Below are positions 1 through 64,000 of a stretch of 64,000 bases of DNA, one piece after another. Location of the stretch: NCBI GenBank assembly GCA_020723385.1, contig DYIZ01000013.1, positions 1,733 to 65,732 on the forward strand, read 5' to 3'. A model generated the notes under the pieces. That model was not told the origin of the DNA. It saw only the letters and a list, made by a program, of their open reading frames with translations, and ran no database searches. The translations under genes were made by a program, and so were the position numbers. The number at the start of each line of letters is the position of its first letter. The first letter of the stretch is position 1. The stretch comes from Candidatus Aquidulcis sp. Lineage in GTDB: Bacteria; Chloroflexota; Anaerolineae; Anaerolineales; UBA4823.

Positions 1-2
1 GC

Positions 3-548
3 CGGGATGCTCAGAATGTCGCCGGTTTTGGACTCACCCATCTCTACACCAGCTTGATGCTGCGCGCAGTTGAAACCGGGATGATTCTCGCTGAAAAATT
101 GGGTTTACCGCTCACAGCCTGGCCCGATCTGCACGAGGGGGGTGGTATCTATCTGGATGATGATCAGGAAAACCCGGTCGGCCAGCCCGGTAACAACCGG
201 GAATACTTCGAAAGTCATTACCCAAAGCTGGGCTTACCAGATACACTTGGCCCCGATGGCTGGTGGAACCGCCCTTTCGAGCCGCGCGAAGACCGCCCTG
301 TGCGCGCCCGCCGTCTTCTGGATGAGCTGCATGACCGTCATGGCGGCACAGAGCATCGCGTAGCGGTTATCGGCCATGGCGGATTTTATAATCATATTCT
401 GGCGGTGTTGCTCAATCTGCCTACCAAAGAAGGTTACTGGTTCGTGCTCAACAATGCTGCTATTACCCGTATTGATTTTCCTGGGGAATGGATAGATGTG
501 GTTTACATGAACCGCGCCGAGTTTTTGCCCCGGGATATGATTACTTGA
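3..548 (+). CDS. Histidine phosphatase (phosphoglycerate mutase-like) family protein, 5'-truncated by the window edge
   Basis: Frame is open from position 3 (RDAQNVAGFGLTHLYTSLMLRAVET, matching the 'ySSplxRAxqT' motif); also DLHEGGG, VAVIGHGG and LNNAAITRI. Confidence 0.85.
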   Translation, partial: RDAQNVAGFGLTHLYTSLMLRAVETGMILAEKLGLPLTAWPDLHEGGGIYLDDDQENPVGQPGNNREYFESHYPKLGLPDTLGPDGWWNRPFEPREDRPVRARRLLDELHDRHGGTEHRVAVIGHGGFYNHILAVLLNLPTKEGYWFVLNNAAITRIDFPGEWIDVVYMNRAEFLPRDMIT

Positions 549-582
549 GTTATTCAAATCTTATCGGTAGGAGTTATTACCA

Positions 583-1416
583 GTGTCCCGCACAAAACAT
601 CTTTACGATTTCATCAGCCGCCTGTGGCCCTTAACCCGCACCGCCTTCCGCATGAGCCGCCAGCCCATCGTCGGCCAGGTCATCCAGCCTTTTTATAGCA
701 CTCGCCTCCATCAAGCCACGATCATTCCGGTCAACGAAGCTGTCGCCACGGGTGACAATGTCGCTTTACCGTATACGCTGCTCGAATCGTTAGCGCAGCG
801 CGCCTCAGCCCGCTTCCTCATGGCTGACTGCCTGTGCCGGTCAAGCCACGATTGTCAGAGCCACCCGCACACCCTCGGCTGCCTCTATCTCGGCGACGGG
901 GCGGCGCAAATCAACCCAAAAATGGGCCGCCTGGCGACCGTTGACGAGTCCCTGGCACACATCCAGACCGCGATGAGTAGCGGCTTGATGCCGCTCATCG
1001 TTCACACCGTCTTCGACGCTTACCTGCTAGGCATCAATTACAACCGGATGCTCACCATCTGCTTTTGCTGTGATTGCTGCTGCGCCGTGCGCAATGGCCT
1101 TCGGCTCGGACCATCGAAATTCAGGAATATCGTTCAGCGACTGCCGGGGGTAAGCGTGGAGATCACCACAGACTGCATCGAATGCGGTCGCTGCCAGGAA
1201 GTTTGTCATGTGCGGGCGATCACCCTGCCCTCACAGGATCATGGTTTGGGTATGGTCAGCGACGATTGCAAGGGGTGCGGCGAATGTGTGGCAGCCTGCC
1301 CCGTTGGGGCAATCCACCTGCGGGTAGACGACGAGACGCAGGTGCTCAGCCAGCTTATGCTGCGCATCGAAAAACGCACCGACATTGGAAACGATAAATC
1401 CACCAAACGTGTATAA
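583..1416 (+). CDS. 4Fe-4S dicluster ferredoxin-domain protein
   Basis: C-terminal CIECGRCQEVC and CKGCGECVAACP; additional CLCR and ICFCCDCCC Cys clusters; GTG start after AGGAG. Confidence 0.8.
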   Translation: MSRTKHLYDFISRLWPLTRTAFRMSRQPIVGQVIQPFYSTRLHQATIIPVNEAVATGDNVALPYTLLESLAQRASARFLMADCLCRSSHDCQSHPHTLGCLYLGDGAAQINPKMGRLATVDESLAHIQTAMSSGLMPLIVHTVFDAYLLGINYNRMLTICFCCDCCCAVRNGLRLGPSKFRNIVQRLPGVSVEITTDCIECGRCQEVCHVRAITLPSQDHGLGMVSDDCKGCGECVAACPVGAIHLRVDDETQVLSQLMLRIEKRTDIGNDKSTKRV

Positions 1417-1448
1417 TTGTTTAAACAAAATCGAAAGGAGAAGCCGAC

Positions 1449-1916
1449 ATGAAAGGGAATGACCAGGTCATCGCTACACTGAACGATCTCTTGTCTGATG
1501 AGCTAACCGCAATCAGCCAATATATGGTTCACGCCGAAATGTGTGACAACTGGCGCTACGAGAAACTTGCCAAAGCCGCCGAGGGGCGGGCCATAGACGA
1601 GATGAAACATGCCGAAAAACTCATCGGGCGTATCCTGTTCCTGGAAGGCATCCCGGTGGTGAGCAATTTGAAGAAAATCCACATCGGGATTGATGTCCCC
1701 AGCCAACATGAGAACGACACAGATGCCGAAGTAGACGCAGTAAAAGTCTATAACGCCGCCATCAAGATAACCGTTGATGCCAGCGACAATGGCACGCGTG
1801 AGCTGCTCGAGTCAATTCTCAAGGATGAGGAAGCTCATCTCGATTGGCTCGAAGCCCAGCTCTCCCAGATCGAACAAATGGGTATCCAGACCTATCTTGT
1901 CGAGCAGATTGGATAA
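1449..1916 (+). CDS. bfr: Bacterioferritin
   Basis: MKG start; ELTAISQY, IDEMKHAE (heme Met) and DEEAHLDW ferroxidase motifs; AAGGAG RBS. Confidence 0.95.
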   Translation: MKGNDQVIATLNDLLSDELTAISQYMVHAEMCDNWRYEKLAKAAEGRAIDEMKHAEKLIGRILFLEGIPVVSNLKKIHIGIDVPSQHENDTDAEVDAVKVYNAAIKITVDASDNGTRELLESILKDEEAHLDWLEAQLSQIEQMGIQTYLVEQIG

Positions 1917-1939
1917 CGATTGGGCAGGCAGAAGATCAC

Positions 1940-1975
1940 GCTGGCCCTGGCATACGCGACTATGCCAGGGCCAGC
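1940..1975. terminator. Hairpin between convergent bfr and GH1 genes
   Basis: 15-bp perfect stem GCTGGCCCTGGCATA / TATGCCAGGGCCAGC; no clear U-tract. Confidence 0.55.
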
Positions 1976-2000
1976 TCACCCAAGGAGAAGAAGATATCGT

Positions 2001-3392
2001 TTAGATCGTCAATCCATTACCGGCAATTACCTGCCGGTACCACAGGGCGCTGTCTTTGGGTAACCGTTTTTGGGTGGCAAAATCAACCCAATACAGGCCG
2101 AAGCGCTGGGCGAAGCCGTGCGCCCACTCGAAATTATCCATAATTGACCAGGTAAAATATCCAGCCAGCGGCACGCCATTTTGAATAGCCCGGTGAGCCG
2201 CTTCCAGATGGCTGCGCAGGTATGCGATGCGCCGCTCGTCGTGGATTTGCCCGGCAGCATCCGGCCCGTCGGAATAGCTGGCGCCGTTTTCGGTGATGTA
2301 GATCTTGCGCGGCTGATATTCGTAGTTGACGCGGTTGAGCAGGCGGTACAGCCCCTCGGGGAAGACCTCCCAGCGCATCTCCGTCCACTCTGATTCGGGG
2401 GCGACGTGGACCGTCCGAGGCTGGTTCTGATGCTCAGGAATCACCGGACTGCGCTGCACCGACCGGCTGTAATAGTTCACTCCCAGGAAATCTATCGGTT
2501 GGGCAATCGCCTGCAGATCGCCGGATTTGACAAAGCCCCAATCGCCGTCGGTGAGGGGAATCGTTGGCGGCAGAAAACCTTGGGCCGCATATTCGAGCAC
2601 CTTATCAGCCGGATAACCGCGCCCAAACACGGGATCGAGGAACCAGCGGTTGAAGAAGCCGTCGAAATAACGGAAAGCATCGTAATCCTCCGGGCTGGGC
2701 GAGGCCGGCTCAGTGGGGATCAAATTGAGAACGATGCCCACCTCCGACTGCGGGCTGTTGCGCCGGATGGCTGGCAAAGCCAGGCCATGCCCTAAAAGCA
2801 AATGATGCGCAGCCGCAAGGGCGGATTTCCAATCATGATGCCCGGGGGCGTGCTCGCCAATCTGATATCCCAGCAGGCTCGAACACCACGGCTCATTGAG
2901 CGTCATCCAATGCTTCACGCGGTCGCCCAGGCGGCGGGAGACAACGTCGGCGTATTCGACGAACGCTTCGGCAGTCGCCCGCGCCGGCCAGCCGCCTTCA
3001 TCCTGCAAGGCTTGCGGCAAATCCCAATGGTAGAGCGTGACAAACGGCTGGATTCCGGCTTCGAGCAGTCCATCCACCAGCCGGGAATAGAAATCTAGGC
3101 CTTTCGGATTGACTGCGCCGCGTCCTTGGGGGAGGATACGCGGCCATGAGATCGAGAACCGGTAGCCATTTACTCCCAATTCCTTGTGAATGGCAATGTC
3201 CTCCTGCCAGCGATGATAGTGGTCGCAGGCCACGTTGCCCATTTCGCCCCGCTCGATATGGCCGGGCGTGTGTGAAAACCGATCCCAAATGGATTCGCCT
3301 TTGCCGTCTTCGTTCCAGGCCCCTTCGATTTGATACGAGGAGGTGGCTGTGCCCCAGAAAAAGCCCTGGGGAAATTTGAGTTTCGTTGTCAT
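2001..3392 (-). CDS. GH1 beta-glucosidase (cytoplasmic)
   Basis: FFWGTATSSYQIEG, TLNEPW (acid/base), YITENG (nucleophile), WSIMDNFEW; start placed at MTTKLKF after AAGGAA. Confidence 0.95.
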   Translation of the reverse strand: MTTKLKFPQGFFWGTATSSYQIEGAWNEDGKGESIWDRFSHTPGHIERGEMGNVACDHYHRWQEDIAIHKELGVNGYRFSISWPRILPQGRGAVNPKGLDFYSRLVDGLLEAGIQPFVTLYHWDLPQALQDEGGWPARATAEAFVEYADVVSRRLGDRVKHWMTLNEPWCSSLLGYQIGEHAPGHHDWKSALAAAHHLLLGHGLALPAIRRNSPQSEVGIVLNLIPTEPASPSPEDYDAFRYFDGFFNRWFLDPVFGRGYPADKVLEYAAQGFLPPTIPLTDGDWGFVKSGDLQAIAQPIDFLGVNYYSRSVQRSPVIPEHQNQPRTVHVAPESEWTEMRWEVFPEGLYRLLNRVNYEYQPRKIYITENGASYSDGPDAAGQIHDERRIAYLRSHLEAAHRAIQNGVPLAGYFTWSIMDNFEWAHGFAQRFGLYWVDFATQKRLPKDSALWYRQVIAGNGLTI

Positions 3393-3476
3393 GAGTAGGG
3401 TTCCTTGTTTCGATTTGTAGTCTAGGGCCTTGCGCCCGTGCCTTGAGCCTGTTTTAACCGCCCACAAGGGGCTAGG

Positions 3477-3926
3477 CTACAAGCTTACGTGCCTCGCGCC
3501 GTCTTTCCAGCAATCCCGAGCCAGTTCTATAATCTGCTGCTTCTGCTCATCCGACAGCTTGATCTCTGGTGAGTTGTGGTTATCGGTGTCCCGGTTTTCG
3601 ATGATCAACACCATCGCATCCGGGTCGAGAGTGTGGGTGTGCCAGCTTCCTTTTTTGACGTTGTACAGCTTCATCGGCTGCATGTCTACAGCGTGAATGA
3701 CAGTAATTTGCTGGCTGCCTTCGCCAAAGAACAGGATGCACCGTCCCTCGAGTAAAACGAACACCTCATCGGTTTCATCGTGGCGCTGCATTTTACCGAT
3801 ATTTTGTGGCAGCAGTTCGTCAATATAACGCAGGATCGCTACCCGCCAGGCTTCGTAATCCACCAGGGGTTGGTATCCAATCCCGCGGAATTCGCGAATT
3901 TCGAGAAAAGATTCAGTCAGAGCCAT
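3477..3926 (-). CDS. Cupin-like hypothetical protein
   Basis: RHDETDEVFVLLEG...VKKGSWHTH resembles a cupin metal-binding pattern; GGAGG RBS. Confidence 0.6.
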   Translation of the reverse strand: MALTESFLEIREFRGIGYQPLVDYEAWRVAILRYIDELLPQNIGKMQRHDETDEVFVLLEGRCILFFGEGSQQITVIHAVDMQPMKLYNVKKGSWHTHTLDPDAMVLIIENRDTDNHNSPEIKLSDEQKQQIIELARDCWKDGARHVSL

Positions 3927-3955
3927 TACAAAACCTCCAACCGTTGAAAAGAGTC

Positions 3956-4034
3956 AACGCAAAGTCGCAAAGTTGCAGAGACGCGGAGTTTTATTATTTC
4001 TCTCTGCGACTCAAAAACTCTGCGACTCTGCGTT
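3956..4034. repeat. Imperfect inverted repeat made of (A)CGCAGAG-like units
   Basis: AACGCAAAGTCGCAAAGTTGCAGAGACGCGGAG ... CTCTGCGACTCAAAAACTCTGCGACTCTGCGTT. Confidence 0.6.
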
Positions 4035-4068
4035 AAATCTTTCTGCATATCCGGTAGATCACAGTTTC

Positions 4069-6793
4069 TCATATCACGCGCTCCAATGCCACATCCAGCC
4101 GGTGACGGCGCCGCGCGGCGAGCGAGGCGATCAACTGGCGGGGCAGGATCACGCCGCGTCCATCCAATGCCACGGTCACAGCATCGCCATCAATTGTCAC
4201 ACCCCGGACAGCGTATTGCCCATAATCCAACCGGCCAGGGTTGTGAAATACGATTTCCAGGTCGCGCCCGGCAAATTGGGTCAGCACCGCCGCCTCCCCC
4301 GCCCCATTGAATTGTTCAGCCGCCAGTTTCGGATCGAGCGCCAGGCTGCCCATGCACGCCGCGCACCCCGAAAACCTGGGTCAGCAGGGTCAGCAGGTAC
4401 CAGCTTGCCGACCCGGTGAGATACGTGTACAGCCCGCGCCCGCCCGGCTCGACGTATTCGGGGAGACCAGGGTAAATGCGCGCGAGCGGGAAATCCTGGC
4501 AGTGGCAGTACAATCCATGCAAGGCCCGGTAGCCTTCACGCACGAAACCGCGCTGGTAGAGCGCATTGGCGTACATCACGTGCATGTGGCTGAACATAGC
4601 CCCGTTTTCCTTGTGGCCGTAGGCATAACCGAAGCAGCGCCCCAGGTTATGGGGCATCTCGCCAAAGGATGTATTCAGCCGGTAACCGCCGGTTTCAGCA
4701 TCGTACAGATAACGATCGGCGGCGCGGACGATTTGACCGGCTTGCTCATCAGTGGCGACGGCTCCCATCAGGGTGAAAACCTGGCCGGTGAGGGTCATGC
4801 GCACCCCGTTGGGGTGATCGCCCTCGACGCGCTGCCCGTCATCGTCGTAATAACCGTTGAACCAGCCAAATCCGTCTCGATCCTGGAGCCACTCGTCGGC
4901 TCGCAGGTGCGCGTAAAGCCAATCGGCCTTGGCTTTCAGATCATCCGAGAGGGAGCGCAGCCCGATGCGTGCAGTTTCCCCGCTGGCTTTTTGCTGCCCG
5001 GCGGAGAAATACGCCGCCAGGCGCGCCTGCTTGGCCTCGGGCAAGGCGTAATCCACCGGAGCTGAGAGCGTATCCAGCAGCGGCAGCAGCTCGACCGCCA
5101 AATCCACCTCGGGCGCGACACGTTTCTCCAATTCGAGCAGGAGCTGGCTCAAATCGAGCAAATTGCTGGCGTACAGCGCCGTAAACGCCACACTCTCACC
5201 TCGGCTGGGAGCCATATCCAGCCCATCGTTCCAATCAGCATTCTCCAACAGCATATTGTTGTGCGCGCCGACGTTGAAGAACGCGACCAGGTGCTGGACG
5301 AGGAGGTGCTCGAGAATGCTGCCCCGATAGATTTCACCCGAGGCAGTTCGCAACTGCGTGCCCTGCTCCGGCTGCCAGGATTCGTCAACCTGGCGGGCGC
5401 GGCAGATATGCTGATCCTTGAAATAGGCTTGCTGGTGCAGCAGGAAAGCCAGGTCGCCGCTCTGATCAATGTACAGGCGCGTGGTCAGGTAAGGCCACGC
5501 GCCGTGATCCATCCACACGCGGGCGATATTGTTGCGGTCGGCGGCAAACTCACCGGGCCGCGCCCCGATGATGGTGGCATTCGTCCCATCCAGGCGCACA
5601 CCGGCGAAATAATCGAACAACAGCCCGCCAACCGACTCCGGTTCCATCATCAGCAGCGCCAGGCAGTCTTGCCACAGGTCACGCCAGCCGCGCCCGCCGC
5701 GCCCATAATCGTGTGCAGGCAGGAACGAGTTGCCGTACAGGCGGCGCAGCACCGGCTGGAGCGCCACCCACTTCAGCCACATATCGAAAGACCGCTCGCC
5801 GGTGCGAAAATCGAGCGCCATCTGTTTCTTCTGCCAATGGCGGGTGTTGCGCTGAAACCAATCATCGAAGAGCGCTGCGCTGCCGTAGCGGGCGGTCAGC
5901 GCCGCGGGGTCGCCGCCGCGCCCGGTGATTGCCAGGATAACGATATACGCCTGCGAACCACCCGGGGGCAGCGTCACCTGCCGGAAGCGCAGCCCCCCCA
6001 TGGCCTCGCAGCCTTCGCGCTCGCTCCCGGCAGCGTAAACCACAGGCAGGTTTTCGACCACCGCCCGCGGCCAATCCAGGCAGCCGCCCTCGCCCACGAA
6101 TTCGGCCAGCGTGGGGAAAAAACCTTCCGGGGGAGTCCCATCGCCTTCCGCGCCGAGCGCACTGTAAGCAGTGCTATTCGGCGTGTGGCCGCGCTCATCG
6201 AACGACAGCGTCGGGCAAACGGTGACGCCATACTCGCTGGTTCGAATGCGATGCAACAGCGCCGTGACGTGCCGGTGATCTCGTAAATTGTCGGCGGAAC
6301 GGCCGTAGAGCGGGATGGCGGCGGTGGGCGTGAGGGTCAGCGGCTGGCTGGAAATATTGGTTAGCGTGACTTTCAGCAATTCGACGCGGTCGTCGCTGGG
6401 CGGGACGAAGCTGGTTAGCTCGGCGCGCAGCCCCATGGTTTCCGACTGCCGGGTGAGGCGGTGCCAGAGCGGGCCTGCCGTGAGCGCGGTCGTTTCATCG
6501 CTGCCGGGCTGGCGGGCAATCTGCGCCGCTGAAGCGCCCGCTGCCGACCAGGCGCCATGCCCCTCGACATACACCCAGAAATTGCGCCCACTGCGAGAGT
6601 GATGCAAATCTTCCAGCGAGACGGGAGCCAACAGGAAGTGATGCTGGTCGCTTTTCAGGTCGCCGTGCAGGGTGGGCGTGATGGAGGCCATCATGCGCGC
6701 CTCGTTGACCAGCGGGAAATAGAGGTAACTGGTTTGCTGAGGTTCGTCCAGCTCGAACGTGCCCCATTCGTCCAAGAAGCGCCACTGGTTCAT
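4069..6793 (-). pseudogene. GH94 laminaribiose phosphorylase-like gene with an apparent 1-nt frameshift near 4354
   Basis: GRSADNLRDHRHVT, DYGRGGRGWRDLWQD, ADWNDGLD, KENGAMFSH and YLTGSASW; the C-terminal domain (MGSLALDPKL...) continues in another frame (ORF 4069..4353). Confidence 0.75.
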
Positions 6794-9700
6794 GCTGCGC
6801 CCCCTTTGAGGGCAAACTCAACGTGAATGGCTGTCACCAGCCCCCGGCGCGCCATGTCAGCGTAAGGCGCGCCGATCAATCCGCCGGGAATCTCGACAGT
6901 GCTTCCGTCGGCGAGGTGCAGGGTGTTCCTCGTGACTGCCAGCCCCGGCAAATCCCGGTTCGCTCCCGCGTTTGCTCCCCCATCCGCTCCCCCATTTGTT
7001 CCCGCCGGACGACGCGGTTGCGCGCAACCGGCGTCCGGCGGCTCAGGCGTGGACTTTCGTCCACTTGGAGCTATAGTCTTTGATTGATCGCTTCTGCCAA
7101 AAGTATCCAATCGTCCGGGATTGTGATAAGTCACCATGCAGTTACCGAGAAACTGGAAAGACAGCGCGCCCTCCTCGGTGAACAACCATCCCGGGAGGAT
7201 GGGACGCAGCGACAGGCAAAGCTGCCCCTCCCGAACAACGAACGGCTGCAACCCGGCCATCATCATGTGCCAGATGCTTAGAAATTCCGCCGTCGAGCCG
7301 CTCAACCGGGCGACGAACCCGCCGCCGTGCAGGCTCTCATCGGGATGAGCGCTGCTGACGATGAAAGACGAGTTCTCCAGCGGGCTGCGCCCATAAACCT
7401 TCGGGTCAAGGAAAGGCGGCAGGGCGTGGGGTAGCTCCTGGAAGAATTCCTCGTACAGCCCGGCTTTGAGCATTTCCAGCAAATATTTGAATTCCATGTG
7501 CAGCCAGATGGACTCGTTCTCCAGCCAGCCGGGGGTAAAGGCGCGGGCGCGGCCGATGGCGGCGGGCTGATCGGCGAGCGAGGCGTTGACTTTGTACATT
7601 TTCAGCTTCGCGTCGAACAGCGGGCTGGATTTGACCTGCTGGTAAAGCTGGCGCGCCGCCTCGGGGGATTTTTGCAGCTTGAGGGCGTGCACTGGCCCCT
7701 CGAGAAACGCAGGTAACGCCCGCGGCTGAAAACGGGTGGCGCGCACGCGGGAGCGTCCTTGCCCATCGGTCAATTCCTGGCCTTGTGCATCCTGTAGAAT
7801 CTCGTAGGCTTCAACGTCGAAGGTGAAATATGTTGGCGGGAAACCGCCGTTCAGTTCCACCGCGCGGGTGATGCCCGCCTGCACCTTCGCCAGAAAAGCC
7901 TGGAGGATTCCCGCCAGCTCGCCGAAGCTGATCAGCTTGCACAGGCCATCGAAACCCAGGCAAATCCGCTTGCGGTAGGCTTCTCTTTCTGAAGCAACCG
8001 CGTCCCAATACTCGAAGTCGCGCTCTGGCCTTTTGGATGCGGTGAACGCCCGCAGGTGTGCGGCGATCTTGACAAGCAACTCATGTACTTCCAGCGGCAG
8101 TTCCGCCGAACATTGGCCTTTTTCCTTCATCGCCGCCAGCAAAAACTCCAGCAGGCGCTGTAACTCGTAGGATTCGGGGATCGAGGAGCCGAAGAGCGCT
8201 GGCAGCCCGTTGAGAGCGTCGTACCAGCCGGGTTTACCGGCCTCCATCTCGATGCCCATCCCCCACGGGTCGAGCGTGGCAAATTTGATCATAGCCAGGC
8301 TGACCAGCTTGACGAACAATGTGGTGCGGTAGACCTCGCCGCGCCCGTGGTCGCTCCGCATCAGGTGCGGCGATTCGCTGCGCGTGGCGATGAGGGCTGC
8401 TTTTTGCTCGTCTTCGGCCACCGCGTTGAGCTGCCGCACACCGCTGCCCACCAGCACGTATTTTTCGGCGCGCGGGCAAACGATGTGGGGGTTATCGTAA
8501 AACGTGTAAACCGGCTCATCGTGCAGCAGCGCGTCCTTGCGCTCCGGGTAGATCGCCAGGTAAGCCTCGATCAAATCGAGGTTGTATGTCCAATGGTCAA
8601 TCCAATACCCCTCACCGGGGTCGGCTTCGAAGTGCTGTTCGGCTTCGGTCAGAACACGCTTCAAGAATTCGGCGGGCGCGATCTCAAGGGGGAGATCATG
8701 ATCAGCGATGAATTTGAGCAGCTCGCCGGGGGTGAACGGGCGGGCGAGGATGCTCTCCAGGATTTCGGGCGACCCGGTCAATGCCAGCAGTCCCGCCCGC
8801 CGGGCCAGCGGCGCCGTAAACCGGCTGCCGCGAATCACCAGCGGGTTGTAACCATCGGCCTGGATCAGATTGACGAACGAAACAATGTCGAAATTACCCA
8901 CCTGCGGATTCAACATCACATCGCAGCGCCGGTTTTGATTCACATCGCGGTACGCGCCATTGCCCTGCGAATACGGCTCAGCGGCCTGGAAGAAGGCGTT
9001 GTAATCCCGTTCAAGGTCGCCATGGCGGCGTGAGTAAATGTGATAGATAAACGGCTTTTCGCTGCTTCCCAGGCAGACAGGCCAGCCGCCGCGCAGCACG
9101 TTGTCGAGGAAATTCTGCTGGCAGTAGGCATCGAACAAAACCAGCCCAGTATGAGTGGAAACCGTATTGCTCAGATCGGCCGTCAGGCGGCTGGCTTCGA
9201 TGCGTTTCTCGCGCAGGTAGCCGGGCTGAGTCAGGCGGCCACGCAGCCCGTTGGCGATCTCGACGCTGCGGGCGTAACCGACGAGGGCCGACAGCGTGAT
9301 CGATTCGCCCTCCCCAAGGTTGAACGGCGCGCCAAAGAAGCCGCACGGCGTCTGGCCGGAAGCGACCTGCCGCTGCTGGAGAAGTTCAACCAACGGGCGC
9401 TGCAAGAAACCCTGGGGGAGGCTCAACGAGGTGTCTTGAGAAAAGACGAGGCGGGGGTCAACGATAGCGGGGAGCAGTACGCCCCCTTTCGCCAGCCCAT
9501 CCCCCATCGGAGTTCTTCCGATGGGGGAGGCCGGGAGGGGGTCCGTGAATGCCAGGTAGAAATACCCAGCCTGGAATTCTTCCACCTCGGCAGTATCAGC
9601 GATGCTGGCGTGGACACGGTAGAATGGAACGCCTGCTTCGAGGTTAAAGACCGACATCCAGGCTTCTACGGTGCGGCTCATTTCCTTGAGAAACCAGTGA

Positions 9701-10242
9701 CCAACCCCACAAGGAACCACTACCGGCAGGCCGTCCAATACCTCACCCGCTATGGGTTGGGAGGCAGTGTTGGTGAGAGTCACCTGCCGCGCCAGCGCAG
9801 GGAAGTTTTCGCCGGGCACGATGAAATACAGCACGCTGATGCGCAGGCCAAGCTCCGGGTTGATTTCCGATAATTCCAACTCGTTCAAACCGATTGCCAT
9901 ACGCTGGCAGCAAGCAGAATCCGGCTGGAGGCCGGCAAACGGCTCATAGAAATCAAACCGAGCCGCCTGGCTTGCCGCGCTTTCCGTATAAATCTTGATG
10001 AATGTGCGAAACCCGGTAAAAGGTGTCGTTTGGTAGGCTTTGTTCGCCGGTTGAAACTCCAATATCGGCTTATCCTTGCTCTCGATGCCAAAACTGGCGA
10101 TTGCCTGCCCCCGGTTGACGTAGAACGCCCACATGGGAACCCCATGCGGGCCGGCGATCCCCGGCAGGAAACTGGAAAATGGCCGCCGGGAGGCGTAATT
10201 CTCGATCACGAAGCGGTTGAACTCGTCGAAGTAGAAATCCAT
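6790..10242 (-). CDS. GH161-like beta-1,3-glucan phosphorylase
   Basis: FSSFLPGIAG.GVPMWAFYVNRGQ, YSRRHGDLERDYN, GKPGWYDALNGLP, GWLENESIWLHMEFKY and GFVARLSGSTAEF; start set at MDFYFDE. Confidence 0.8.
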   Translation of the reverse strand: MDFYFDEFNRFVIENYASRRPFSSFLPGIAGPHGVPMWAFYVNRGQAIASFGIESKDKPILEFQPANKAYQTTPFTGFRTFIKIYTESAASQAARFDFYEPFAGLQPDSACCQRMAIGLNELELSEINPELGLRISVLYFIVPGENFPALARQVTLTNTASQPIAGEVLDGLPVVVPCGVGHWFLKEMSRTVEAWMSVFNLEAGVPFYRVHASIADTAEVEEFQAGYFYLAFTDPLPASPIGRTPMGDGLAKGGVLLPAIVDPRLVFSQDTSLSLPQGFLQRPLVELLQQRQVASGQTPCGFFGAPFNLGEGESITLSALVGYARSVEIANGLRGRLTQPGYLREKRIEASRLTADLSNTVSTHTGLVLFDAYCQQNFLDNVLRGGWPVCLGSSEKPFIYHIYSRRHGDLERDYNAFFQAAEPYSQGNGAYRDVNQNRRCDVMLNPQVGNFDIVSFVNLIQADGYNPLVIRGSRFTAPLARRAGLLALTGSPEILESILARPFTPGELLKFIADHDLPLEIAPAEFLKRVLTEAEQHFEADPGEGYWIDHWTYNLDLIEAYLAIYPERKDALLHDEPVYTFYDNPHIVCPRAEKYVLVGSGVRQLNAVAEDEQKAALIATRSESPHLMRSDHGRGEVYRTTLFVKLVSLAMIKFATLDPWGMGIEMEAGKPGWYDALNGLPALFGSSIPESYELQRLLEFLLAAMKEKGQCSAELPLEVHELLVKIAAHLRAFTASKRPERDFEYWDAVASEREAYRKRICLGFDGLCKLISFGELAGILQAFLAKVQAGITRAVELNGGFPPTYFTFDVEAYEILQDAQGQELTDGQGRSRVRATRFQPRALPAFLEGPVHALKLQKSPEAARQLYQQVKSSPLFDAKLKMYKVNASLADQPAAIGRARAFTPGWLENESIWLHMEFKYLLEMLKAGLYEEFFQELPHALPPFLDPKVYGRSPLENSSFIVSSAHPDESLHGGGFVARLSGSTAEFLSIWHMMMAGLQPFVVREGQLCLSLRPILPGWLFTEEGALSFQFLGNCMVTYHNPGRLDTFGRSDQSKTIAPSGRKSTPEPPDAGCAQPRRPAGTNGGADGGANAGANRDLPGLAVTRNTLHLADGSTVEIPGGLIGAPYADMARRGLVTAIHVEFALKGGAA
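7007..7037. repeat. 31-bp palindromic element inside the GH161-like CDS; identical copy at 32337-32367
   Basis: GGACGACGCGGTTGCGCGCAACCGGCGTCCG at both sites. Confidence 0.85.
9500..9543. repeat. GC-rich hairpin element in-frame in the GH161-like CDS
   Basis: TCCCCCATCGGA-GTTCT-TCCGATGGGGGA plus GGCCGGGAGGGGG; encodes DPLPASPIGRTPMGD. Confidence 0.6.
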
Positions 10243-10244
10243 AA

Positions 10245-11147
10245 TCAGGGGATAGGGACCTCGGCGACTAAAGTGCGCACCGCCTCGATGGTCATCTCTT
10301 TCTCTAAACCAGTGCGAATCTCCCAAGTCTCGCTGTGGTTTATTTCGCTTCCGGGCGCCAATCGCTGCAATGGGCCGAGGGTTTCCAGCTCGAAGAAGCG
10401 GAAATTTGCATACACTTCCACGTTGCAGCCGAAATCCACAAGCGGGAGATCGGGCTGGGGGATAAAACGTTTGACCAGCATAGTTCCGTTGCGCAGATAG
10501 GCAGCCCAGCCGTGGGTATTGAAATATCCGATTTTGAACGGCGAGGGGGCGGCTTCATTGCCGAGGGGCAGGCCTCGCACGAGCACGACATCATCATGCC
10601 ATTCCAGACGGGGATCATCGAAATGAGTGTACGGCCAGAAAGCAAAGCGCCGGTTGGGGGCAAACGGGTTGCCGTCCACATCGCCTTGTGGCTGCGGCAG
10701 GATCGCCACACCGCCCAATGGAAGCTGCGTGATGCCCCAAGGGGCCAATTCTACCGGCCACGCTCCCTCATTCCGCAGGCAATGCGCCAGAGTCAGCACT
10801 GGGCGGTCAGGATGGAGATGGATTTCCAGGCTTTTACGAATACCGGTGAGCGCTTCGATGGGGCCAATCAGACGCACGCCGTCTGACAATTCATCGAGCG
10901 TCAAGCCGCCGTCATCGGGGATATAGGTACGCGGGGAAAATTCCGGAGCGTGCCATAGGCGATGACCGCCCCAGGTGTTGTATCTGCCGCCGGGAGTCGT
11001 CCAGAAAACGTCGGGCGTCTCGGCGAGCAAGTTCTCCGCCGAGCTGGCGACCATCAACCGGACAAGCCGCGGCCCGCTCTCTGCGAGAACGTCTACACTC
11101 AGGTGGGATGAAGAATACCGGCGAACCGGCTGGCCATAATAATCCAT
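10245..11147 (-). CDS. Galactose mutarotase-fold (DUF4380-like) protein
   Basis: GPRLVRL, WGGHRLWHAPE, GCNVEVY and ELETLGPL...HSETW pattern. Confidence 0.65.
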   Translation of the reverse strand: MDYYGQPVRRYSSSHLSVDVLAESGPRLVRLMVASSAENLLAETPDVFWTTPGGRYNTWGGHRLWHAPEFSPRTYIPDDGGLTLDELSDGVRLIGPIEALTGIRKSLEIHLHPDRPVLTLAHCLRNEGAWPVELAPWGITQLPLGGVAILPQPQGDVDGNPFAPNRRFAFWPYTHFDDPRLEWHDDVVLVRGLPLGNEAAPSPFKIGYFNTHGWAAYLRNGTMLVKRFIPQPDLPLVDFGCNVEVYANFRFFELETLGPLQRLAPGSEINHSETWEIRTGLEKEMTIEAVRTLVAEVPIP

Positions 11148-11149
11148 CT

Positions 11150-12337
11150 TTATCTTCCGCTCAACACCAGATCCAACCGGCGGGCCAACTGCCCCAGGTT
11201 GGAATCCACCATGTCAACCAGGTTCGCCTGCGGGCGGCGCAGCACTTCCGTCCAAATCTGGCATAGTGAATCAGACAGGCGCTCTTCCACCAACCCCCAC
11301 AACGGGATCAGGCGGAAGGTGCGCCCGATTTGCAGCTCCCGGTGAAGATGCTGGGTAATGGGGTCTGTCGTATACGGCGGCGAGGCGAGCACGTCCTGGC
11401 GCGCCGGGAGCAGGCTGATATTCCGCAGGTTGTTCTTCTGAAAATCACAACTGGACAGGAAATTGACCAGAGCCAGCGATTCTCGCAGGTGCGTGGTGTG
11501 CTGCCACACGACCAGGTTCGAGCCGCCGATGAAGGGCACGCCAGGCGGGAAGGTAACCCCGGAGACGGCGCGCACATCAGGCAGCGAGATCCACTCGCGC
11601 AGCAGCCAGGGGCCGCTGATCGTCACGGCGGCCTTTCCGGTCGCGTAAAACGCATCAGACGGGACATCATCCAGATCACGGGCTTCGCCTGTCAGGAATT
11701 GCCCCAGCTCGAAATACTGCCGGAGACCAGCGCAGGCTTTTGGCTCGTGAAACGTGGCGTGTTTACCATCCGGGCTGACAAATTGTCCTCCTGCTCCCCA
11801 CACCCAGGCGGCAGCGTTGTGTATGTTCATCCGGGTCTTGTGAGTTGGGATCACCAGGGGGTGGGCAACCCCGCTGTCTTTGAGCCGCTGAAGGGTGGCG
11901 ATCAGACTTTGGTGCGTGGTGAAAGCTGTGGTTTCGTCTATCCCGGCTTTCGCCAGGATATCACGACGATAGAACAGCAGCCGCGAATCCACCAGCCAGG
12001 GGATTGACCAGACCTGCGGGCTGCCGACCAGCATTCCGCCTTCCCAAGCCGATTTCAGGAAGATTTCCGGCCCGCCGAGACCGTCAATCTCAGCCTTCGA
12101 GAAAGGATGCAGGACACTCATTCCGGCCAAATCGCTGGCCCAGGTGTTGCCAATCTCGGAAACATCCGGGCCGTGTTTGTAAATGGCAACGCGCACCAGC
12201 TCCGACCAGGCATCTTTCCACGCCAGCATTTTGATGTTGACATGGATATGAGTCTGCCGCTCGAAATCCTTCAGCGCCTGTTGAAGGTCGGCAAGCGCTG
12301 TTTGCATGGAAATGACAGAAAATTCGATCTCGACCAT
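11150..12337 (-). CDS. Sugar ABC solute-binding-protein homologue with no signal peptide
   Basis: GPDVSEIGNTW, SIPWLVDSRLLFYR and FIGGSNLVV; ATG follows GGAGG 10 bp after the upstream stop; no hydrophobic N-terminal stretch. Confidence 0.8.
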   Translation of the reverse strand: MVEIEFSVISMQTALADLQQALKDFERQTHIHVNIKMLAWKDAWSELVRVAIYKHGPDVSEIGNTWASDLAGMSVLHPFSKAEIDGLGGPEIFLKSAWEGGMLVGSPQVWSIPWLVDSRLLFYRRDILAKAGIDETTAFTTHQSLIATLQRLKDSGVAHPLVIPTHKTRMNIHNAAAWVWGAGGQFVSPDGKHATFHEPKACAGLRQYFELGQFLTGEARDLDDVPSDAFYATGKAAVTISGPWLLREWISLPDVRAVSGVTFPPGVPFIGGSNLVVWQHTTHLRESLALVNFLSSCDFQKNNLRNISLLPARQDVLASPPYTTDPITQHLHRELQIGRTFRLIPLWGLVEERLSDSLCQIWTEVLRRPQANLVDMVDSNLGQLARRLDLVLSGR

Positions 12338-12347
12338 AGATTTCCTC

Positions 12348-14798
12348 CTAACCGAGGGTGACTAAAACCTGATGGGCGCCCCCATCCAGGAACAGGGGGA
12401 GTGTATTCCCCGAAATGGCTTTCCCGTCCACGAGCATGGAGGCGACGCCTTTATTCACATGCCTGGGATTGGCAACCGAAATGTTATAGGTCGTCCCGCG
12501 GAAAACGCGGGTGACGGTAAATTCATCCCACGCAGCGGGGATGCACGGGTCTACCACCAACCCGGTGTATGACGGTCGAATGCCCAGGAGGTATTGCGTG
12601 CCAGCCTGATAGGCCCACGAAGCGGTACCGGAGAGCCACGAGTTGCGCCCCAAACCAAACTGGGGATGCTCGTCGGCCAGAATATTCTGCGGGTACACGT
12701 ATGGCTCGACTTCGAACTCGTCTATCTTGTCATTCTTGCCCACCGGGTTGATCTGGCGGTAATACGCATACGCCCTGTCGCCGTGCCCGGCCAGGGTTTC
12801 AGCGATGATGACCCAGGGATTGACGTGCAGGAAGATGCCGCCATTTTCTTTAGCGCCGGGCGGGTAAGTGGTGATGCCGCCCTGGCGGGGGTTGAAACCG
12901 TTGAAACCCGGCGCAGACAGTTTGATGCCGTTACGCGTGTTGAGCCGGTGGTAAACGGCTTCCAAGGCTGGTATCGCCCGTTCGGGGGCGGCGAACCCGC
13001 TGATGACGGGCCAGGCCTGGCCGTAGGCGTAAATTTGGCCATAGCGGTTGCGCTGTGAGCCAAGCGGCGTGCCATCAGCATCGAAGTAGCTCAGAAACCA
13101 TTCGCCATCCCAGGCATGTTGGTTGACCAAATTTTTCATCTCGTCGTAGCTGGCGCGATAGGCATCGGCAGCGGCGGTTTCGTTCATGAACTGGGCCAGA
13201 GCGCTCATCTCTAACAAGGCTTTGCCGTAGATGTTGGCCGTAAACAACGATTCCGCGCCGGTCGCCAGGTTCATCGTGTCATTCCAGTCGGCGAAACCCA
13301 GGCGGGGCAGGCCATGCGCGCCGGCATCCCGCTGGGTAAAGGCGACCGCCCGCTTCAGGTGATCGCTCACGGGGCAGCTTTCCAGCGGCCGCCCGGAGCC
13401 ATTTTTCTCATAGAATGGTACAACCTCGTCGAGAAAAGTCAGGTCGCCGGTCTCTTTCAGGTAAGCGGTCACTGCCAGCACAATCCACAGGTGATCGTCA
13501 CTGTAATAATGCAAGCGGTCGTCCCGTTCGAGCGCGTCGCCCTCGCTGGCCTCCATCGAAAGCGGGTTGAACTGGTGATAAGCCGAGCCATCCCGCCGCT
13601 GGATCGAGAGCAGTTGGCGGATGAAGGTTTTCGAGTCTTCGGGCGCAGACGACACGACTGCCATCACATCCTGCGAGCCGTCGCGGCAGCCGATGCCGCG
13701 CGATCCCAGCCCAAGCTGGTAATACGACAGGTACCGCGACCAGTTTTTGGTGATGAAACACTGGCGCGGGTTATGGATATTCAACATCGAGTCGAGGGCG
13801 GGATCGGGGGTGTGAACCTGGAATTTCGAAAGATAGCCATCCCAGAAGCGGGATAACTCCGCCAGGGCGGAGTCAACCGCCTCCGGGGTGCGATAACGCT
13901 CGATGGCAGGCCGCGCCGCATCGAGAGTGGATTCCTGCCCAAGCTGGGTGATCAGCCGGCGCGTCTCGCCGGGCTGCAGAACGCCAAGATGATGCAGCAA
14001 TGCGGCAATGTTGTCGCCGCGCTGGGCTTCGTAATTGCTCAATTCTGGCTGATGCAAGCTGAGGGGATCGGCCCAAGTGCCGTATTCGTGATCGCCCAAA
14101 AAGCGGGCGCGGTCGGTCTCGAAAGAAGAAACGGGCAGATTGGAAGTGAAATAGTTGACCTTAAAATCACGGAACATGAATGGGTATTGCAACAGCACAA
14201 CCTGCCCACCCGGCTCACGGGCGGCGCGGCTCTGCATGGTTTGCGGCACCCAATCGGCGTTGGTGTACTGTTTGAGGGCATCCGGGTGGGTGTATTCCAA
14301 CACCGGGATGGCATCCACCTCGATGGAAGCGCCGGAAACATTGGTAATGCGAATATCCCGGATTTCGCGCCCATCCCCTATCGGGACGAAGATCGTCGCT
14401 TCCGTGCGCAGCCCGAAGAATTCCGAGATGATACGAGTGTAGCCCAGCCCAACGTGGCATTCGTAAAGGTCATAGGCGTCGAGGGTGGGGACGAAGAAAG
14501 GGGAGAAGATGCGGTGAATCCCCTGTCCCCTATCCCATTCACCGAGGGGGGAAGGGATAAGGGATAAGGGAATCCGGAGGTAAAGGGTTTCACCTTTGAA
14601 TTCGGAGGCGGGTAGCTGCTGGATGTATTTGGTGATCCGGCTGAGAGTGGGGTCGCCTTTGCAGATCAGCGCCCCGCCGGTTTGATCCACAAACCCGCCA
14701 AAGGCCAGCGTACCGACGTAGTTGATCCACTTCACCGGCGTCTTGGGATTGGTGATCACATACTCTCGGTTTTTGTCGTCGAAGTATCCGTAATCCAT
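12348..14798 (-). CDS. GH94 glycoside phosphorylase, specificity uncertain
   Basis: MDYGYFDDKNREYVIT, RGIGCRDGSQD, FADWNDTMNL, PPGAKENGGIFLH and WLSGTASW. Confidence 0.9.
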   Translation of the reverse strand: MDYGYFDDKNREYVITNPKTPVKWINYVGTLAFGGFVDQTGGALICKGDPTLSRITKYIQQLPASEFKGETLYLRIPLSLIPSPLGEWDRGQGIHRIFSPFFVPTLDAYDLYECHVGLGYTRIISEFFGLRTEATIFVPIGDGREIRDIRITNVSGASIEVDAIPVLEYTHPDALKQYTNADWVPQTMQSRAAREPGGQVVLLQYPFMFRDFKVNYFTSNLPVSSFETDRARFLGDHEYGTWADPLSLHQPELSNYEAQRGDNIAALLHHLGVLQPGETRRLITQLGQESTLDAARPAIERYRTPEAVDSALAELSRFWDGYLSKFQVHTPDPALDSMLNIHNPRQCFITKNWSRYLSYYQLGLGSRGIGCRDGSQDVMAVVSSAPEDSKTFIRQLLSIQRRDGSAYHQFNPLSMEASEGDALERDDRLHYYSDDHLWIVLAVTAYLKETGDLTFLDEVVPFYEKNGSGRPLESCPVSDHLKRAVAFTQRDAGAHGLPRLGFADWNDTMNLATGAESLFTANIYGKALLEMSALAQFMNETAAADAYRASYDEMKNLVNQHAWDGEWFLSYFDADGTPLGSQRNRYGQIYAYGQAWPVISGFAAPERAIPALEAVYHRLNTRNGIKLSAPGFNGFNPRQGGITTYPPGAKENGGIFLHVNPWVIIAETLAGHGDRAYAYYRQINPVGKNDKIDEFEVEPYVYPQNILADEHPQFGLGRNSWLSGTASWAYQAGTQYLLGIRPSYTGLVVDPCIPAAWDEFTVTRVFRGTTYNISVANPRHVNKGVASMLVDGKAISGNTLPLFLDGGAHQVLVTLG

Positions 14799-14812
14799 CG
14801 AGCTTCCTTCCT

Positions 14813-16117
14813 TTATCCAGTCCAGAAATCGAATGTAAACAAAGCTGCCAACAATCCCATCAGTAAAATACTCGCCACACTCCAGGCGCGGTCGAAAACT
14901 TCCTTTTCTCCCCAGCGCCCCAGAACGATGAAAACTGACGGCGCCGCCAGGATGTAGCGATGCATCCCTTGGGCTACGCCGCTCGACAGGGAAAACAGGA
15001 TGACGGCGATCCCAAACAACGAAATCGCCGGGTAACGTCCCCAGGTTCTGATGCAGGCGAATAAGGCGAACAAAATCGCGGCGAACTCGAGTGAATAATA
15101 CACCCGAGTCTGCGGATTCTCACCAAACAAAGAGAAAACTGCCTGCCCCCAGGCCTCGATTGACTGCCCGACCGCCAGCAAGCCGCGGCTGAAAAAGCGC
15201 TCTTCCACGATCCCAAACGGGCCGCCCAGCGCCACTCGCCAGACCAGGTAGGCCCACACCGGGCTGAGGGCCAGGAGCAGGCGCCCGATCATTTTCCACG
15301 AGAAATGCCATTCGAGGCCTTCGCGGAAATTCTTCAGCCAGCTCGATTCGTCGGCGGCAGACAAGCCTTGCATCTCCGCCAGCCAGGTGAATAGGAAGGG
15401 GATCACGAGCAGCCCGCCAGCGGCGCGCGTCCAGGTGGCGCAAACCGCCAGAAGAGCCGCCAAAATCCATTGTCGGCGGCGCAGCATCGCCAGCGCCCCA
15501 AACGTCAGCCCGATGAACAGCCCCTCCGTATAAATTTGCGCGAGGAAAAAAGCGGATGGAAAGATGAGCAAATAAAAGGCAGCCCGCCAGCCGCCGGAGT
15601 CGCCCAATTCTTGGCGGGTAAAATCGTATAATGCCAGCGCGGCCATCAGCGCCCCGAGCAGCGAGACGCACACACCCGACAGGGTCGCAGTGGCAATTGG
15701 AGTCAGGCCAAGCACCTTCAGCGGGAAGGAGAGCACACGCGTCGCCAGCGGGTAGAACGGGAAGAAGGCGTAATTCATCGAGTAGCAAGGCCCACTCTCG
15801 TTTGGTCCACACAACCTCGGAGCTTCCCAGGTGTAATCGGCGGGGATGGCGCGCATCGCCGGATCAGCGTAGCCGCCGACCGCAATCGAGAGGTAATATT
15901 CCGAATCCCAGGCAACATGGGAATTGAGGAAAGGCTCGAGCAGGTAGGGCTGATTCTTGTGGCTGGTTCGTTTCGTCTCGTTGGCGGTCCAGTTCAACAC
16001 GGTGTCGGGCCGTTCGAGGGAAAAGCGCGCCTGGACAATGGCCTGGTACGCAACCAGAATGATCGCCCAGGCCAGCCAGAGACGTATGATTTTCAGATAG
16101 TGTGGTTTCGTTGTCAT
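14813..16117 (-). CDS. PIG-V-like (GT-C fold) polytopic membrane glycosyltransferase
   Basis: WDSEYYLSIA..GY, NYAFFPFYP and YTEGLF motifs; many hydrophobic segments. Confidence 0.8.
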   Translation of the reverse strand: MTTKPHYLKIIRLWLAWAIILVAYQAIVQARFSLERPDTVLNWTANETKRTSHKNQPYLLEPFLNSHVAWDSEYYLSIAVGGYADPAMRAIPADYTWEAPRLCGPNESGPCYSMNYAFFPFYPLATRVLSFPLKVLGLTPIATATLSGVCVSLLGALMAALALYDFTRQELGDSGGWRAAFYLLIFPSAFFLAQIYTEGLFIGLTFGALAMLRRRQWILAALLAVCATWTRAAGGLLVIPFLFTWLAEMQGLSAADESSWLKNFREGLEWHFSWKMIGRLLLALSPVWAYLVWRVALGGPFGIVEERFFSRGLLAVGQSIEAWGQAVFSLFGENPQTRVYYSLEFAAILFALFACIRTWGRYPAISLFGIAVILFSLSSGVAQGMHRYILAAPSVFIVLGRWGEKEVFDRAWSVASILLMGLLAALFTFDFWTG

Positions 16118-17349
16118 GGGTTCAGATATCGCTCGCTCGCCAGCCGGGATTGATAAACTGCCAGCGAGTCGGGGTCAGAATCAACCCGCCAGTCGGCTTC
16201 CTTGTTGATATTAAACCACACTGCGGCGCGAACGTTGACCCGGGTTTCGATGGCGTCGAACCAGGCGTTGATCCACTCCGGTTTGGTCATGCCGTAAGCC
16301 GGGTCGGAATGCGCCGGGTCGGCGGCAGCGGATTCGCCGATCATCACCGGTTTGCGGTCGCCGAACAGCTTGTAAACCTGATCCAGCGCCGGGCCGGGGT
16401 CGGTGCGCCCCCAGCCTTTCATCAGCCCATAGAAATCCACAGCCACCCAATCCACGTACTCGTCGCCGGGATAGTAGGCTTCGAGGGCATTCCAGGTCTC
16501 GTTGGGAACAGAATACGCATTGGGACACCACACCCAAACGATATTGGCGGCCCCAATCTCTTTCACCATCACCTCATGGAGATGCCGCCAAGCTTTGACG
16601 TACTGCTGTGGATCATCGCCGTTGTCGTCGCCCGACCAGGGATACCAGTTGCCGTTCATCTCATGGCCCCAGCGCAGGAAAATGGGTTTGCCGTAGGCTT
16701 TCGCCCCCTCGGCGAAGTTGCGGATGGTGGAGTCTTCGTCGCCGTCAATCACGGCTTGCAGCACGGTTTTTTGGGTGAAGATGCGCGGCTCCCAGCCGAC
16801 CATCAGTGTAATACCCAGACCATCGCTGATATCGAGCTGCCGCTGGATGTTGCTCCAGCCGATGCCCCAATCGTAGAAAACCAGTTGCAGCACCGGCATC
16901 TTGCCGACCGTTTCCCCAAAAGTTTCCAGCTTCTCAGCCGAGGCGAGAAAATTCGAGCCTTGCGGCACAAAGATGCCATTCAATACCCGCCCCGGCTCTG
17001 GAAGCAGGGTGCGGGCATCCGCGGGGAGCGGCGCAAAATCAGAAGGGGAAGTGGGGGTGGGCATAAGAGTCGGGGTGGCCATCACTGTGGGCGAAACCAC
17101 CGGGGATTGCGGCGATCCGCAGGCGGCTACAAAAAAGAGCAGAATAAACAGACAAGGAAGGTGTGATCGAACGCCAGAACCGGAACTGTCATTCCGAGCC
17201 GTTCTTCGGCGAGGAATCCCTGAATCAATTGCCAGGTTTTGCTGACACAGGCAGGAAAACCCTGTCGTATCAGGGATTCCTCGTCGCGAAAAGTGCTCCT
17301 CGGAATGACAAAGCCACCTTTCAAGGGAAGAGAATAGTTCCCTAATCAT
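16114..17349 (-). CDS. GH26 glycoside hydrolase, lipoprotein
   Basis: LRWGHEMNGNWYPW, YYPGDEYVDW and KPVMIGES; lipobox VAAC; likely ATG at 17349 overlapping the GH3 stop codon. Confidence 0.8.
   Translation of the reverse strand: MIRELFSSLERWLCHSEEHFSRRGIPDTTGFSCLCQQNLAIDSGIPRRRTARNDSSGSGVRSHLPCLFILLFFVAACGSPQSPVVSPTVMATPTLMPTPTSPSDFAPLPADARTLLPEPGRVLNGIFVPQGSNFLASAEKLETFGETVGKMPVLQLVFYDWGIGWSNIQRQLDISDGLGITLMVGWEPRIFTQKTVLQAVIDGDEDSTIRNFAEGAKAYGKPIFLRWGHEMNGNWYPWSGDDNGDDPQQYVKAWRHLHEVMVKEIGAANIVWVWCPNAYSVPNETWNALEAYYPGDEYVDWVAVDFYGLMKGWGRTDPGPALDQVYKLFGDRKPVMIGESAAADPAHSDPAYGMTKPEWINAWFDAIETRVNVRAAVWFNINKEADWRVDSDPDSLAVYQSRLASERYLNP
17187..17310. repeat. Paired-inverted-repeat element TGTCATTCCGAG...GAGGAATCCCTG / CAGGGATTCCTC...CTCGGAATGACA
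   Basis: Perfect 12-bp terminal inverted repeats and an inner 12-bp inverted repeat; lies in the GH26 N-terminal coding region. Confidence 0.8.
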
Positions 17350-19312
17350 TCGCACAATCCAGAATAACCGGCGAGGCGTCTTTCGCGTCGAGGCCGTACC
17401 CATACGGAAACAGCGGCGCGTCGCAGCCATCAGTGGGCAGGGTAGCAAAATCGAAAGGAAGCTGGCTGTCGGCGCGCGGCCAGGAATAGGGCAGCTTGCC
17501 GGTGAATGCGAAATCGCCGAAGAGCACATCCGCCACACCCTGCCCCTCCGTGCCGGGCAGCCAGGCTGCTACCAGCGCATCCATCTGCAGGAGCTGATCG
17601 GTCAACACCAGGGGGCGTCCCGAAACGATCACCACGATCAGCCGGGCGACATGCGGGCGAAGGTTGTTGAGCGTGTTCACATCGGTAGCCGAGAGCGCCA
17701 GGGTGGCCTCGTCGCCCACACCCTCGGTGTAGGGTTTTTCACCGATCACGGCGATGCCAATATCCGCCATACCCTCGAACTGGCCTAATTTCTTGTATTC
17801 GACCTTTGCAGCAGCGGAGACCGCGGCTTCGATACCCTCTAAAATCGTCGTTCCAGGGGTAATCGCGCCTTCCTTGCCCTGCCAATCAATCGTCCAGCCG
17901 CCGCACTGGCGGCCAATGTCATCGGCGGCCGCGCCTGCCACGTAGATCAGCGGAGTATCCTTCGCCAGGGGCAGCACGCCGCCCTCGTTTTTCAGCAGCA
18001 CCAGCGACTGGCGCACCGCATCCCGCGCCAGGGCAAGATGCTCATCCGAGCGAACCGTCGCCTGCCAGGCCGGGTCCGGCATAGGGTTTTCGAAAAGCCC
18101 GAGGGCGAATTTTGCCGTCAGGATGCGCCGCACGGCGTCGTCAATACGCGCTATGGGCACATCGCCCTTATCCACTGCCTGCTTCAAAGTTTTGATAAAG
18201 GTCACATAATCGTAAGGAACCATGACCATATCCAGCCCGGCGTTGATCGAGGTTACCACAGCGGTCTTGTAATTGCTGGAAATCTGGTCAATGGCCTGCC
18301 AATCGGAAACCAGAAAGCCATCGAAACCCAGCTCACCTTTCAGGACATCGGTCAGCAGGTACTTTTGGGCGTGCATCTTCGTCCCGTTCCAACTGCTGAA
18401 CGAGACCATGATGCTCATCGCCCCGGCGTCAACCGCGGCTTTGTAAGGCGGCAGGTACAACGCCCGAACAGCGGCCTCGTCCACCTGCATGTCGCCCTGA
18501 TCGAGCTGATAGGGATGGTCGAAGATATTTTGGATGGACGTTCCCCAGGCGGTGCCGCCGTCGCCGAGGAAGTGCTTGGGGGTGGCGAGAGCGAACAAAG
18601 ATTGACCAGGGGTGGTGACCCCTGTGGGAGTTTGCATCCCCTTGAGGTAGGCGACGCTCAAGGTTGTCACCAATTCCGTATTTTCGGCGTAACTCTCGTA
18701 AGTCCGCCCCCAACGAATATCCTGCGGCACAGCGACCACCGGCGCAAAATTCCAGGGAACGCCGGTAGCGAGCATCTCCTCGGCGGTGGCGCGGCCGATG
18801 GCTTCGACCAGCTCGGGGTTGTGCGCGGCTCCCAGGCCAATCTGCTGCGAGAAAATCGTCGCGCCCTTGAGGTTGCCGTGTCCATGAACCGCATCCACCC
18901 CGTAGATCATCGGAATGCCCAGCCGGGTTTGGAGCGCCGCCTGCTGGTAGCCATTGACCATCCCGTACCAGCCAGCGACTGTGTTGTTCCCATCGGGCGA
19001 GCCGCCCCCACCGCTCAACACCGAGCCGATGAAGTATTTGGTCACATCGGCAGGTTGAATACTGTTTTTCTCGACCTGGGTCATCTGCCCGATCTTCTCT
19101 TCGAGCGTCATGCGCGAGAGCAAATCCTGGACGCGGGTTTCGATGGGCTGGCTGGGGTCGGTGTAAAGCGCCGGCTGTGATTCAGGCGTCGAGGCGGGCG
19201 CGCTGGCAGCCGTGCTGGAAGGAACGGCTGGTGTGGCAAGCGGTGTGGGTGTTCCCCCACATGATGTGAGCAGAAAAATGACAATGGTCAGGAAGAACAG
19301 AACACGGCGCAT
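17342..19312 (-). CDS. GH3 beta-glucan glucohydrolase, lipoprotein
   Basis: EKIGQMTQ, DAVHGH, RWGRTYES, KHFLGDG, VSDW nucleophile, GEKPYTEG and AWLPGTEG; lipobox LTSC. Confidence 0.93.
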   Translation of the reverse strand: MRRVLFFLTIVIFLLTSCGGTPTPLATPAVPSSTAASAPASTPESQPALYTDPSQPIETRVQDLLSRMTLEEKIGQMTQVEKNSIQPADVTKYFIGSVLSGGGGSPDGNNTVAGWYGMVNGYQQAALQTRLGIPMIYGVDAVHGHGNLKGATIFSQQIGLGAAHNPELVEAIGRATAEEMLATGVPWNFAPVVAVPQDIRWGRTYESYAENTELVTTLSVAYLKGMQTPTGVTTPGQSLFALATPKHFLGDGGTAWGTSIQNIFDHPYQLDQGDMQVDEAAVRALYLPPYKAAVDAGAMSIMVSFSSWNGTKMHAQKYLLTDVLKGELGFDGFLVSDWQAIDQISSNYKTAVVTSINAGLDMVMVPYDYVTFIKTLKQAVDKGDVPIARIDDAVRRILTAKFALGLFENPMPDPAWQATVRSDEHLALARDAVRQSLVLLKNEGGVLPLAKDTPLIYVAGAAADDIGRQCGGWTIDWQGKEGAITPGTTILEGIEAAVSAAAKVEYKKLGQFEGMADIGIAVIGEKPYTEGVGDEATLALSATDVNTLNNLRPHVARLIVVIVSGRPLVLTDQLLQMDALVAAWLPGTEGQGVADVLFGDFAFTGKLPYSWPRADSQLPFDFATLPTDGCDAPLFPYGYGLDAKDASPVILDCAND

Positions 19313-19328
19313 GGTTGACCTCGATAAC

Positions 19329-21923
19329 TCAGGACAAAACGACTTTCACCGACACTTCTTTCACACCATCGGGTGGCAGCGGAATGATATTGCCCGTGAT
19401 AGGCTGCCCGTCAACGGTTATGGAGGCGCAGCGTTCATGACTGCCCCATCTTCCATTGGGCGAAGGGAGATGCTCCACCCGGATGAGATACGTCACCCCG
19501 CGGAAACGGCGCACCGCGGTAAAGCCATGCCAGCCGTGCGGGATCACAGGATCAACCTGCAAGCCGTCGTAAGTTGGGCGGATGCCCAAAATCCATTGGC
19601 TGATGGCGACAAAATTCCAGGCGGCAGTGCCGGTCAGCCAGGAGTTTTTCGCCTCGCCGTGGGTGGGCGCGTCGCGCCCGGCGATCATCTGAGCGTAGAC
19701 ATACGGCTCGCAGCGGTGGATTTCGCTGATCGGCTCCCGCGCCGAGGGGTTGATGCGCAGGTAATAATCATGCGCCTGGTCGCCGTTGCCAGAGGCGGCC
19801 TCGGCGATCATGATCCAGGGGTTGGTGTGGCAGAATATCCCGGCGTTTTCTTTGTAGCCCGGCGGGTACGAGGAAATCTCGCCCAGGTGCAGGTAGTATC
19901 GAGAGAACGCGGGCTGTTGTACCACGATGCCGTGCGCTGTGGCGAGGCGCTCCCGGACGGAAGCCAACGCCCGGGTGGTCTTCCCCTCATCGGCTCCGAT
20001 GCCCGCCATCACGCAAATGCCTTGCGGCTCGACGAAAATCTGCCCCTCGGCGCACTGGCGCGATCCCACCGGATTCCCAAAATCATCGTACGCCCGGCGG
20101 AACCAGTCGCCGTCCCAGCCGTGCTGTAAAACAACATCTGCCATGCGCACTGCGAGGGTTTTATACTCTGTTGAAGGTTGAAAGTTGAATGTTGAGGGGC
20201 TACTTTCAACCTTCGACCTGCAACTTTCAACGATCACTGCCATTTCCTTGCATGCCAGCACGAACAGCCCGCCAATGAACACTGACTCGGCGACTTTGCC
20301 ATCCTTGTTGGTGGTGGTCTGGAAAGATTGACCAGGGGTAGCCGAAAATGCGTTGAGGTTGAGACAGTCATTCCAATCGGCGCGGCCGATGAGTGGCAGG
20401 CCATGCGGGCCGAGGCGGTCGAGGGTGTACTGGAGGCTGCGCTGCAAGTGGTCGAGAAGCGGTTGTTCGGAGCCGGGCTGGTTATCGTAAGTCGCCGGCT
20501 CGTCCAATATAGCCCAATCGCCGGTCTCTTTGATGTACGAGGCGACAGCCAGGATCAGCCAGAGCGGGTCATCGTTGAAATTCGAGCCGACATCGTTATT
20601 GCCGCGTTTGGTGAGCGGCTGATATTGGTGATAAGCGCCGCCGGTGGGAAGCTGGGTGGCAGCAATATCAAGGATGCGCTGGCGTGCCCGGTCGGGAATC
20701 ATGTGAACGAAGCCGAGCAAATCCTGGGCGGAGTCGCGGAAGCCCATGCCGCGTCCGATGCCGCTCTCGAAGTACGAGGCCGAGCGGGACATATTGAACG
20801 TGATCATGCACTGGTAGGCGTTCCAGATGTTGACCATACGGTTGGTGTGGGGATCGGGCGTCTCCACCTGGAAGCGGGTCAACAGGTCATCCCAATGGGC
20901 GCGCAAATCCTCGAATGCCGTCTCGACATTGGCCGGATTGAGATAATGGGAAAGGATAGGCTTGACCGTGCGCTTATTGATTATCTGCGAAGCGGGTGGA
21001 TCGAACTTATCATCCGGGGAATTCTCGTGGTAACCGAGGATGAAGATGATCTGCCGGGATTCCCCAGGCTGGAGGGTCAACCGGGTTTGCAACACCCCCA
21101 CCGGCGACCAACCGTGGGCGACGGAGTTTTCGCATTGGCCGCGTTCCACCGCCCGCGGGCGATCCCACCCGCGGTACGGGCCGAGGAAAGCTTCGCGCTG
21201 CGTGTCGAACCCCGCAACCGGCGCGGAGCAGGCGAAATAGGAAAAATGGTCGCGCCGCTCGCGGTATTCAGTTTTATGGTAGATGACTTTGCCCTCACCT
21301 CCAGCCCCATTATTCTTTGCCAGCGCTCTCCCGAGAGGAGAGGGGAAAGATTCTATCTCCACCTCGCCAGTGGAAAAATTGCGCTGGAAGTTGGTGGCGT
21401 CGTCCCAGGCATCCCACAAGCAGAATTCGACGCTGCCGAAAACAGATAAATCAGCGGGCGCGGTGCGGTGATTGGTGATCGTAAGCTGCCAGATTTCGAG
21501 CGTCGCCCCGAGCGGGACGAAATAACGGGTCTGCGCCTCGATACCGGTATAGGTCGAACCGATGATGGTGTAACCCATTCCATGGCGGCAGGTGTAACCC
21601 TGGAGATCAGCCTGCGTGGGCTGCCAGGAGGGGGACCAGTACAGACGTTCCGGCGGAACGTCTCTACCCCGTTCCGGTTGAACGTCTGTACCATCATCCC
21701 GAAGGTAGATATACCGTCCCCCCGTATCCACCGATGCGTTGTTGTAACGATAGCGGGTCAGGCGGCGCAGGCGGGCGTCGCGATAGAAACTGTAGCCGCC
21801 TGCCGTGTTGGAGATGAGGCCAAAATAATCTTCGCTGCCCAGGTAATTGATCCAGGGCAGCGGCGTGTCGGGCCGGGTAATGACGTATTCGCGGTGGGTG
21901 TCGTCGAAGTAGCCGTATTGCAT
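19329..21923 (-). CDS. cbp: GH94 cellobiose phosphorylase
   Basis: TPLPWINYLG, RSASYFESGIGRGMGFRDS, HQYQPLTKRGN, ADWNDCLNL, YPPGYKENAGIFCH and KNSWLTGTAAW. Confidence 0.88.
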   Translation of the reverse strand: MQYGYFDDTHREYVITRPDTPLPWINYLGSEDYFGLISNTAGGYSFYRDARLRRLTRYRYNNASVDTGGRYIYLRDDGTDVQPERGRDVPPERLYWSPSWQPTQADLQGYTCRHGMGYTIIGSTYTGIEAQTRYFVPLGATLEIWQLTITNHRTAPADLSVFGSVEFCLWDAWDDATNFQRNFSTGEVEIESFPSPLGRALAKNNGAGGEGKVIYHKTEYRERRDHFSYFACSAPVAGFDTQREAFLGPYRGWDRPRAVERGQCENSVAHGWSPVGVLQTRLTLQPGESRQIIFILGYHENSPDDKFDPPASQIINKRTVKPILSHYLNPANVETAFEDLRAHWDDLLTRFQVETPDPHTNRMVNIWNAYQCMITFNMSRSASYFESGIGRGMGFRDSAQDLLGFVHMIPDRARQRILDIAATQLPTGGAYHQYQPLTKRGNNDVGSNFNDDPLWLILAVASYIKETGDWAILDEPATYDNQPGSEQPLLDHLQRSLQYTLDRLGPHGLPLIGRADWNDCLNLNAFSATPGQSFQTTTNKDGKVAESVFIGGLFVLACKEMAVIVESCRSKVESSPSTFNFQPSTEYKTLAVRMADVVLQHGWDGDWFRRAYDDFGNPVGSRQCAEGQIFVEPQGICVMAGIGADEGKTTRALASVRERLATAHGIVVQQPAFSRYYLHLGEISSYPPGYKENAGIFCHTNPWIMIAEAASGNGDQAHDYYLRINPSAREPISEIHRCEPYVYAQMIAGRDAPTHGEAKNSWLTGTAAWNFVAISQWILGIRPTYDGLQVDPVIPHGWHGFTAVRRFRGVTYLIRVEHLPSPNGRWGSHERCASITVDGQPITGNIIPLPPDGVKEVSVKVVLS

Positions 21924-21947
21924 AAATAATCATCCAAAAGAGGTTTT

Positions 21948-22057
21948 GGCTCTCCCGCCTTCGGCGGGAAATGTCCCAGATTTGGGGTGTGTGGGCGTGC
22001 TACGCACGCCCACACACCCCAAATCTGGAGATTCCTCCCGTTGGTAACGGGAGAGCC
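21948..22057. repeat. Multi-stem intergenic palindrome
   Basis: Perfect 25-bp stem (21976-22000 / 22004-22028), flanking small hairpins and outer GGCTCTCCCG / CGGGAGAGCC. Confidence 0.8.
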
Positions 22058-22064
22058 TTAATTT

Positions 22065-23483
22065 TCAAGGACCGATCACGAGCAAAGTCACCGACAGCGC
22101 AGGCAGATTCAGCGGGGCGTCGAGCGGGGTTGGATCAATCAACTCGGCGTTATGCTCTGCGTCGAGCCGCCAGGTCTCTGCGGGGCCGGAGGCGGTGAAA
22201 TTGGCGAGAACCAGTGGTTTTTTGGCGTCTTCATCGCCCAGGTTGACGATCATCAGCGTCAGCGCGCCGTCTTCACGGCGCGCAGCGTAGATGCGAACAG
22301 CTTCATCGTCGGAAGAGGCGTAAACCAGCTCGGAGCCAAACTGCTTGTAAAGCGGGTAAACGTAATAGGACGGACGCGGGCCGCGCGTCGCCATCAACCC
22401 CGCCCCGCCCCCGCCCGCCAGTCCAAACTGAGCGACAATATCCACCCGCTGGGCGATCAGCCGTCCAAGAACGTCTGCCCACCAGATGGCGTTGGCAAAC
22501 GAGTCGGGGGTGCCTTCTTTGCCGGCGCGGGTCGCCCAATTCGAGTTGACTTCGGTGACGGCGATGGGCAGATCACGCCCGGTGGTCTCACGAATCAACG
22601 CCCGCAGGTTGGGGATGATCGTATCCCATTCGGCGGAGGAACGCAGCAGCTCGTTTGGAGAGGGGTCATAGGTCCCGAAGGGATAACGATGAATGGCAAC
22701 AACATCCACCAAATCGCCGTTGGCGACCAGGAATTCGCGCAGCCAATCTTTGTTATGCGCGTCGGTCGGGTCTTCAAAGGGCCGCCCGGTGAATTGGTGC
22801 ATCTCCGGGCCAACCAGCACAATCGTCGGGTCAACCGCTTCCATTGCCAGGGCAAACTCGCGCCACTGTTGGTTGTACGTAACGGTGTCGTAGCCTTCGA
22901 GCTTGCGGTTGGTAGCATACAGGCTGGGTTCGTTGCCGATCCCCCAATATTTGATGCCGTAGCCTTTGGTCACATTGGCATATTCGACCCAGTACGCGGC
23001 GCTTTCAGGCTTGGCTTTGAACAGCTTGACATTCACCATCGGTTCAGCGCCGAGCTGGCGGCACAGGGCAATGTACTCATCCAGCCGGGCTTCGGCCAGC
23101 ACATACTCGTCACCCCAGTTGCCGCCGGGGAAACGCAGGAAAGTGAATCCCGCCGATTCGATGTACGGCATCATGCTCTTGGTGAGGTCCTGCCACGGGC
23201 CGGTATTGGTGCCATAAACCAGGGGATTGATCGGCCCGAGAGCGAGCGCGGCGTCAACGAAGAGTGCGCCGGGAACAGCGGTCGGCTTCGGCGTGGGGGA
23301 TGGCAGGCTGGGGAGCATGGGGGTGGCGGTAACCGCGGGGGTGGCGGTCTCCAACGGGAGCAGCGAGACTTCCGGAGTTGGAGTCCCGACCGGCCCCGGC
23401 CCGCCGCAGGCAGTCAACACAAACAGGGCAAACAGGGTATTCAGAATTGGCGCGGCAATCCGACGGAGATTCATCCTGTCCAT
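22065..23483 (-). CDS. Clan GH-A glycoside hydrolase lipoprotein (GH44/GH51/GH79-like)
   Basis: LRFPGG, WGIGNEP and AVTEVN; lipobox LTAC and Pro/Thr linker. Confidence 0.7.
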   Translation of the reverse strand: MDRMNLRRIAAPILNTLFALFVLTACGGPGPVGTPTPEVSLLPLETATPAVTATPMLPSLPSPTPKPTAVPGALFVDAALALGPINPLVYGTNTGPWQDLTKSMMPYIESAGFTFLRFPGGNWGDEYVLAEARLDEYIALCRQLGAEPMVNVKLFKAKPESAAYWVEYANVTKGYGIKYWGIGNEPSLYATNRKLEGYDTVTYNQQWREFALAMEAVDPTIVLVGPEMHQFTGRPFEDPTDAHNKDWLREFLVANGDLVDVVAIHRYPFGTYDPSPNELLRSSAEWDTIIPNLRALIRETTGRDLPIAVTEVNSNWATRAGKEGTPDSFANAIWWADVLGRLIAQRVDIVAQFGLAGGGGAGLMATRGPRPSYYVYPLYKQFGSELVYASSDDEAVRIYAARREDGALTLMIVNLGDEDAKKPLVLANFTASGPAETWRLDAEHNAELIDPTPLDAPLNLPALSVTLLVIGP

Positions 23484-23496
23484 ACCATGTCTGGTT

Positions 23497-24402
23497 TTAC
23501 TTCACCGCGCCAGCCGTCAGGCCGCTGATGAATTGCTTTTGCAGAAGGAGGAACATGACCGCAATCGGGATCGTGATCACCACCGATGCAGCCGCCATGA
23601 GATCATAGCGCAACTGCGTTCCCGATGCGCCAAAAACAAACTGGCGGATGCCCACCGGGACGGTTTTCACTCCCAGGGTATAGCCAAAGAACAGCTCGTT
23701 CCAGGCGGTCATGAAAATGTAAATGGCAGTAGAAGCGATGCCCGGCCCGGCTAAGGGTAGCGAAATGCGCCAAAATGCGGTGAAGCGCGTCGCCCCATCC
23801 ACCATGGCCTGCTCTTCCAGGTCAGGCGGCAGGTTGGCGAAGAAGCCGCGCAGAATCCAGATCGAGATGGGGGTGAAGAATCCCACGTACAGGCATATCA
23901 CCCCAAAATTCGAGCCAACCATGGGTATGCCGAAGGTATTCTTGATCCACAGAAATGTCAGATAGAGCGGGATGAAAAACAGCGAGCCGGGGATAATCTG
24001 CGTGCCCAACACCGCCAGGCTGTATGCGTCGGCACCGGGAAAGCGAAAGCGCGCCAGGGCGTAACCGGCCAAGGCAGCGAAGAATGTGGCGACGAGAGTC
24101 GTCGAGCCAACAACGATGATACTGTTGACGAACAGCGGCCCAAACTTGATTTGCCGCCACATTTCGGGGTAATTCTTGAAATTCCAGACCTCCGGAATGA
24201 CCGGGGCGGTAGGATTGGTAATCTCACCGCGCCCTTTGAACGAGGCCAATATTATGTAGAAAATGGGGATCAAGATGATGAACACGATCACCCACAGCAA
24301 AAGATCGAGCAGCCGGTTGACGATGACCGAACGAATTTTTGCAGCCCGAATGGAGGGGTATCGGGTGGGCTTAAGGGGCATAGAGGTTTGTACAGTAGCC
24401 AT
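23497..24402 (-). CDS. Carbohydrate ABC permease (MalG-like)
   Basis: AGYALARFRFPG, EAA loop LEEQAMVDGATRF, FISGLTAGAVK. Confidence 0.95.
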   Translation of the reverse strand: MATVQTSMPLKPTRYPSIRAAKIRSVIVNRLLDLLLWVIVFIILIPIFYIILASFKGRGEITNPTAPVIPEVWNFKNYPEMWRQIKFGPLFVNSIIVVGSTTLVATFFAALAGYALARFRFPGADAYSLAVLGTQIIPGSLFFIPLYLTFLWIKNTFGIPMVGSNFGVICLYVGFFTPISIWILRGFFANLPPDLEEQAMVDGATRFTAFWRISLPLAGPGIASTAIYIFMTAWNELFFGYTLGVKTVPVGIRQFVFGASGTQLRYDLMAAASVVITIPIAVMFLLLQKQFISGLTAGAVK

Positions 24403-24421
24403 GACAGGTCTCCTTCCAGGC

Positions 24422-25558
24422 TCACTCGCTGATCATACTCGAACGGAATAACCAATAAAACAGGCCAATCGCCACCAGCGCGATCAGTGTCATCAAAACC
24501 GATGCGGCTGCGCCATACCCATACAACTGGTTGTTGAATGTCTGGCGGACGATGACGATCAGCAGCAGGTTGACGTGCTTGCCCAGATCGAGGGCAGTAT
24601 TGAACATGGAGGTCGCGATGTTGTAGGGGCCAAATCCGAAGAAGTTATATATGATGCCGAACATGGTGGTAATGACCATAATTGGCTTGAGATAAGGTAA
24701 AGTGATGTAGCGGAATCTCTGCCAACCATTGGCCCCGTCCACAGAAGCGGCCTCGTATAAATCCTGGGGGATCACCTGCAAGTTGGCGAGCAGCATCACC
24801 GTAGGGAATGGTAAACCGCTCCACATGCCGGCAATGATCAGGGCCGTACGGGCGTTAGGACCGATGAGCCAGGAAATTGGTTTGGGGTTGAGCAGCCAGG
24901 CAATGGTCTTGGGATTGAATTCCCAAAACCAAAATATCTTATCCATGCCAGTCAACAGCCAAGTCAGGATGGTATGCAGAAAAGTCTGAAAACCATCCGG
25001 GACCATCGTCATAAAGTCCAGGTAGAAGCGGTTGGCCAGACCTCCCCGCTGGAGCCAGATGAACTGGAAGACAATGCCGACGACAAAGGTTGGCACGACC
25101 CACGGGAGCAGCACCAGCGTGCGGGCCAGGCCGCGCCCCCAGAATTTACGGTTGAGCAGCAGCGCCAGGATCAAACCGATCCCCAATGTGCCAATTTGTA
25201 GCCAGAGGCAGAACCAAAACGAGTTGATCAGCGCCTGAAACAGGCCTTTGATGTTGGCGTCTCCGGTGCCCAAAACGATCCCGCCGATGATCTTCTCGTA
25301 GTGAGCGAAGCCCACAAACGGCGCACGCAGGTATTGCAACAGGGTGCGCACGTTGAGATCGAGCAGTGACATATACAACGCCTGCACGGTCGGGATGATG
25401 TGGATCAACAGCATGGCGAGCACCGCCGGGAGGATGAAAACGTAGGCCATGCGGTGCTGGAAAATTCGCCGGAAGATGTTTCTGCGTCTTTCCCGGGGGG
25501 CTTTCGGTTTCATACTCTGCTGTAAGGTCTTGGTCAAGGACATCAGTCTGCTATCCAT
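24422..25558 (-). CDS. Carbohydrate ABC permease (MalF-like)
   Basis: EAA loop LYEAASVDGANGWQRFRYITLP; YGYGAAAS. Confidence 0.95.
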   Translation of the reverse strand: MDSRLMSLTKTLQQSMKPKAPRERRRNIFRRIFQHRMAYVFILPAVLAMLLIHIIPTVQALYMSLLDLNVRTLLQYLRAPFVGFAHYEKIIGGIVLGTGDANIKGLFQALINSFWFCLWLQIGTLGIGLILALLLNRKFWGRGLARTLVLLPWVVPTFVVGIVFQFIWLQRGGLANRFYLDFMTMVPDGFQTFLHTILTWLLTGMDKIFWFWEFNPKTIAWLLNPKPISWLIGPNARTALIIAGMWSGLPFPTVMLLANLQVIPQDLYEAASVDGANGWQRFRYITLPYLKPIMVITTMFGIIYNFFGFGPYNIATSMFNTALDLGKHVNLLLIVIVRQTFNNQLYGYGAAASVLMTLIALVAIGLFYWLFRSSMISE

Positions 25559-25587
25559 GGGCTGCTCCTTTTTCGATCAAACGAACT

Positions 25588-25688
25588 GGGCAGGGGCTAC
25601 CTGATTTCAGTATGAACCCCTGCCCTGTAATCATAAATCCGATTGAGGAGGCAGACAAGTAGATTCGTAATCGTTCTTGCCTGCCTCC
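25588..25688 (-). terminator. Two stem-loops downstream of the binding-protein gene (partial terminator or mRNA stabiliser)
   Basis: GGGCAGGGG...CCCCTGCCC (25588-25625) and GGAGGCAGACAAG...CTTGCCTGCCTCC (25647-25688). Confidence 0.55.
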
Positions 25689-25704
25689 GTAGAGTCACAT
25701 GAAA

Positions 25705-28389
25705 CTATTTGAGCAGCTCATTGACTGCCGCAGCAGCCTCGTCGAGCTTGGCTTTGATTGCTTCCGCGGTGATCGGGGTACCGAGACCAGCGGCGGCTAC
25801 ATCTTCCCAGATGCTCTGGATGGCGGTCTGCAGGGTGTTCTCGACAGCGCCCCACTGAGCAATCGGCATGGGGGTTTTGCCCTTGGCCGCAGCGGAGATG
25901 AAGACCTGGAACAAAGGATCATCAGCGAAGTAAGGATCCTTCTGGCCATCATTCGAAGCGGGCAGCATGGAAACGGCAGTTGAGTAGCGAACCTGCGATT
26001 CCTTGCCAGCCAGGAACTTCACAAACTCGAAAGCCTGGTCTGGATACTGGCAGGTATTGAAGATACCGAGGTTGGAGCCACCGACGAAGGTGTACTGCCC
26101 ACCAGGGCCAGCCGGCATTTCGGCGACACCGAAGTTCTCGGAGACAACCGCAGGCCAGGCTGCATCACCCGTGGCACGCGAGTTCGCAATTTCCCAAGGG
26201 CCAGCAAAAATCATCGCCGCACGACCACCGTTGAATTCACCCTCTGCCGAAGCCGAGTTCAACTCCAGCGTGTTCTCAGGGGTCAATCCATTGGCGAATA
26301 GCGAGGTGTACATTGCCATAGCATCAACTGAATCGCTGGAGGCAAATGCAGCCGCGCTGCCATCGGAAGTCAGCAGATCGCCGCCGAAAGCCCAGATCCA
26401 CATCGAAGCATTCTGCCACACGTTCCAGTCATTCTTTCCGGGGTGAACGAACGCTGCGATCGGGCTGCCTTCTGCATCCGTCAGATTCAAATCACGAATC
26501 TTGCCCATCGCCGCTACAAACGAGTCCACATCCTTGAAGGCTTCCGCTTCCGTCAGCCCTGCCTGCTCGAGAATATCCTTGCGGTACCCAATCGCACGCA
26601 CATCCGCAAACCACGGGATCGTCGCTACGTTGCCCTCAAAGACACTCGATTCCCACGAGGCGTTCACAAAGTTTTCCGCACCACCCACCGCTGCAACTTC
26701 TTCAGCAGTGTAGAAGCGCAACCCGCCCATCGCTGCAAACGTCGGCACCCAGGTCGTGCCGAGCTGCGACACGCAGGGGCCTTCACCACCCTGGGAAGCG
26801 GTCTGGATCTTGCCATAGGCATCGCCCCAGCCAACCACCTCAGCGGTGATTTTGATCTCAGGATGAAGTTTTTCGAACTCCGCAATTTCTACGTCAATCA
26901 TGCCCTGAGGATCTGAGCCGTTCGGCATGATCCACATGGTGAATTCAGCAGCTTCGAGTGTCTTGGGAGGCTCGGCAGTCGGAGCCGGAGCGCCCAACAC
27001 ATCGTTGACGCTGGTGGCTGCTTCGAGCAGCTTGGTCTGGATAACATCTTTACCCAGTTCGGTCCCGACGCCAGCGGCAGCTACTTCTTCCCAAATGCCC
27101 TGGATAGCGGTCTGGAGGGTGTTCTCGACAGCGCCCCACTGAGCAATCGGCATGGGGGTCTTGCCCTTGGCCGCAGCGGAGATGAAGACCTGGAACAGAG
27201 GATCATCAGCGAAGTAGGGATCCTTCTGGCCGTCATTCGAAGCGGGCAGCATAGAAACGGCAGTTGAGTAGCGAACCTGCGATTCCTTGCCAGCCAGGTA
27301 TTGGACCAGTTTTACCGCAGCATCCGGGTATTGGCAGGTTTTGAAGATACCGAGGTTGGAGCCACCGACGAAGGTGTATTGCCCACCAGGGCCAGCCGGC
27401 ATTTCGGCGACGCTGAAGTTCTCGGAGACAACCGCAGGCCAGGCGGCATCACCTGTGGCGCGGGAGTTCGCAATTTCCCACGGGCCAGCGAAGACCATCG
27501 CTGCACGACCACCATTGAATTCACCCTCTGCCGAAGCCGAGTTCAACTCCAGCGTGTTCTCAGGGGTCAATCCATTGGCGAATAGCGAGGTGTACATTGC
27601 CATAGCATCAACTGAATCGCTGGAGGCAAATGCAGCCGCGCTGCCATCGGAAGTCAGCAGATCGCCGCCGAAAGCCCAGATCCACATCGAAGCATTCTGC
27701 CACACGTTCCAGTCGTTCTTTCCGGGGTGAACGAACGCTGCGATCGGGCTGCCTTCCGCGTCAGTCAGGTTCAAGTCGCGGATCTTGCCCATCGCTGCAA
27801 CCATCGAGTCCAGATCCTTGAAGGCTTCGGCTTCTGTCAATCCAGCCTGTTCGAGAATATCCTTGCGGTAACCAATTGCACGAACATCCGCAAACCACGG
27901 GATCGTCGCAACATTGCCCTCGAAGACGCTCGATTCCCACGACGCCTTCACGAAGGTCTCTGCGCCGCCCACTGCAGCAACTTCCTCTGCCGTGAAGAAG
28001 CGCAACCCGCCCATCGCAGCAAAGGTCGGCACCCAGGTCGTGCCAAACTGTGACACGCAGGGGCCTTCACCACCCTGGGAAGCGGTCTGGATCTTGCCAT
28101 AGGCATCGCCCCAGCCAACCACCTCAGCAGTGACTTTGATGTCGGGATTCAGTTCCATGAATGCAGCCAATTCGGCGTCAATCATGCCCTGCGGATCTGA
28201 GCCGTTCGGCATGATCCACATCTTCAATTCGACACCACCCGCCGGGGGCGTGGTGGGTTTTGTCTCAGCCGTCGGCACAGCGGTCGGCTGAACGACTTCG
28301 GTGGGTTCCTCGGTGGGCTTGCCACATGCGGTCAAGACCATACTGAAGACGACCACCAGGCTCAAAATAACCATCAAATAGCGTTTCAT
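25705..28389 (-). CDS. Sugar ABC solute-binding lipoprotein with two tandem binding domains
   Basis: Lipobox LTAC; MWIMPNGSDPQGMID...WGAVENTLQTAIQ occurs twice, 1284 nt apart. Confidence 0.93.
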   Translation of the reverse strand: MKRYLMVILSLVVVFSMVLTACGKPTEEPTEVVQPTAVPTAETKPTTPPAGGVELKMWIMPNGSDPQGMIDAELAAFMELNPDIKVTAEVVGWGDAYGKIQTASQGGEGPCVSQFGTTWVPTFAAMGGLRFFTAEEVAAVGGAETFVKASWESSVFEGNVATIPWFADVRAIGYRKDILEQAGLTEAEAFKDLDSMVAAMGKIRDLNLTDAEGSPIAAFVHPGKNDWNVWQNASMWIWAFGGDLLTSDGSAAAFASSDSVDAMAMYTSLFANGLTPENTLELNSASAEGEFNGGRAAMVFAGPWEIANSRATGDAAWPAVVSENFSVAEMPAGPGGQYTFVGGSNLGIFKTCQYPDAAVKLVQYLAGKESQVRYSTAVSMLPASNDGQKDPYFADDPLFQVFISAAAKGKTPMPIAQWGAVENTLQTAIQGIWEEVAAAGVGTELGKDVIQTKLLEAATSVNDVLGAPAPTAEPPKTLEAAEFTMWIMPNGSDPQGMIDVEIAEFEKLHPEIKITAEVVGWGDAYGKIQTASQGGEGPCVSQLGTTWVPTFAAMGGLRFYTAEEVAAVGGAENFVNASWESSVFEGNVATIPWFADVRAIGYRKDILEQAGLTEAEAFKDVDSFVAAMGKIRDLNLTDAEGSPIAAFVHPGKNDWNVWQNASMWIWAFGGDLLTSDGSAAAFASSDSVDAMAMYTSLFANGLTPENTLELNSASAEGEFNGGRAAMIFAGPWEIANSRATGDAAWPAVVSENFGVAEMPAGPGGQYTFVGGSNLGIFNTCQYPDQAFEFVKFLAGKESQVRYSTAVSMLPASNDGQKDPYFADDPLFQVFISAAAKGKTPMPIAQWGAVENTLQTAIQSIWEDVAAAGLGTPITAEAIKAKLDEAAAAVNELLK

Positions 28390-28430
28390 TTTGCTTCTCC
28401 TTCTAGAAAGTGTTAGTTGAACGGTTTTTG

Positions 28431-28444
28431 TGGGAGCGCTCCCA
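28431..28444. promoter_or_regulatory. CelR/CebR-type LacI operator
   Basis: Perfect palindrome TGGGAGCGCTCCCA upstream of the binding-protein gene. Confidence 0.85.
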
Positions 28445-28497
28445 CGCGGCTGTAAAATAACTGCTCTGGGCGGTTTTTCTCCTTCGGAAACACCTCC

Positions 28498-29505
28498 TCA
28501 ACGGTTTGCCGAGCCGCATGAGGCTCGGATTACTAATTCAGTTGGTAAAATAACACGACGTGGCGATGGATCGGGGTGCTCCATCATATCTATCAATGTC
28601 TCAGCAGCCACCGCGCCGGCTCGCGCGATGGGTTGGCGGATTGTCGTCAACGGTGGTTCGGTGCGTGCTGCGAAAGGCATATCGTCGAAACTGACAGCGG
28701 CGATATCTTGAGGAACACGCAAACCGGCATCGCGGATCATACGCAACGCGCCAACCGCCATCGCATCGCTGGCGGCGAATACAGCTTCTGGCTGCCGAGA
28801 AATCAGGCGCTGCATGGCGGCATAACCGCCGTCTTCGGTGAAATCGCCCTCTACGATCAAATCTGGGTCTGCCGGCAGGCCCCACTGCCGCAATGCTGCG
28901 CGATACCCTTCCAGGCGGTCAATCCCCGCAATCATGTTGTGTGGGCCGGTAATTGTCGCAATCCTGCGATAACCTAATCGAAGCAGATGAGCGACGATCT
29001 CGCGCGCGCTGTTTTGATTATCTACGTCAACGTAACTGACCTGGAGTTTCGATGGATGCCGCCCAATCAAAATGAACGGCATATCCGCATCGGTCAATGC
29101 TTCGAGAAGCGGATCGTCCAGGAGCGAAGAAGCCAACACCACCCCATCAATGAATTTATTATTCAATACCTGGCGAACGGTGCGCCGTTCGTAATCGGGA
29201 TCGGCGACCCACAGCATGACCGAGTGGTCGTGCGCATTGCAGGCCGATGAAACGCCCTGGATCAACAAGGGGAAATACGGATCGGAAAACAGGCGGCTGA
29301 CCCCCATCGGGATAACAAGACCGAGGACGTGGGTGCGCCCCCCTGCCAGGCTGCGCGCCACAGCGTTAGGCTGGTAATTGAGTCGCTGAATGATTTCTTG
29401 CACCCGCTCACGGGTAAGCGGGCTAACGCGGGCATCACGATTGATAACCCGAGAGACGGTCGAGCGTGAAACACCACTGAGTTTAGCGATTTCTTCGAGT
29501 TTCAT
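28498..29505 (-). CDS. LacI-family transcriptional regulator (CelR/CebR-like)
   Basis: LEEIAKLSGVSRSTVSRVIN helix-turn-helix, YQPNAVARSL, PPLTTIRQP and LVIRASC. Confidence 0.95.
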   Translation of the reverse strand: MKLEEIAKLSGVSRSTVSRVINRDARVSPLTRERVQEIIQRLNYQPNAVARSLAGGRTHVLGLVIPMGVSRLFSDPYFPLLIQGVSSACNAHDHSVMLWVADPDYERRTVRQVLNNKFIDGVVLASSLLDDPLLEALTDADMPFILIGRHPSKLQVSYVDVDNQNSAREIVAHLLRLGYRRIATITGPHNMIAGIDRLEGYRAALRQWGLPADPDLIVEGDFTEDGGYAAMQRLISRQPEAVFAASDAMAVGALRMIRDAGLRVPQDIAAVSFDDMPFAARTEPPLTTIRQPIARAGAVAAETLIDMMEHPDPSPRRVILPTELVIRASCGSANR

Positions 29506-29518
29506 CGTTGCCGGAATT

Positions 29519-29532
29519 TGGGAGCGCTCTCA
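29519..29532. promoter_or_regulatory. LacI operator, one mismatch
   Basis: TGGGAGCGCTCTCA just upstream of the LacI start codon. Confidence 0.7.
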
Positions 29533-29610
29533 TATAATCGTATAAAAAAGGACAATAAATGCCCGTTTTGCTTTGTTTTTATTCCATTTTGCACAAGGAT
29601 TGCTCGCGAT

Positions 29611-29624
29611 TGGGAGCGCTCCCA
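29611..29624. promoter_or_regulatory. LacI operator overlapping the predicted transcription start
   Basis: Perfect TGGGAGCGCTCCCA. Confidence 0.85.
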
Positions 29625-29629
29625 CAGAT

Positions 29630-29658
29630 ATAATACATGAGATTTTCTGGCGTGTCAA
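29630..29658 (-). promoter_or_regulatory. Sigma70-type promoter for the LacI/beta-glucan cluster
   Basis: Minus strand TTGACA-N17-TATTAT directly upstream of the operator. Confidence 0.75.
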
Positions 29659-29990
29659 GTATGAATTCCCAACTTTTAGGCCATCTTCGACCAGAGATTT
29701 ATAAAACGCGTCGGATTCCAACGAATTCAGTAAAATACCTCACTAAAACGACAAGATCACAGGTCATCGAGTTGGAGTAAAAAATATCCGCTTGGAAAGT
29801 CAGAAAACAAAGAAGGTACAAGTGCCGCGAACATCTTTTCCTACCTTCCTTGCTTCCTTAGAGAAAAAGCGACGCGGCTCAACTGAAGTGAAACACACCC
29901 AAAACGACGATTGTGCCTTAGAACGATTTTCCGCCAGGCCACAAGCGGCTTACAACAAGGTGAAATCTTTCACCTGAAAGGCATGACACC

Positions 29991-31121
29991 ATGATCCCAA
30001 TTGACCAATTCCAATCTAAAACCCCTCATCTGCTGGCGCTGCTCACAAAGCTGGTCGAGGTCGAATCCCCCTCCACCGATAAAAGCGCAGTTGACCGCCT
30101 GGGAACGATGATCGCCCAGGAGATGGGCAGGTTGGGCGCAGTGGTAACTGTTGAAACTCACGCCGATGCCGGAAATAATATCGTCGGACGTTGGGCCAAC
30201 AATTCCGAGGAGAATGGCATCCTGATCTTGTGTCACATGGATACCGTATTCAATCTCGGTACCCTGGCGCAGCGCCCGGTGCGCATCGAAAATGGGCGGT
30301 TTTACGGCCCCGGCGCGCTGGATATGAAAGCTGGCATCGCCATTGCTTTGACAGCGCTCACCGTTTTGAAAGATTCCAACGATTGGCCCCCACGCCCAAT
30401 CACATTCCTTTGTACTTCCGATGAAGAAATAGGCAGCCAGCATTCGCGGGCATTGATCGAGAGCCTGGCGACTGAATCCACGTTGGTGCTCTGCCTAGAA
30501 CCAGCGCTCCCCGATGGCGCAGTGAAGACCGCCCGTAAAGGCACCGGGGATATCGAGATCACCGCCTACGGGGTCGCGGCCCATGCGGGAGGCGATCACG
30601 CCCGAGGGGTCAATGCCATCGAGGAATTATCCCACCACATCCTGGCTGTTCAACGCCTGACCGATTACGACCGGGGGACGACAGTCAGCATCGGGCATGT
30701 AAGAGGCGGCACCCGCAGCAACGTCATCCCCGACCGGGCCTGGGCGCTGGCAGACGTGCGCATCATGGATCCTGCCGAGGCCGATCGCTTGCGCACCTGG
30801 ACCGATCAACTCCAACCGGTGCTCAAAGGCGCCCGCGTCGCCGCATCTCTCAGCTTGAACCGCCCTCCGATGCCGCGCGACCCACAGATGGCAGAGACTT
30901 TCCAGCGAGTGCAGGCCATCGGACAAAAAATTGGTTTATCGCTGACCGAGGGCAGCACCGGCGGCGCCTCCGACGCTAACTTCGTCGCGCCGCTGGGCAT
31001 CCCGGTGCTGGATGGGCTGGGGCCAGCCGGTGAAGGCGCACACGCCGAGCAAGAATATGTCACCATTGCCAGCCTGCCCGAGCGCACCGCCCTGCTCGCT
31101 GCTATTTTGACCGAGTGGTGA
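29991..31121 (+). CDS. M20 metallopeptidase (carboxypeptidase G2-like)
   Basis: CHMDTVF, GPGALDMKAG, SDEEIGS, CLEP, GGASDAN and GAHAEQE. Confidence 0.92.
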   Translation: MIPIDQFQSKTPHLLALLTKLVEVESPSTDKSAVDRLGTMIAQEMGRLGAVVTVETHADAGNNIVGRWANNSEENGILILCHMDTVFNLGTLAQRPVRIENGRFYGPGALDMKAGIAIALTALTVLKDSNDWPPRPITFLCTSDEEIGSQHSRALIESLATESTLVLCLEPALPDGAVKTARKGTGDIEITAYGVAAHAGGDHARGVNAIEELSHHILAVQRLTDYDRGTTVSIGHVRGGTRSNVIPDRAWALADVRIMDPAEADRLRTWTDQLQPVLKGARVAASLSLNRPPMPRDPQMAETFQRVQAIGQKIGLSLTEGSTGGASDANFVAPLGIPVLDGLGPAGEGAHAEQEYVTIASLPERTALLAAILTEW

Positions 31122-31126
31122 ACCAA

Positions 31127-31157
31127 GACCTCACAGGTTTTGAAAACCTGTGAGGTC
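31127..31157. terminator. Palindromic hairpin between convergent genes
   Basis: GACCTCACAGGTTTT-G-AAAACCTGTGAGGTC. Confidence 0.65.
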
Positions 31158-31164
31158 ACCTCGA

Positions 31165-32271
31165 TTATTCCAGCGCAATGAAGATTTTATCCAGCCCCAT
31201 ATAGCCCCCATCGAAAACCAACATCAGCCCGCGGGCGTTGACCGGCGCTTCGATCTTGGCCTGCGTCACCATCTGGCCGCCCGGAAAGATAGTCGAATTG
31301 GGCATTGAAAAATAAGACCCATAGTAAAAACCATCGGCGTCTTTCAACCAGATTGCATAATCCGAATTGATTTCCACATCCTGTGTGCCTTGATTCTGGA
31401 ATACGAGGTCAATGGCGACATACTTGCATCCCAGAGATGACAGGCTGTCGGGAGGCGGGAAAGTGACGCCGGTGGCCTGGATAGTCAGGCTGCCAAGCTG
31501 GACCACATCGCCTACTTTATAAATCACCGGCTGGCGCTCGCCCTCGAGCGGGGCTGGCGCGGCGACCGCCGCCGGGTTGGGGCCAAGATCCCAGATGATG
31601 CGGCTGGCTGGATAGCCATAATAATCATCCGGGTTCAGGACGAGCAGCGATGGCTGCCCCTCGATGAAAAACTGCATTGAGACACGGGCACGCTCGCCCG
31701 CCGACAAATTCTCCGCGCCGGCGGCGTAGCTATCCTGCCCCTGAACGTCTTTTGACGTGAAGGAATTGGCAATATAAACCGGACTGCTGCTACGATTGAT
31801 CGTGAGCAGATCAACAACAAGCGTTTTAGGCATAAACGGATCCTGAACCACGTTCCAGCCCAGCACGATCCAGGTAATTTCGCCATAATCTACCCGCTCA
31901 CCGATGGCATGGGTGTCGGGCGACGGTGTGTAGGCAGGCAGCGGCAGTACGTCAGTCGGCGCGACCTCCATGCCGCCGCCTGTTGCGCCTCCGACCACAG
32001 TTGTCGCAATCGCGGCCTGCGTGGCGCTCACGTCGCCAATGACGCTCACCAATGTTGCCATCGCAGTCAAGCGAGCGCCTGGCTCTGCCCCTCCTCCGGG
32101 CGCGGCCGGCGTACCCATCGAGGCAACCGTGGCCTGCAGAGCCTGGACGGTGCCTATCGGGTCACGCTCTTGCACCGGTTCGGGGGTCGTGACACTCTTG
32201 GCTGCCGGCAGCCCACAAGCCAGTGAAGCAAGCACAAGCAAGCTAAGTGCAAAAATGAATTGTCTCTTCAT
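31165..32271 (-). CDS. Lipoprotein with two Ig-like (DUF4352-like) domains
   Basis: MKRQ...LASLAC lipobox, Ala/Thr linker, KVGDVVQLG...YVAIDLVFQNQG...LKDADG; AGGAG RBS. Confidence 0.7.
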   Translation of the reverse strand: MKRQFIFALSLLVLASLACGLPAAKSVTTPEPVQERDPIGTVQALQATVASMGTPAAPGGGAEPGARLTAMATLVSVIGDVSATQAAIATTVVGGATGGGMEVAPTDVLPLPAYTPSPDTHAIGERVDYGEITWIVLGWNVVQDPFMPKTLVVDLLTINRSSSPVYIANSFTSKDVQGQDSYAAGAENLSAGERARVSMQFFIEGQPSLLVLNPDDYYGYPASRIIWDLGPNPAAVAAPAPLEGERQPVIYKVGDVVQLGSLTIQATGVTFPPPDSLSSLGCKYVAIDLVFQNQGTQDVEINSDYAIWLKDADGFYYGSYFSMPNSTIFPGGQMVTQAKIEAPVNARGLMLVFDGGYMGLDKIFIALE

Positions 32272-32336
32272 TCCAATTTCTCCTGACAAGTCTTTGGGGT
32301 TTTGGGGTTTCTGGAATTTGCCGTGACACTTGCGGT

Positions 32337-32367
32337 GGACGACGCGGTTGCGCGCAACCGGCGTCCG
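32337..32367. repeat. 31-bp palindromic element, intergenic copy
   Basis: Identical to 7007-7037. Confidence 0.85.
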
Positions 32368-32646
32368 CCGCCCCAGATATGGGTGTGAACCGCTTGACAT
32401 TGATTTCTCTTTTTATTAAACCGTAACCCGCGACACCTGTCACCCTGCTTTGGGTTGGAATCGTCTGCCTACTTTAGTGCGTGACACTCATCCTTATCCC
32501 CTATCCCCTGACCTCTGTCCGATAGCGAGCCGGATACGCTGGCGTTATAATGCAAAGGCATCCCACAATCAGCCTTCATCCACACAACCCAGCGTTCAAC
32601 TTAATTCCCGGTCACAAAACCATTCGGCCAGACGGAGGGTTTCTCG

Positions 32647-35379
32647 ATGAAACGGACGATCGCCATCCTGTTGTCGTTCACACTTCTATTCAGCCAGCCG
32701 CGCATCATCTCCGGCCAACAAATTTCTGCCGCTGCAAAGCCAATATCGCCTGCCGCCAGCGATTGGTGGGACGCTGGCTGGCCCTATCGAATCCGCGTGA
32801 CAGCCAGCGGAAGCGGCATCGTTCAGGCATCCATCAATTTCACCAACGTCTTTGCCAGCCTCGGCCTGAACCACGCCCTGCTCGACCTGCGCTCGATTCG
32901 CGTCGTCGCATCCCCTCTCCCAGAATTGGGAGAGGGGGCAGGGGGTGAGGGCAGCCTGCCCTACGCCGAAACCTACTCCACCCTCCTCCCCGATGCCGAA
33001 ACCCTCGGACGTTGGGGCATCAACGATGACGGCTACGTGCGCCTCGACCCAACCCGTTTCACCCAGGGCGCGGCATCGCTTCACGCCGTCATCACCAACA
33101 CCGTCGGGGGGTACGGCTACCCCGGAGCTGAATACCACCCCGCCGCCCTGACCAACTGGAGCGCCTACGAAATCCTGCTGTACGACATCTGGCCCGAAGT
33201 CAACGCCTCGGCGCTCGACCAGGCTCCCGACCTGTACTGGTTCAAGCTGTACAACGCCTGCGGCGGCTCATCCGTCACGCAGGGCGGCCCGCCGCTGGCG
33301 CTCGACCGCTGGAATTACGTCTCTGTCTCGCTCAACCCGCTCGATTCCTGCTGGCCGCCTCAGCTCGACCTCGACACCATCACCCGCGTGGAATTCCACA
33401 CCCGAGACAATCTCGACGGCGACGCCAGCGGCCCCAACGGCTGGTATGACGATGGCGACGTGCTCTCCCTGTGGTTCGACAACCTGCGGCTGGTGGATCA
33501 GGATTCGGGGGCGATCCGCTGGCAGACCGTGGCAGGCGTAACCGAATATGACATTTATTTCGACGTGTTGACCCACGAGGGCCACCCGCTCCCGGAGGTT
33601 GATCCCGCGCTCGGCGCGGCGACCCTCACCGGCGGAATCGGGACTCCTGAGAGCGGGGGATACTATCATCAGGTCGAGGGCGCGTCGGGCCTGGGGAGCC
33701 TGAAAATCTGGTCAGCGCCCACGGTCGAGAAAATCCTGCAAACAATGGCCGCCCCCGCCGACAGCGCCCCCCTTGAAATTTCAGCCGCCCGCGGGGAATT
33801 CGAGCCATTCCAAATCGTCGTCCGGTCCCCCACGGCTCAGGATCTCGCTGTCTCTGCCAGCGCGTTCACCTCCGGGAGTAGCGTCATCCCCGCCCCCGCC
33901 ATCCACCGGGTTGATTACGTCAACATCACCACTATCGGCGATTCCTACGACCGTCTCGGCCTGTGGCCTGATCCGCTCTGGCCGCTCGACAACCCGGCGA
34001 CGGTCAGCTTTCCCGCAGGATCGAACCAGCCCCTGTGGTTCACCGTCCAGGTTCCCTGGAACGCCGCGCCTGGCAATTACTCAGGGGCCGTCGCTATCGG
34101 CGGCGCGACGATTCCCATCCATCTCACCGTTTGGGACTTCAGCCTGCCGCGCGCCATCCATCTCGATTCGGAGTGGGGTTTCAGTTGGAGCAGTGTGGTG
34201 GAAGATTATTACCAGGGCTACGGGGATTGGGATTGTTATTGGGAGCTGGTGGAGGCTTTCAAGCAGGATTTCATCAATCACCGGCTGATACCCAAAGGGG
34301 TGGCGTGGCCCGCCGGGCTGAACTACCCCGGCGGGATCGAATACGACTGCAACGGCAACCTCGACGCTGACGCCTGGGGCGATTGGGATTTCGCCACCAT
34401 CGGCGGGCGCTACATCCACGGCGAGGGAGGCTTCAACGACGGCTACGGCTTTCCTGTCTTTTTGGGATTGGCCACCCGCGACAATTACCCGCCAGACAGC
34501 CTGCCCTACTCGTTTTGCGGTATAGATCGGGATGGTGTGCTCGGCTCAACCGAATACCAGGCCAAGTGGACGCAGTATCTCTCCGCGTTGGACGATTGCC
34601 TCGTATCGGATGGCTACACGAATGCCTATTATCACATCGTCAACGAGCCGCAGAGTTGGGACGATTACACCATCGTCGGGCAAATCTCGGCGCTCACCGA
34701 GGCGGCCGCGCCCCACCTGCGGCAACTGATCAGCGAGCAAGTCGAACCGGAGATGTATAACTACCCCGGCGCGAAGATTGACATCTGGATGCCGACCATC
34801 AGCAACTACGAGCCAGTGAAGAGCCACGACCGTCAATCGAACCACGGCGAGCAGGTGTGGTGGTACTACCTGTACGGCGACGACCCCCCGCTGCCCAATC
34901 CAATCCTGATGAGCCATCCCGGCCTCGAAGCGCGTCTCACCCCCTGGCTGGCCTGGGCCGAGCGGGTAGATGGTCTGCTGCATTACCAGGCAACCGATTG
35001 GAATCCAAATCCCTGGGATAACGCCAACGTGACCGGGCAGGATAACGGCGACGGCTTTTTCTTCTACCCGCCGCGCAAGGATGGGGCCAACCTGGATTAC
35101 TGCGGGCAGAACGGCAACCGGTTGGTGCCCTCCATCCGGTGGGAGAATCTGCGAGACGGAATGGAAGATTACGAATACCTGTGGCTCCTGTCCGGCGACC
35201 CGCAGATTGGCGAGGCCAATCCCGCCGATGGCTACGTAGCGCAAATCGTCCAATCACGCACGTTGTTCAGCCACGTGCCAACCGATCTCGATGAAACCCG
35301 CGCCGCGCTGGCGCAGGCGCTCAGCATCCCCCGGTTGAAAATCTACCTGCCGGTCGCCCGGCGCGAATCGGGAAAATAG
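32647..35379 (+). CDS. Secreted GH123/DUF4091-like carbohydrate-active protein
   Basis: Signal peptide; AARGEFEPFQIV, VNEP, GDGFFFYP and PSIRWENLRDGMEDYEYL; C-terminal KIYLPVARR. Confidence 0.75.
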   Translation: MKRTIAILLSFTLLFSQPRIISGQQISAAAKPISPAASDWWDAGWPYRIRVTASGSGIVQASINFTNVFASLGLNHALLDLRSIRVVASPLPELGEGAGGEGSLPYAETYSTLLPDAETLGRWGINDDGYVRLDPTRFTQGAASLHAVITNTVGGYGYPGAEYHPAALTNWSAYEILLYDIWPEVNASALDQAPDLYWFKLYNACGGSSVTQGGPPLALDRWNYVSVSLNPLDSCWPPQLDLDTITRVEFHTRDNLDGDASGPNGWYDDGDVLSLWFDNLRLVDQDSGAIRWQTVAGVTEYDIYFDVLTHEGHPLPEVDPALGAATLTGGIGTPESGGYYHQVEGASGLGSLKIWSAPTVEKILQTMAAPADSAPLEISAARGEFEPFQIVVRSPTAQDLAVSASAFTSGSSVIPAPAIHRVDYVNITTIGDSYDRLGLWPDPLWPLDNPATVSFPAGSNQPLWFTVQVPWNAAPGNYSGAVAIGGATIPIHLTVWDFSLPRAIHLDSEWGFSWSSVVEDYYQGYGDWDCYWELVEAFKQDFINHRLIPKGVAWPAGLNYPGGIEYDCNGNLDADAWGDWDFATIGGRYIHGEGGFNDGYGFPVFLGLATRDNYPPDSLPYSFCGIDRDGVLGSTEYQAKWTQYLSALDDCLVSDGYTNAYYHIVNEPQSWDDYTIVGQISALTEAAAPHLRQLISEQVEPEMYNYPGAKIDIWMPTISNYEPVKSHDRQSNHGEQVWWYYLYGDDPPLPNPILMSHPGLEARLTPWLAWAERVDGLLHYQATDWNPNPWDNANVTGQDNGDGFFFYPPRKDGANLDYCGQNGNRLVPSIRWENLRDGMEDYEYLWLLSGDPQIGEANPADGYVAQIVQSRTLFSHVPTDLDETRAALAQALSIPRLKIYLPVARRESGK
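32911..32952 (+). repeat. In-frame TCCCCTCTCCC..GGGAGAGGGG..GGGGGTGAGGGC element
   Basis: Encodes SPLPELGEGAGGEG; related reverse-strand copy at 21291-21346. Confidence 0.75.
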
Positions 35380-35390
35380 TGAGGGATATC

Positions 35391-35441
35391 CGAAAATTTG
35401 ATGATTGGGCGTGCGAAACTCGCCCAATCATCAAATTTTCG
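35391..35441 (+). terminator. Hairpin after the DUF4091-like gene
   Basis: 21-bp perfect stem with a 9-nt loop. Confidence 0.65.
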
Positions 35442-35532
35442 ACTCTCCTCTTTCCCGCGCAGTTGAGCGAGTTGTGATACCATTATGAGGGGTATGTTTG
35501 TTTGCTTGTAAGAATCAAGGAGGTCGCGAAAA

Positions 35533-36633
35533 ATGAATGCTCAATCCGCCCCAATTTTGGGTTTCGTCACAGAATATTTCGGCCGGCAGCGTTCGGTCAA
35601 GCCCGCCCAGTTCGCAGATAACGAGCTGATCAAGCCGATCACGCCGTTGAAAACTTACTTCCTTTTCGGCGCTTATCTCAACCTTCCCCCAAATGTTGCT
35701 GCGGTTGTCACTTACACCGATGGGCAGCAAACCATGTTCCGCACGGGCGGCTTGCTTACTTTGCCGCCCGGCTCATATGGGTTGCAATATGTGGATATAC
35801 GCCAGCAGCGGACTTACCTGCCCGACGTGCGCGCCGACACGCTCGACGCCTGGCAGGTAACCCTGGCGCTCGACATCACCTGGCAGGTGCGCACACCCTT
35901 GCAGATCGTCACAACGAACCGGCCTTACCAGGCGCTCATCAACGAATGCCGCGCCGCGGCGATCAATTTTATTCAATCGAGGAACCACGATAAATTGATC
36001 CCGGCGCGGGAAGGCACGCCTCTTGAAGATACCGAAATCTCCGAAGCTATCCTGAACCAGTTGCGGGCCAGCCCAACCCTCAATGGTTTCCATATTTACG
36101 GCATCAAAGTCCTCGAACGGCGCGGCGACCCGCTTCGGCTGGATAAAATTCGCGAATCCAATGTTGAGCAAACCAAATACCAGCAAGCCCTGCTCGTGGA
36201 AAACGAAAAACTCAAGCTCGAGCTACAAAAGCTCCAGCAGCAAGTTTCTCTCACCCAGCAGCGCGGTGAGGTGGCTATGCAGGAGGCGCGCGCCAGCCAG
36301 CAGGTCAGCAAAGCCCAGGCCGAATCGCAAGCCGATGTGTCGGACATCTTGCTGCGCATGAGACGGCAGGCCATCGAGTTGGAAAACCTCAGCCGGGAGC
36401 AGAAATTCGAGCAGGAGAAATTCCTCAAAGGCCTCGATACGATCAGCCAGTTCGCAAGCATGTTCACCCAGCTTCAGATGACGCCCGGCCTGCAGCGCAG
36501 CATGGATGATAATTCGCTGGACGCGATGACCCGTCTGATGAAAGCCATGCTGCAAGCCCTTCCGGCAAACGAAAGCGGCGCGCCAACGACCAATGTGCTC
36601 CCGGCCGTCAACTTGCGCAGCCTGGATAAATAG
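35533..36633 (+). CDS. SPFH/band-7-like protein with a C-terminal coiled coil and no transmembrane anchor
   Basis: YVDIR...ADTLDAWQVTLALDITWQV pattern followed by Gln/Glu-rich helices; AAGGAGG RBS. Confidence 0.55.
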   Translation: MNAQSAPILGFVTEYFGRQRSVKPAQFADNELIKPITPLKTYFLFGAYLNLPPNVAAVVTYTDGQQTMFRTGGLLTLPPGSYGLQYVDIRQQRTYLPDVRADTLDAWQVTLALDITWQVRTPLQIVTTNRPYQALINECRAAAINFIQSRNHDKLIPAREGTPLEDTEISEAILNQLRASPTLNGFHIYGIKVLERRGDPLRLDKIRESNVEQTKYQQALLVENEKLKLELQKLQQQVSLTQQRGEVAMQEARASQQVSKAQAESQADVSDILLRMRRQAIELENLSREQKFEQEKFLKGLDTISQFASMFTQLQMTPGLQRSMDDNSLDAMTRLMKAMLQALPANESGAPTTNVLPAVNLRSLDK

Positions 36634-36660
36634 GCCTATTTCATTTGTCTGACAGGCGTG

Positions 36661-36716
36661 CTGAGCGCAGTCGAAGCATGCCGCTGATGATCGCTGCACC
36701 CTTCGACTGCGCTCAG
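36661..36716. repeat. CTGAGCGCAGTCGAAG / CTTCGACTGCGCTCAG inverted pair
   Basis: Perfect 16-bp inverted repeat; second pair at 44562-44628. Confidence 0.8.
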
Positions 36717-36759
36717 GGTGCTTTTCACAGAAATTGGGGACGACAAATAAGGAGGCGCA

Positions 36760-37956
36760 TTGGACATTGGTTGGCTGGAAATAACCCCGGGACGGCAAGA
36801 GAATTGGGAAACACTCGAACCAGCCTTCGGCCAGCCAGCAGGCGATGGCTGGCATGCCCAATTTGCTTCACTCATTCGTGTCAGGCCCATGGATCAACGC
36901 GCCAAACGCAAGTGGGGCTTCAACCTCGGCGCGCTGCTCGACGAGGCCATCGAACGCCAGCGGCTGTTCATCCAATCCCGCCATTTTTCCGGCGTCCCCG
37001 AAATGGGCGACGAGCCGCCCGAGCGGCGCACCATCGCCCTGCGCGCTATCCATCATCCCCAGGCCGAACGCCTGCAGCTTGTGCTGGTCGCCAAAGTCTG
37101 GGGGGCGACCCTCGAGGCAGTCCGCCAGGCCGCCACAGATCATTGGCACGAGATCCATTCGACCTTCCCCACCGATTATGAGCTGATTCCCGCCCGCTCG
37201 CTGGAATCTTTCTACAATCTGGCCGGCTGGCGCATCCTGCAAGACGCCGCCCAGCCCAACACCATCGCTGAAATCCAACGCTACGAAAACGTGCTCAATA
37301 CCGGCAGCGACAAAATGTACCTGCTCGGAGCGTGGAAATATACCAACACCTCCAACGAGCAAACCTGGCGCACCCTGCAAGGCGCAGACCGGCGCATTCT
37401 GTACAATGTCACCCTGCGCCCCACTGTGCTGGACGAGTTGGAACAAGCCGCCCTGCTGGTTATCGCCCAATATGCCGAGAAAATTGCCAGCCAGGCCACG
37501 CTGCCCAACGTCAAACCCTATGCGGAGTTCGCTGCTAAAAACTACGCTTACCTGCTCCAACAATTGCGTAAACCTTTCATTGTCCAGGCGCAGGTTGTTG
37601 CACCGGAAGGTTTGCCGGAATATCTGCCGCGCAACATCGGTTACGCCATGACTTACCGCAACGATCGCGAGCCGACCACACCGGGATTTCAGATCACTCG
37701 CCCGGCAAACGCTGCTGAAGTCGCCGCCTGGCGGGCCAATCTCATCTGGCTCGAACCCGAAGTTGCTACCGGGCCAGTAATTGACCCGCGTTTTGTCCGG
37801 GTGCGGAAGATGACCGATGCTTACGAGGCGCGCGGCCTGCTCTGCCTGCCCTTCCCGCCCGACAGCGAACTGCCGGACGTGCATTTCGCTGAAAAAATCG
37901 AAGAGCCGGAAGTTCGTAGTGACGGCATTAGCCGTCCGGAAACGGGCGGCGACTAA
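36760..37956 (+). CDS. Hypothetical protein
   Basis: 398-aa ORF, TTG start after AAGGAGG, co-oriented within the operon; no catalytic motif recognised. Confidence 0.75.
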   Translation: MDIGWLEITPGRQENWETLEPAFGQPAGDGWHAQFASLIRVRPMDQRAKRKWGFNLGALLDEAIERQRLFIQSRHFSGVPEMGDEPPERRTIALRAIHHPQAERLQLVLVAKVWGATLEAVRQAATDHWHEIHSTFPTDYELIPARSLESFYNLAGWRILQDAAQPNTIAEIQRYENVLNTGSDKMYLLGAWKYTNTSNEQTWRTLQGADRRILYNVTLRPTVLDELEQAALLVIAQYAEKIASQATLPNVKPYAEFAAKNYAYLLQQLRKPFIVQAQVVAPEGLPEYLPRNIGYAMTYRNDREPTTPGFQITRPANAAEVAAWRANLIWLEPEVATGPVIDPRFVRVRKMTDAYEARGLLCLPFPPDSELPDVHFAEKIEEPEVRSDGISRPETGGD

Positions 37957-37999
37957 AGTCGCTACTACGAACTTCACGACTGAAGCCGCAACTACAAAC
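37911..37999. repeat. REP-like cluster (GTTCGTAGT... / CGACTAAAGTCGCTACTACGAAC)
   Basis: Three related units: one inverted pair plus a degenerate third; contains the TAA of the upstream CDS. Confidence 0.65.
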
Positions 38000-38003
38000 C
38001 AGC

Positions 38004-40223
38004 ATGACCACTTCCAATTCCGTCACCTTCACCGTCGTCAAACATCTGCCTTTCGGGCTGCTGGTTCAGCTCGAAGATGGGCGCAGCGGCGTCATCCGGG
38101 TACGCGAGACCTCGTGGAGCGCCGAGGAGCGTCAAAACTGGCAGCAGATGTTCCCGGCGGGGTGGCAATCACGCGCCGTGATCCTGAAAATGGGCGACGA
38201 CGGACACCTGGAATTGAGCCTGCGATTGGCGCGCAACGATCCCTGGGAGCAGGTTCCGGGCCGCTACCGCAAGGGGCAGGTGATCCAGGGAGTTGTCACC
38301 GGCCTGACGAACTACGGTGTGTTCGTCCAGCTTACCGAGGGCGTCACTGGCTTGCTGCACGCCTCGCAGCTCCCCGATTGGGTCCAGCCCAACCCATTGG
38401 AATTATTCTGGCCCGGCGATCACGTGCGGGTGAAGATCGAACAAATAGACCTGGCGCACCGCCGTATCAGCCTGGGGCTGGCGACATCTGCCTTGCCAAT
38501 AGAACCCCAACCGGTTCAGCCGCGCCCCACCCGGCCTGCCACCACCCCACTCGCCGGCAGGTCATCCCCCAGAATCACGCTCGACCAATTCCTGCGATCC
38601 GGATTCCCCCGGCAGTTCATCCTCATCGTCGAGGATGATCCCATTCAATCCACGGCGGTTGCCACCTGGTTGAGCAAAGTTGGCCAGCGGGTGGTTGTGG
38701 CGGCCAATGGGGCTGAAGCGCTTGCCTGGCTCGACCGGGAATGCCCCGACATCGCCCTGGTAGACCTTGGGCTGCCCGATACCCTGGGGAGCGACCTGGC
38801 CCGCCAGATCCGCCAGCGCTGGCCGCAAGTGAAATGCACCCTCGCCACCGACTGGGCGCGCGCCGACGAGCACACCCGCGATCTGGAAACGTTGAGCGCG
38901 GCGGGTGTGGGGCTGCTGCTCAAGCCGCTGCTGCCCGATGATCTGCTGGATCTATTGCAAAATCGAACGCTTCCGGCTTCGGTATTAACCGGCGAGCCGA
39001 TTCAGCCTGCCCTGCGTCAGTTCGATCTGCCCTCGCCGGGACGACAGGCTATGCAAGCTGCGCTGCTCGCCCTGCTCGACCGCTGCCGGTCGCAAACCAG
39101 CTTCGAGGCAGCCTTTCTCTTCGCGGTGGACACTGCCCAGCGAACGGTCGAGATCGTGCAGCGCAGCGGAGGCGGCGCGATCAATAAGGATGCTTTGCCG
39201 TCCGTCATCTACAGCCCGGTGCGTGACGCTGCCGAAGACGGGGAAGTGGTGGCAGTGGAGCGGCTGACCGAGCAAGATGCCCGCCGGTTTCGCTACCTGC
39301 TGGATTTCTACGGGCTGGCGGCGTGCCTGGGCGTGCCGGTTCCGGCGGGCGCGCCGGTGAAGCACGCCCTGATGCTGCTCGACAGCCGGACGCGGGCGAT
39401 CCCCTCCGAAGCGGTTGCTTTCACTCAATCGGCGGCGCTTGCCCTGGGGGCGCTGCTCGACCGGCAGGCATTCCAAGAGCAGGCTATTCTCGTTCAGCGC
39501 ACTGCCCTGCTCGGACACCTGACCCGCGGGCTGGTGCATGAGATCAACCATCAACTCAACCCGTTGATCTTCTCTGCCGACAGCCTGGAAAAATCACTGG
39601 AGGACATCTCTGCGCGGGCCGCTTCGCCCGAGAGCGTGAGGCAAAAGGCGCAGGAAGCTTCCGGCTACCTGGCCGATGTGCAAAAAGCGGCGCTCTCGCT
39701 GACCAGCACGACGCGGCAGTTCGGGCGTATCCTCACCCGCAACCGTCCGCAGCTTCTGCGGGTGGATGAGCTGATCCTCGAAACGGCTTATTTGCTGAAG
39801 GATGCCAGCCGCCAGGCGAAGGTGAGCATCGAGCTGGCAGCGACCAACGCGCTGGTGTTGGTGCGCAGTGAAGGTTCGGCCATCGAGCAGGTTTTACTCA
39901 ACGTGCTGCTCAACGCCGTTCAGCAAATCGGCGAATGCCGCCCCACCAGCGGCGGGTGGGTACAGGTGCGTATCGAAACCTTTACCCCACCGTCGGGGCA
40001 GATCATGTGCCGGATATCGGTCGAAGATAATGGGCCGGGGATTCACCTGCGCCTATGGGAGCAAATCTTCGAGATTGGTTATTCCACCCGCAAGGAAGGC
40101 AGCGGGATGGGGTTATATATCTCCCGCAGCCTGATGGAAGCTGCAGGGGGCAAAATCTATGTGGCGGACAGCCACATTTTGAGCGGGACGACTTTTGCGC
40201 TCGAGCTGCCCTGCCAGGTATGA
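38004..40223 (+). CDS. Hybrid histidine kinase with two N-terminal S1 RNA-binding domains (S1-S1-REC-GAF-HisKA-HATPase)
   Basis: S1: FGLLVQL..GRSGVI, DPWE linker, GVVTGLTNYGVFVQL.EGVTGLLHASQL...RRISLGL; REC: VEDD, VDLGLPD, LLKP; kinase: HEINHQL, NVLLNAVQ, DNGPGI, GSGMGL. Confidence 0.88.
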   Translation: MTTSNSVTFTVVKHLPFGLLVQLEDGRSGVIRVRETSWSAEERQNWQQMFPAGWQSRAVILKMGDDGHLELSLRLARNDPWEQVPGRYRKGQVIQGVVTGLTNYGVFVQLTEGVTGLLHASQLPDWVQPNPLELFWPGDHVRVKIEQIDLAHRRISLGLATSALPIEPQPVQPRPTRPATTPLAGRSSPRITLDQFLRSGFPRQFILIVEDDPIQSTAVATWLSKVGQRVVVAANGAEALAWLDRECPDIALVDLGLPDTLGSDLARQIRQRWPQVKCTLATDWARADEHTRDLETLSAAGVGLLLKPLLPDDLLDLLQNRTLPASVLTGEPIQPALRQFDLPSPGRQAMQAALLALLDRCRSQTSFEAAFLFAVDTAQRTVEIVQRSGGGAINKDALPSVIYSPVRDAAEDGEVVAVERLTEQDARRFRYLLDFYGLAACLGVPVPAGAPVKHALMLLDSRTRAIPSEAVAFTQSAALALGALLDRQAFQEQAILVQRTALLGHLTRGLVHEINHQLNPLIFSADSLEKSLEDISARAASPESVRQKAQEASGYLADVQKAALSLTSTTRQFGRILTRNRPQLLRVDELILETAYLLKDASRQAKVSIELAATNALVLVRSEGSAIEQVLLNVLLNAVQQIGECRPTSGGWVQVRIETFTPPSGQIMCRISVEDNGPGIHLRLWEQIFEIGYSTRKEGSGMGLYISRSLMEAAGGKIYVADSHILSGTTFALELPCQV

Positions 40224-40232
40224 GAGGCCTGC

Positions 40233-43200
40233 ATGTGCCGTGTTTTGATCCTCGATGACGATCCTTTCTTTTGCAAAACGATAGCCGAGCCGCTCAACCG
40301 GGTTGACGAAGGGCGCAGTTACCACACGGTGAGCGCCACGCGCGTCGAAGATGCGCTGCGGGAAGTCCGGCTGGCGGTTGAAAGCAGTAAGCCGTTCGAT
40401 GTTTTGTTGATTGACCTGCGCTTGAGTGAAAACCAGGATGGCATCGAGGTGATGCAAACCCTGCTGCACCTCAGCCCATCCTCGGACGCCATTATCCTGA
40501 CCGGTCTCGATGACAGCCCTGACGCCGGGCTGAGAGCCTACCAGGCCGGGGCTTACCGGTATATCTACAAACCGGTGCATCCCAAAGAGCTGGTGCTGCT
40601 GCTCCAATCGCTCAGGAACTGGCGCAAAGTGCAGCATGAGCGCAGTTGGCTGCAAGTATTCAACGAAGTGGCTGAGCAGGCGCTGAACTGCCTCAGCTTT
40701 CAAGACGCGGCCCACATCTTTGCGCGCGGAGCGCTTCGGCTGGGTTTCGAGCGGGCGCGCCTGTTCGAATTTACCTCCGATTACCCGGATATTTTGGTGG
40801 GCGTTTGCCAGGAGGGATGTGAAACGCTGGACGGGTTCGAAGGCGCTTTTTTTGCAATTGCTGAGGCCGCCTACTTCGAGCGGGCAATCCACACCCGGGA
40901 AATACAGTTCTTCAAGGGCCGTGAGTTGGGGCCTGCCTTGATGGAGCGCACCTTCGGAGAGTCTTTCTCCCCTCCGGTTGGCGAATGGGCCGTATTGCCT
41001 TTGTGGATCAGTGAAAAATTTGTCGGCATCATGGTTGTGGATAACGCCTCGCGCGATCATCGCATCCACGAGGAGGATCGCAAGCAGTTGCGCCTCTACG
41101 CCCGGCTGGTTGCCGGGAACCTGGAGCGCATCCGGCTATATGAACAGGAACGCACCAGCCGCCAAAGAATCGAATACATCGCCGAAGAAGCGCGCCGGAC
41201 AGCCCAGCTCGAAAGCGAAGATGCCCATCGGTTGGACCTTTTGCAACGCGCCAGCGTGGAGCTGCTCAACATCGCCAGCCAGGATGAGGAGAAGTTTTGG
41301 CTCACCCTGCTGACTCTGGCAACAGCGAACTACGCGCTGGGTTTCAACCGGGCATGGATCTTCCTGGCGGAAGCCGGCAACACCCGTTTGCAAGGCAAAT
41401 TGGGCGTTGGCCACCTGGATTCCCAGCGCGCACAAACCGACTGGGAAAAAGACCTCGCCAGTCAGATGACATTCGAGCGGTTCCTGCAAGCGCTGCACTC
41501 GAATACAGTACAACACACGCCGCTCGAAGGCATGACCCGTGATTTTGCGTTGGAGATCGGCCTGTTTGGCGGTCTGTTCAAAGAGGTGCTAGCGACAGGT
41601 CAGCGAGCAGTCCTGTCGTCAGAGGAAGCCCTGACTCTCCTGCCGGGGCCGTTCAACCGCAAATTCGCCCCGGGCGACTGCGCCGTGCTGCCCTTCCGGG
41701 CCGGTCGGATGGTCATCGGGGTCATGGTGGTAGATAACAAACACGATGGCAAGCCCATCCTGCCCACCACCCTCGACCGGCTTGAGACTTTTATCAACAT
41801 TGCCGGGCTGGTCTGGCAAAATCTGATCCAGCGCAAGCAGCGTGAGGCCCTGCTGGATGCATCGAACGTTATCCTGGGCAAAGCCAGCCAGCAGCCCCTG
41901 GGCGACTCACTGCGCCGTATCTGCGACTCGGCGCGCACCGTCACCGGGGCCGAATGGGCGATCATTTACCCATTGAAACCCGGCGGCGGGCCGTATACCT
42001 ACGATGTGCCCAACGTTGGATACTCCGGCGATTTCAACCCGGGTCAAATCAAGGATAAGCCCCGCCAGAAGGGCGTCGCGGCCCACATCCTGCGCAGCGG
42101 GACTCTGGTCGTGGGGGATGTCGGGCGCACAGAGAACTCGCCCAATGTCGAGAAACTGTCGCAGCACAAATTCATCCAGCGCAACGGCATCCACGCCCTG
42201 ATCGGAACACCCATCCGCAGCGTCGAGCGGGAGGAAATGCTCGGAATCCTGTTCCTCAATTACCGCACAGCGCAGACGTTCACGCAGCAAGAGATCATGC
42301 AAGCCGAGTCTTTCGCCAACCTGGCGGCGCTGGCAATCCTCAATGCCCGCCACGCCGAAAAGGTCAGCCGCAGCCTGAGAGAGGCGCTCTCCCGGGGCGA
42401 GACCAGCCAACGCGAGCTGGAGCTGATCCAGCGGGTGCTGGCTGACTCGTTGGCGAATTCCAGCGAGCCAGGTGTCATTCAAACTTTGCTGACCAACCTC
42501 CGCCGGGCGCTCGACCACCCCGACATCAACCCGGCGCTGGTTCTGCATCACTGGGAAGCCGAGACTCTGGAAGACGAACCCCGCGAAATCTTATTGCAAT
42601 ACACCCCCGGCCCCGAGGGCGGGGTCATCAAAACGCGCATGGGGGTCAGTGAAGACAAAACAATCCTGGCGATGCTGCGCAGCAAACATGCGGCAGTCAA
42701 AACAATCGGGCGCAGGCTGTATGCTCCCATTGCGTTGGGCCAGACGGTGATCGGCGTGCTATCTGCCGAGATGGACAACGCAGCCCAGGCCAAAGATTAC
42801 CAGCCAGTTTTGGAGCGCTTCGCCTTTGCGGCTGCAATGGCGCTGGACAACGCCCGGCAGCAAACTAATCTGCACCATGTTCTGGACGCCGCCCAGGCGG
42901 TGACCGCGCCAATCAACCTGAATCAGACCCTGACGGCCATCTTGCAAAGTGTGCGCAATGTTTCGCCCGATCTTTCGACGCTGACGCTGTGGTACCGCGA
43001 CCCGGAGACTGATTGCATCAAAATGGGGGCGTCTTTCGGCGTGCGCAGTCTGGCCGATCTGACCCAGTTCGATCCGGGACCGGAGAGCATCGTCTCGAAG
43101 GTGATGCGCTCGAAGCGCCCAATTTGGGCTTCTCCCCTGAAAAAGCATCACTTGCTGTGGGGGCGTTTCGTTCGGGATGAGAAAATCGTCTCATCGGCGG

Positions 43201-44543
43201 CTTTCCCGTTGCGCGCCGACAATGTTGATGTGGGGGCGATGTTCTTCAACTACCGCAGCGAGCACTACTTCACCGACGAGGAACAAACCATCTTCAACAT
43301 ATTGGCCGAAGTCGTTGCGGCCAGCATCCGCGATGCCCTGCACCTGGAAACCGAGCGCAAGGAGCGCCGCAGACTGGATGCCGCCCTGCGCACCACCTCC
43401 GCGGTCGGCGACTCACTGAGCCTGGTTCAGGTCTTGCAGAAGGTTCTCGCCTTACTGAGAGAATCCTTCCCCGATACGAATCCCTGCATCCAGACGTTCA
43501 ACGAAGACGACAACCTGCTCGAATTCATCCCGGCGGTGTGGAATTATTACCGGATTGATAACGAACAATACCGCGACCGGCGCAGCCTGCGGCTGGATGA
43601 GCGCGCTATCGCCTGCCGGGTGGCCCGGCAGACATTGGCAGAAAAGCGGATGGTCATCGAAAACATTGGCGATATTCGGGAGGATCCCGATTACCTGCCC
43701 CTCATCAGCCAGACCCTGTCTGAGTTGTGCGTCAGCCTGGTAGCCGGAGAAAATCTGCGCGGGGTGCTGGTGCTGGAACGCGCCCGGCTCAACGGCTTCG
43801 AGGCAGAAGATGTGGAATTGGTCAAGGCCATTGCCCAGCAGCTCAGCCTGGCGATCGAACGCGCGCGGCAGAACGACCAGCTCAGCTTTCGCAGTACCGT
43901 AGCGGCAGCCACTGCCTGGGCTGCGGACATCGCTCACGACATCAACCGCGAAGTCGGAGCGATCCGCCTTTATGCGCACTTGATCGGCGCCGAGAAGGAC
44001 AAGCCTAACAATATTACTGGCTATGCGCAGAAAATCGAAGAGAGCGCGGCGCGCCTGGCTTCCGCCGGCCCCTGGCAAATCCCCGAGCCGCGTCCCGTCA
44101 TCGTGGATACCTTCATCCAGCAATGGGTCGGCGAATTCACCCGCAACAGAAAAGAAACCATCCTGGTGCAATTCGATTTTCACTGCACCGGCGCAGCCAT
44201 CCTGACCAACCCATTCGCTTTTCAGCGGGTGCTGCGCCAGCTTGTGCGCAATGCGGCGCAGGCGATGGAACAACAAACCGAACGAAAATTGACAGTGCGA
44301 ACCTTCCCCGCCGAGGGGAATTTGATCGAAATCCGTTTCGAGGATACCGGCCCCGGGGTTGAGGAGGATATCCGTCCGTTGATACTCCAGCAGCAAGTCA
44401 CGACCAAATCGGGGCCGGGCGGTTACGGGCTGCTGCTCACCCGCCAGATGATCGAGGACATGGGCGGCAAGATTCGCCTCCTGCCCAGCCCGCCCGGGGC
44501 TGGCGCTATCTTCTCGATCAAGCTGCCCATCCGGCCCGGTTAG
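40233..44543 (+). CDS. REC plus multi-GAF soluble histidine kinase
   Basis: ILDDD, IDLRL and YKP receiver motifs; about 5-6 GAF repeats; AHDINRE, RNAAQA, DTGPGV and GYGLLL. Confidence 0.9.
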   Translation: MCRVLILDDDPFFCKTIAEPLNRVDEGRSYHTVSATRVEDALREVRLAVESSKPFDVLLIDLRLSENQDGIEVMQTLLHLSPSSDAIILTGLDDSPDAGLRAYQAGAYRYIYKPVHPKELVLLLQSLRNWRKVQHERSWLQVFNEVAEQALNCLSFQDAAHIFARGALRLGFERARLFEFTSDYPDILVGVCQEGCETLDGFEGAFFAIAEAAYFERAIHTREIQFFKGRELGPALMERTFGESFSPPVGEWAVLPLWISEKFVGIMVVDNASRDHRIHEEDRKQLRLYARLVAGNLERIRLYEQERTSRQRIEYIAEEARRTAQLESEDAHRLDLLQRASVELLNIASQDEEKFWLTLLTLATANYALGFNRAWIFLAEAGNTRLQGKLGVGHLDSQRAQTDWEKDLASQMTFERFLQALHSNTVQHTPLEGMTRDFALEIGLFGGLFKEVLATGQRAVLSSEEALTLLPGPFNRKFAPGDCAVLPFRAGRMVIGVMVVDNKHDGKPILPTTLDRLETFINIAGLVWQNLIQRKQREALLDASNVILGKASQQPLGDSLRRICDSARTVTGAEWAIIYPLKPGGGPYTYDVPNVGYSGDFNPGQIKDKPRQKGVAAHILRSGTLVVGDVGRTENSPNVEKLSQHKFIQRNGIHALIGTPIRSVEREEMLGILFLNYRTAQTFTQQEIMQAESFANLAALAILNARHAEKVSRSLREALSRGETSQRELELIQRVLADSLANSSEPGVIQTLLTNLRRALDHPDINPALVLHHWEAETLEDEPREILLQYTPGPEGGVIKTRMGVSEDKTILAMLRSKHAAVKTIGRRLYAPIALGQTVIGVLSAEMDNAAQAKDYQPVLERFAFAAAMALDNARQQTNLHHVLDAAQAVTAPINLNQTLTAILQSVRNVSPDLSTLTLWYRDPETDCIKMGASFGVRSLADLTQFDPGPESIVSKVMRSKRPIWASPLKKHHLLWGRFVRDEKIVSSAAFPLRADNVDVGAMFFNYRSEHYFTDEEQTIFNILAEVVAASIRDALHLETERKERRRLDAALRTTSAVGDSLSLVQVLQKVLALLRESFPDTNPCIQTFNEDDNLLEFIPAVWNYYRIDNEQYRDRRSLRLDERAIACRVARQTLAEKRMVIENIGDIREDPDYLPLISQTLSELCVSLVAGENLRGVLVLERARLNGFEAEDVELVKAIAQQLSLAIERARQNDQLSFRSTVAAATAWAADIAHDINREVGAIRLYAHLIGAEKDKPNNITGYAQKIEESAARLASAGPWQIPEPRPVIVDTFIQQWVGEFTRNRKETILVQFDFHCTGAAILTNPFAFQRVLRQLVRNAAQAMEQQTERKLTVRTFPAEGNLIEIRFEDTGPGVEEDIRPLILQQQVTTKSGPGGYGLLLTRQMIEDMGGKIRLLPSPPGAGAIFSIKLPIRPG

Positions 44544-44561
44544 TTTGGGGTGCAAAACGGT

Positions 44562-44628
44562 CTTCGACTGCGCTCAGACTGCCTGTATCTGCGCCCTGAG
44601 CACATAAGCGCCCTGAGCGCAGTCGAAG
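44562..44628. repeat. Second CTTCGACTGCGCTCAG / CTGAGCGCAGTCGAAG pair
   Basis: Same 16-mer as at 36661-36716, in the opposite arrangement. Confidence 0.8.
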
Positions 44629-44665
44629 GGTACTCTTGCACTAAATCTTATGGGAGTCAGCCATA

Positions 44666-46303
44666 ATGAGTGATAGCACATCTCAAAATCTGTCCGGTTG
44701 CAACCAGGCGCGGGTCCTGGTCGTCGAAAACGAGGACGAATATCGCCAGCTCTACGGAATCCTGCTCAGGCATTGGGGCTACGAGCCAGTCATTGTCGAA
44801 GGTGAAGGCCAGATTCTGTTGGATAACGCAGTGGCGATGAGCCGGGACATGCGCTGCCAATTGGCGCTGGTGGACATGCGCCTGCTCGACAATTCTGACC
44901 CCAATGATGTCAGCGGGCTGGAGCTGGTGCCAAAGTTAAAACCCACCCAATCCATCGTCGTCAGCGGTTTTGGCGACCATCGCAAGGCGATTATGAGCAT
45001 CAAACAAATGGGCGCGGTCAGCTTCGTCGGCAAAGAAGACGGGGCCGAAAGCTTGCAGGATGAACTCGACCAGGCGGCGCTCAGATTCTGCGCCAGCCGC
45101 CGGAAGCTGGAGATCATCCCAGGCCACGTGGGGAAGCAGGTGAACCAGAGTCTCTTTCCCGGCGTGGCGTCTCCTGCCGAAGACGAACCCGCCGAACTGC
45201 TGGCGCGCCTGTTTCCCGAGGCGAATCGCATCTCGGTGGAACGGCTGGACGACCCCGACCGGCAGATGGTCAGCCGGGCGCCGCGCCCGCGCTCGATGAT
45301 CTTAATCACCCACGCCGACGATTTCCAGCCGGTAGTGGTCAAACTGGCGCGCGCCCATAAAGTCAAAAAGGAAGTCGAGCGCTACCGAGAGCACATCGAA
45401 GACCGGTTGACCGGCAGCTTCAGCCCGCCGCTGAAAGCCTGGGAGACGTTGTGGGCCGTAGGCGGGATGGTTTACCCATTCATCGGCGCGACGACCGTCG
45501 AAAACTTTACACGTTATTATGCATCAGCCACAGCGAGCGACATCGAACACAGCCTGGAAATATTCTTCAAAAGGACATGGTCAGGGCTGTACGCTGCCCG
45601 GGCTCAGAACCAGAAAAGGGGTATCTTCGAGGCTTATTGCGATGTTTGGGATCGCGACTGGTTCGATACGCGCCTGGCCGCCTTCGAGCCGATCGTCCCG
45701 GCGAGCGAGATGCCAGCGCAATGGCGGCATTTGCATGTTCCCGATCCGGTTGCCTGGCTGAAAACGCGCATCCAAAACAAGGCCAGCCTGCCCAAAACCG
45801 CCCTGGCTGTGACGCACGGCGACCTGCACGGCGATAACATGCTGGTTGATGATAACCGCAATATCTGGGTGATTGATTTCGAGCGCAGCGGGCCTGGCCC
45901 GATCTTGCAAGATTTCGTCGAGCTGGAGGCAGACATCATTTGCCGGCTGGCTGGTCTGGCTGATGAGGATTTTGCCAGCTTTTACAGCCTATGCCGGGTG
46001 GCGGCGCAACCCGAAGGTCTCGGCGACCCGGCAAAACCAACCGCCGGCAATAACCCGGAGCTGCTCAAAGCCGTGCAGGTGATTGCCGCGCTTCGCCGGC
46101 TGGCAAAGGAAGTCACCGGCGAGGAAGACACACAGCAATATCTGTGGGGGCTGCTTTTCAATGCTTTGTTCCGCGCCACACTGCTCGACCCGAAAACGCA
46201 AAAACGCAGTTTGCAGCGGGCGTTGATGATGGCCAGCATCCTGTGTCACCGGCTGGAACACTGGAACGAACCCTGGCCCCCGGAAAATTGGCCCAATCTA
46301 TAA
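44666..46303 (+). CDS. Receiver domain fused to an APH/protein-kinase-like (TCAD9-like) phosphotransferase
   Basis: REC: LVVENE, VDMRL, FVGK; kinase: VVVKLA, KKEVERY, HGDLHGDN, IDFERSG, LQDFVELE. Confidence 0.8.
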   Translation: MSDSTSQNLSGCNQARVLVVENEDEYRQLYGILLRHWGYEPVIVEGEGQILLDNAVAMSRDMRCQLALVDMRLLDNSDPNDVSGLELVPKLKPTQSIVVSGFGDHRKAIMSIKQMGAVSFVGKEDGAESLQDELDQAALRFCASRRKLEIIPGHVGKQVNQSLFPGVASPAEDEPAELLARLFPEANRISVERLDDPDRQMVSRAPRPRSMILITHADDFQPVVVKLARAHKVKKEVERYREHIEDRLTGSFSPPLKAWETLWAVGGMVYPFIGATTVENFTRYYASATASDIEHSLEIFFKRTWSGLYAARAQNQKRGIFEAYCDVWDRDWFDTRLAAFEPIVPASEMPAQWRHLHVPDPVAWLKTRIQNKASLPKTALAVTHGDLHGDNMLVDDNRNIWVIDFERSGPGPILQDFVELEADIICRLAGLADEDFASFYSLCRVAAQPEGLGDPAKPTAGNNPELLKAVQVIAALRRLAKEVTGEEDTQQYLWGLLFNALFRATLLDPKTQKRSLQRALMMASILCHRLEHWNEPWPPENWPNL

Positions 46304-46320
46304 CAGGAAAGGTGATGATT

Positions 46321-47670
46321 ATGTACGAATACGGCCCACAGCACCCATTATCTTACCGGCAAGAAGTCCTGACTCCCCTTTTCGAGCGCATCCGCGTCGG
46401 CGAATCCTGCGTGGTGGTTGGTCCGGCCAGCATGGGGAAGACCCGCCTGCTGGATTTCATGATGCGCCCGGATGTGCAGGATCACTATCTCGGGAAGCAG
46501 TCAGGTGAAACCATTATCCTGCGGGCCGACTGCAACCGGATGGCGCAGGCCAATGAGTGGGGGTTATTCGAGATGATGCTCACCGCTCTGGTCGAGGGAT
46601 CGGATCAACGACCGAGATCCCGCAATTACCAAAAGCAGCTCAATGATCTCCGTGAACCTGTCATTTTGCGGGAAAACGCGCTTTTAGCCAACCGGCATTT
46701 GGAATTGGCCGCTCGCAGCCTGATCAAAGAAGCCGGGATGAAGCTGTGTTACGTTATGGATGAGTTCGATGAGACTTACCGGCGGTTTCCCGCACTGGCG
46801 CTGGCAAAACTGCGCGCCTTGCGGGATCAATATAAGAACCGGCTGTGTTATGTTCTATTGATGCGCAATATTCCGGAACGCATCCGTGACCCGGAGGATA
46901 GCGAGAGTTTTTACGAGCTATTCTCACGGTGGGTCATTGGGCTTGGCCCGTATAACGATGACGACGCAGCGCGTATCGAAGCCCAGTTAGAAGACCGCCG
47001 CCAGCACAACTTTCCTATGCAGATCAAAACCAACCTGCTGAGGATGGCAGGGGGCCACGCCGGGATGATCGGCGCTTTGATGGACATCCTGACCAAACAC
47101 CCTGAATGGGGCCTCGACCAGGCTAACCTAACCCAATTGGCGGAACAGCCAGCGATATTGGAGGAGTGCCGAAAATTATGGGAGGGCCTACCCGAGGAGG
47201 AGCATTACGGGTTAGCCAACCTCCAGCGGGGGGCTTCGATCCCGGAGAATATCCGCACCCGCCTGGGGCTGAAGGGACTGGTCAAAACCGACGGAGCCGC
47301 TGCCCGCATCATTCCGCCGCTTTTTGGTGAATATATCCGAAAATTCGGGCCATCAGCCCCCGGGCAAGTCTGGCTCGACGAGAGCGCCCACACGATCCAG
47401 GTCGAAGGGCGCATCATCAAAAATTTGACTGCGCTGGAATTCAAACTGGCTGCATTTCTCTATCATCACATCGGTCAAATCTGCCGGTGCGATGAAATCC
47501 ACGAGCAGCTTTTCCCCAACGAGCCGGCATTCACCAACGAGAGCAATACCCGGATTGACACGCTCGTACGGCAACTGAGAGACTCTATCGAACTCGATCC
47601 ATCCCACCCGCGCTACTTGATCGCGGTGCGCGATGTGGGGTATAAGCTGGCTGCGACCGCGGAGGGATAA
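46321..47670 (+). CDS. STAND-type P-loop NTPase with a C-terminal OmpR-type winged helix
   Basis: Walker A GPASMGKT, Walker B YVMDEFD, AGGHAG; LTALEFKL...RQLRDSIE.DPSHPRYLIAVRDVGYK; start after AGGAAAGG. Confidence 0.85.
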   Translation: MYEYGPQHPLSYRQEVLTPLFERIRVGESCVVVGPASMGKTRLLDFMMRPDVQDHYLGKQSGETIILRADCNRMAQANEWGLFEMMLTALVEGSDQRPRSRNYQKQLNDLREPVILRENALLANRHLELAARSLIKEAGMKLCYVMDEFDETYRRFPALALAKLRALRDQYKNRLCYVLLMRNIPERIRDPEDSESFYELFSRWVIGLGPYNDDDAARIEAQLEDRRQHNFPMQIKTNLLRMAGGHAGMIGALMDILTKHPEWGLDQANLTQLAEQPAILEECRKLWEGLPEEEHYGLANLQRGASIPENIRTRLGLKGLVKTDGAAARIIPPLFGEYIRKFGPSAPGQVWLDESAHTIQVEGRIIKNLTALEFKLAAFLYHHIGQICRCDEIHEQLFPNEPAFTNESNTRIDTLVRQLRDSIELDPSHPRYLIAVRDVGYKLAATAEG

Positions 47671-47682
47671 TCCCGACCGGTC

Positions 47683-47727
47683 AACCGAGAATCGGAGAGG
47701 CGGTATCGCTCTCTCCGATTCTCGGTT
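47683..47727. terminator. Hairpin at the junction of the two convergent signalling operons
   Basis: AACCGAGAATCGGAGAG / CTCTCCGATTCTCGGTT followed by T residues. Confidence 0.7.
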
Positions 47728-47835
47728 TTGTTATTGCTTGGTGATGCTGGCGGTGGACGACAGTCCACCGTTTGCGGCGTGCGCATTTGAGACAGGGACT
47801 GTCGTCCCCTCTGAGCATAGGGGTGAGTGTGCGGT

Positions 47836-49339
47836 TCAGCTTTGCACGATCAGCACCGGCGAGACCCAGGTGAGGTCGTCTTTGTTGCGGCGGGCCAATT
47901 CCCGCCTCGAGCAGCGCCAGCTCGGGGCTGCCATGATTGGGCAAAGAACGGTAGAAAGCCAGAGTCATCACCTGGGCGTTATCAACATCCACCGACCACC
48001 GGTACCCCAGAACAGACGGCACGCCGGATTGAATGATACTATCGGCAATTCCCAAGTAATCGTTGTATAGCAAATCCTTCGAATCCCCGGTCGAGACTCC
48101 ATCGCAGCACGTCAGGTGAACCAGGCGGGTATCCGAATTTTCGAGCAGGAAACGCAAATCATTCCCGGTCAATGGCATTACATTGCCTGAACGCTTCTTG
48201 TGTTCCCAAAAGAACAGACTGCTGGTTTCCGAAGAAGATTCTCGGTAGATGCCGTGCCCAATGTAATGGACAATGTGAAATTTGTTGGCGTTCAACAATT
48301 CCTGTACTTCATCACACGATGCATCATCAGTCGGCAGGTATTTCAGATCGAGCCACTTCAATGGAGACAGCAATTTCGCCAGGGCAGCCCCCATCTGGTC
48401 AATTTCATCCAGCCTCGGCTCCGTGTTCGAGACGAGCAGTAAAACACGCAGCTTATTACCTGTGCGGACAAGTTGCCGGATCAAATCAGCAGAAATTGGA
48501 ACATGGTTGGTCATTACGCCTCGAACCTGGCGCGTCATTGGATGGAGCAATGCCAGATAGTCACTCGCATCGTCAGAGAATAAAAATTCGAGTGGTAATC
48601 CCACCAGATCGCGGCTGGTCTCGAATGCCAACTGAAGTTTCTGATTCTGGCTAACGCTACCCAAAGCTCGTTGATAACTGCTCAATACTGGAGGGTGCTG
48701 CTCGAACAAGAGCCGGTATAGATCTCGCCCCACAGTCTTGAGAATGAATCGGCCCTTGAGCATATCCAAAATGTGCTCGTTGCCCCAGGCTTTGAACAAA
48801 GTCGAATCGAGATTTAGCAAATTGGGAGAATTGGTCTTAAATCGGATTTTTCCACTCACTTGCAGGTGAATCCGATGGCCCGGCTCTAAAGAAACGCACA
48901 ATTCACAATCGTCGCGCTCATACCAAAACGCAGATAGTTGTTGAAATAACACCGCACGGCTGACATATTCCAACAACAGGTTGATTTCATTCTTTTGCAG
49001 AAAGCCAAAGGCTGGAGAATTTCCTTTTTTGTCCGGCTCGAGCGCGCCGCGCACCATCTCTACATCCGCATAGCCAGTCAGAATGATCACAGCCGTCGCT
49101 GGATATTTTTCGTGGATGTGGTGCATAAGATGAATGCCATCGCGATTATCCTCGTCGGTATCATCCAGCCGGACATCCAAAACTGCTACTTGAAAAGATT
49201 CGGAAGATAGAATCGAGTTTGCTTCTTCCAAACTGGCTGCGGGTATCACATCATATCCATCAGAAACCAATAAACTCACTAACGTTTGCCTGACATCTGG
49301 GAAATCCTCAACAACTAAAATACGGCTTCGTTTTGTCAT
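47836..49339 (-). CDS. Receiver plus CHAT (caspase-like) protease; apparent frameshift near 47902
   Basis: REC: VVEDF, LDVRL; CHAT: GLPLEFL, HYIGHG, HLTCCDG, GVPSVLGYRWSVD; the alternative frame ends ELARRNKDDLTWVSPVLIVQS* at 47836. Confidence 0.8.
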
Positions 49340-49379
49340 GCATTTTCTCCACGCGAAGTAAGAATTCAGCCTGCAGACC

Positions 49380-50957
49380 CTAATGTTTCAGCCTCTCCGC
49401 CACCACGGCCGCGGTAATCAGGGCGTGGTCGCGGTGGGCTGGCTCCATGTCCATCACGGTGACGACTTTGATGGCATTGAACAGGACTCCGATGAGATAA
49501 GCCCGCGCGGCATCGGGGTCGTTTTCGGGCAAGGCCAGCTCGCGGATTTTTTGGATGGCCCGGTGGGCTTTGTCAATCTCCGGGATGGCTGCCAGCTCCG
49601 GTGGAAGCTCGACCCTGCGCAGGTCAGGTGCATTGTAGGAAAGACAATCCCACTCGTAGAGCCGCTTCCAGTCGCTGCTCTGCACCATCATGAAACGGGT
49701 GAAGGTTTCAAAGGAAACGTAATCTTGCAGCAACGGCCCCCGGTCGGCGACGGCGAAATCAATCAGCCAGGTTTCGTTCCGCTCGTCTACCAGCACGTTG
49801 TAGCCGTAGAGGTCGCCGTGAATGATGGCGATTTGGGAGTCGGCCCGCAAATCGGCTGTGAGAGCGAATTTCATCGGATCGGGCAGAAGGAACTCTCCTC
49901 CCAGCCAGAGTCCCTGGCTGTCGCGGTGAAATGGGTGCCGCCCCGCCATCATGCGCTCCAACGAGCTTTGCATCACCTCGGATTTGAGGCGCACCAGCCG
50001 CATGTAGGTTTCACGCAGGTCGAGTTTGGAATGGGATGTAATAGCGTTACGCCGCCAGGGGAAGCAGGTTTCCTGGAATAGATTATCGAGGGCCGACAAA
50101 ACCTGGGCGAGGCCGGCCTCCCGATAGAAGATGGCGAAATCGCGGGTGGCGCCCAAACCCGCGAAGGTGTACAAAATCCCCGAGAGGCTGCGGGTGCGGG
50201 CGAAATGAAGCGTCAGCGGCAGGCGATGCCCGCCCACAATGCCCTGAACCAGCTCCCGGTATTTATGGCGTTCTTTCTCGACCAGGGCGTGCTCCCCGAT
50301 CTTGGCGACACGCGCCTCACCGCGTCCCCGCCCGCGGTACCAGGGGGTCACAGCAAAGACAGCCGCCCCGCTGTAGCCACGTTTCATTGGGCGAACCTCG
50401 ATCCGCTCGCATTCGTAAAATAGCTTTTGTAGAATTTCGCAGGTTTCTTCAGCCACCTGCCCGGCATCGGGTTTGGCAATGTCAATAAAGCGGATTTTAT
50501 TAGCCACATGCGGGATGAATTTTTCGGTATCTTCGATAATGAGTGCATCGTTGATCCGCAGAGCATTGTCGAATGCCCCTTTCACCTGCTCCGGCAACCG
50601 CATGATTTCTGATTTTTGGAGAAAACTGTAAGCCGGAGCAAAACCATTGGAATCCGGCTGGAGCGCTTCCTGCACCATCCCGACAGTGGCATACCCGGTG
50701 AGGATAATCACAGCGACGGTGGGGTCTATGCCATTGATATCGTGCATCAGGGTGATGCCATCCTGATTGTCCTCATCGGTGTCGTCCAGGCGCACATCCA
50801 GCACGGCCACGTGAAAACGCTCGGCCTCGAGCAGCTGCAAGGCTTCAAAACGGCTGGAAGCGGTGCGAACGAGATAGCCTCTGTCAGAAAGCAAACCCGA
50901 CAGCGTTGTACGCATGTCGGGCAGATCGTCAACGAGGAGAACGCGGCCTTTACACAT
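49380..50957 (-). CDS. Receiver domain fused to an APH/kinase-like (TCAD9-like) phosphotransferase, second copy
   Basis: REC: LVDD, LDVRL; kinase: GYSGAAV, RVAKIG, HGDLYGYN, WLIDFA, LQDYVSFE. Confidence 0.82.
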   Translation of the reverse strand: MCKGRVLLVDDLPDMRTTLSGLLSDRGYLVRTASSRFEALQLLEAERFHVAVLDVRLDDTDEDNQDGITLMHDINGIDPTVAVIILTGYATVGMVQEALQPDSNGFAPAYSFLQKSEIMRLPEQVKGAFDNALRINDALIIEDTEKFIPHVANKIRFIDIAKPDAGQVAEETCEILQKLFYECERIEVRPMKRGYSGAAVFAVTPWYRGRGRGEARVAKIGEHALVEKERHKYRELVQGIVGGHRLPLTLHFARTRSLSGILYTFAGLGATRDFAIFYREAGLAQVLSALDNLFQETCFPWRRNAITSHSKLDLRETYMRLVRLKSEVMQSSLERMMAGRHPFHRDSQGLWLGGEFLLPDPMKFALTADLRADSQIAIIHGDLYGYNVLVDERNETWLIDFAVADRGPLLQDYVSFETFTRFMMVQSSDWKRLYEWDCLSYNAPDLRRVELPPELAAIPEIDKAHRAIQKIRELALPENDPDAARAYLIGVLFNAIKVVTVMDMEPAHRDHALITAAVVAERLKH

Positions 50958-50977
50958 TGCCCCTCACAAGGTATTGG

Positions 50978-51376
50978 TTATGGTAACACACGTTGAATTG
51001 TGGTCAACAATTGTACGATATCGGACTTGGGCACAAAATCCGAAGCCAGCACAAGGCCAGATGCATCCGGGCCGCGGGTGTACTGCACATCTTCGGTTGT
51101 GCCATAGCCAGTGACGATGATGATTTTGATCGAGGGCCAACGGATGCGGATTTTCCGAGCCAGCAACAAGCCATCTTTGTTATCTTCGTCGGTATCATCC
51201 AGGCGCATGTCCACCAGCGCCAGATCGAAGCGACCTGTTTCAAGGATCTGAATCGCTTGATCTGAGGATTCCGCCACCTCGACTTCGAATCCTTTGCCCG
51301 CCAGCAGGCCGCGCAGGGTAGCGCGCCAATCTGGAAGATCGTCAACCACCAACACCTTGCGCGGTTCTTTTGTCAT
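50978..51376 (-). CDS. Single-domain response regulator
   Basis: VVDD, VDMRL, VTGYG and FVPK; GAGGAG RBS. Confidence 0.9.
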   Translation of the reverse strand: MTKEPRKVLVVDDLPDWRATLRGLLAGKGFEVEVAESSDQAIQILETGRFDLALVDMRLDDTDEDNKDGLLLARKIRIRWPSIKIIIVTGYGTTEDVQYTRGPDASGLVLASDFVPKSDIVQLLTTIQRVLP

Positions 51377-51402
51377 GGGATTTCTCCTCGTGGGGATTCC
51401 GA

Positions 51403-51756
51403 TCACGGCTTCGATGAGAGCGGCAGCAGCTCACGGACGCGATTGAGCAAATCCTCTGACCCAAAGGATTTGGGGAAATAACGCACTGCACCCAGGCGGT
51501 AGGCGTTGAGCGCTTCCTGCGTGTTGGGCCTGACGGTGGTCACGATCACGCGCTTATCGGCATATTTCTCGCCGATTTCCTTGATGATATCCAAATGGCC
51601 CGAGCTGGCAATCACCAGGTCGAATTGGTCGTCTTCGAGCTGTTTCAAAGCTTCTTCGATGGTGGAGGCGACAACGATCTCGAATCGGCTCAAATCGTTC
51701 TTGACAAAATCAATCCAGCGTGGCTCGTCATCAATGATCAGGATTCGTGTTTTCAT
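51403..51756 (-). CDS. Atypical (pseudo) receiver protein
   Basis: IIDDE and YFPK are present, but FDLVIASSG has no Asp at the phosphoacceptor position. Confidence 0.8.
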   Translation of the reverse strand: MKTRILIIDDEPRWIDFVKNDLSRFEIVVASTIEEALKQLEDDQFDLVIASSGHLDIIKEIGEKYADKRVIVTTVRPNTQEALNAYRLGAVRYFPKSFGSEDLLNRVRELLPLSSKP

Positions 51757-54700
51757 GAGATGCCTCCTCCCCGGATGGGGATGGTCACCAGCATGACCGT
51801 ACCCGTCATGCCGGTGGTCTCAATTGTAATATCACCGCCCAGGCTCTGCAAGATCAAGCGGCTCAACCACAATCCCAGGCCGGAACCCATCCCTTGCTCT
51901 TTTGAGGAGACCGGCTTTACAAACAACCGCTGCCGGATCGAAGGAGGAATGCCAGGACCGGTATCCTGAACGTGGATCCGAATGAGGTTATCAACCAATT
52001 CGCTGGTTACTGTCAATGTACCGCCGCCAGCTTTCATCGCGCGGTAGGCGTTATCCACCAGGTTATTGATAACTTCTGAAATTTGACCAATCGGCGCACG
52101 GATAACCGTAATTCTTTCATCGAGTTTCTTGACTGTCGTCACAAATGGATGTGTGGTGTCATCCTTCCAGGCTTTCTGAACCTGGCTGACAATTTCGTCT
52201 AGCACCGCATTGATATCTACATCTCCTATTTCGGCGTTTTGCAGCGGTTCTTGAATCCGTGTGATCAATTGGGATGTGTACCGGACATTGCGCTCGACGA
52301 TATCGAGGCACTCCTGAATGGTGGCGTCAGAAGTGTCCACGCGTTCACGCAGCCGGTAGAGGTTGGGAGGAATGATATTGAGGGTGTTATTGATGCGGTG
52401 CTGCAGGGCAGCGGTAGCTGTGCCGAGGACGCCCAACTGTTTATTGGCAATGATCTCTTGCTGAAGCTGCTTTGTCTCGTTATAGAGGCGAACATTCTCC
52501 AAAGCGATGACCGCAGCTTTGGCAATATCTTCCAAAATCTCGAGGTCTTGCTGGCGGAAGCGGTTTTCGATGGTGGGATGATCAATGCCAATGACACCCA
52601 CAACCTGACCACCCTTAAGCATTGGAACGGCCATCCAGGAGGCCTTGATATCCTCTCGCTCAGTGCTATGCCCAGGCTCAGCAAACCAATCTTCGATTTC
52701 TTTACGGGTAGAGAAAAAGATCGGTTTTTTGGTCTCGATGATATATTCTGTACGGCCCTTCCCCGAGACTCGTGAAGGCAAATATTTGGGTTGATCGTTA
52801 GCGTAAACGAGAGCAAAACGAACCGTATCGGAAAGCTCATCGTACAGCGCAATATACATATTGCTGGTGTCCATCAATTTGGTGGCCTGATCCCGTATCA
52901 GGCTCAACAGTTCTGCCTCCGATAACTGAATATTCGAATTGACCGCGCGATTGAAATCTATCAGGGCCTCTAAGCGTTGATTGACATGGGTCATGTCGCG
53001 GACCATAAAAGCATTGTCCAGGGCGACGGCCGCCTGGTTAGCCATGGCTTGCAAAATTTCCTGATCATCGCCGCTGAACACATAATCTTGAGTCGGGTGG
53101 TATGCGGCTACCACGCCCAAAACTTTCTCCCCCAACATCATCGGAACGCCTAACCAGGATGCTGAAATGGCGCCTGTATATTCTTTATGACCTTTCTTAT
53201 CGTACCACGCTCTCCCCTCCGCCTGCGTCGAATGTAAAATTGGCTCCTTTGTACGAATGATCTCTTCCGTTCTTCCTTGACCAGCTTTCCGGGGTTGATA
53301 GGCTTTTGTGCTGACAATATCTGCTTGTCTGCCGTTGAGGTAAACCAGACCAAAACGCACATAATCGGTTGCCTCGTCATACAAGGCGATATACATATTG
53401 CTCGTGTCCATCAGGTCACTGGCATGTTGATGAATCAAATCGAGCACCTGCTCTTCCGTCAAGCGCAAGCCTTGCGTCACCTCACTGCTGAATTTAACCA
53501 GCGCCTCTAGTTTTTGATTCCTGGCGTAAAACAGGCGTGAATTATCCAGCGCAATTGCAGCCTGGTTGGCGAGCGCTTGCAGGATGATTTTGTCATCCTC
53601 ACTGTAAACATAATCATTGGTTGGATGATAAGTCGCAACCACACCGACAACTTTATCTGCGACCAGCATCGGAACACCTAGCCACGATGCCAAAGGCTGG
53701 CCGATATATTCGCCGTGACCAGGTTGAGCATACCACGCCATACCTTCAGCTTGAGTAGCATGGAAAAGGGACCGTTTGGTCCGAATAATTTCCTCGGTCT
53801 TCCCGCTACCCGCCTTGCGGGGCTGCCAGCCTTTCTCTTGAGCTATTTCTATTTTCCTCCCGTCAACAAAGGCCAGCCCGAAACGAACGGTATCCGTTGT
53901 CTCGTCGTACAGGGCAATATACATATTTCTGGTATCCATCAACTGGCTGGCTTTATTGTGAATCAACTCGAGAATTTCATGCTCTCTGAGGCGAATGCCT
54001 TGGGTCAGCTCCAAACCAACTTCATTGACCGCCCGCGTAACTTCGTACAACCGGGCATTGCGCAGTGCAATGGCCGCCTGGTTAGCCAAAATCATCGCCA
54101 ATTCCTGGGCGTCATCATTGAAAGCTTCTTTCTGCGCGCTTTCAGCATTGAGCACCCCCACCAGCTCATTGCCGACCAGCAATGGCACATCCAGCTCAGC
54201 CAGGGTCGATTCGACATCCTTCCGGTAACGATCATCCACTGTCACATCATTGGCGCATATCAATTCACGCTTTGCGGCAGCCCCCCCCATCAATCCCTCT
54301 CCAACCTTGATGCTGGCGCCTTTCGCCTTGCCAATCGCATACTGGAATTCCAGCTCATTGGTAGTTTTATTCAGCAATGCAATCGAGCCAACCTCACACC
54401 CCAGCATTTCCAGCGATTGCGCCAGGATAGTCTGTAATAAAACATCCTTATCGAGAATACTGGCAATGTTTCGCGATATTTTTTGCAGCGTCTGCCGCTG
54501 CTCGAAGAGGCGCTTATTATGGATTGCAACAGCAGCCTGGCTGGCAAAAAGCTCGATCAACTCTCGTTGGGATGACAGGAAAGTCTGCGGCGTGCGGAAG
54601 TTGGCGAATAAGATGCCGACCAATTCGGTTCCAACGATCAGCGGGATAGCGGATGAGGATCTTACCTTCTCGCGAACAACGAACCGCTCTTCGGGACGAT

Positions 54701-56021
54701 CTACTCGATCCACTGTGAAATCTTTGGTGAGATCGCCTGGCCCCTGGGAATTGAGAATGTAAGCCGGTTTCCGGCTCTTCACAATTGTCCAAACGACATC
54801 GTCGGCATAAACTTTATCTTTCGCTACAGTTTGAACAAATTTTTCACCGGCTTCGATGGGCGGCAATACAAAATCATTTCGTTGTTGAATAAACTCATAA
54901 AAAACGACTAGGTCTGCACCCAGCACATTTTTGGCGGTTTCGACAATATCCTTGAGAATGTCCCGCACCGTGATGGGCGTAGCCGGCTTGGTGAGCAGCG
55001 TCGAGCCGACTTCGTGCAGCCGCTTGAGCGCCTCGGCCCGGCGGGTGATCTGCTGGTACAGGCGGGCGTTGTCAATCGCCACCGCGGCCTGGTTGGCGAA
55101 CACCCGGATGGTGTCTTTTTCCTCCTCGCTGAACTGGTGCGGGGTGCGGAAATTGACATACAGGATTCCCAAGACACGCTCGGTCACCTTGAGGGAAATC
55201 CCCATGAATGCTTTGATATCCTCTCGCTTGATAAATGGGCTTTCCAACATCGCAGGGTCTTCAGCCTGGATGTCACCACGCACCACTTCTAGCTCCCGTT
55301 TGACATAAACGGCCATCCCACCCTCACGGCGCGGTTTTTCGTTGAGATGCAGCGATGTATTCAACCCAAAAGCAGCCACGCTCTTTTGATCGTAAAATTC
55401 CTCGTTCTCGGGATCGTAAGGATACACCACCGCACAGTCAGCGCCGGTCACATCGCAAGCGCCCTTGACCACTTGTTCCAGCACCTGCATCGGGGAACCA
55501 GAAGCCAACTGCTCGAACACCTCCCCCGTCTCGATCAACCGCCGCAGCGTCTTGCGCCGCTTTTCCGCCTCGAGTGTCAAACCCACCTGGGCGGAATAAC
55601 TGCTCAACAATTGCCGCTCCAGCTCCGTAAACTCTTTGACCACAAACGAATAAATGCATACGACACCAATCACCGTATCGCCCACTTTGATCGGGAGAAT
55701 GAGCGCAGAACGCCAGCCCTGTTCCTTGGCAAAATCCTTGTATTTCCACAGCGGGTCGGTCAGAATATCATGAACAATTACCATTTTGCCCGTCTGAAAC
55801 GCCTGTCCGGTTACAGTTGGCGTGTCAAAACCCAGGAAGGCCGTTTCAATGTATGACTTTGGCAAACCGATCGCAGCCTTAATGCGAAGTGTGTGCGCGG
55901 TTTCATCCGGGACCCACACGCTGATGGGCAAATTGAGCACCCGATTGATCGATTCGACCATCGTTTGGAAAATATCTATCGGCTCGGTGGTTTTTCCGTT
56001 CTGCAATTGTTCGAGACCCAT
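51753..56021 (-). CDS. Soluble histidine kinase with about 7 GAF domains
   Basis: Repeated ANQAA.A.DN GAF ends; QHRINN, NLVDNAY, DTGPGI and GSGLGL; ATG after GGAGG, directly after the upstream stop codon. Confidence 0.9.
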   Translation of the reverse strand: MGLEQLQNGKTTEPIDIFQTMVESINRVLNLPISVWVPDETAHTLRIKAAIGLPKSYIETAFLGFDTPTVTGQAFQTGKMVIVHDILTDPLWKYKDFAKEQGWRSALILPIKVGDTVIGVVCIYSFVVKEFTELERQLLSSYSAQVGLTLEAEKRRKTLRRLIETGEVFEQLASGSPMQVLEQVVKGACDVTGADCAVVYPYDPENEEFYDQKSVAAFGLNTSLHLNEKPRREGGMAVYVKRELEVVRGDIQAEDPAMLESPFIKREDIKAFMGISLKVTERVLGILYVNFRTPHQFSEEEKDTIRVFANQAAVAIDNARLYQQITRRAEALKRLHEVGSTLLTKPATPITVRDILKDIVETAKNVLGADLVVFYEFIQQRNDFVLPPIEAGEKFVQTVAKDKVYADDVVWTIVKSRKPAYILNSQGPGDLTKDFTVDRVDRPEERFVVREKVRSSSAIPLIVGTELVGILFANFRTPQTFLSSQRELIELFASQAAVAIHNKRLFEQRQTLQKISRNIASILDKDVLLQTILAQSLEMLGCEVGSIALLNKTTNELEFQYAIGKAKGASIKVGEGLMGGAAAKRELICANDVTVDDRYRKDVESTLAELDVPLLVGNELVGVLNAESAQKEAFNDDAQELAMILANQAAIALRNARLYEVTRAVNEVGLELTQGIRLREHEILELIHNKASQLMDTRNMYIALYDETTDTVRFGLAFVDGRKIEIAQEKGWQPRKAGSGKTEEIIRTKRSLFHATQAEGMAWYAQPGHGEYIGQPLASWLGVPMLVADKVVGVVATYHPTNDYVYSEDDKIILQALANQAAIALDNSRLFYARNQKLEALVKFSSEVTQGLRLTEEQVLDLIHQHASDLMDTSNMYIALYDEATDYVRFGLVYLNGRQADIVSTKAYQPRKAGQGRTEEIIRTKEPILHSTQAEGRAWYDKKGHKEYTGAISASWLGVPMMLGEKVLGVVAAYHPTQDYVFSGDDQEILQAMANQAAVALDNAFMVRDMTHVNQRLEALIDFNRAVNSNIQLSEAELLSLIRDQATKLMDTSNMYIALYDELSDTVRFALVYANDQPKYLPSRVSGKGRTEYIIETKKPIFFSTRKEIEDWFAEPGHSTEREDIKASWMAVPMLKGGQVVGVIGIDHPTIENRFRQQDLEILEDIAKAAVIALENVRLYNETKQLQQEIIANKQLGVLGTATAALQHRINNTLNIIPPNLYRLRERVDTSDATIQECLDIVERNVRYTSQLITRIQEPLQNAEIGDVDINAVLDEIVSQVQKAWKDDTTHPFVTTVKKLDERITVIRAPIGQISEVINNLVDNAYRAMKAGGGTLTVTSELVDNLIRIHVQDTGPGIPPSIRQRLFVKPVSSKEQGMGSGLGLWLSRLILQSLGGDITIETTGMTGTVMLVTIPIRGGGIS

Positions 56022-56022
56022 T

Positions 56023-57378
56023 TCAATTCCTCCCGGCGCTGTGAACTGCCCGCCAGTGAAAATCATCCACCAATGATTGGTGGTAATCGTTCTCCCGAAA
56101 AGCCAGCCCTCGCCGGTCCAGCTCCACTCGGGTGATCAAATGGGGCATTCCCCATTCCTTTTCCAGATAAGCAATCTGACAACCGGTCAGCGTTTGCCCC
56201 TGGTTCTTATGCAATAATCGCTGGAAACACCGCTGGCCGCGCGCCAACGTTTTCGAAAATCGCTCGGTCTCGGCTGTGAAGTAAGCCAGCAAGCGCGCTT
56301 TCACCCAGGGGTCACAACAAACCGAGGAAACATTTTGCGAGACGCAATCCAACATGACCGGCAAAAAATTGGGAGATTGGATTCCAAGCAAAAGCTGCCG
56401 CGTGATCACCCCGCGGATCAGCATTTTGATGATGCGCTGCCGCCCATCCTTGCCCGGAGGGGGCGCGCCGTCAGCCACCAGGCAGTACAGGCCCTTGAGA
56501 TAGTCCGCTATGACCCGCTCGCTGGCTGCGGCCAGCGCCGCCGGAAGATCGTCTGCCCGGACGAAAGCGCGGATGCTCTCGATAATGGGCTGGTACAGAT
56601 CGGTATCGAAGACGGAGGGCGCGTTTTGCAGGATCATCGCCACCCGCTCGGAGCCGATCACCGTCTCGGTGAAGGGATCGTTCATCGGGAGGAAGCTCCG
56701 CCGGTCGGGGCCAAGCTCCCGGCAGATGAACAGCGAATTGGAGAACTCCACGAACCGCCCGCATTTGCATCCAGGGCGGCAATCCGCCCCACAGGCTCGC
56801 TCCCGCCCCCGGTCGTAGAAAAGCTCCGTGTTGGGGCCGCACTTCCGGGGAGGGGCGCTCCCCTCGATGCCGTTACCCTGGATCCAGTAATTGCTCTCGG
56901 CCCCCAGCCCAACGACCCGCTCTTCGGGTACGCCCACTTCCAGCCAAGCCCGCCGGGCCAGGTCATCCTCGGGCATAGGATTCCCCATCACATCGCCGCC
57001 CTTGAAATACGATACCCAGATGCGTTCCCGGTTTACCCCCAACACCATCGTCGCCAGCCGCCACATCCGGCGGATCGTCTCGGTTTTGCCGTTCGGCCCG
57101 AACTCGAACGCCCCCGGCATCTCGAACAGGCTGAGATGTACATCATCCGACCCAACTTTGTCGAGATCGAAATGGCGAAAACACTCTTGAACCAACACAT
57201 ATTGGTTACCATCCCGGCGAGGCGATTGGGACAAGGAGGTTTCCACCTGCACCAGACCGGCGCTCATCACGAACGACATTGGGATGGATGCATCCAGCAA
57301 CGGGGCGCGGGGCAACTGCTGGTACCCCAGCCCCTCGTAATATTTGACAAAACGCTGGCGGATCACATTCGAATCCAT
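56023..57378 (-). CDS. Truncated, divergent alanyl-tRNA synthetase paralogue (aminoacylation and helical domains only)
   Basis: IRQRFVKYY, QECFRHFDLDKVG, FEMPGAF, NYW, CGPNTELFYDRG, GCKCGRFVE, IGSERV, VIADY and ETERFSKTLARG; ends at about 451 aa with no editing or C-Ala domain. Confidence 0.85.
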   Translation of the reverse strand: MDSNVIRQRFVKYYEGLGYQQLPRAPLLDASIPMSFVMSAGLVQVETSLSQSPRRDGNQYVLVQECFRHFDLDKVGSDDVHLSLFEMPGAFEFGPNGKTETIRRMWRLATMVLGVNRERIWVSYFKGGDVMGNPMPEDDLARRAWLEVGVPEERVVGLGAESNYWIQGNGIEGSAPPRKCGPNTELFYDRGRERACGADCRPGCKCGRFVEFSNSLFICRELGPDRRSFLPMNDPFTETVIGSERVAMILQNAPSVFDTDLYQPIIESIRAFVRADDLPAALAAASERVIADYLKGLYCLVADGAPPPGKDGRQRIIKMLIRGVITRQLLLGIQSPNFLPVMLDCVSQNVSSVCCDPWVKARLLAYFTAETERFSKTLARGQRCFQRLLHKNQGQTLTGCQIAYLEKEWGMPHLITRVELDRRGLAFRENDYHQSLVDDFHWRAVHSAGRN

Positions 57379-57402
57379 GCGGCCTTTCACCCCAAAAACG
57401 AA

Positions 57403-57549
57403 GAGCCTGCCCGGATTGCAGGCTTTGGCCTGCCTGCTTCAGCGGACTGAAGTCCGCAATCCAGAGATTTACAATTACGAGCCTGCCCGGATTGCAGGCT
57501 TTAGCCTGCTTGCCTCAGCGGACTGAAGTCCGCAATCCAGAGGTTTACA
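57403..57549. repeat. Two tandem 71-bp REPIN-like units (period 76)
   Basis: GAGCCTGCCCGGATTGCAGGCTTT.GCCTG...GCGGACTGAAGTCCGCAATCCAGAG.TTTACA at 57403-57473 and 57479-57549. Confidence 0.85.
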
Positions 57550-57694
57550 GTCAAGTATTGAAAGCGTACCTGCTCACCTTTAGTGTACAGCAACCTTCGA
57601 CCTTTTGCAATAGATTTTCGGTACTCGAAAATGATAGGCGCATCCTTTCATCCGAAAATTTAAGCATGTTGTCGGTTTCACTTCACCCCCCGCG

Positions 57695-57703
57695 TGCTAT
57701 AAT
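57695..57703 (+). promoter_or_regulatory. Extended -10 promoter element for dnaE
   Basis: TGCTATAAT about 50 bp upstream of the ATG. Confidence 0.55.
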
Positions 57704-57755
57704 CCGACCATACTGGTTATATTCGCCCTATCCCCGACTGCGCCGCATCTTACCC

Positions 57756-60700
57756 ATGTCCTTTGTCCACCTCCACGTTCACTCCGAATATTCTCTGCTC
57801 GACGGCTTCAGCAACATCAAGAAGCTGGTAGCCCGCGCCAAAGCGCTGGGGATGCCCGCCTTGGGCCTCACCGATCACGGTACGATGTTTGGCGTGATTG
57901 ATTTCTACAACGCGGCCATGTCTGCCGGGATCAAGCCGATCATTGGCATCGAGGCCTACCTGGCTTCCCGTACCATGAAGGAGCGCAACCCCCAGGAGGA
58001 CAAGAAATCCACCCACATCCTGCTCCTGGCCGAAAACCAGACCGGATACCATAATCTGTTACAGCTTGCCAGCGCGGCGCAGCTCGAAGGATTCTATTAC
58101 TACCCACGTGTTGACCATGAACGGCTCGCCCAATTCTCTGAAGGGCTGATCTGCTCATCGGGCTGCATGTCTGCCGAGGTGCCGCGTCTCATTCAGCAGG
58201 GCAACATGGACGGGGCGCGCAAGACCCTCGATTGGTACTACGAAACCTTTGGGAAAGATAATTTCTTCCTCGAGTTGCAATCCCATGACATCCCCGAGCT
58301 GGAGCAGATCAACAAGAGTTTGCTCGACCTGGGGAGGCGCTACGACGCCCGCTTCATCGCCACCAACGACGTTCACTACATCAACCGGGAGGATGCCCGC
58401 CTGCAGGACATCCTGCTCGCCATTCAAACCGGCTGCGTGCTCTCCGATCCCAACCGGATGCGCATGACCGACAACAGCTACTACCTGCGCACGGCGGAGG
58501 AAATGACCAGCTTGTTTGCCGGAGTGCCCGACGCGCTCAATAACACGCTGCTCATCGCCGAACGCTGCAACGTTGACCTGGGATTCAAGGGTTACCACCT
58601 GCCGAATTTCGACGTGCCCGAGGGCTGCACCCCCGAGAGCTATCTCCGGGAGTTGTGCGAGACCGGGTTACAGCGGCGTTTTGGCGCACGGGCCGGGGAC
58701 GCGGTATACCGCCAGCGGCTCGAGTACGAATTGGGCATCATCCACACGATGGGTTTCGACACGTATTTCCTGATTGTGTGGGATTTGTGCCGCTACGCGC
58801 GCGAGCAGGGAATCTGGTACAACGCGCGTGGTTCAGCCGCCGGCTCGATCGTGGCCTACTGCCTCGATATTACCGTGGTGGACCCAATCGAACACGGTCT
58901 CATCTTCGAGCGGTTTCTCAACCCTGGGCGCATCTCCATGCCCGACATTGACCTGGACTTCCGTGACGACCGCCGCGCCGATATGCTCGAATACACCGCC
59001 CACAAATACGGCGATGACAAAGTGGCGCAGATCATCACCTTTGGCACGCTCGGCGCACGCGCCGCTATCCGCGATGTGGGCCGGGTGATGGACATCCCCC
59101 TGAGCGAGGTGGACAAAGCCGCCAAACTGATCCCCAACATCCCCGGCAAGCCGGTCAGCATCCAGGATGCGCTCGAAGAAGTCCCCGAATTCAAAAAACT
59201 CTACGATTCCGAAGAATTCCTGCACGATCTGATTGACACCGCCAGCCAGATGGAAGGCGTGGTACGCAATGCCGGCACGCACGCCGCCGGGGTGGTCATC
59301 ACTGACAAACCGGTAGCCGAATATCTCCCCTTGCACCGTCCCACCGGGCAATCGGCCGAAGAATCGCCCATCAAAGCTGTGACTCAATTCGAGATGGGTA
59401 TCCTCGACTCGCTGGGCTTGCTCAAAGTGGATTTCCTCGGGCTGGCGACGCTCACCATCATGGCAAGGGCCTGCGACCTGATCCGCCAGCGGCACGGCAT
59501 CACCTTCGATCTCACCAACATCCCGGTGGATGATCCTGCAACCTACGAGCTGATGGGACGCGGCGATACGGCTGGGGTATTCCAGGTCGAAGGCAACGGT
59601 ATGCGCCGCTGGCTGGTGCAGATGAAGCCCAAAGAGCTGGCCAACGTCATCGCCATGGTGGCCCTATTCCGCCCCGGCCCGATGGATTTCATCCCCGGCT
59701 ACATCCGCCGGATGCATGGCGAGGAAAAGGTAGATTACCGCCATCCGCTGCTGGAACCCATTTTCAAGGAGACTTACGGGTATCCGGTCTATCAGGAACA
59801 GTTGATGTTCGCGGCGATCAACCTGGCCGGGTATACCCCTTCGGAATCCGACGAGCTGCGCAAAGCCATCTCGAAAAAACAAAAAGACAAGCTGCTGAAG
59901 CACCGCGAAAAATTCATCAAAGGCGCCAGGGAAAAGGATATTGCCGAGGACACCGCCGCAGCCATTTTCGATGATTGGGAAGAATTTGCGCGCTACGGAT
60001 TCAATAAATGTTTGCCTGGCGACACCGAAGTGGTAGATTATGCCACCGGCCGGCTCGTCAGGATCGAGGATATTTATACGGGTAAAGCTCATCTCGGAAA
60101 GACCGTATCGTGTGATACCCAGGCGCTTCGCCTGCAAACCGGGCAGGTATCGAACGTTATGGAAAATGGCGTCAAACCGGTTTTTCGTCTGACAACGGCC
60201 CTTGGCCGTCGCATCGAGGCAACTGCAAATCATCCCTTTTACACATATAATGGCTGGGAAATTCTCGATCACTTGCAAGCGGGTGATATGATCGCCACGC
60301 CACGCTGCATCCCGCTCAATGGACAGGCTGAATGGCCTGACCATGAAGTGATTGCTCTCGGGCATTTGTTGGCCGAAGGAAACTTATGCCATCCAAATTC
60401 CGTGTATTTTTACAGCCAGGATGATGACCAAGTGGCCGATTTTATCCATGCGGCCGAGCAATTCGACAATGTTCACTGCACTTCAGCACTTTACAAAGGC
60501 ACCTGGTCTGTCTATGCCAGTCGAGCAGATCGAAAGATCATCCCAGGTATCGTTCTGTGGGCACAAAGGATGGGGATTTGGGGTAAAAATGCCCGCCAAA
60601 AAGAAATCCCGGCGGCCGGTTTCGAACTTAATAACCGCCAAATTGGCCTGCTCATCAGCCGTATGTGGGAAGGCGATGGGCACATTGATGTCCCTGGGCG

Positions 60701-63038
60701 CAGTTTGTTCTATGCGACTGCATCGGAACGTATGGCGCGGCAACTACAGCATTTGCTTCTGCGGCTGGGAATCGTCAGCCGGCTGCGACAAGTGACTTTT
60801 CCCTACAAAGATGGTCGCACTGGCTATCAGCTTTTCATAACCAACAATAAAAATATCGTCGCCTTTGCACAGCAGATTGGCTGCTATTTCATAAGCGATA
60901 AACGTAAACGTGCGCTTGATACGCTGACCCTGGCCGGGAATCTCGAAGTGGGTACCCGCGATATCGTACCGCTTGCTGCAAAAGCGTTGATCCGCACCGC
61001 TAAGAAAAACCGCGGCGTCACCTGGCCAGAGATGAATGCTGCCTGTGGCGTTGCCCAACGCGAATTCTACCCGGCGCACACAATCACCAAACGCGGCTAT
61101 ACACGCGAAACGGTTGGCCGCCTGGCAGCTTATTTCGATGATCCCGCCCTTCGCCGGTTGGCCGACAACGATATCTATTGGGACGAAATCGTTGCGATTG
61201 AATACGTGGGCGAAAAACAGACTTATGATCTGGAAGTGGCCGATCTGCACAATTTCGTCGCCAACGATATTCTGGTTCATAACAGTCACGCAGCCGACTA
61301 CGGCATCATCGCCGTTCAGACGGGCTACCTGAAATGCCATTACCCGGTCGAGTACATGACCGCCCTCATGTCAGTGACCAAAAACGAGACCGAAAAGGTG
61401 GCCTGGTACGCCGCTGACTGCCGACGCATGGGGATTGACGTGATGCCGCCCGATGTCAACCACAGCGGGTGGGATTTCACCATCGAGGATTGCCCGGACG
61501 ATAAAAAAGGCGGTTGCAAATCCGTGATCCGCTTTGGGCTTGGGGCAATCAAAAACGTCGGGCAGGGCGCGGTAGAGGTAGTCATTGCTACCCGCGAAAA
61601 GGGCGGCGCTTTCAAGGATGTCAACGATTTCGCCCGCCGGGTGGATTTACGCCAGGTGGGTAAACGCGCCCTCGAGAGCATGATTCGCGTGGGGGCGATG
61701 GATTCCTTCGGTTCCCGCCCATCCCTTTTGGCTGCGCTCGACACGATCATGTCGGTCAACGCCGCCAATTTCCGCGCCGCGGAGGCCGGGCAGCTTTCCC
61801 TGTTTGGCGCGCACACCGGCGTGACCGATGAAGTCCACCTGCCCAAAGTCGTCACCGAAGTCAGCCGGCGCGAAATTCTCAATTGGGAGCGTGAGCTGAT
61901 CGGCCTGTACGTTTCCGACCATCCGCTCAGCCCGGTGATGGATCTATTGAACCAGACGGTCTCGCACTTCGCCGGGCAGTTGGCCGACGCCAACCATGGC
62001 GAGCGGGTGCGCGTGGCGGGCCTGGTCACCCGGATGCGCAACCACCAGACCAAAACCGGCGCACAGATGGCTTTTGTCACCATCGAAGACATCCAGGGCA
62101 ATATCGAATTGGTGATCTTCCCGCGCACCTGGGAAAAAGTGCAGTCCATGATCGAATTCGACAAGATCATCCTGGTGGACGGTAAAGTGGATAACGCCGA
62201 GGGCACCGACCCGAAGGTGCTGGTAGATGCGATCACGACCGAATTTAAAGTCACAACGTCGGTCGAATCTGCCAAGGTTGAAAGTTCGAAGGTTGAAGGT
62301 CCGAAGGTTCAAAGTTCGAAGGCTGAAAGCTCCAACCTTCAACCTTCAACTTCCAAACCTTCAACTTATTCAAAACCTTCGACCCCCAAGGCCGCCCCCG
62401 AACCCCGCAAGGTCGCCGAGACCCCCAAACCCGATTACACCCCGAGCGACGGCCCGCCCCCGCCGCCCGACAACTTCCCCGAAGAGTGGACGATTGTCTC
62501 CGAAATGGCCCCCGGCGGATTCGTGACCGAGACGGCACGCACCGCCCCGCTGACGCCGCCCCCAGCGCCCACGCCAGTGATGGATGAACCGGACGAACCC
62601 GAGTCGCCGCGCATTTCACTGCCCGAAAAAGCCGCCCCTACCGGAGCTGCAAAGCCCGCGCAGGCCCCATTGGAGACGCGTCCCCCAATGCAAAAACCGG
62701 CATCCGAACCGCTGCCCCTTGCCGTGCCGCCGCCGGCCATCCCGTACATTGTCTCCCCGGTTCCAGCGACCTCGGGGGAAGACATCCACATGCTCACCCT
62801 CGTCATGCGCTCCTGCGGCGACAAGGTGCGCGACAACCTGCGCATCCGGCAGGCGTATGGCACGCTCATCTCCTACCCCGGCAACGACAAATTTGCCTTC
62901 CAGGTCTTCGAGCGCGGGCGCGGCTACCTGGTCGAGTTTCCCAATTTCACCACCGGCCTGTGCCCCGAGCTGGTCGCCCGGCTGCAAGAGCTGGTGGGGG
63001 CGGAGAATGTGCGGGTGGAGCCGATTACGATATTGTGA
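57756..63038 (+). CDS. dnaE: DNA polymerase III alpha subunit, intein-containing
   Basis: FVHLHVHSEYSLLDG, RGSAAGS, MPDIDLDF, HAAGVVI, KVDFLGL, YGFNK/SHA and an OB fold; start set at MSFVHLH. Confidence 0.97.
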   Translation: MSFVHLHVHSEYSLLDGFSNIKKLVARAKALGMPALGLTDHGTMFGVIDFYNAAMSAGIKPIIGIEAYLASRTMKERNPQEDKKSTHILLLAENQTGYHNLLQLASAAQLEGFYYYPRVDHERLAQFSEGLICSSGCMSAEVPRLIQQGNMDGARKTLDWYYETFGKDNFFLELQSHDIPELEQINKSLLDLGRRYDARFIATNDVHYINREDARLQDILLAIQTGCVLSDPNRMRMTDNSYYLRTAEEMTSLFAGVPDALNNTLLIAERCNVDLGFKGYHLPNFDVPEGCTPESYLRELCETGLQRRFGARAGDAVYRQRLEYELGIIHTMGFDTYFLIVWDLCRYAREQGIWYNARGSAAGSIVAYCLDITVVDPIEHGLIFERFLNPGRISMPDIDLDFRDDRRADMLEYTAHKYGDDKVAQIITFGTLGARAAIRDVGRVMDIPLSEVDKAAKLIPNIPGKPVSIQDALEEVPEFKKLYDSEEFLHDLIDTASQMEGVVRNAGTHAAGVVITDKPVAEYLPLHRPTGQSAEESPIKAVTQFEMGILDSLGLLKVDFLGLATLTIMARACDLIRQRHGITFDLTNIPVDDPATYELMGRGDTAGVFQVEGNGMRRWLVQMKPKELANVIAMVALFRPGPMDFIPGYIRRMHGEEKVDYRHPLLEPIFKETYGYPVYQEQLMFAAINLAGYTPSESDELRKAISKKQKDKLLKHREKFIKGAREKDIAEDTAAAIFDDWEEFARYGFNKCLPGDTEVVDYATGRLVRIEDIYTGKAHLGKTVSCDTQALRLQTGQVSNVMENGVKPVFRLTTALGRRIEATANHPFYTYNGWEILDHLQAGDMIATPRCIPLNGQAEWPDHEVIALGHLLAEGNLCHPNSVYFYSQDDDQVADFIHAAEQFDNVHCTSALYKGTWSVYASRADRKIIPGIVLWAQRMGIWGKNARQKEIPAAGFELNNRQIGLLISRMWEGDGHIDVPGRSLFYATASERMARQLQHLLLRLGIVSRLRQVTFPYKDGRTGYQLFITNNKNIVAFAQQIGCYFISDKRKRALDTLTLAGNLEVGTRDIVPLAAKALIRTAKKNRGVTWPEMNAACGVAQREFYPAHTITKRGYTRETVGRLAAYFDDPALRRLADNDIYWDEIVAIEYVGEKQTYDLEVADLHNFVANDILVHNSHAADYGIIAVQTGYLKCHYPVEYMTALMSVTKNETEKVAWYAADCRRMGIDVMPPDVNHSGWDFTIEDCPDDKKGGCKSVIRFGLGAIKNVGQGAVEVVIATREKGGAFKDVNDFARRVDLRQVGKRALESMIRVGAMDSFGSRPSLLAALDTIMSVNAANFRAAEAGQLSLFGAHTGVTDEVHLPKVVTEVSRREILNWERELIGLYVSDHPLSPVMDLLNQTVSHFAGQLADANHGERVRVAGLVTRMRNHQTKTGAQMAFVTIEDIQGNIELVIFPRTWEKVQSMIEFDKIILVDGKVDNAEGTDPKVLVDAITTEFKVTTSVESAKVESSKVEGPKVQSSKAESSNLQPSTSKPSTYSKPSTPKAAPEPRKVAETPKPDYTPSDGPPPPPDNFPEEWTIVSEMAPGGFVTETARTAPLTPPPAPTPVMDEPDEPESPRISLPEKAAPTGAAKPAQAPLETRPPMQKPASEPLPLAVPPPAIPYIVSPVPATSGEDIHMLTLVMRSCGDKVRDNLRIRQAYGTLISYPGNDKFAFQVFERGRGYLVEFPNFTTGLCPELVARLQELVGAENVRVEPITIL
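60009..61283 (+). mobile_element. 425-aa intein with a LAGLIDADG homing endonuclease
   Basis: YGFNK|CLPGDT...TANHPF...LGHLLAEG...MWEGDG...TYDLEV..HNFVANDILVHN|SHAA. Confidence 0.95.
62274..62383. repeat. AAGGTTG / CAACCTT heptamer-type inverted array in the dnaE linker
   Basis: Encodes KVESSKVEGPKVQSSKAESSNLQPSTSKPST; similar array at 20170-20231. Confidence 0.7.
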
Positions 63039-63110
63039 GACAAAGAGTCACTGTAAAAAGTGCAGGAAAGGGAAATTTTGACCTAATAGATCGAATCAAG
63101 AGGTTATTTC

Positions 63111-63425
63111 ATGAGTAAGCATGGAAAAGCTACTGATTTTTTGACGGAGCACGAAGAGTGGGTCCGCCATGCACAGAATCCCCACTACAACCTGGGGAAA
63201 TTCGATAGTTTCAGGAGACGACAAGCATTAATCATGAGGGTGGGTAATAAAGACAGGCAAATACTATTCTACTTTTTCAGTGCAATTGCTGTTTTCTGCC
63301 TTGCCCTTTACCTGAGTTCTCATTTGTCCGCGAATATCACCTTATGGGCAACCACCTGTATTGGGGGGATAATCATTCCTCTGGCACTGACAGCATGGGG
63401 TATTATCCTGTATCAACGCAAGTAG
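63111..63425 (+). CDS. Small hypothetical membrane protein
   Basis: GAGG RBS; two C-terminal hydrophobic segments; AT-rich. Confidence 0.6.
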   Translation: MSKHGKATDFLTEHEEWVRHAQNPHYNLGKFDSFRRRQALIMRVGNKDRQILFYFFSAIAVFCLALYLSSHLSANITLWATTCIGGIIIPLALTAWGIILYQRK

Positions 63426-63462
63426 CACAGATGGGGAAAATGACAACAAAAAAGCCGACTAT

Positions 63463-63999
63463 ATGAGGAGAATAAAATCTGGACTTATAGTTTGGCCGGT
63501 AATTCTTATGGAGTTGTTAGCGAACATCGTCTATTTAGGTTTGTGTCTTCACAAAATCAATGTACCTTTACCGCTCTATTACGAAGCGAGAAAAGTACTG
63601 CCAATAATCATTATTGTGGGCTTCTGCTTCCTGCTCCTGTCGCTGTTCAAGTCAAAAATATCTTCCGTTTTTCGTCTTTTATTGCTCATTGGAATTGTCC
63701 CTTTATCCTGTTGGAATATTTTATATGCCGTGATGTGGATTGAGTACCCACTAAACTCGGTGGAGTTGGGAGAACGAAACGTATTTTTGGTGACAGGTTT
63801 CGAAACTGGCGAAATATTTATTGGCTGCTATCTTTACGAATGCGATTCCAAGAGTTTGGATTGTCAGTCAACGACTTTATCCCTGGCTGAAACGGATGCT
63901 TGCAAATATCCAACAAAACTAATCGCCGATGAAGAAACAAGCGAGTTGCATATATTGTTGAAATTCCCAATGGATGAAAGCTATCGCTTGTATTACACC
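63463..63999 (+). CDS. Hypothetical membrane protein, 3'-truncated by the window edge (not in the ORF track)
   Basis: Open frame MRRIKSGLIVWPVILMELLANIVYLGL...YLYECDSKSLDC...RLYYT running to the window end; about 3 hydrophobic segments. Confidence 0.65.
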   Translation, partial: MRRIKSGLIVWPVILMELLANIVYLGLCLHKINVPLPLYYEARKVLPIIIIVGFCFLLLSLFKSKISSVFRLLLLIGIVPLSCWNILYAVMWIEYPLNSVELGERNVFLVTGFETGEIFIGCYLYECDSKSLDCQSTTLSLAETDACKYPTKLIADEETSELHILLKFPMDESYRLYYT

Positions 64000-64000
64000 G

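Follow-up and report, generated by a model that had tools for sequence, protein, structure and literature searches.

GCN2 is an eIF2-alpha kinase that is regulated by a HisRS-like domain, to which uncharged tRNA binds. CBASS, type III CRISPR and Thoeris are second-messenger immune systems that combine a sensor enzyme, a ligand-binding domain and effectors. In the NTP-dependent 'ternary' and related conflict systems surveyed by Kaur et al., as described in the available parts of the papers, effectors of the CHAT/caspase, trypsin, TIR, TCAD9, EAD8/EAD11 and NACHT/STAND types vary between orthologous loci of filamentous or multicellular hosts, and receiver domains are recorded only without kinases (PMC7159879; PMC8195603). 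AlaRS is regarded, in the accessible part of one source, as among the synthetases least prone to paralogy (PMC5388404). The excerpted account of AcmF describes an AlaRS-like, Ala-tRNA-dependent aminoacyl transferase of ascamycin biosynthesis (PMC12945691).

The window, by which we mean the whole stretch of 64,000 nucleotides analysed, carries a plus-strand module (35.5-47.7 kb) and a minus-strand module (47.7-57.4 kb) that lie tail to tail in this genome only. We read the region, with a probability of about 0.6, as two cytoplasmic phosphorelay modules of the conflict or programmed-death type, independent of one another and each conserved in its own right. An earlier note on this DNA had listed 12 open reading frames, and an ORF check and Pfam searches recovered all of them at the positions and with the domain architectures it gave. 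Homologous loci in other genomes establish that both operons are conserved multi-gene modules, as the note had supposed, and reject a chance neighbourhood. Its statement that the proteins have no obvious transmembrane segment also stands, as none of the 12 has a 19-residue stretch resembling a membrane helix by the Kyte-Doolittle measure; the highest mean, 1.86, lies within a GAF strand. To judge from their motifs, the signalling parts of both modules look intact. An H-box His and a HATPase_c domain occur in each of the three kinases (motif check; Pfam), the phospho-acceptor Asp is present in six of the seven receivers (the exception, REC117, has Ser), and the CHAT dyad and TCAD9 motifs are in place.

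The first gene of the minus module encodes an AlaRS-like paralogue (56023-57390, minus strand) that matches tRNA-synt_2c with E 8e-62, over profile positions 2-422 of 552 only. The ORF comprises 455 aa, and the likely start at 57378 yields a protein of 451 aa. On the same strand follow a soluble histidine kinase with GAF_2 matches in seven stretches, a HATPase_c domain and an H-box His (51753-56066), a pseudo-receiver (51403-51756; Response_reg E 1e-11) and a single-domain receiver that has its Asp (50978-51406; Response_reg E 2e-17). Alignment places Ser at the position of the phospho-acceptor Asp in the 51403-51756 product, which is therefore a pseudo-receiver, as had been claimed. The single-domain receiver carries a DDTDEDNxDG insert after the Asp (alignment), and its orthologues in L017, L019, L021 and L025 are 48-51% identical. 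Similar acidic inserts after the phospho-Asp occur in receivers of both modules. The remaining two genes of the minus operon encode receiver-fused effectors. REC-TCAD9, a receiver joined to an APH-like kinase (49380-50957, minus strand; TCAD9 87.9 bits), contains HGDxxxxN and IDF motifs. REC-CHAT, a receiver joined to a caspase-like protease (47681-49339, minus strand; CHAT E 1e-22), has both residues of its catalytic dyad, His and Cys, and the CHAT protein gives a weak NCBIfam match to the cell-division protein HetF. The REC-CHAT ORF is frameshifted near 47903-47905, and the sequence matching the C-terminus of its homologues changes frame there and reaches its stop codon at 47836-47838. An independently built assembly has a break at this same site, at 47905. 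Given the frameshift in the assembled sequence, the window's copy may be partly disabled.

The minus module belongs to a widespread family, mostly of Anaerolineae-type Chloroflexota. The core comprises an AlaRS catalytic-fragment paralogue, a histidine kinase with multiple GAF domains, mostly also a pseudo-receiver, and a receiver; one to three receiver-fused effectors form the variable tail. Of 66 non-duplicate loci, 64 have a GAF histidine kinase gene on the same strand immediately after the AlaRS-like gene (60 of 65 before duplicates were removed), and in the other two a few small ORFs come between them. AlaRS thus has here a large and well-conserved paralogue family whose sole constant partner is a GAF-array histidine kinase. 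At 12 loci a GAF-only array protein is encoded directly upstream of the AlaRS-like gene, and L017, L019, L021 and L025 share the collinear order AlaRS-like, GAF kinase, REC, REC, REC-effector, REC-CHAT. The first receiver after the kinase is without the Asp in 17 of 32 scored loci and keeps it in 15, the latter count being partly a product of the way ORFs were chosen, with the pseudo-receiver at times hidden by an antisense ORF. The pseudo-receiver is usual, yet not universal, in the family.

Effectors were counted in the 37 loci where the kinase is complete and two or more ORFs follow it, with examples confirmed by Pfam and the other labels assigned by BLAST to those examples. CHAT (13 loci) and Schlafen/AlbA_2 (10) lead the census, followed by TIR and an unknown type, uA (5 each), NDT-like (4), TCAD9 (3), trypsin and EAD11 (2 each) and caspase, HD-CE, NACHT and Metallophos (1 each); five loci have no labelled effector. 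REC-TCAD9 effectors occur in L025, L084 and L121, and the place of REC-TCAD9 in the window is the variable slot, filled in other loci by Schlafen, TIR or other domains. Such swapping of effectors across orthologous loci is typical of bacterial conflict and cell-death systems. The outputs are thereby confirmed as belonging to the conflict and cell-death repertoire, as proposed in the note, with the receiver-fused effector exchanged among CHAT, Schlafen, TIR, TCAD9, trypsin and caspase. The module is spread sporadically and has a foreign composition: the AlaRS-like gene is found in two of 301 genomes of the order and in none of the 40 nearest relatives, and G+C is 0.50-0.55 in the module and 0.58-0.64 in its surroundings.

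Members of the AlaRS-like family are proteins of about 445 aa, 55-66% identical to that of the window, and have the aminoacylation and tRNA-recognition domains only. The window's protein has neither tRNA_SAD nor DHHA1 in Pfam, parts of the canonical alaS architecture; its score with the alaS equivalog TIGR00344 is 201 bits, where the NCBIfam cut-off is 457, and it is only 30-35% identical to the AlaRS of relatives. Residues of the ATP site are nevertheless those of canonical alaS, with R72, E215 and R249 aligned to the class II residues Arg69 (motif 2), Glu209 and Arg242 (motif 3; reference numbering is that of the E. coli AlaRS chain). Between 98 and 100% of 60 members retain the motif-2 Arg, FEM, NxW, the equivalents of E209, N212 and R242, and the motif-3 Gly. 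Trp211, Val214, Asp235 and Gly237 of the E. coli enzyme, which we take to be residues of the alanine pocket, are replaced in the window by Ser, Leu, Glu and Val, while Asn212 is kept. These changes are fixed in the family (W211S in 95%, V214L in 100%, D235E and G237V in 98% each), as are a four-residue deletion after R69 (100% of members) and four invariant Cys. The combination of a retained ATP site with family-fixed pocket changes suggests that the protein is likely to be an enzyme or a ligand binder, and disfavours a decayed copy.

All ten other carrier genomes that were tested also encode an AlaRS of 882-950 aa, together with an AlaX-like protein of about 400-450 aa. The short protein is consequently a true paralogue, as the earlier note had it. 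No canonical AlaRS was found in the window's own genome, where contig C117 encodes a 411-aa editing/C-Ala protein covering the missing C-terminal half of AlaRS. Since this assembly is 95.6% complete, the canonical alaS may simply be missing from it; because none was recovered, the short protein could conceivably have a housekeeping role in this one genome. Charging of tRNA-Ala is known for an N-terminal AlaRS fragment of comparable length, and one could take the 455-aa protein for the organism's working AlaRS, split or miniature, whose adjacency to the kinase is incidental. The lack of another AlaRS catalytic domain in the genome and the C117 protein speak for this. We nonetheless consider it very improbable in view of the full-length AlaRS and AlaX-like protein in every other carrier genome, the family-wide replacement of alanine-pocket residues, the low identity to relatives' AlaRS, the score far under the equivalog cut-off, the kinase linkage in nearly all loci, and an assembly incomplete enough to have missed the canonical gene. 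No more credible is a function in a natural-product pathway, as an AcmF-like transferase dependent on aminoacyl-tRNA or as a toxin-resistant copy of AlaRS. The truncated two-domain architecture is indeed common to both proteins, and D232E in AcmF parallels E242 of the window's protein, aligned to E. coli D235, so far as AcmF is described in the excerpted text (PMC12945691). According to the same excerpts, however, AcmF reportedly lacks most ATP-binding residues and carries N219Q, whereas the window's family keeps both the ATP-site residues and the Asn212 equivalent (PMC12945691). The neighbourhoods examined contain no biosynthetic genes, and the constant partners are signalling proteins.

In the literature searched we found no description of the minus-operon layout or its family; the nearest entries are AcmF and a line in the table of a caspase review, and the family is apparently undescribed so far. 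Its effector set corresponds to that of the Kaur systems, including the caspase, trypsin, TIR and EAD effectors that vary in the vWA-MoxR system, and none of the 12 proteins has a vWA, MoxR, VMAP or iSTAND core by Pfam. In the minus module, unlike those systems, a histidine kinase is a fixed part of the core and every effector is receiver-fused. We found no mention of an AlaRS paralogue in the available text of Kaur et al. 2020 and 2021 (PMC7159879; PMC8195603). Classical branched phosphorelays share with the minus module the H-box kinases with HATPase_c domains, several Asp-bearing receivers and a single-domain receiver that could serve as a sink or shuttle. The minus module differs from them in having death-type enzymes in place of DNA-binding outputs, a usually fixed pseudo-receiver, a synthetase paralogue as the putative input, and parts that are all cytoplasmic. 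The logic of second-messenger immunity would apply only if the AlaRS-like enzyme made a small nucleotide-derived signal; the minus module has no cyclase and no SAVED or CARF parts, its presumed readers are GAF arrays, and phosphotransfer would take the place of direct ligand binding by the effector.

From the observed gene content, conservation, linkage, effector swapping and residue retention and loss we infer a signal, a direction of flow, a phenotype and an input from the AlaRS-like protein to the kinase. With its ATP site and tRNA-recognition domain kept and its amino-acid pocket rebuilt, the AlaRS-like protein would act as the input element, reading a translation-linked cue such as the state of tRNA-Ala or of aminoacyl-tRNA. 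The cue could reach the GAF array as a small adenylate-derived product to which the array binds, or the AlaRS-like protein could contact the array directly. The GAF kinase would then autophosphorylate and phosphorylate the receiver domains, with the pseudo-receiver modulating phosphate flow, and phosphorylated receivers would release the fused effectors, with arrested growth or death as the outcome. That TIR, CHAT, Schlafen and trypsin effectors are fused to receivers suggests that two-component phosphotransfer can trigger death-type effectors. Should tRNA or translation state prove to be the input, the family would provide a testable model that couples translation damage to abortive infection or programmed death, and a defined ligand-hunting problem for the GAF arrays; as a compact operon of five to seven soluble proteins it is suited to reconstitution.

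GCN2 likewise couples a synthetase paralogue to a protein kinase, and in both cases a phosphorylation signal could report the status of translation. In GCN2 the synthetase domain is fused and catalytically inactive and the output is translation initiation, whereas in the minus module separate polypeptides are encoded, the class II synthetase relative derives from AlaRS and conserves its ATP-site residues, the kinase partner is of the histidine type and bears a GAF array, and the family's outputs are proteases, TIR and nuclease-like effectors. We suggest tentatively, as a possibility somewhat short of probable, that the module is a bacterial counterpart of the GCN2 principle serving immunity or altruistic death, in which phosphotransfer-gated executioners are controlled by an AlaRS-derived sensor or alarmone-maker. 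The enzyme would monitor the integrity of tRNA-Ala or aminoacyl-tRNA, for instance during phage attack on tRNAs or translation, or else would make an aminoacyl- or adenylate-derived alarmone that the GAF arrays would detect; receiver-gated CHAT, TIR, Schlafen, trypsin or APH-like kinase would then be switched on by the histidine kinase through phosphotransfer. This would constitute a new class of immune signalling, with a synthetase-paralogue sensor and a two-component link to killing. The domains of the minus module also fit starvation signalling or development, and a relay that senses amino-acid, alanine or tRNA-charging status and tunes physiology (proteolysis, phosphorylation, filament differentiation), with no part in defence or death, has to be weighed. 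Metabolic sensing is a typical task of GAF domains and of domains derived from AlaRS, the CHAT family includes HetF, and no mobile-element genes were found flanking the module. PADLOC-DB 2.0, applied to the proteins other than the two large GAF kinases, gave, besides a weak SAVED_CHAT match (E 0.0015), only receiver-region matches to PDC-M60B and SduA, so that nothing in them ties either module directly to phage defence. We regard such a relay as unlikely, given the sporadic distribution, the deviating composition and the exchange of effectors for TIR, Schlafen/AlbA_2, trypsin, caspase, HD-CE, NACHT and EAD adaptors; a single housekeeping output is hard to square with swapping of the conflict type, as depicted in the accessible text of Kaur et al. 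2020 (PMC7159879).

The plus module is a second system, analogous to the minus module. Its first gene (35533-36633, plus strand) had been called SPFH-like; Band_7 is indeed matched, weakly, at 23.6 bits, which is exactly the cut-off value, and the product has no hydrophobic stretch. The next gene on this strand, unk398 (36760-37956), is conserved and has no Pfam or NCBIfam match; SPFH adjoins it in seven of 12 unk398 loci (L053-L064), and of the five without SPFH two are on short contigs. The structural model of unk398 (pLDDT 82, pTM 0.85; the other four models reach 47-57) aligns with residues 28-422 of 7o42_A over 269 residues (VIA-align Z 16.5, rmsd 3.9), and Foldseek gives E 4e-5 with a TM of only 0.3-0.4. 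The predicted fold thus resembles the N-terminal domain of VirB4/TrwK. A hybrid kinase follows (38004-40223, plus strand) with S1-like, S1, REC, GAF and histidine kinase regions. Of the two S1 domains claimed for it, one is clear (E 4e-19) and the first, in residues 1-85, is a sub-threshold match only (E 0.011-0.058); REC and HATPase_c are matched, and GAF falls below the Pfam cut-off. The second hybrid kinase (40233-44543, plus strand) has REC, a GAF array in four stretches, HisKA with its H-box His, and HATPase_c by Pfam. REC-TCAD9, again an APH-like kinase (44666-46303, plus strand; TCAD9 100 bits, REC below cut-off), has its catalytic motifs, and its orthologues are 39-42% identical. The last gene (46144-47670, plus strand) encodes a STAND-type P-loop NTPase (AAA_16, below cut-off) with a C-terminal OmpR-type winged helix (Trans_reg_C), Walker A GPASMGKT and Walker B VMDEFD; translation probably starts at Met57 (46312) and not at 46144. 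The whole plus operon recurs in four other genomes (L057-L060), where the S1 kinase has full-length orthologues of 41-42% identity. A second TCAD9 lies beside a STAND gene on contig C174.

The earlier note had taken the convergent operons for one paired system and had named their independent occurrence as what would refute it; neighbourhood analysis shows that each is conserved elsewhere without the other. An integrated surveillance circuit, with kinases and receivers communicating between the operons, would account for the part types common to both (GAF kinase, REC-TCAD9) and for the similar acidic inserts of their receivers. Among the 31 loci whose upstream sequence is long enough, 12 have an SPFH gene immediately before the AlaRS-like gene, and STAND-wHTH homologues lie upstream of it in L025, L112 and L114, so these themes do recur together; unk398 is present in three of 11 AlaRS-like genomes (G000, which is the window's own, G161, the same as G046, and G047), compared with 21 of 301 in the order sample. 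Yet comparison of the relatives' SPFH and u334 proteins with SPFH and unk398 of the window shows no detectable relationship (BLASTP E 1.0; hhalign probability 0.1%), and neither of the latter adjoins an AlaRS-like gene in any of 16 genome and 80 metagenome loci. The plus-operon marker unk398 is unmatched in eight of ten AlaRS-like genomes and on another contig in the other two, while all four genomes with a complete plus operon have canonical AlaRS only and no AlaRS-like gene. The matches to the REC-GAF-array kinase of the plus module in AlaRS-like loci overlie the GAF kinase. With convergent pairing seen at no other locus and G+C differing between the modules, we judge a single circuit to be quite improbable, and keep to two independent modules.

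Between the operons, at 47683-47730 on the plus strand, lies a hairpin followed by TTTTGTTATTG. Its RNA folding energy is -39.3 kcal/mol (z -6.3), a stability equalled by none of 200 shuffled sequences, and the stop of the homologous REC-CHAT reading at 47836-47838 places it outside that gene, in the intergenic region. The hairpin described in the note is therefore real; its T-tract is on the plus strand only, and by its sequence it is the probable intrinsic terminator of the plus module.

The island formed by the two convergent operons extends from 35.5 to 57.4 kb, as the earlier note on this DNA had stated, and is flanked by a GH123-like gene and an intein-bearing dnaE. The twelve protein architectures that the note described agree almost exactly with our ORF listing and Pfam scans. 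On the plus strand, a Band_7/SPFH protein that matches Pfam at the cut-off (35533-36633) is followed by a protein without a Pfam family, termed unk398 (36760-37956), an S1-REC-GAF-HATPase_c hybrid kinase (38004-40223), a second hybrid kinase composed of REC, a GAF array, HisKA and HATPase_c (40233-44543), a REC-TCAD9/APH protein (44666-46303), and a STAND-wHTH protein recognized as AAA_16 with Trans_reg_C (46144-47670), whose gene most likely starts at 46312. The first of these kinases had been read as carrying two S1 domains; one is recovered by Pfam, and the N-terminal 'S1' match is sub-threshold. On the minus strand, Pfam identifies the N-terminal two domains of alanyl-tRNA synthetase (AlaRS; 56023-57390), a kinase with seven GAF domains and HATPase_c (51753-56066), a receiver that by alignment lacks the phospho-Asp (REC117, 51403-51756), a further receiver (REC142, 50978-51406), a REC-TCAD9 protein (TCAD9b, 49380-50957) and a REC-CHAT protein (47681-49339). 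None of the 12 proteins has a membrane-like stretch, again as reported previously. The dnaE gene (DNA polymerase III alpha, 57492-63038, plus strand) is divergent from the AlaRS-like gene and is split by an intein that contains a LAGLIDADG homing-endonuclease domain.

The residues expected of signalling proteins are in place. Every kinase carries the H-box His, and in an alignment of the seven receivers the acceptor position is Ser in REC117 alone. REC142, TCAD9b and REC-CHAT have in common an acidic insert, DDTDEDNxDG. The His/Cys dyad of CHAT, the HGDxxxxN and IDF motifs of TCAD9, and Walker A and B of the STAND protein are all present. PADLOC gave matches at the receiver level only. A search of the whole window against Rfam at gathering thresholds gave zero matches, and there is therefore no T-box or other known leader in the window.

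The genome assembly to which the window belongs (6.43 Mb, 95.6% complete) contains a single AlaRS catalytic domain, that of the 455-aa window protein, which corresponds to the N-half of the enzyme; a canonical full-length AlaRS was not found in this assembly. As contig C117 of the same genome (34861-36096) encodes a 411-aa SAD+DHHA1 protein (editing/C-Ala; AlaX-L-like), we considered that the two might constitute a split AlaRS. This was discarded as a general explanation, because all ten of the other genomes that carry the AlaRS-like gene have a full-length AlaRS (882-950 aa, 604-725 bits) as well as AlaX-like proteins. The window protein also belongs to a large family of approximately 445-aa proteins that are 55-66% identical, one of which bears the source name 'alanine--tRNA ligase-related protein', whereas the 40 nearest relatives have canonical enzymes only, at most 35% identical to it. 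Given the coexistence with full-length AlaRS in these carriers and the large family, sequence comparison indicates that the AlaRS-like protein is a genuine paralogue, as the earlier note had held, and the missing alaS of the window's genome is probably a gap of the incomplete assembly. Identities of 40-66% within the family versus 30-35% to canonical enzymes, together with shared substitutions, argue for its monophyly. Proteins of approximately 920 aa labelled AlaRS-like are encoded in three homologous loci, L131 (3138-5897), L136 and L140 (9956-12733), where they sit between a GAF-only array protein and the GAF kinase if both flanks are present; that of L131, the one of the three scanned, has two tandem tRNA-synt_2c stretches in Pfam. 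Locus L145 has a tandem pair of AlaRS-like genes.

To examine the active site, 60 family members were aligned with 10 canonical enzymes, using E. coli numbering taken from alignments to 3hxu and 3hxz. Arg69, the FEM motif, the Trp of NxW, Glu209, Asn212, the motif-3 Gly and Arg242 are kept in 98-100% of the 60 members. Other positions carry fixed replacements, Trp211Ser (95%), Val214Leu (100%), Asp235Glu (98%) and Gly237Val (98%), and all members have a four-residue deletion after Arg69. The Asn of the P-G-N motif in the tRNA-recognition domain is Lys in 97%. Such a pattern is that expected of a selected protein whose nucleotide site has been kept and whose amino-acid pocket has been redesigned, not of a decaying copy. 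Within an insertion that only the paralogue family has, four Cys residues are invariant (C-x3-C-x3-C-x-C; positions 200-210 in the 455-aa ORF, window approximately 56761-56793), and these might form a metal or redox site. A partial parallel is AcmF, a truncated AlaRS-like transferase for which Ala-tRNA is the alanine donor; AcmF reportedly has the same Asp-to-Glu change but, unlike the window family, has lost ATP-site residues (PMC12945691).

The minus module recurs in 16 loci from genomes (Anaerolineae/Chloroflexota MAGs and one Desulfobacterales) and 80 from metagenomes, the latter being the best 80 of 100 relatives; removal of duplicates left 80 loci in total. Of the 66 non-duplicate loci in which an ORF follows the AlaRS-like gene, 64 have a same-strand GAF/HK gene in that position (60/65 before duplicate removal), and in the two exceptions the kinase comes after one to four small ORFs. 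The kinases have 4 to about 12 GAF domains and range from 933 to 2064 aa. The small receiver after the kinase lacks the Asp, with N, S, G or A instead, in 17 of 32 loci scored, a figure that is too low, since some pseudo-receivers were masked by antisense ORFs. The receiver that follows retains its Asp in 13 of 15 cases, and the effectors come after it. Directly upstream of the AlaRS-like gene, 12 loci encode a GAF-only array protein.

The effectors themselves are exchanged from locus to locus. Among the 37 loci in which the kinase is complete and two or more ORFs lie downstream, we counted CHAT (13), Schlafen (10), TIR (5), the unknown type uA (5), NDT-like (4), TCAD9 (3), the unknown type uB (3), trypsin, EAD11 and ParA (2 each), and caspase, HD-CE, NACHT and Metallophos (1 each); five of the 37 have no labelled effector. 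Pfam scans of representatives gave the architectures REC-Schlafen/AlbA_2, REC-TIR, REC-NDT-like-TIR, REC-NDT-like-EAD8-trypsin and NDT-like-CHAT, as well as caspase C14, HD-CE-REC, NACHT, EAD11 proteins, ParA-REC and a Metallophos protein that has a BLAST match to an EAD11 reference. L025 and L084 show the same pairing of REC-TCAD9 with REC-CHAT as the window. This vocabulary and its variability are those described for conflict systems of multicellular bacteria, although in these accounts receivers are reported only without histidine kinases, in contrast to the minus module (Kaur et al., 2020, PMC7159879; Kaur et al., 2021, PMC8195603).

The plus module has a distribution of its own. A sample of 301 genomes of the order includes 21 with unk398 homologues (13 at E < 1e-14), and the whole series from SPFH through unk398, the S1 kinase, the REC-GAF kinase and REC-TCAD9 to STAND is collinear in four genomes (L057-L060); reduced loci retain SPFH-unk398 with STAND and TCAD9. 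Judged by this gene order and similarity, the plus module is conserved separately from the minus module. The AlaRS-like family is sporadic, with 2 of the 301 genomes and none of the 40 nearest relatives carrying it, and the G+C content of the minus module (0.50-0.55 across 48000-56000) is 5-10 points below the 0.58-0.64 of the plus module and flanks. Both features fit horizontal acquisition of the minus module, and the G+C gap suggests that this acquisition was separate and recent.

The earlier note had proposed that the two operons form one RNA/tRNA surveillance circuit. The evidence is against a single system: the four genomes in which the plus operon is complete all have canonical AlaRS only, eight of ten genomes with the AlaRS-like gene have no unk398 match and the other two have it on another contig, and the convergent pairing is repeated in none of the loci. 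Some plus-type themes do occur beside the AlaRS-like gene. STAND-wHTH homologues lie upstream of it in L025, L112 and L114, and SPFH genes in 12 of the 31 loci whose upstream sequence is long enough. In its closest relatives, the upstream block comprises a Zn-ribbon protein (u334), two SPFH/Band_7 proteins and a Peptidase_S24-like or other protein (L071 390-5325; also L018, L069, L081, L084 and others), a block absent from the window. We considered whether u334 and these SPFH proteins are the same as those of the window, and rejected this because no relatedness is detectable between u334 and unk398 (hhalign probability 0.1%) or between the window SPFH and a relative's SPFH (BLASTP E 1.0); only the theme is shared. 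We read the modules as sister designs, each with a scaffold, an RNA-related input, one or more GAF kinases and receiver-gated outputs, that abut here by chance. Elsewhere in the window's genome, contig C70 (1556-3668) carries two tandem SPFH genes with approximately 25% identity to the paired SPFH genes found ahead of the AlaRS-like gene in relatives.

The genes of the minus module form a fixed triad or tetrad, with signalling residues intact and death-type outputs swapped; the module's synthetase paralogue, by its residues, keeps the ATP site and has an altered pocket. We infer that the AlaRS-like protein is the input element. Because GAF-only proteins also flank its gene, the constant partner would be the GAF array rather than the kinase core, which favours a model in which the AlaRS-like enzyme makes or modifies a small ligand for the array or docks directly on it. 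A complex prediction for the AlaRS-like protein and residues 1-520 of the kinase scored 0.00 in a run without controls, which weighs neither for nor against such docking. The trigger could be the state of tRNA-Ala or aminoacyl-tRNA, by analogy with AcmF and with GCN2. Autophosphorylation of the kinase would then lead to branched phosphotransfer to the receiver-fused effectors, with the pseudo-receiver presumably modulating the relay.

The literature examined, without the supplementary tables of Kaur et al. (2020, 2021), gave no account of an AlaRS-like/GAF-kinase/receiver-effector operon. It yielded only AcmF and an entry in one table of a caspase review, where 'alaS' is among the domains accompanying cyanobacterial orthocaspases, and this entry is a lead only. 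The parts and general logic are of known kinds, and it is their combination that appears new: a GAF-array histidine kinase that has a synthetase paralogue as its fixed partner and gates conflict-type effectors through receiver domains.

For unk398, the structural model has a pLDDT of 82 (the other four models reach just 47-57). By VIA-align it is similar to the N-terminal domain of VirB4/TrwK, an ATPase of type IV secretion (Z 16.5 over 269 residues, rmsd 3.9; runner-up Z 9.3). Foldseek TM-scores are low, at 0.3-0.4, and the ESM Atlas gave only unnamed clusters and a weak DUF8128 lead (26% of one cluster). The third TCAD9 kinase gene of the window's genome adjoins a divergently transcribed STAND NTPase (contig C174, 7444-10836), and the TCAD9-STAND pairing thus recurs. 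Directly downstream of the complete plus-type operon in L060 lies a defence- or repair-type gene for a DEAD-helicase protein that also has MrfA Zn-binding and HNH domains (14888-17479).

The hairpin at which the operons were said to meet (47683-47730) is real and very stable (-39.3 kcal/mol, z -6.3); because its T-tract is on the plus strand only, it would be the terminator of the plus operon alone. Pattern scans for promoters and terminators gave counts at shuffle level (9 versus 9.2 and 22 versus 22.1), and missed this long hairpin because its loop exceeds the limit of the scan. The hairpin seems to lie within the REC-CHAT ORF only because that ORF has a one-base frameshift near 47903-47905 (window 47836-47955, minus strand): the C-terminus of its homologues, '...DRNDxTWxSPILIHQx', is encoded at 47839-47905 in a different frame, whose stop lies at 47836-47838. 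Independent Logan contigs of the probable source run break at the same place, one record ending at 47905 and the next beginning at 47952 (depth 3-8), and the frameshift may therefore reflect an assembly problem or strain heterogeneity. Besides this probable source run, the sequencing-run search listed just one soil run with a small share, and no RNA data set. Elsewhere in the window, an 894-aa protein with two SBP_bac_1 (solute-binding-protein) stretches (25705-28389, minus strand) adjoins a LacI-type regulator, in what looks like an ordinary sugar-uptake context.

Follow-up and report, generated by a model that had tools for sequence, protein, structure and literature searches.

The window, the whole stretch of 64,000 nucleotides analyzed here, contains at 38004..40223 on the + strand a gene whose coordinates, as given in the earlier note, match exactly one ATG-started open reading frame of 739 amino acids. 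In a single frame this ORF encodes two S1 domains, a Pro-rich tether, a receiver domain (REC), a GAF domain and a complete histidine kinase core (DHp and catalytic ATP-binding domain, DHp-CA), in that order, and the product is referred to as the S1-kinase below. Pfam models matched S1 at residues 88-158 (E 4.1e-19; 69.2 bits, cut-off 22), Response_reg at residues 206-318 (64.9 bits) and HATPase_c at residues 626-737 (67.6 bits, cut-off 26.4), while GAF_2 at residues 350-484 reached 22.1 bits, under the cut-off of 28.6, with the fold being confirmed by a confident AF2 model. The NCBIfam rpsA models aligned residues 7-159 to two successive S1 repeats. All of the motifs quoted from this protein previously were found, with D79-P80-W81-E82 placed between the repeats and R153-R154-I-S-L-G-L closing the second one, and the linker described as Pro-rich has 9 Pro among the 43 residues from 161 to 203. 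With a maximum of 1.42 over a Kyte-Doolittle window of 19 residues, the S1-kinase is a soluble protein without a membrane segment. Conservation counts on individual residues refer to 34 aligned family members. Mean pairwise identity was 44% and 48% for the S1 repeats, 46% for the catalytic domain and 10-12% for the linkers.

The S1-kinase gene heads a conserved same-strand cluster with kinases and a STAND-type ATPase. A second kinase of 1436 amino acids with the layout REC-GAF(n)-HK (40233..44543, + strand) starts 9 nucleotides past the S1-kinase stop and was located directly downstream in 72 of the 73 loci with sufficient flank. This is followed by REC-TCAD9 (44666..46303, + strand), an APH-fold kinase of 545 amino acids that 58 of 60 loci have downstream in the same orientation and whose motifs HGDLH..N and DfER were at least 90% conserved in 69 sequences. 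The STAND-type ATPase (AAA_16; 46144..47670, + strand) carries a C-terminal OmpR-type wHTH and occurred downstream in 35 of 54 loci, in 32 of them on the same strand; Walker A and Walker B are conserved, while the wHTH is unconserved in most homologues. Translation of the ATPase probably begins at the Met run of residues 58-60 (about 46315-46321), since the conserved part of the protein begins near residue 71. Upstream on the + strand, ORFs for a SPFH/Band-7-like protein (35533..36633, 366 amino acids; 35/70 loci) and an orphan protein without family (36760..37956, 398 amino acids; 37/75 loci), whose matches in the protein atlas were unnamed clusters only, represent accessory genes of an Anaerolineae subgroup.

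A paralogous second module lies on the opposite strand (47681..56066, - strand) and consists of GAFx7-HK (51753-56066), REC-TCAD9 (49380-50957) and a REC-CHAT protease (47681-49339); at locus L002 these three genes adjoin the S1 cluster as well. Elsewhere the genome has a third TCAD9 gene, which is without REC or kinase neighbours but is once more adjacent to a STAND ATPase carrying a wHTH; this arrangement fits TCAD9 and the STAND ATPase as an output pair with the histidine kinases as its upstream controllers. The neighbourhood of the cluster holds no conserved RNA-related gene and no Rfam elements were detected within the window. PADLOC reported no defence systems here, with only weak REC-like matches to SduA, and the promoter and terminator scan stayed at chance level (3 vs 4.2 and 16 vs 13.4).

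Both S1 repeats were modelled by AF2 as five-stranded barrels. S1 repeat 1 (residues 7-76; 38022..38231, + strand), identified by rpsA profiles, solved bS1 chains and the AF2 model (strands 6-15, 18-23, 28-32, 55-63 and 69-72), has an S1/OB fold that is conserved but degenerate. Taken alone, it matches bS1 chains of known structure (9zcd_A at E 1.6e-13, E. coli bS1 at 8e-8), and R32, R34, E35, E70 and S72 are kept in 34/34 members, W38 in 33/34 and W46 in 32/34. The canonical aromatic residues are mostly lost, with an aromatic at position 17 in 14/34 and Phe at position 20 in 3/34 members, and the canonical His position is occupied by Arg in all 34. S1 repeat 2 (residues 88-160; 38265..38483, + strand) is a canonical S1 domain both by Pfam and by its contact residues. 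The RNA-contact residues of S1 domains, in PNPase numbering, are given as Phe19, Phe22, His34, Asp64 and Arg68 (PMC6705787), and these were mapped via the alignment to bS1 D4 and the 1sro coordinates to Y104 (aromatic in 30/34), F107 (aromatic in 33/34), H119 (31/34), D149 (26/34) and R153 (30/34). On the basis of the conserved D-P-W linker between the repeats, whose three residues are kept in 32/34, 32/34 and 34/34 members, the two S1/OB folds form a rigid pair.

Among the domains of E. coli bS1, repeat 2 best matched D4 (55.8 bits), followed by D5 (39.5) and D3 (36.1); the pair as a whole gave matches on D3-D6, only 8.0 bits on D2 and none on D1. The model of the pair can be superposed on the D3-D4 structure of Vibrio vulnificus (PDB 7a05; 170 columns, TMt 0.59, 32% identity) and likewise on 9gut_B. 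In bS1, D3-D4 is described as the minimal platform for single-stranded RNA and D1-D2 as the ribosome anchor (PMC8287937). The S1 pair resembles the mRNA-binding D3-D5, not the D1-D2 anchor: it shares with D3-D5 two S1/OB folds joined by a D-P-W-type linker and, in repeat 2, has the same aromatic, His, Asp and Arg contact positions as D4, while it differs from bS1 in having two repeats, no D1-D2 anchor, a degenerate repeat 1 and a kinase fused to it. With contacts in repeat 2 kept in 26-33 of 34 members and the superposition on the D3-D4 platform, the S1 module appears capable of the RNA binding that the earlier note ascribed to it. The bS1-style ribosome sensing suggested alongside it is disfavoured, because the pair matches the mRNA-binding domains and hardly the anchor. 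The repeats carry a near-neutral, variable net charge (from -5 to +5 in repeat 2), which is atypical for a strongly basic RNA binder, and repeat 1, with most canonical contacts lost, may bind a ligand other than RNA. The S1-kinase is not the cell's bS1, since separate rpsA-type genes are present in the same genome and the S1 pair is just 29-31% identical to them; the best rpsA-type model scored 107.7 bits against a cut-off of 524, and there are two repeats, not four to six.

The S1 pair is followed by the Pro-rich tether (residues 161-203; 38484..38612, + strand), which varies from 35 to 58 residues across the family with a mean pairwise identity of 12% and has pLDDT values below 50 at residues 167-189. 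The REC domain (residues 204-320; 38613..38963, + strand) displays the acceptor D254 together with E210/D211, T282 and K307-P308, of which D254, K307 and P308 are kept in 34/34, D211 in 33/34 and E210 in 31/34 members, the other three having D. A second disordered linker (residues 321-349; 38964..39050, + strand) of 24-71 residues across the family (10% identity, pLDDT below 50 at residues 322-345) leads to the GAF domain (residues 350-486; 39051..39461, + strand), which contains the family-specific motif YSPVRDxAED with invariant S404 and P405. In the AF2 model the final GAF helix continues into DHp as helix 468-537, and GAF is the sole sensor rigidly coupled to DHp, with no helical signal path from the S1 domains to the kinase.

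The kinase boxes, reported as complete in the earlier note, are indeed so: in DHp and the catalytic ATP-binding domain (39462..40220, + strand), H512 of the LVHEIN motif, N633, N637, D675, G679, F689, G699, G701 and G703 of the H, N, G1, F and G2 boxes are each present in 34/34 members, E513 next to H512 is kept in 33/34, and the DHp helices are modelled. Judged by these invariant boxes, D254 and K307, the kinase core and receiver are catalytically complete and predicted to be competent. The nearest solved folds identified by Foldseek were LvrB, HK853 and ZraS. When the S1 pair was docked intramolecularly against residues 200-739, ipSAE came to 0.47, 0.49 and 0.49 (best control 0.00). Among solved complexes 58 of 80 attain this mark, among mismatched pairs 2 of 110; values of 0.60 or less were found for just 7 of the 80 solved complexes and for both mismatches. 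The runs agreed in at least 85% of contacts with a partner pLDDT of at least 76 but gave no interface, and an intramolecular contact of the S1 pair with this part of the protein is a hint, graded as weak support.

The S1-kinase can be described as a soluble histidine kinase in which a GAF-DHp-CA core is preceded by a receiver and then by a tethered rigid S1 pair from the mRNA-binding part of S1. The architecture, the conserved catalytic and RNA-contact residues, the gene cluster, the disordered tethers and the lack of a membrane segment are observed features, and on top of these we infer RNA binding, the direction in which the S1 pair acts as an input and the phosphotransfer partners. We tentatively favour an RNA-coupled input through the S1 pair and hold this reading with modest confidence. 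The S1 pair, chiefly repeat 2, would bind single-stranded RNA, and kinase output would change with RNA occupancy, either because the S1 pair makes or breaks a contact with the REC/kinase body or because kinase dimers collect on one RNA. From H512 the phosphoryl group could then pass to D254 within the same protein and to the REC domains of two partners, the next kinase and the TCAD9 kinase, and this phosphotransfer would set the activity of the APH-fold kinase and the STAND ATPase, which in this genome carries the DNA-binding wHTH. Against an RNA input stand the disordered and unconserved tether that holds the S1 pair and the further disordered linker behind REC, the loss of most contacts in repeat 1, the near-neutral charge, the lack of a helical route from S1 to the kinase, the neighbourhood devoid of a conserved RNA-related gene and the window without Rfam elements. 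Both flanking linkers are disordered, and the S1 pair may serve as sensory input, as phosphorylation-controlled output or only as tether.

As an output, the S1 pair would make the protein a post-transcriptional regulator: GAF would sense a small molecule, H512 would phosphorylate D254, and phospho-REC would change the RNA binding of the S1 pair, a logic comparable to that of ANTAR-type regulators. We consider this rather unlikely, although it ranks as the strongest competitor. The GAF domain alone is rigidly coupled to DHp and has a strongly conserved family motif, the acceptor residues of REC are invariant, and REC is joined to the kinase core by a disordered linker of the kind by which the phospho-accepting receivers of hybrid kinases are attached. 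On the other hand, effector domains of response regulators are normally C-terminal to REC on short linkers, whereas the S1 pair is N-terminal on a disordered tether of 35-58 residues. The next two genes also open with REC, and therefore the cluster is already supplied with receivers and outputs of its own.

The S1 pair could also serve for localisation only: with its activity unchanged, the kinase would be brought to mRNA, to nascent transcripts or to an assembly that processes RNA, and signalling would take place at a defined site. A long flexible tether without rigid coupling to the kinase would suit such a role, and D3-D4-type pairs of bS1 are described as having a weak, sequence-independent affinity for many RNAs (PMC8287937). 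However, the S1 pair has no counterpart of the D1-D2 ribosome anchor, and the invariant R32, R34 and E70 of repeat 1 suggest a specific contact rather than generic stickiness; we regard pure localisation as improbable. Slightly less probable still is that no RNA binding is left and that the S1 pair has become a module for proteins or other ligands, for example for docking of a partner receiver or for a phosphorylated or polyanionic ligand held by the arginines of repeat 1. This would agree with the near-neutral charge and with repeat 1 having exchanged the canonical His, lost aromatics and gained two invariant arginines on the same strand, and D1-D2 of bS1 provide a precedent as S1 folds that lost nucleic-acid binding and became protein-binding modules (PMC8287937). 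Against it stands repeat 2, whose five canonical RNA-contact positions are kept across three or more Chloroflexota classes, a pattern that would scarcely be expected unless nucleic-acid binding were selected for.

That the fusion is an artefact, by misassembly or by a frameshift that merged an S1 gene with a kinase gene, has practically no probability left: short S1-only proteins do occur in databases, but they end in Arg-rich tails read out of frame (P0127 is identical to P0122 as far as its frameshift), and misassembly is refuted by S1+REC+HATPase_c in 93 of 97 close homologues (E 3.6e-74 or better), an intact full-length frame in 74 of 80 related, independent genome loci and a separately assembled contig of 2064 nucleotides that covers 38004-40067 across the junction without gaps. 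The fusion described in the earlier note is thereby upheld as genuine. The short S1-S1 proteins P0123, P0124, P0127 and P0128 as well as the 444-amino-acid P0096 are apparently the full gene, called with a frameshift or a truncation, and not separate genes. Because the architecture recurs down to 30% identity, the motif set is far beyond chance; the family tree follows the Chloroflexota classes, and these sequence comparisons indicate that the family is genuine and under selection. In a sample of the phylum, which scored two candidates per genome and yields a lower bound instead of a prevalence, at least 4 of 401 genomes had an S1-kinase match. The cluster is also present in several genomes of Chloroflexales and Caldilineae. 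In the protein atlas the whole kinase matched ordinary REC/GAF/HK clusters, none of which listed S1. No other fusions of the S1 pair were found among the best 150 of 11,465 matches, where all those of the family type had 727-759 amino acids or were shorter fragments. A fusion of the S1 pair to TCAD9 (P0327) was represented by one sequence on one contig of 3521 bp with no second case found, and its two halves correspond, at 81% and 91%, to genes that locus L066 keeps apart, S1-kinase and REC-TCAD9, with about 6.7 kb between them; it was set aside as a deletion variant or chimera.

LvrB, the best whole-chain Foldseek match to the model (E 9.6e-18), likewise has a REC domain with an intact acceptor Asp N-terminal to DHp-CA in a single polypeptide. 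Its REC is reported to be coupled to DHp by a coiled-coil signalling helix (PMC13269768), in contrast to the disordered linker of 24-71 residues and the GAF domain found between REC and DHp here, and LvrB is without S1 domains. Classical hybrid kinases of the ArcB, TorS and BarA type share the combination of kinase core and receiver in one protein, and the NCBIfam TorS and ArcB models gave weak matches to the REC and CA parts. The label of hybrid histidine kinase used earlier applies in so far as REC and kinase reside in one protein, but not in the layout: REC is placed ahead of the kinase, a Pfam scan of 14 cluster and flanking proteins detected no Hpt domain, and there is no membrane or periplasmic sensor.

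The TCAD9 domain was named in a study of vWA-MoxR 'ternary' conflict systems of multicellular prokaryotes (Kaur et al. 2020, PMC7159879). These systems resemble the S1 cluster in the APH-fold TCAD9 kinase domain, the STAND-type ATPase and their occurrence in filamentous bacteria. The domains in effector position described there include S1-like OB folds and receiver domains, while for the vWA-associated effectors the study states that it detected no histidine kinase domains (PMC7159879). The S1 cluster differs in having TCAD9 without the vWA, MoxR or VMAP core genes, none of which were detected by the Pfam scan of 22 window proteins. PKR, the eukaryotic protein kinase activated by double-stranded RNA, combines two tandem RNA-binding domains, a flexible linker and a dimeric kinase. 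Its likeness to the S1-kinase is one of logic alone: the folds are unrelated (dsRBD vs S1; Ser/Thr kinase vs histidine kinase), and activation by RNA has been shown for PKR, while it is conjectured for the S1-kinase.

A bolder and improbable version of the RNA input would have the tandem S1 domains detect free single-stranded RNA in the cytoplasm, for instance transcripts that are untranslated or of foreign origin, and thereby gate a multi-kinase cascade through which filamentous Chloroflexota take stress, developmental or anti-invader decisions; its logic would make it the bacterial parallel of PKR and other RNA-activated kinases. The cascade would comprise two histidine kinases, the APH-fold kinase and the STAND ATPase, with the REC-CHAT caspase-like protease neighbouring it here.

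Two-component kinases are known to respond to small molecules, light, redox state, membrane state and phosphorylation. Our literature search found no report of a two-component kinase with a nucleic-acid-binding module and no published account of an S1-bearing histidine kinase, although such an architecture may appear in the domain tables of PMC7159879 or in the Rec-HK census of PMC13269768. An S1 pair that binds RNA and thereby changes signalling, in whichever direction, would tie a phosphorelay directly to the state of the cell's own or foreign RNA; if the pair does not bind RNA, the family would still be a clear case of an S1 fold recruited to a new role. Filamentous Chloroflexota are abundant in sludge, sediments and groundwater. 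The so far unstudied family of S1-kinases from these bacteria heads a conserved kinase cluster and is therefore a good but unproven candidate for an RNA-coupled phosphorylation pathway, which, if true, would offer a first handle on the conserved and uncharacterised kinase/STAND cluster of filamentous Chloroflexota.

The S1-kinase gene (window 38004..40223, +) forms one open frame of 739 aa in which Pfam models identified S1 (residues 88-158, 69.2 bits), Response_reg (residues 206-318, 64.9 bits), HATPase_c (residues 626-737, 67.6 bits) and GAF_2 (residues 350-484, 22.1 bits, under the 28.6 cut-off). Residues 7-159 aligned to two consecutive S1 repeats in the NCBIfam rpsA models, and residues 1-85 by themselves matched solved chains of ribosomal protein S1 (bS1; 9zcd_A, E 1.6e-13). 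Every motif listed in the earlier note was found, with DPWE at 79-82, RRISLGL at 153-159 and 9 prolines among the 43 residues of the tether. The AlphaFold2 model, built on 34 family members, was confident in all folded parts (mean pLDDT 83.6, pTM 0.67) and comprised two five-stranded barrels, a receiver fold (REC), a GAF fold and a catalytic domain; the final helix of the GAF continues into the DHp as helix 468-537, and residues 167-189 and 322-345 are disordered. A membrane segment was not detected (maximum 19-residue hydropathy 1.42).

A word-indexed search retrieved 97 homologues (P0002-P0098, E 0 to 3.6e-74), which public annotation names 'response regulator' or 'S1 RNA-binding domain-containing protein'. 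S1, Response_reg and HATPase_c occurred together in 93 of these, the remaining 4 being short or partial. Beyond this group E fell to 2.3e-45 for multi-repeat bS1-like proteins, followed by ordinary kinases at E 2e-20 or worse. Family-specific peptide patterns, applied to one genome per species, matched 329 genomic stretches, of which 271 encode a relative; among the best 80 of these, which constitute the loci analyzed here, the full-length frame was intact in 74. On both counts the fusion of S1 repeats to a kinase, read from the sequence in the earlier note, is genuine and not a misassembly. A separately built contig from run X1 spans 38004-40067 gap-free, which adds little support since X1 and the window may derive from the same sample. 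This contig carries five differences in 31 nt of the REC-coding part (window 38901-38931; G>A, G>T, C>T, G>A, C>T), probably reflecting strain variation in the sample. Short S1-only database proteins were considered as split genes and rejected, as they end in out-of-frame tails. At E <=1e-20 only one copy of the gene was found in its genome (150 of 210 candidates scored).

All kinase boxes, the receiver acceptor Asp and the Lys-Pro pair were invariant in 34/34 sequences. Mean pairwise identity across the family was 44% and 48% for S1 repeats 1 and 2, 41% for REC, 38% for GAF, 31% for DHp and 46% for the catalytic domain, with 12% and 10% for the two linkers, whose lengths range from 35-58 and 24-71 residues, respectively. 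Judged by its sequence, S1-kinase is a predicted class I histidine kinase as well as a predicted member of the S1 domain family. The designation "hybrid histidine kinase" fits only loosely, as the protein falls outside the classical hybrid kinases in their membership tests. The corresponding tests likewise separated it from bS1 and from the vWA-MoxR ternary systems, the source of the TCAD9 name.

The second S1 repeat aligned best with domain 4 (D4) of E. coli bS1 (55.8 bits), followed by D5, D3 and D6, while D2 reached only 8.0 bits and D1 gave no match. Its residues Y104, F107, H119, D149 and R153 are Y, F, H, D and R in bS1 D4 and correspond to the conserved RNA-binding set of PNPase (Phe19, Phe22, His34, Asp64 and Arg68; PMC6705787). 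Across the family (n=34) these contact positions were kept as an aromatic residue at 104 (30) and 107 (33), H119 (31), D149 (26) and R153 (30). Repeat 1 is overall as conserved, with additional invariant residues peculiar to it (R34, E70 and S72), but it differs at the contact positions, where an aromatic residue occurs in 14/34 and Phe in 3/34, and His is replaced by Arg throughout (34/34). The modelled pair superposed on D3-D4 of Vibrio vulnificus bS1 (7a05; 170 columns, TMt 0.59) and also on the bS1 of 9gut_B. According to PMC8287937, bS1 D1-D2 no longer bind nucleic acid and serve to attach the protein to the ribosome, mRNA is bound by D3-D6, and D3-D4 are a minimal platform, binding ~14 nt of single-stranded RNA with micromolar affinity and without sequence specificity. 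Since the matches fall on the D3-D6 side, the S1 module resembles the RNA-binding half of bS1 and not its ribosome-binding half. Separate rpsA-type genes are present in the genome, and at 29-31% identity to them the pair is not a recent rpsA copy.

The GAF, which carries a family-specific YSPVRDxAED motif, is the sole sensor rigidly coupled to the kinase, while REC and the S1 pair are each attached via disordered linkers. The best whole-chain structural match was LvrB, the published prototype of Rec-controlled kinases, in which REC phosphorylation is relayed to the DHp through a coiled-coil helix (PMC13269768); unlike in LvrB, REC of S1-kinase hangs on a disordered linker, and the test for LvrB-type coupling was negative. 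Because the tethers are flexible, the S1 pair could serve in input, output or localization. We tentatively favor an RNA-coupled input, in which the pair would dock on, and then release, REC or the kinase body, or alternatively would gather kinase dimers on RNA. When the pair was folded against residues 200-739, ipSAE was 0.49, with the best of three controls at 0.00, a result rated 'weak support' that by the calibration of the tool is more often wrong than right and was left out of the evidence. An output role, with REC phosphorylation controlling RNA binding by the pair, is rather unlikely, and a pure localization device acting only as a tether is improbable. A module that no longer binds RNA, for which the substitutions in repeat 1 might speak but the contact set of repeat 2 would not, is slightly less likely still.

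The gene has an ordinary chromosomal setting, with DnaE, glycoside hydrolases and sugar transporters encoded nearby. Among those of the 80 loci with enough flank, a second REC-GAF kinase was located directly downstream in 72 of 73, followed by a REC-TCAD9 protein (APH-fold kinase; 58 of 60) and a STAND-type ATPase (35 of 54, in 32 of these on the same strand). In 69 REC-TCAD9 sequences the motifs of APH-type catalysis, HGDLH..N and DfER, were conserved at >=90%. Walker A and B of the ATPase were conserved in 59 sequences; its wHTH is present in the window copy and absent in most homologues. Directly upstream lies an orphan 398-aa protein gene (window 36760-37956, +; 37 of 75 loci), always accompanied by an SPFH-like gene (35 of 70); both are restricted to the window's own Anaerolineae subgroup. 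The orphan had no match in Pfam, NCBIfam or PADLOC; in the atlas it matched unnamed clusters only, most of them Chloroflexota. When all 1015 ORFs from the 80 loci were clustered without bias, no further neighbor appeared in >12 loci and none was RNA-related. In P0327, encoded on one 3.5-kb contig of a Ca. Viridilinea relative, the S1 pair and tether of this family run straight into the part of the TCAD9 kinase that follows its REC. This protein maps to 10004-10663 and 17382-17993 of locus L066 and lacks the REC-GAF-HK part of S1-kinase, the second kinase in its entirety and the REC of TCAD9; it represents either a natural deletion of 6.7 kb or a chimeric assembly.

A paralogous second module (window 47681-56066, -) encodes a GAFx7 histidine kinase (1437 aa), a REC-TCAD9 protein (525 aa) and a REC-CHAT caspase-like protease (552 aa); in locus L002 the same three genes adjoin the S1 cluster just upstream on the same strand. 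The third TCAD9 protein of the genome (757 aa, 7222-10851 region of L089 on a different contig from the window, G000:C174) has an N-terminal region of ~360 residues without a family, neither a REC nor a kinase neighbor, and is divergent from an adjacent 365-aa nSTAND1/AAA_16 ATPase with an OmpR-type wHTH. The TCAD9 and STAND-wHTH pairing thus recurs without any histidine kinase, and we infer that the two form an output pair, with the histidine kinases as upstream controllers acting via REC domains. Elsewhere in the window, an 1848-aa DNA polymerase III alpha subunit (57492-63038, +) contains an intein that bears a LAGLIDADG homing-endonuclease domain (residues ~856-1264). A 455-aa protein (56023-57390, -) corresponds to class II alanyl-tRNA synthetase reduced to its catalytic region (tRNA-synt_2c, positions 2-422 of 552); the ORF for this protein shares 44 nt with the beginning of the GAFx7 kinase ORF. 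One block (4316-21923, -) contains three GH94 (cellobiose/chitobiose phosphorylase-type) paralogues, a GH3 enzyme and a 1178-aa protein (6790-10326) without a Pfam family.

By class labels in record titles, the 74 intact-frame loci belonged to Anaerolineae (42), Caldilineae (11), Chloroflexia (6), Candidatus Thermofontia (2) and Ardenticatenia (1), with 12 lacking a class; one class-less bin labelled Nitrospirae nested within Anaerolineae in the tree. Rows of the S1-kinase tree grouped by class far better than with shuffled labels (for Anaerolineae 6 changes vs a shuffled mean of 17.1, 0/500 shuffles being as low), which fits an old gene that would have been inherited mostly vertically. In a phylum-wide sample at least 4/401 genomes had a match, a lower bound since only two candidates were scored per genome.

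Full-text searches of open-access articles retrieved no description of an S1-bearing or RNA-binding histidine kinase. For effector positions of vWA-MoxR ternary systems, PMC7159879 lists S1-like OB folds, receivers and an APH-like kinase, and reports that histidine kinase domains were absent there; PMC8195603 reports S1 domains in another context only. S1-kinase is of interest as a putative two-component kinase with a predicted nucleic-acid-binding module.

What the first reader, a model, noticed from the sequence alone, without database searches (positions are those of the whole stretch)
56023..57378. Truncated AlaRS paralogue heads a histidine-kinase operon
Seen: about 451 aa, ending after the helical domain, with its stop 1 bp before the kinase ATG (likely translational coupling). 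Conserved AlaRS motifs are systematically altered: SFVMSAGLVQ for LFTNAGMxQ, HLSLFEMPGAF for HHTFFEMLGNF, TETVIGSER for IDTGMGLER, ADYLKG for ADHIRA, and DGRQRIIKMLIRG for EGRGYVLRRIIRR. The motif-2 and motif-3 Arg residues are kept. Known: synthetase paralogues act as sensors (GCN2 HisRS-like domain, HisZ) or protein ligases (EpmA). Inference: a sensor of tRNA or amino acid, or a maker of an adenylate or dinucleotide signal read by the adjacent GAF array. An intact frame with clustered substitutions argues against simple decay.
Basis: partly seen in the sequence, partly recalled or inferred. Interest (0 to 1): 0.85.

Follow-up and report, generated by a model that had tools for sequence, protein, structure and literature searches.

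The report
AlaRS-derived input module of a histidine kinase
A shortened, remodelled copy of the enzyme that loads alanine onto tRNA is conserved as the partner, and sometimes a fused part, of a signalling kinase in several bacterial phyla, so it probably acts as a sensor rather than in protein synthesis.

Summary
The gene lies on the minus strand (ATG 57378, TGA 56025-56023, 451 aa). One base separates it from the ATG of a 1422-aa kinase with seven GAF domains. It matches the AlaRS catalytic fragment (Pfam 210 bits) but scores far below the alaS cut-off (201 against 457 bits).

It belongs to a conserved family of about 445 aa under purifying selection (dN/dS about 0.09). The family forms one clade apart from canonical AlaRS. 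Members keep the motif-2 and motif-3 Arg, W170 and N212, but carry near-invariant changes: D235E, G237V, V214L, N303K and D400K.

A GAF histidine kinase follows directly in 29 of 31 genome loci and 53 of 57 metagenome loci. Five proteins are natural AlaRS-like/GAF/kinase fusions.

All 10 other carrier genomes tested also have a full-length alaS, so this is a paralogue and not a split enzyme. This assembly itself shows no canonical alaS, which is a caveat.

Downstream genes encode receivers, a receiver-TCAD9 kinase and a receiver-CHAT protease. Caspase-fold proteases recur there in three phyla.

My best reading is a cytoplasmic sensor input of the kinase, possibly for the tRNA acceptor end or a nucleotide. 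The closest precedent is AcmF. The ligand is unknown, and I found no description in print.

The parts
56023..57378 (-). AlaRS-like gene ('AlaL'), 451 aa plus TGA. It spans the aminoacylation domain and the helical tRNA-recognition domain, with no editing or C-Ala domain.
   Evidence: Translation. Pfam PF01411 210 bits. TIGR00344 201 bits against cut-off 457. AF2 model pLDDT 87.3 and pTM 0.88. Foldseek top hit 3hxu, the E. coli AlaRS catalytic fragment, TM 0.77, E 7.7e-31.
56019..56034 (-). Gene junction: GGGAGG (56034-56029), TGA stop (56025-56023), one spacer base, then the kinase ATG (56021-56019).
   Evidence: Read directly from the sequence.
51753..56021 (-). Cytoplasmic sensor histidine kinase, 1422 aa: seven GAF domains, an H-box His at residue 1208, and HATPase_c.
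   Evidence: Pfam GAF/GAF_2/GAF_3 with 7 stretches and HATPase_c at 1314-1416. The His, N-box and G-box are invariant in 27 partner kinases. No TM-like segment lies outside the GAFs.
51403..51756 (-). Stand-alone receiver (117 aa). Its ATG overlaps the kinase stop (ATGA).
   Evidence: Pfam Response_reg. Sequence. Orthologues sit in the same position in related loci.
50978..51376 (-). Second stand-alone receiver (132 aa counted from ATG 51376).
   Evidence: Pfam Response_reg 64 bits. Sequence. Synteny.
49380..50957 (-). Receiver fused to a TCAD9/APH-like kinase domain (525 aa).
   Evidence: Pfam Response_reg, TCAD9 and APH. Orthologues lie downstream in L027, L034, L038, L040, L041, L048 and L049.
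47681..49339 (-). Receiver fused to a CHAT (caspase-fold) protease domain (552 aa). It is the last gene of the minus-strand run.
   Evidence: Pfam Response_reg and CHAT. CHAT or Peptidase_C14 proteins lie downstream in 11 of 27 genome loci with a complete kinase.
57403..57549 (.). Two tandem 71-nt repeats (94% alike) in the leader/promoter region upstream of the AlaRS-like gene. The proximal copy ends in a hairpin plus T-run 14 nt before the ORF.
   Evidence: the repeat finder. These are the only two full copies in the genome. Folds have z -2.2 to -4.3. Terminator-like site at 57424-57404. No Rfam match. Not seen upstream of homologues. It is uncertain whether this belongs to the system.

Best explanation
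The gene encodes a neofunctionalised paralogue of the AlaRS catalytic fragment. It serves as the cytoplasmic input (sensor) subunit of the GAF-array histidine kinase made from the same transcript.

**Shown:**
- The fold and the nucleotide-site residues of AlaRS are kept.
- The residues that hold the alanine alpha-amino group and shape its pocket, and those that read G3:U70, are replaced by other near-invariant residues.
- The gene is almost always directly upstream of a GAF histidine kinase, and in some organisms it is the N-terminal domain of that kinase.
- Canonical alaS coexists with it.

**Inferred:**
- The module no longer charges tRNA-Ala.
- It binds an adenine nucleotide together with the acceptor end of a tRNA, charged or uncharged, or another small ligand in the old active site.
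- Occupancy is passed by direct contact to the kinase. This changes autophosphorylation of His1208 and phosphotransfer to the two receivers, the receiver-TCAD9 kinase and the receiver-CHAT protease.
- The system would then couple the state of translation, or of tRNA, to a protease/kinase response.
For: **1. Fold and family.**
- PF01411 at 210 bits.
- AF2 model pLDDT 87.3, matching AlaRS catalytic fragments over their whole length at TM 0.77.

**2. Selection.**
- 149 single-domain members keep R68, W165 and N214 in 149 of 149, and R245 in 148.
- They carry E238 (148), V240 (148), L216 (148), K310 (144, plus 3 R), K407 (145) and a Cys4 cluster (149 of 149).
- The 16 canonical AlaRS have D, G, V and N at the first four of these positions in 16 of 16.
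- Mapping to E. coli M43, R69, W170, N212, D235, G237, N303 and D400 comes from the alignment and from passages of PMC12467997 and PMC6055181.
- dN/dS is 0.089 at dS 0.16.
- The family is a single clade, SH-aLRT 100.

**3. Coupling to the kinase.**
- 36 genome loci were examined; 31 have at least 976 nt downstream.
- In 29 of those 31 a GAF kinase starts within -95 to +205 nt on the same strand.
- 80 metagenome loci were examined; 57 have at least 500 nt downstream, and 53 of them have the kinase within -310 to +242 nt.
- The carriers span Chloroflexota, Cyanobacteriota, Bacteroidota and Thermodesulfobacteriota.

**4. Natural fusions**.
- P0136 (2006 aa), P0137 (1718 aa, seen on 6 contigs) and P0135 (1300 aa, partial): AlaL followed by GAFs, with HATPase_c in the first two.
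- P0133 and P0134: two AlaL domains, two GAFs and HATPase_c.
- The fused domains keep the full signature.

**5. Paralogue status.** 10 of 10 other carrier genomes have an alaS over the cut-off.

**6. Precedent.** AcmF is also truncated to the aminoacylation and tRNA-recognition domains. It has D232E with the Glu essential, lacks the Asn+Asp pair, and binds Ala-tRNA and an adenosine analogue in the old active site (PMC12945691, passages and section 5).

**7. Location.** All six operon proteins lack convincing TM segments, so the signal is intracellular.
Against: - No ligand, RNA or protein contact has been shown.
- Retention of every nucleotide-site residue fits an active enzyme as well as a sensor.
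- No tRNA gene is linked to the operon: only 2 of 31 loci have unrelated tRNA genes within the flanks.
- D400 is already Ala in the canonical AlaRS of this bacterial family. The Tupanvirus mini-AlaRS charges tRNA-Ala without the Asn/Asp pair (PMC10036535, abstract). Loss of these residues therefore does not prove loss of tRNA-Ala binding.
- This assembly shows no canonical alaS. The two genes that flank alaS in relatives sit beside other genes on C210 and C45.
- Output genes vary between loci. A caspase-fold protease was detected in only 11 of 27 loci.
Confidence: 0.5

Rival explanations
1. Signal-making or modifying enzyme. The module still forms an acyl- or aminoacyl-adenylate from a substrate other than alanine, or transfers an aminoacyl group from aa-tRNA to a nucleotide as AcmF does. 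The product is either read by the GAF domains or attached to the kinase, as in lysine acylation by EpmA or by AARS1.
For: - Near-invariant R68, F85, E211, N214, G242, E244 and R245 suggest a working nucleotide site.
- The remodelled pocket (D235E, G237V, V214L, M43L) is conserved rather than degraded.
- AcmF shows that such a truncated D-to-E AlaRS-like protein can be a transferase.
- AARS1/2 use the same pocket for lactate and lactylate proteins (PMC12467997, passages).
- GAF domains are nucleotide or small-molecule binders. This is recalled, and PMC7159879 also lists them so.
Against: - N-terminal fusion to the kinase is the usual place for an input domain, not for an enzyme that makes a diffusible ligand.
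- Aminoacyl-adenylates are labile (recalled).
- No product, carrier protein or hydrolase gene is conserved in the loci.
Confidence: 0.3
2. Co-transcribed but mechanistically separate. It would be a tRNA-directed effector or repair/immunity factor regulated together with the two-component system, not a part of signal input.
For: - It is operonic with receiver-effector genes (CHAT, TCAD9) that resemble conflict-system effectors (the TCAD9 Pfam name).
- Outputs vary between loci.
Against: - It is always the first gene and immediately precedes the kinase, not the effectors.
- It is fused to the N-terminus of the kinase in five proteins.
- There are no PADLOC matches and no relatives on viral contigs.
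Confidence: 0.12
3. It is this organism's working AlaRS, a mini or split enzyme acting with the AlaX-like gene on contig C117.
For: - No canonical alaS is found in the 6.43-Mb assembly. Only this gene (profile positions 2-415) and C117:34935-35996 (positions 481-847) match.
- The genes that flank alaS in relatives are present on C210 and C45 without alaS beside them.
- A 461-residue AlaRS fragment and the Tupanvirus mini-AlaRS are active (recalled; PMC10036535, abstract).
Against: - The assembly is a 239-contig draft, 95.55% complete.
- 10 of 10 other carriers have a full alaS.
- 26 of 31 genomes in the relatives search (G000 among them) have a full alaS, and several relatives with a full alaS also have the C117-type AlaX-like gene, so that gene is an ordinary paralogue.
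- The window protein carries all family substitutions, including D235E and G237V at alanine-binding positions.
- It is 30% identical to a relative's AlaRS.
Confidence: 0.03
4. A decaying duplicate with no function.
For: - It scores far below the alaS cut-off.
- One locus (L047) holds only a 164-aa fragment.
- One locus (L028) has a divergent copy separated from its kinase by 2.2 kb.
Against: - The frame is intact and length is conserved across more than 120 proteins.
- dN/dS is 0.13 or lower.
- About 100 invariant columns are seen in 24 sequences.
- Synteny is conserved across phyla.
Confidence: 0.01

Closest known systems
AcmF, the AlaRS-like aminoacyl-tRNA-dependent transferase of ascamycin biosynthesis (Streptomyces sp. 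80H647)
   Same: - Truncated to the aminoacylation and tRNA-recognition domains.
- Asp that holds the alanine amino group replaced by Glu (D232E in AcmF, E238 here).
- The Asn+Asp pair that reads G3:U70 is absent.
- A canonical AlaRS coexists with it.

Source: PMC12945691, passages and section 5.
   Different: - AcmF is reported to have lost most ATP-binding and alanine-activating residues and has N219Q. Here N214, R68, R245 and the other nucleotide-site residues are near-invariant.
- AcmF sits in an antibiotic gene cluster. This family sits in front of, or fused to, a GAF histidine kinase.
- I could not obtain the AcmF sequence, so direct kinship was not tested.
GCN2 HisRS-like domain (recalled from general knowledge)
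   Same: A synthetase-derived, non-charging domain joined to a protein kinase, thought to report tRNA charging. Here the AlaRS-like domain is fused to, or encoded next to, a kinase.
   Different: - A different synthetase (HisRS against AlaRS).
- A different kinase class (eIF2-alpha Ser/Thr kinase against His kinase).
- A different domain of life.
- No homology of the systems is implied.
- tRNA binding by this family is untested.
Stand-alone sensor proteins encoded directly upstream of their histidine kinase, such as H-NOX/kinase pairs (recalled)
   Same: A small soluble ligand-binding protein is co-transcribed with, and in other species fused to, a cytoplasmic histidine kinase.
   Different: The sensor fold here is a class II synthetase catalytic fragment, which I did not find described as a kinase input in my searches.
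Canonical AlaRS catalytic fragment and the Tupanvirus mini-AlaRS
   Same: Same two domains, same fold and same length class. The Tupanvirus enzyme also lacks the Asn/Asp pair (PMC10036535, abstract).
   Different: Those enzymes charge tRNA-Ala and keep the alanine pocket. This family has D235E, G237V and V214L, and coexists with a full alaS.
AARS1/AARS2 as lactate sensors and lactyltransferases
   Same: The AlaRS active site is used for a non-translational ligand and for signalling. The same pocket residues are at stake: M43, R69, W170, N212, D235 and G237 (PMC12467997, passages).
   Different: Those are the full-length canonical enzymes moonlighting. Here a dedicated paralogue has an altered pocket.

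Membership tests
Canonical alanine--tRNA ligase (alaS, TIGR00344) | Whole-protein score over the curated cut-off | tested here: not met
   201 bits against a cut-off of 457.05. Relatives' alaS score 825-927 bits.
Canonical alanine--tRNA ligase (alaS, TIGR00344) | Four-domain architecture with editing (tRNA_SAD) and C-Ala domains | tested here: not met
   Only PF01411 is found, and the protein ends at profile position 422 of 552. The family length is about 445 aa.
Canonical alanine--tRNA ligase (alaS, TIGR00344) | Alanine-pocket residues D235, G237 and V214 (E. coli numbering) | tested here: not met
   E238, V240 and L216 here and in 148 of 149 family members. The 16 canonical rows have D, G and V in 16 of 16.
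Canonical alanine--tRNA ligase (alaS, TIGR00344) | Asn303 and Asp400, the readers of G3:U70 | tested here: not met
   K310 and K407. Note that canonical AlaRS of this bacterial family has Ala at the D400 position.
Canonical alanine--tRNA ligase (alaS, TIGR00344) | Class II motif-2 and motif-3 arginines, W170 and N212 | tested here: met
   R68, W165 and N214 are kept in 149 of 149 members and R245 in 148 of 149.
Canonical alanine--tRNA ligase (alaS, TIGR00344) | Charges tRNA-Ala | not testable with these tools
   Needs an aminoacylation assay.
Pfam tRNA-synt_2c (PF01411) domain superfamily | Match over the gathering score, and the AlaRS catalytic-fragment fold | tested here: met
   210 bits against 30.3. 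Foldseek 3hxu TM 0.77, E 7.7e-31.
AcmF-type AlaRS-like aminoacyl-tRNA-dependent transferases | Truncation to the aminoacylation and tRNA-recognition domains, D-to-E at the amino-group-binding Asp, and no Asn+Asp pair | tested here: met
   compared with the description in PMC12945691.
AcmF-type AlaRS-like aminoacyl-tRNA-dependent transferases | Loss of ATP-binding and activating residues, including N219Q | tested here: not met
   N214, R68, R245, E211 and G242 are near-invariant.
AcmF-type AlaRS-like aminoacyl-tRNA-dependent transferases | Sequence kinship with AcmF, and aa-tRNA-dependent transfer activity | not testable with these tools
Other short D-to-E clusters exist (E-A-R and E-G types; Actinomycetota clusters).
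AlaX (free-standing AlaRS editing domain) | tRNA_SAD editing domain | tested here: not met
   No PF07973 match. The AlaX-like gene of this genome is elsewhere, at C117:34935-35996.
Two-component sensor histidine kinase (the partner gene) | H-box His and the N and G boxes of HATPase_c | tested here: met
   HATPase_c at 72 bits. His1208, the N-box Asn and the G-box Gly are invariant in 27 partner kinases.

The most novel reading that the evidence does not exclude
This would be a bacterial counterpart of GCN2. An AlaRS-derived domain reads tRNA charging, or damaged or foreign tRNA, and drives a His-Asp phosphorelay. The relay arms receiver-linked caspase-fold proteases (CHAT or orthocaspase) and TCAD9 kinases. 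It would act as a translation-stress or infection-triggered cell-fate switch. The carrier lineages, which I recall to be largely filamentous, are Anaerolineae, Caldilineaceae, Phormidium, Spirulina, Leptolyngbyaceae and Saprospiraceae.
Probability: 0.25. Interest if true: 0.9.

Novelty: new variant of a known kind. Interest (0 to 1): 0.75.

Why it matters
Synthetase paralogues that signal rather than charge tRNA are few, and each has taught something. Examples are the GCN2 HisRS-like domain, HisZ, EpmA and AcmF.

This family is widespread: at least 116 loci here, and about 55 clusters at 50% identity. It is under strong constraint. It is tied to a histidine kinase by gene order in four phyla and by natural fusions.

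That makes a concrete, testable case for a new class of cytoplasmic kinase input domain built from a translation enzyme. Its outputs include caspase-like proteases. If the ligand is tRNA or aminoacyl-tRNA, it would show how bacteria wire translation status into two-component signalling and possibly into programmed cell death.

NCBI already names the family 'alanine--tRNA ligase-related protein'. I found no paper describing its link to kinases. The main text of PMC7159879 has no such mention, but its supplements were not seen.

Tried and rejected
**Complex prediction.** I submitted the AlaRS-like protein (alignment A1) with the kinase core, residues 1005-1422 (alignment A2). The score was 0.00 and the tool gave no verdict. 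This is not used as evidence either way.

**Split-AlaRS reading.** Rejected on coexistence with alaS and on the active-site signature. See the rivals.

**Looking for alaS at its conserved position.**
- The two genes that flank alaS in relatives map to C210:6398-8005 and C45:948-2459 in this assembly.
- Neither has alaS beside it.
- The C45 gene is 948 nt from a contig end, and an unrelated ORF fills that space.
- So the absence is not explained by a simple gap at the syntenic site. It stays unexplained.

**Family-specific features that did not hold.** I first took the 4-residue gap after the motif-2 Arg and the loss of CGPC as family-specific. One search shows both also occur in canonical AlaRS of other phyla, so I dropped them.

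**RNA elements and tRNA genes.**
- No Rfam family at gathering score in the window.
- Only sub-threshold hits in 57300-57800.
- No tRNA gene in the window.
- No tRNA gene consistently near homologues: 2 of 31 loci.
- The 71-nt repeat upstream is unique to this locus.

**Defence-system and virus checks.**
- PADLOC gave no match for the AlaRS-like protein or the kinase. The two receiver-effector proteins gave only a weak SduA hit over their receiver domains.
- Viral contigs gave 130 pattern matches, none a relative.

**Other dead ends.**
- An alignment of 'minimal' partner kinases, meant to find a docking domain, was confounded by truncated ORFs and abandoned.
- The first metagenome scan, with the single protein P0123, found nothing. 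The allowed second scan, with alignment A3, gave 80 loci.
- A cyanobacterial orthocaspase review lists an 'alas' domain on one orthocaspase (PMC7475262, passages). It was too thin to use.
Full report
**1. Observation**

The finding's coordinates hold an intact gene on the minus strand. The + strand frame is full of stops. The minus frame reads 451 codons from ATG 57378 to TGA 56025-56023. The next ATG (56021) is one base after the stop. It is preceded by GGGAGG at 56034-56029 and opens a 1422-aa protein with seven GAF stretches and HATPase_c.

The 451-aa protein matches Pfam tRNA-synt_2c (E 7.9e-62, 210 bits) over profile positions 2-422 of 552. It reaches only 201 bits on TIGR00344 alaS, whose cut-off is 457.

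An AlphaFold2 model built from a 24-sequence alignment is confident (pLDDT 87.3, pTM 0.88). It superposes on AlaRS catalytic fragments over their whole length (3hxu, TM 0.77, E 7.7e-31). The protein is therefore the complete 'catalytic fragment', that is, the aminoacylation and tRNA-recognition domains. [quoted passage not shown]

**2. A conserved family, not decay**

The word-indexed search found 606 proteins, and the best 120 were listed. Those are 55-66% identical and nearly all 413-485 aa. One source names the family 'alanine--tRNA ligase-related protein'.

Twenty-four members align with 66% mean column identity and about 100 invariant columns. In a tree of 30 family members and 16 canonical AlaRS N-terminal halves, the family is one side of a branch with SH-aLRT 100. 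The canonical set includes ten from the window's own family or order. The connecting branch is 0.86 + 1.06 changes per site.

Nei-Gojobori dN/dS is 0.089 for the only unsaturated pair (L030/L031, dS 0.16). It is 0.13 or lower for five further pairs with saturated dS. Two pairs could not be computed.

In the 50%-identity representative library, the top 145 hits other than the window's own split cleanly:
- About 55 short proteins carry the signature E-V-(K/R) at the positions of D235, G237 and N303.
- 61 long proteins carry D-G-N.
- A few short proteins carry E-A-R or E-G.

**3. What changed and what was kept**

I used the HMMER alignment to the E. coli fragment. Residue roles come from passages of PMC12467997 (M43, R69, W170, N212, D235, G237) and PMC6055181 (N303, D400).
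- **Kept:** R69 (R68 here), W170 (W165), N212 (N214), motif-3 R242 (R245), and also E209 (E211), G239 (G242) and E241 (E244).
- **Changed:** M43 to L42, V214 to L216, D235 to E238, G237 to V240, N303 to K310 and D400 to K407.
- **New:** a Cys-x3-Cys-x3-Cys-x-Cys cluster (C196, C200, C204, C206) is invariant.

Across 149 single-domain members each of these is present in 144-149. The 16 canonical rows have D, G, V and N in 16 of 16.

Two features I first thought special turned out not to be. The 4-residue gap after R68 and the 'GPNTELFYD' string also occur in canonical AlaRS of other phyla. The canonical AlaRS of this bacterial family already has Ala at the D400 position.

The nucleotide site therefore looks intact. 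The pocket that holds alanine and its amino group is remodelled in a fixed way, and the acceptor-stem readers are replaced by lysines.

**4. Coupling to the kinase**

*Genome collection.* The scan gave 52 loci, of which L015-L050 (36) belong to the family. The rest, at 26-31% identity, are mostly canonical alaS.
- Five of the 36 end within 237 nt of the gene.
- Of the other 31, 29 have a GAF histidine kinase starting -95 to +205 nt from the stop on the same strand.
- L028 has the kinase 2213 nt away, with DUF7945 and Uma2 ORFs in between.
- L047 holds only a 164-aa fragment.

*Metagenome sample.* This is an independent set of 80 loci. Of these, 57 have at least 500 nt downstream. The kinase is adjacent in 53, lies 932 nt away in one, and was not detected in three.

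*Carriers.* They are Chloroflexota (Anaerolineae, Caldilineaceae, Promineifilaceae), Cyanobacteriota (Phormidium, Spirulina, Leptolyngbyaceae), Saprospiraceae and a Desulfobacterales genome.

*Partner kinases.* They range from 552 to 2064 aa, but all end in a GAF of the type repeated three times in the window kinase (residues about 660-1180), followed by a DHp with an invariant His and then HATPase_c.

*Fusions.* The search for longer proteins found natural fusions.
- P0136 (2006 aa), P0137 (1718 aa, on 6 contigs) and P0135 (1300 aa, partial) begin with the AlaRS-like domain. They continue into GAFs, with HATPase_c in the first two.
- P0133 and P0134 have two AlaRS-like domains, two GAFs and HATPase_c.
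- P0123-P0132 are tandem double domains of about 910 aa. In loci L068 and L069 these are again followed by a GAF kinase of about 600 aa.
- The fused domains carry the full signature.

Gene order across four phyla together with domain fusion is strong evidence that the two proteins work together, most simply as input and transmitter.

**5. Paralogue or split enzyme?**

In this assembly (239 contigs, 95.55% complete) the alaS profile hits only two places. One is this gene (positions 2-415). The other is C117:34935-35996 (positions 481-847). A tblastn search with a relative's AlaRS finds nothing else.

The evidence against a split enzyme is as follows.
- 26 of 31 genomes in the relatives search (G000 among them) have a full alaS at 825-927 bits, and several relatives with a full alaS also have a C117-type gene. 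That gene is therefore an ordinary AlaX-like paralogue.
- None of the 30 relatives has the kinase-linked paralogue.
- 10 of 10 other genomes that carry the paralogue also have an alaS over the cut-off.

The genes that flank alaS in relatives are present on C210 and C45 with other neighbours. The missing alaS is thus not explained by a gap at the syntenic site, and I leave this as a caveat. I put the split or mini-enzyme reading at 3%.

**6. The rest of the operon**

After the kinase come four genes:
- a receiver whose ATG overlaps the kinase stop;
- a second receiver;
- a receiver-TCAD9/APH-like kinase;
- a receiver-CHAT protease.

The same order recurs in many Chloroflexota loci. In Phormidium and Spirulina the kinase is followed by a receiver and a Peptidase_C14 (orthocaspase) protein. 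In Saprospiraceae it is followed by a receiver and a CHAT-receiver protein. A caspase-fold protease was detected downstream in 11 of 27 genome loci with a complete kinase. Several others end too early or have receiver proteins with unassigned output domains.

None of the six window proteins has a convincing membrane segment. There are no PADLOC matches for the first two genes and no relatives on viral contigs.

**7. Mechanism**

The closest experimentally studied protein I found is AcmF (PMC12945691, passages and section 5). It is an AlaRS-like protein truncated to the same two domains, with D232E (the Glu is essential) and without the Asn+Asp pair. It takes Ala-tRNA and an adenosine analogue into the old active site and transfers the alanyl group. 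The window family shares these three features. Unlike AcmF as described, it keeps the nucleotide-site residues.

My best reading (0.5) is a sensor input module. It would bind an adenine nucleotide and a tRNA acceptor end, charged or not, or another small ligand, and control the kinase by contact.

The main rival (0.3) is an enzyme that makes an acyl- or aminoacyl-nucleotide, or modifies the kinase. The intact nucleotide site fits this as well.

Nothing here shows a ligand or a contact, and the one complex prediction gave no verdict.

**8. Comparison and novelty**

The idea of a synthetase-like domain attached to a kinase is known from GCN2 (recalled). Stand-alone sensors encoded upstream of kinases are also known (recalled). 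An AlaRS-derived module as the partner or N-terminal domain of a bacterial histidine kinase was not found in any of my literature searches:
-;
- PMC7159879 main text, searched for tRNA synthetase, AlaRS, alanyl, histidine kinase and GAF, with supplements not seen;
- 10.64898/2026.10.19.760177, which mentions only a class I-like domain.

I rate it a new variant of a known kind, with interest 0.75.

Noticed in passing
window 38004-40223 (+): A histidine kinase with an N-terminal S1 RNA-binding domain, then a receiver, GAF and HATPase_c. This is a second RNA-binding-type input on a kinase, 16 kb from the AlaRS-like gene. No such gene was seen in the flanks of homologous loci.
   Followed up: partly
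window 40233-47670 (+): An operon convergent on the AlaRS-like operon: a receiver-GAFs-HATPase_c kinase (1436 aa), a second receiver-TCAD9/APH-like protein (44666-46303) and an AAA_16 plus Trans_reg_C regulator (46144-47670). AAA_16 regulator homologues also lie near the AlaRS-like gene in L027, L034, L036, L040 and L041.
   Followed up: partly
window 57492-63038 (+): A dnaE (DNA polymerase III alpha) gene interrupted by an intein with a LAGLIDADG endonuclease domain (Intein_splicing at residues 856-1264). The listed TTG start lies inside the 71-nt repeat and is probably too far upstream.
   Followed up: no
window 57403-57549: Two tandem 71-nt repeats (94% alike) lie between dnaE and the AlaRS-like gene, and nowhere else in the genome. 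Each can form hairpins. The proximal copy gives a terminator-like hairpin plus T-run just before the gene. It has no Rfam match and is not conserved in other loci.
   Followed up: partly
G000 whole assembly; C210:6398-8005 and C45:948-2459: No canonical alaS is present in the assembly. The two genes that flank alaS in relatives are present but next to other genes.
   Followed up: partly
L004-L012 and L014 (canonical alaS of relatives): The canonical AlaRS of this Anaerolineae-type family has Ala, not Asp, at the position of E. coli D400, which reads G3 ('LYATYGLP').
   Followed up: no
P0123-P0132; loci L067-L069: A subfamily of proteins of about 910 aa made of two tandem AlaRS-like domains, both with the E-V-K signature. 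The Glu of 'FEM' is replaced by Gln or Arg. In L068 and L069 they are followed by a GAF kinase of about 600 aa.
   Followed up: partly
L028:1464-7876 (Desulfobacterales bacterium HSG2): Here the AlaRS-like gene has a divergent first motif and sits 2.2 kb from its kinase, with DUF7945 and Uma2 ORFs in between. The kinase carries an extra cNMP-binding domain.
   Followed up: no
window 51403-51756 (-): Read by eye, the first stand-alone receiver has 'DLVIAS' where receivers usually have the phospho-accepting Asp ('DLVLLD'). It may be a pseudo-receiver (sequence). No alignment was made.
   Followed up: no
P0209, P0216, P0232, P0264, P0269, P0276, P0288: Other short (376-405 aa) AlaRS-like clusters have Glu at the D235 position but Ala or Gly at G237. 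The Atlas also lists Actinomycetota 'alanine--tRNA ligase-related' clusters of 387-464 aa. These may be AcmF-like families.
   Followed up: no
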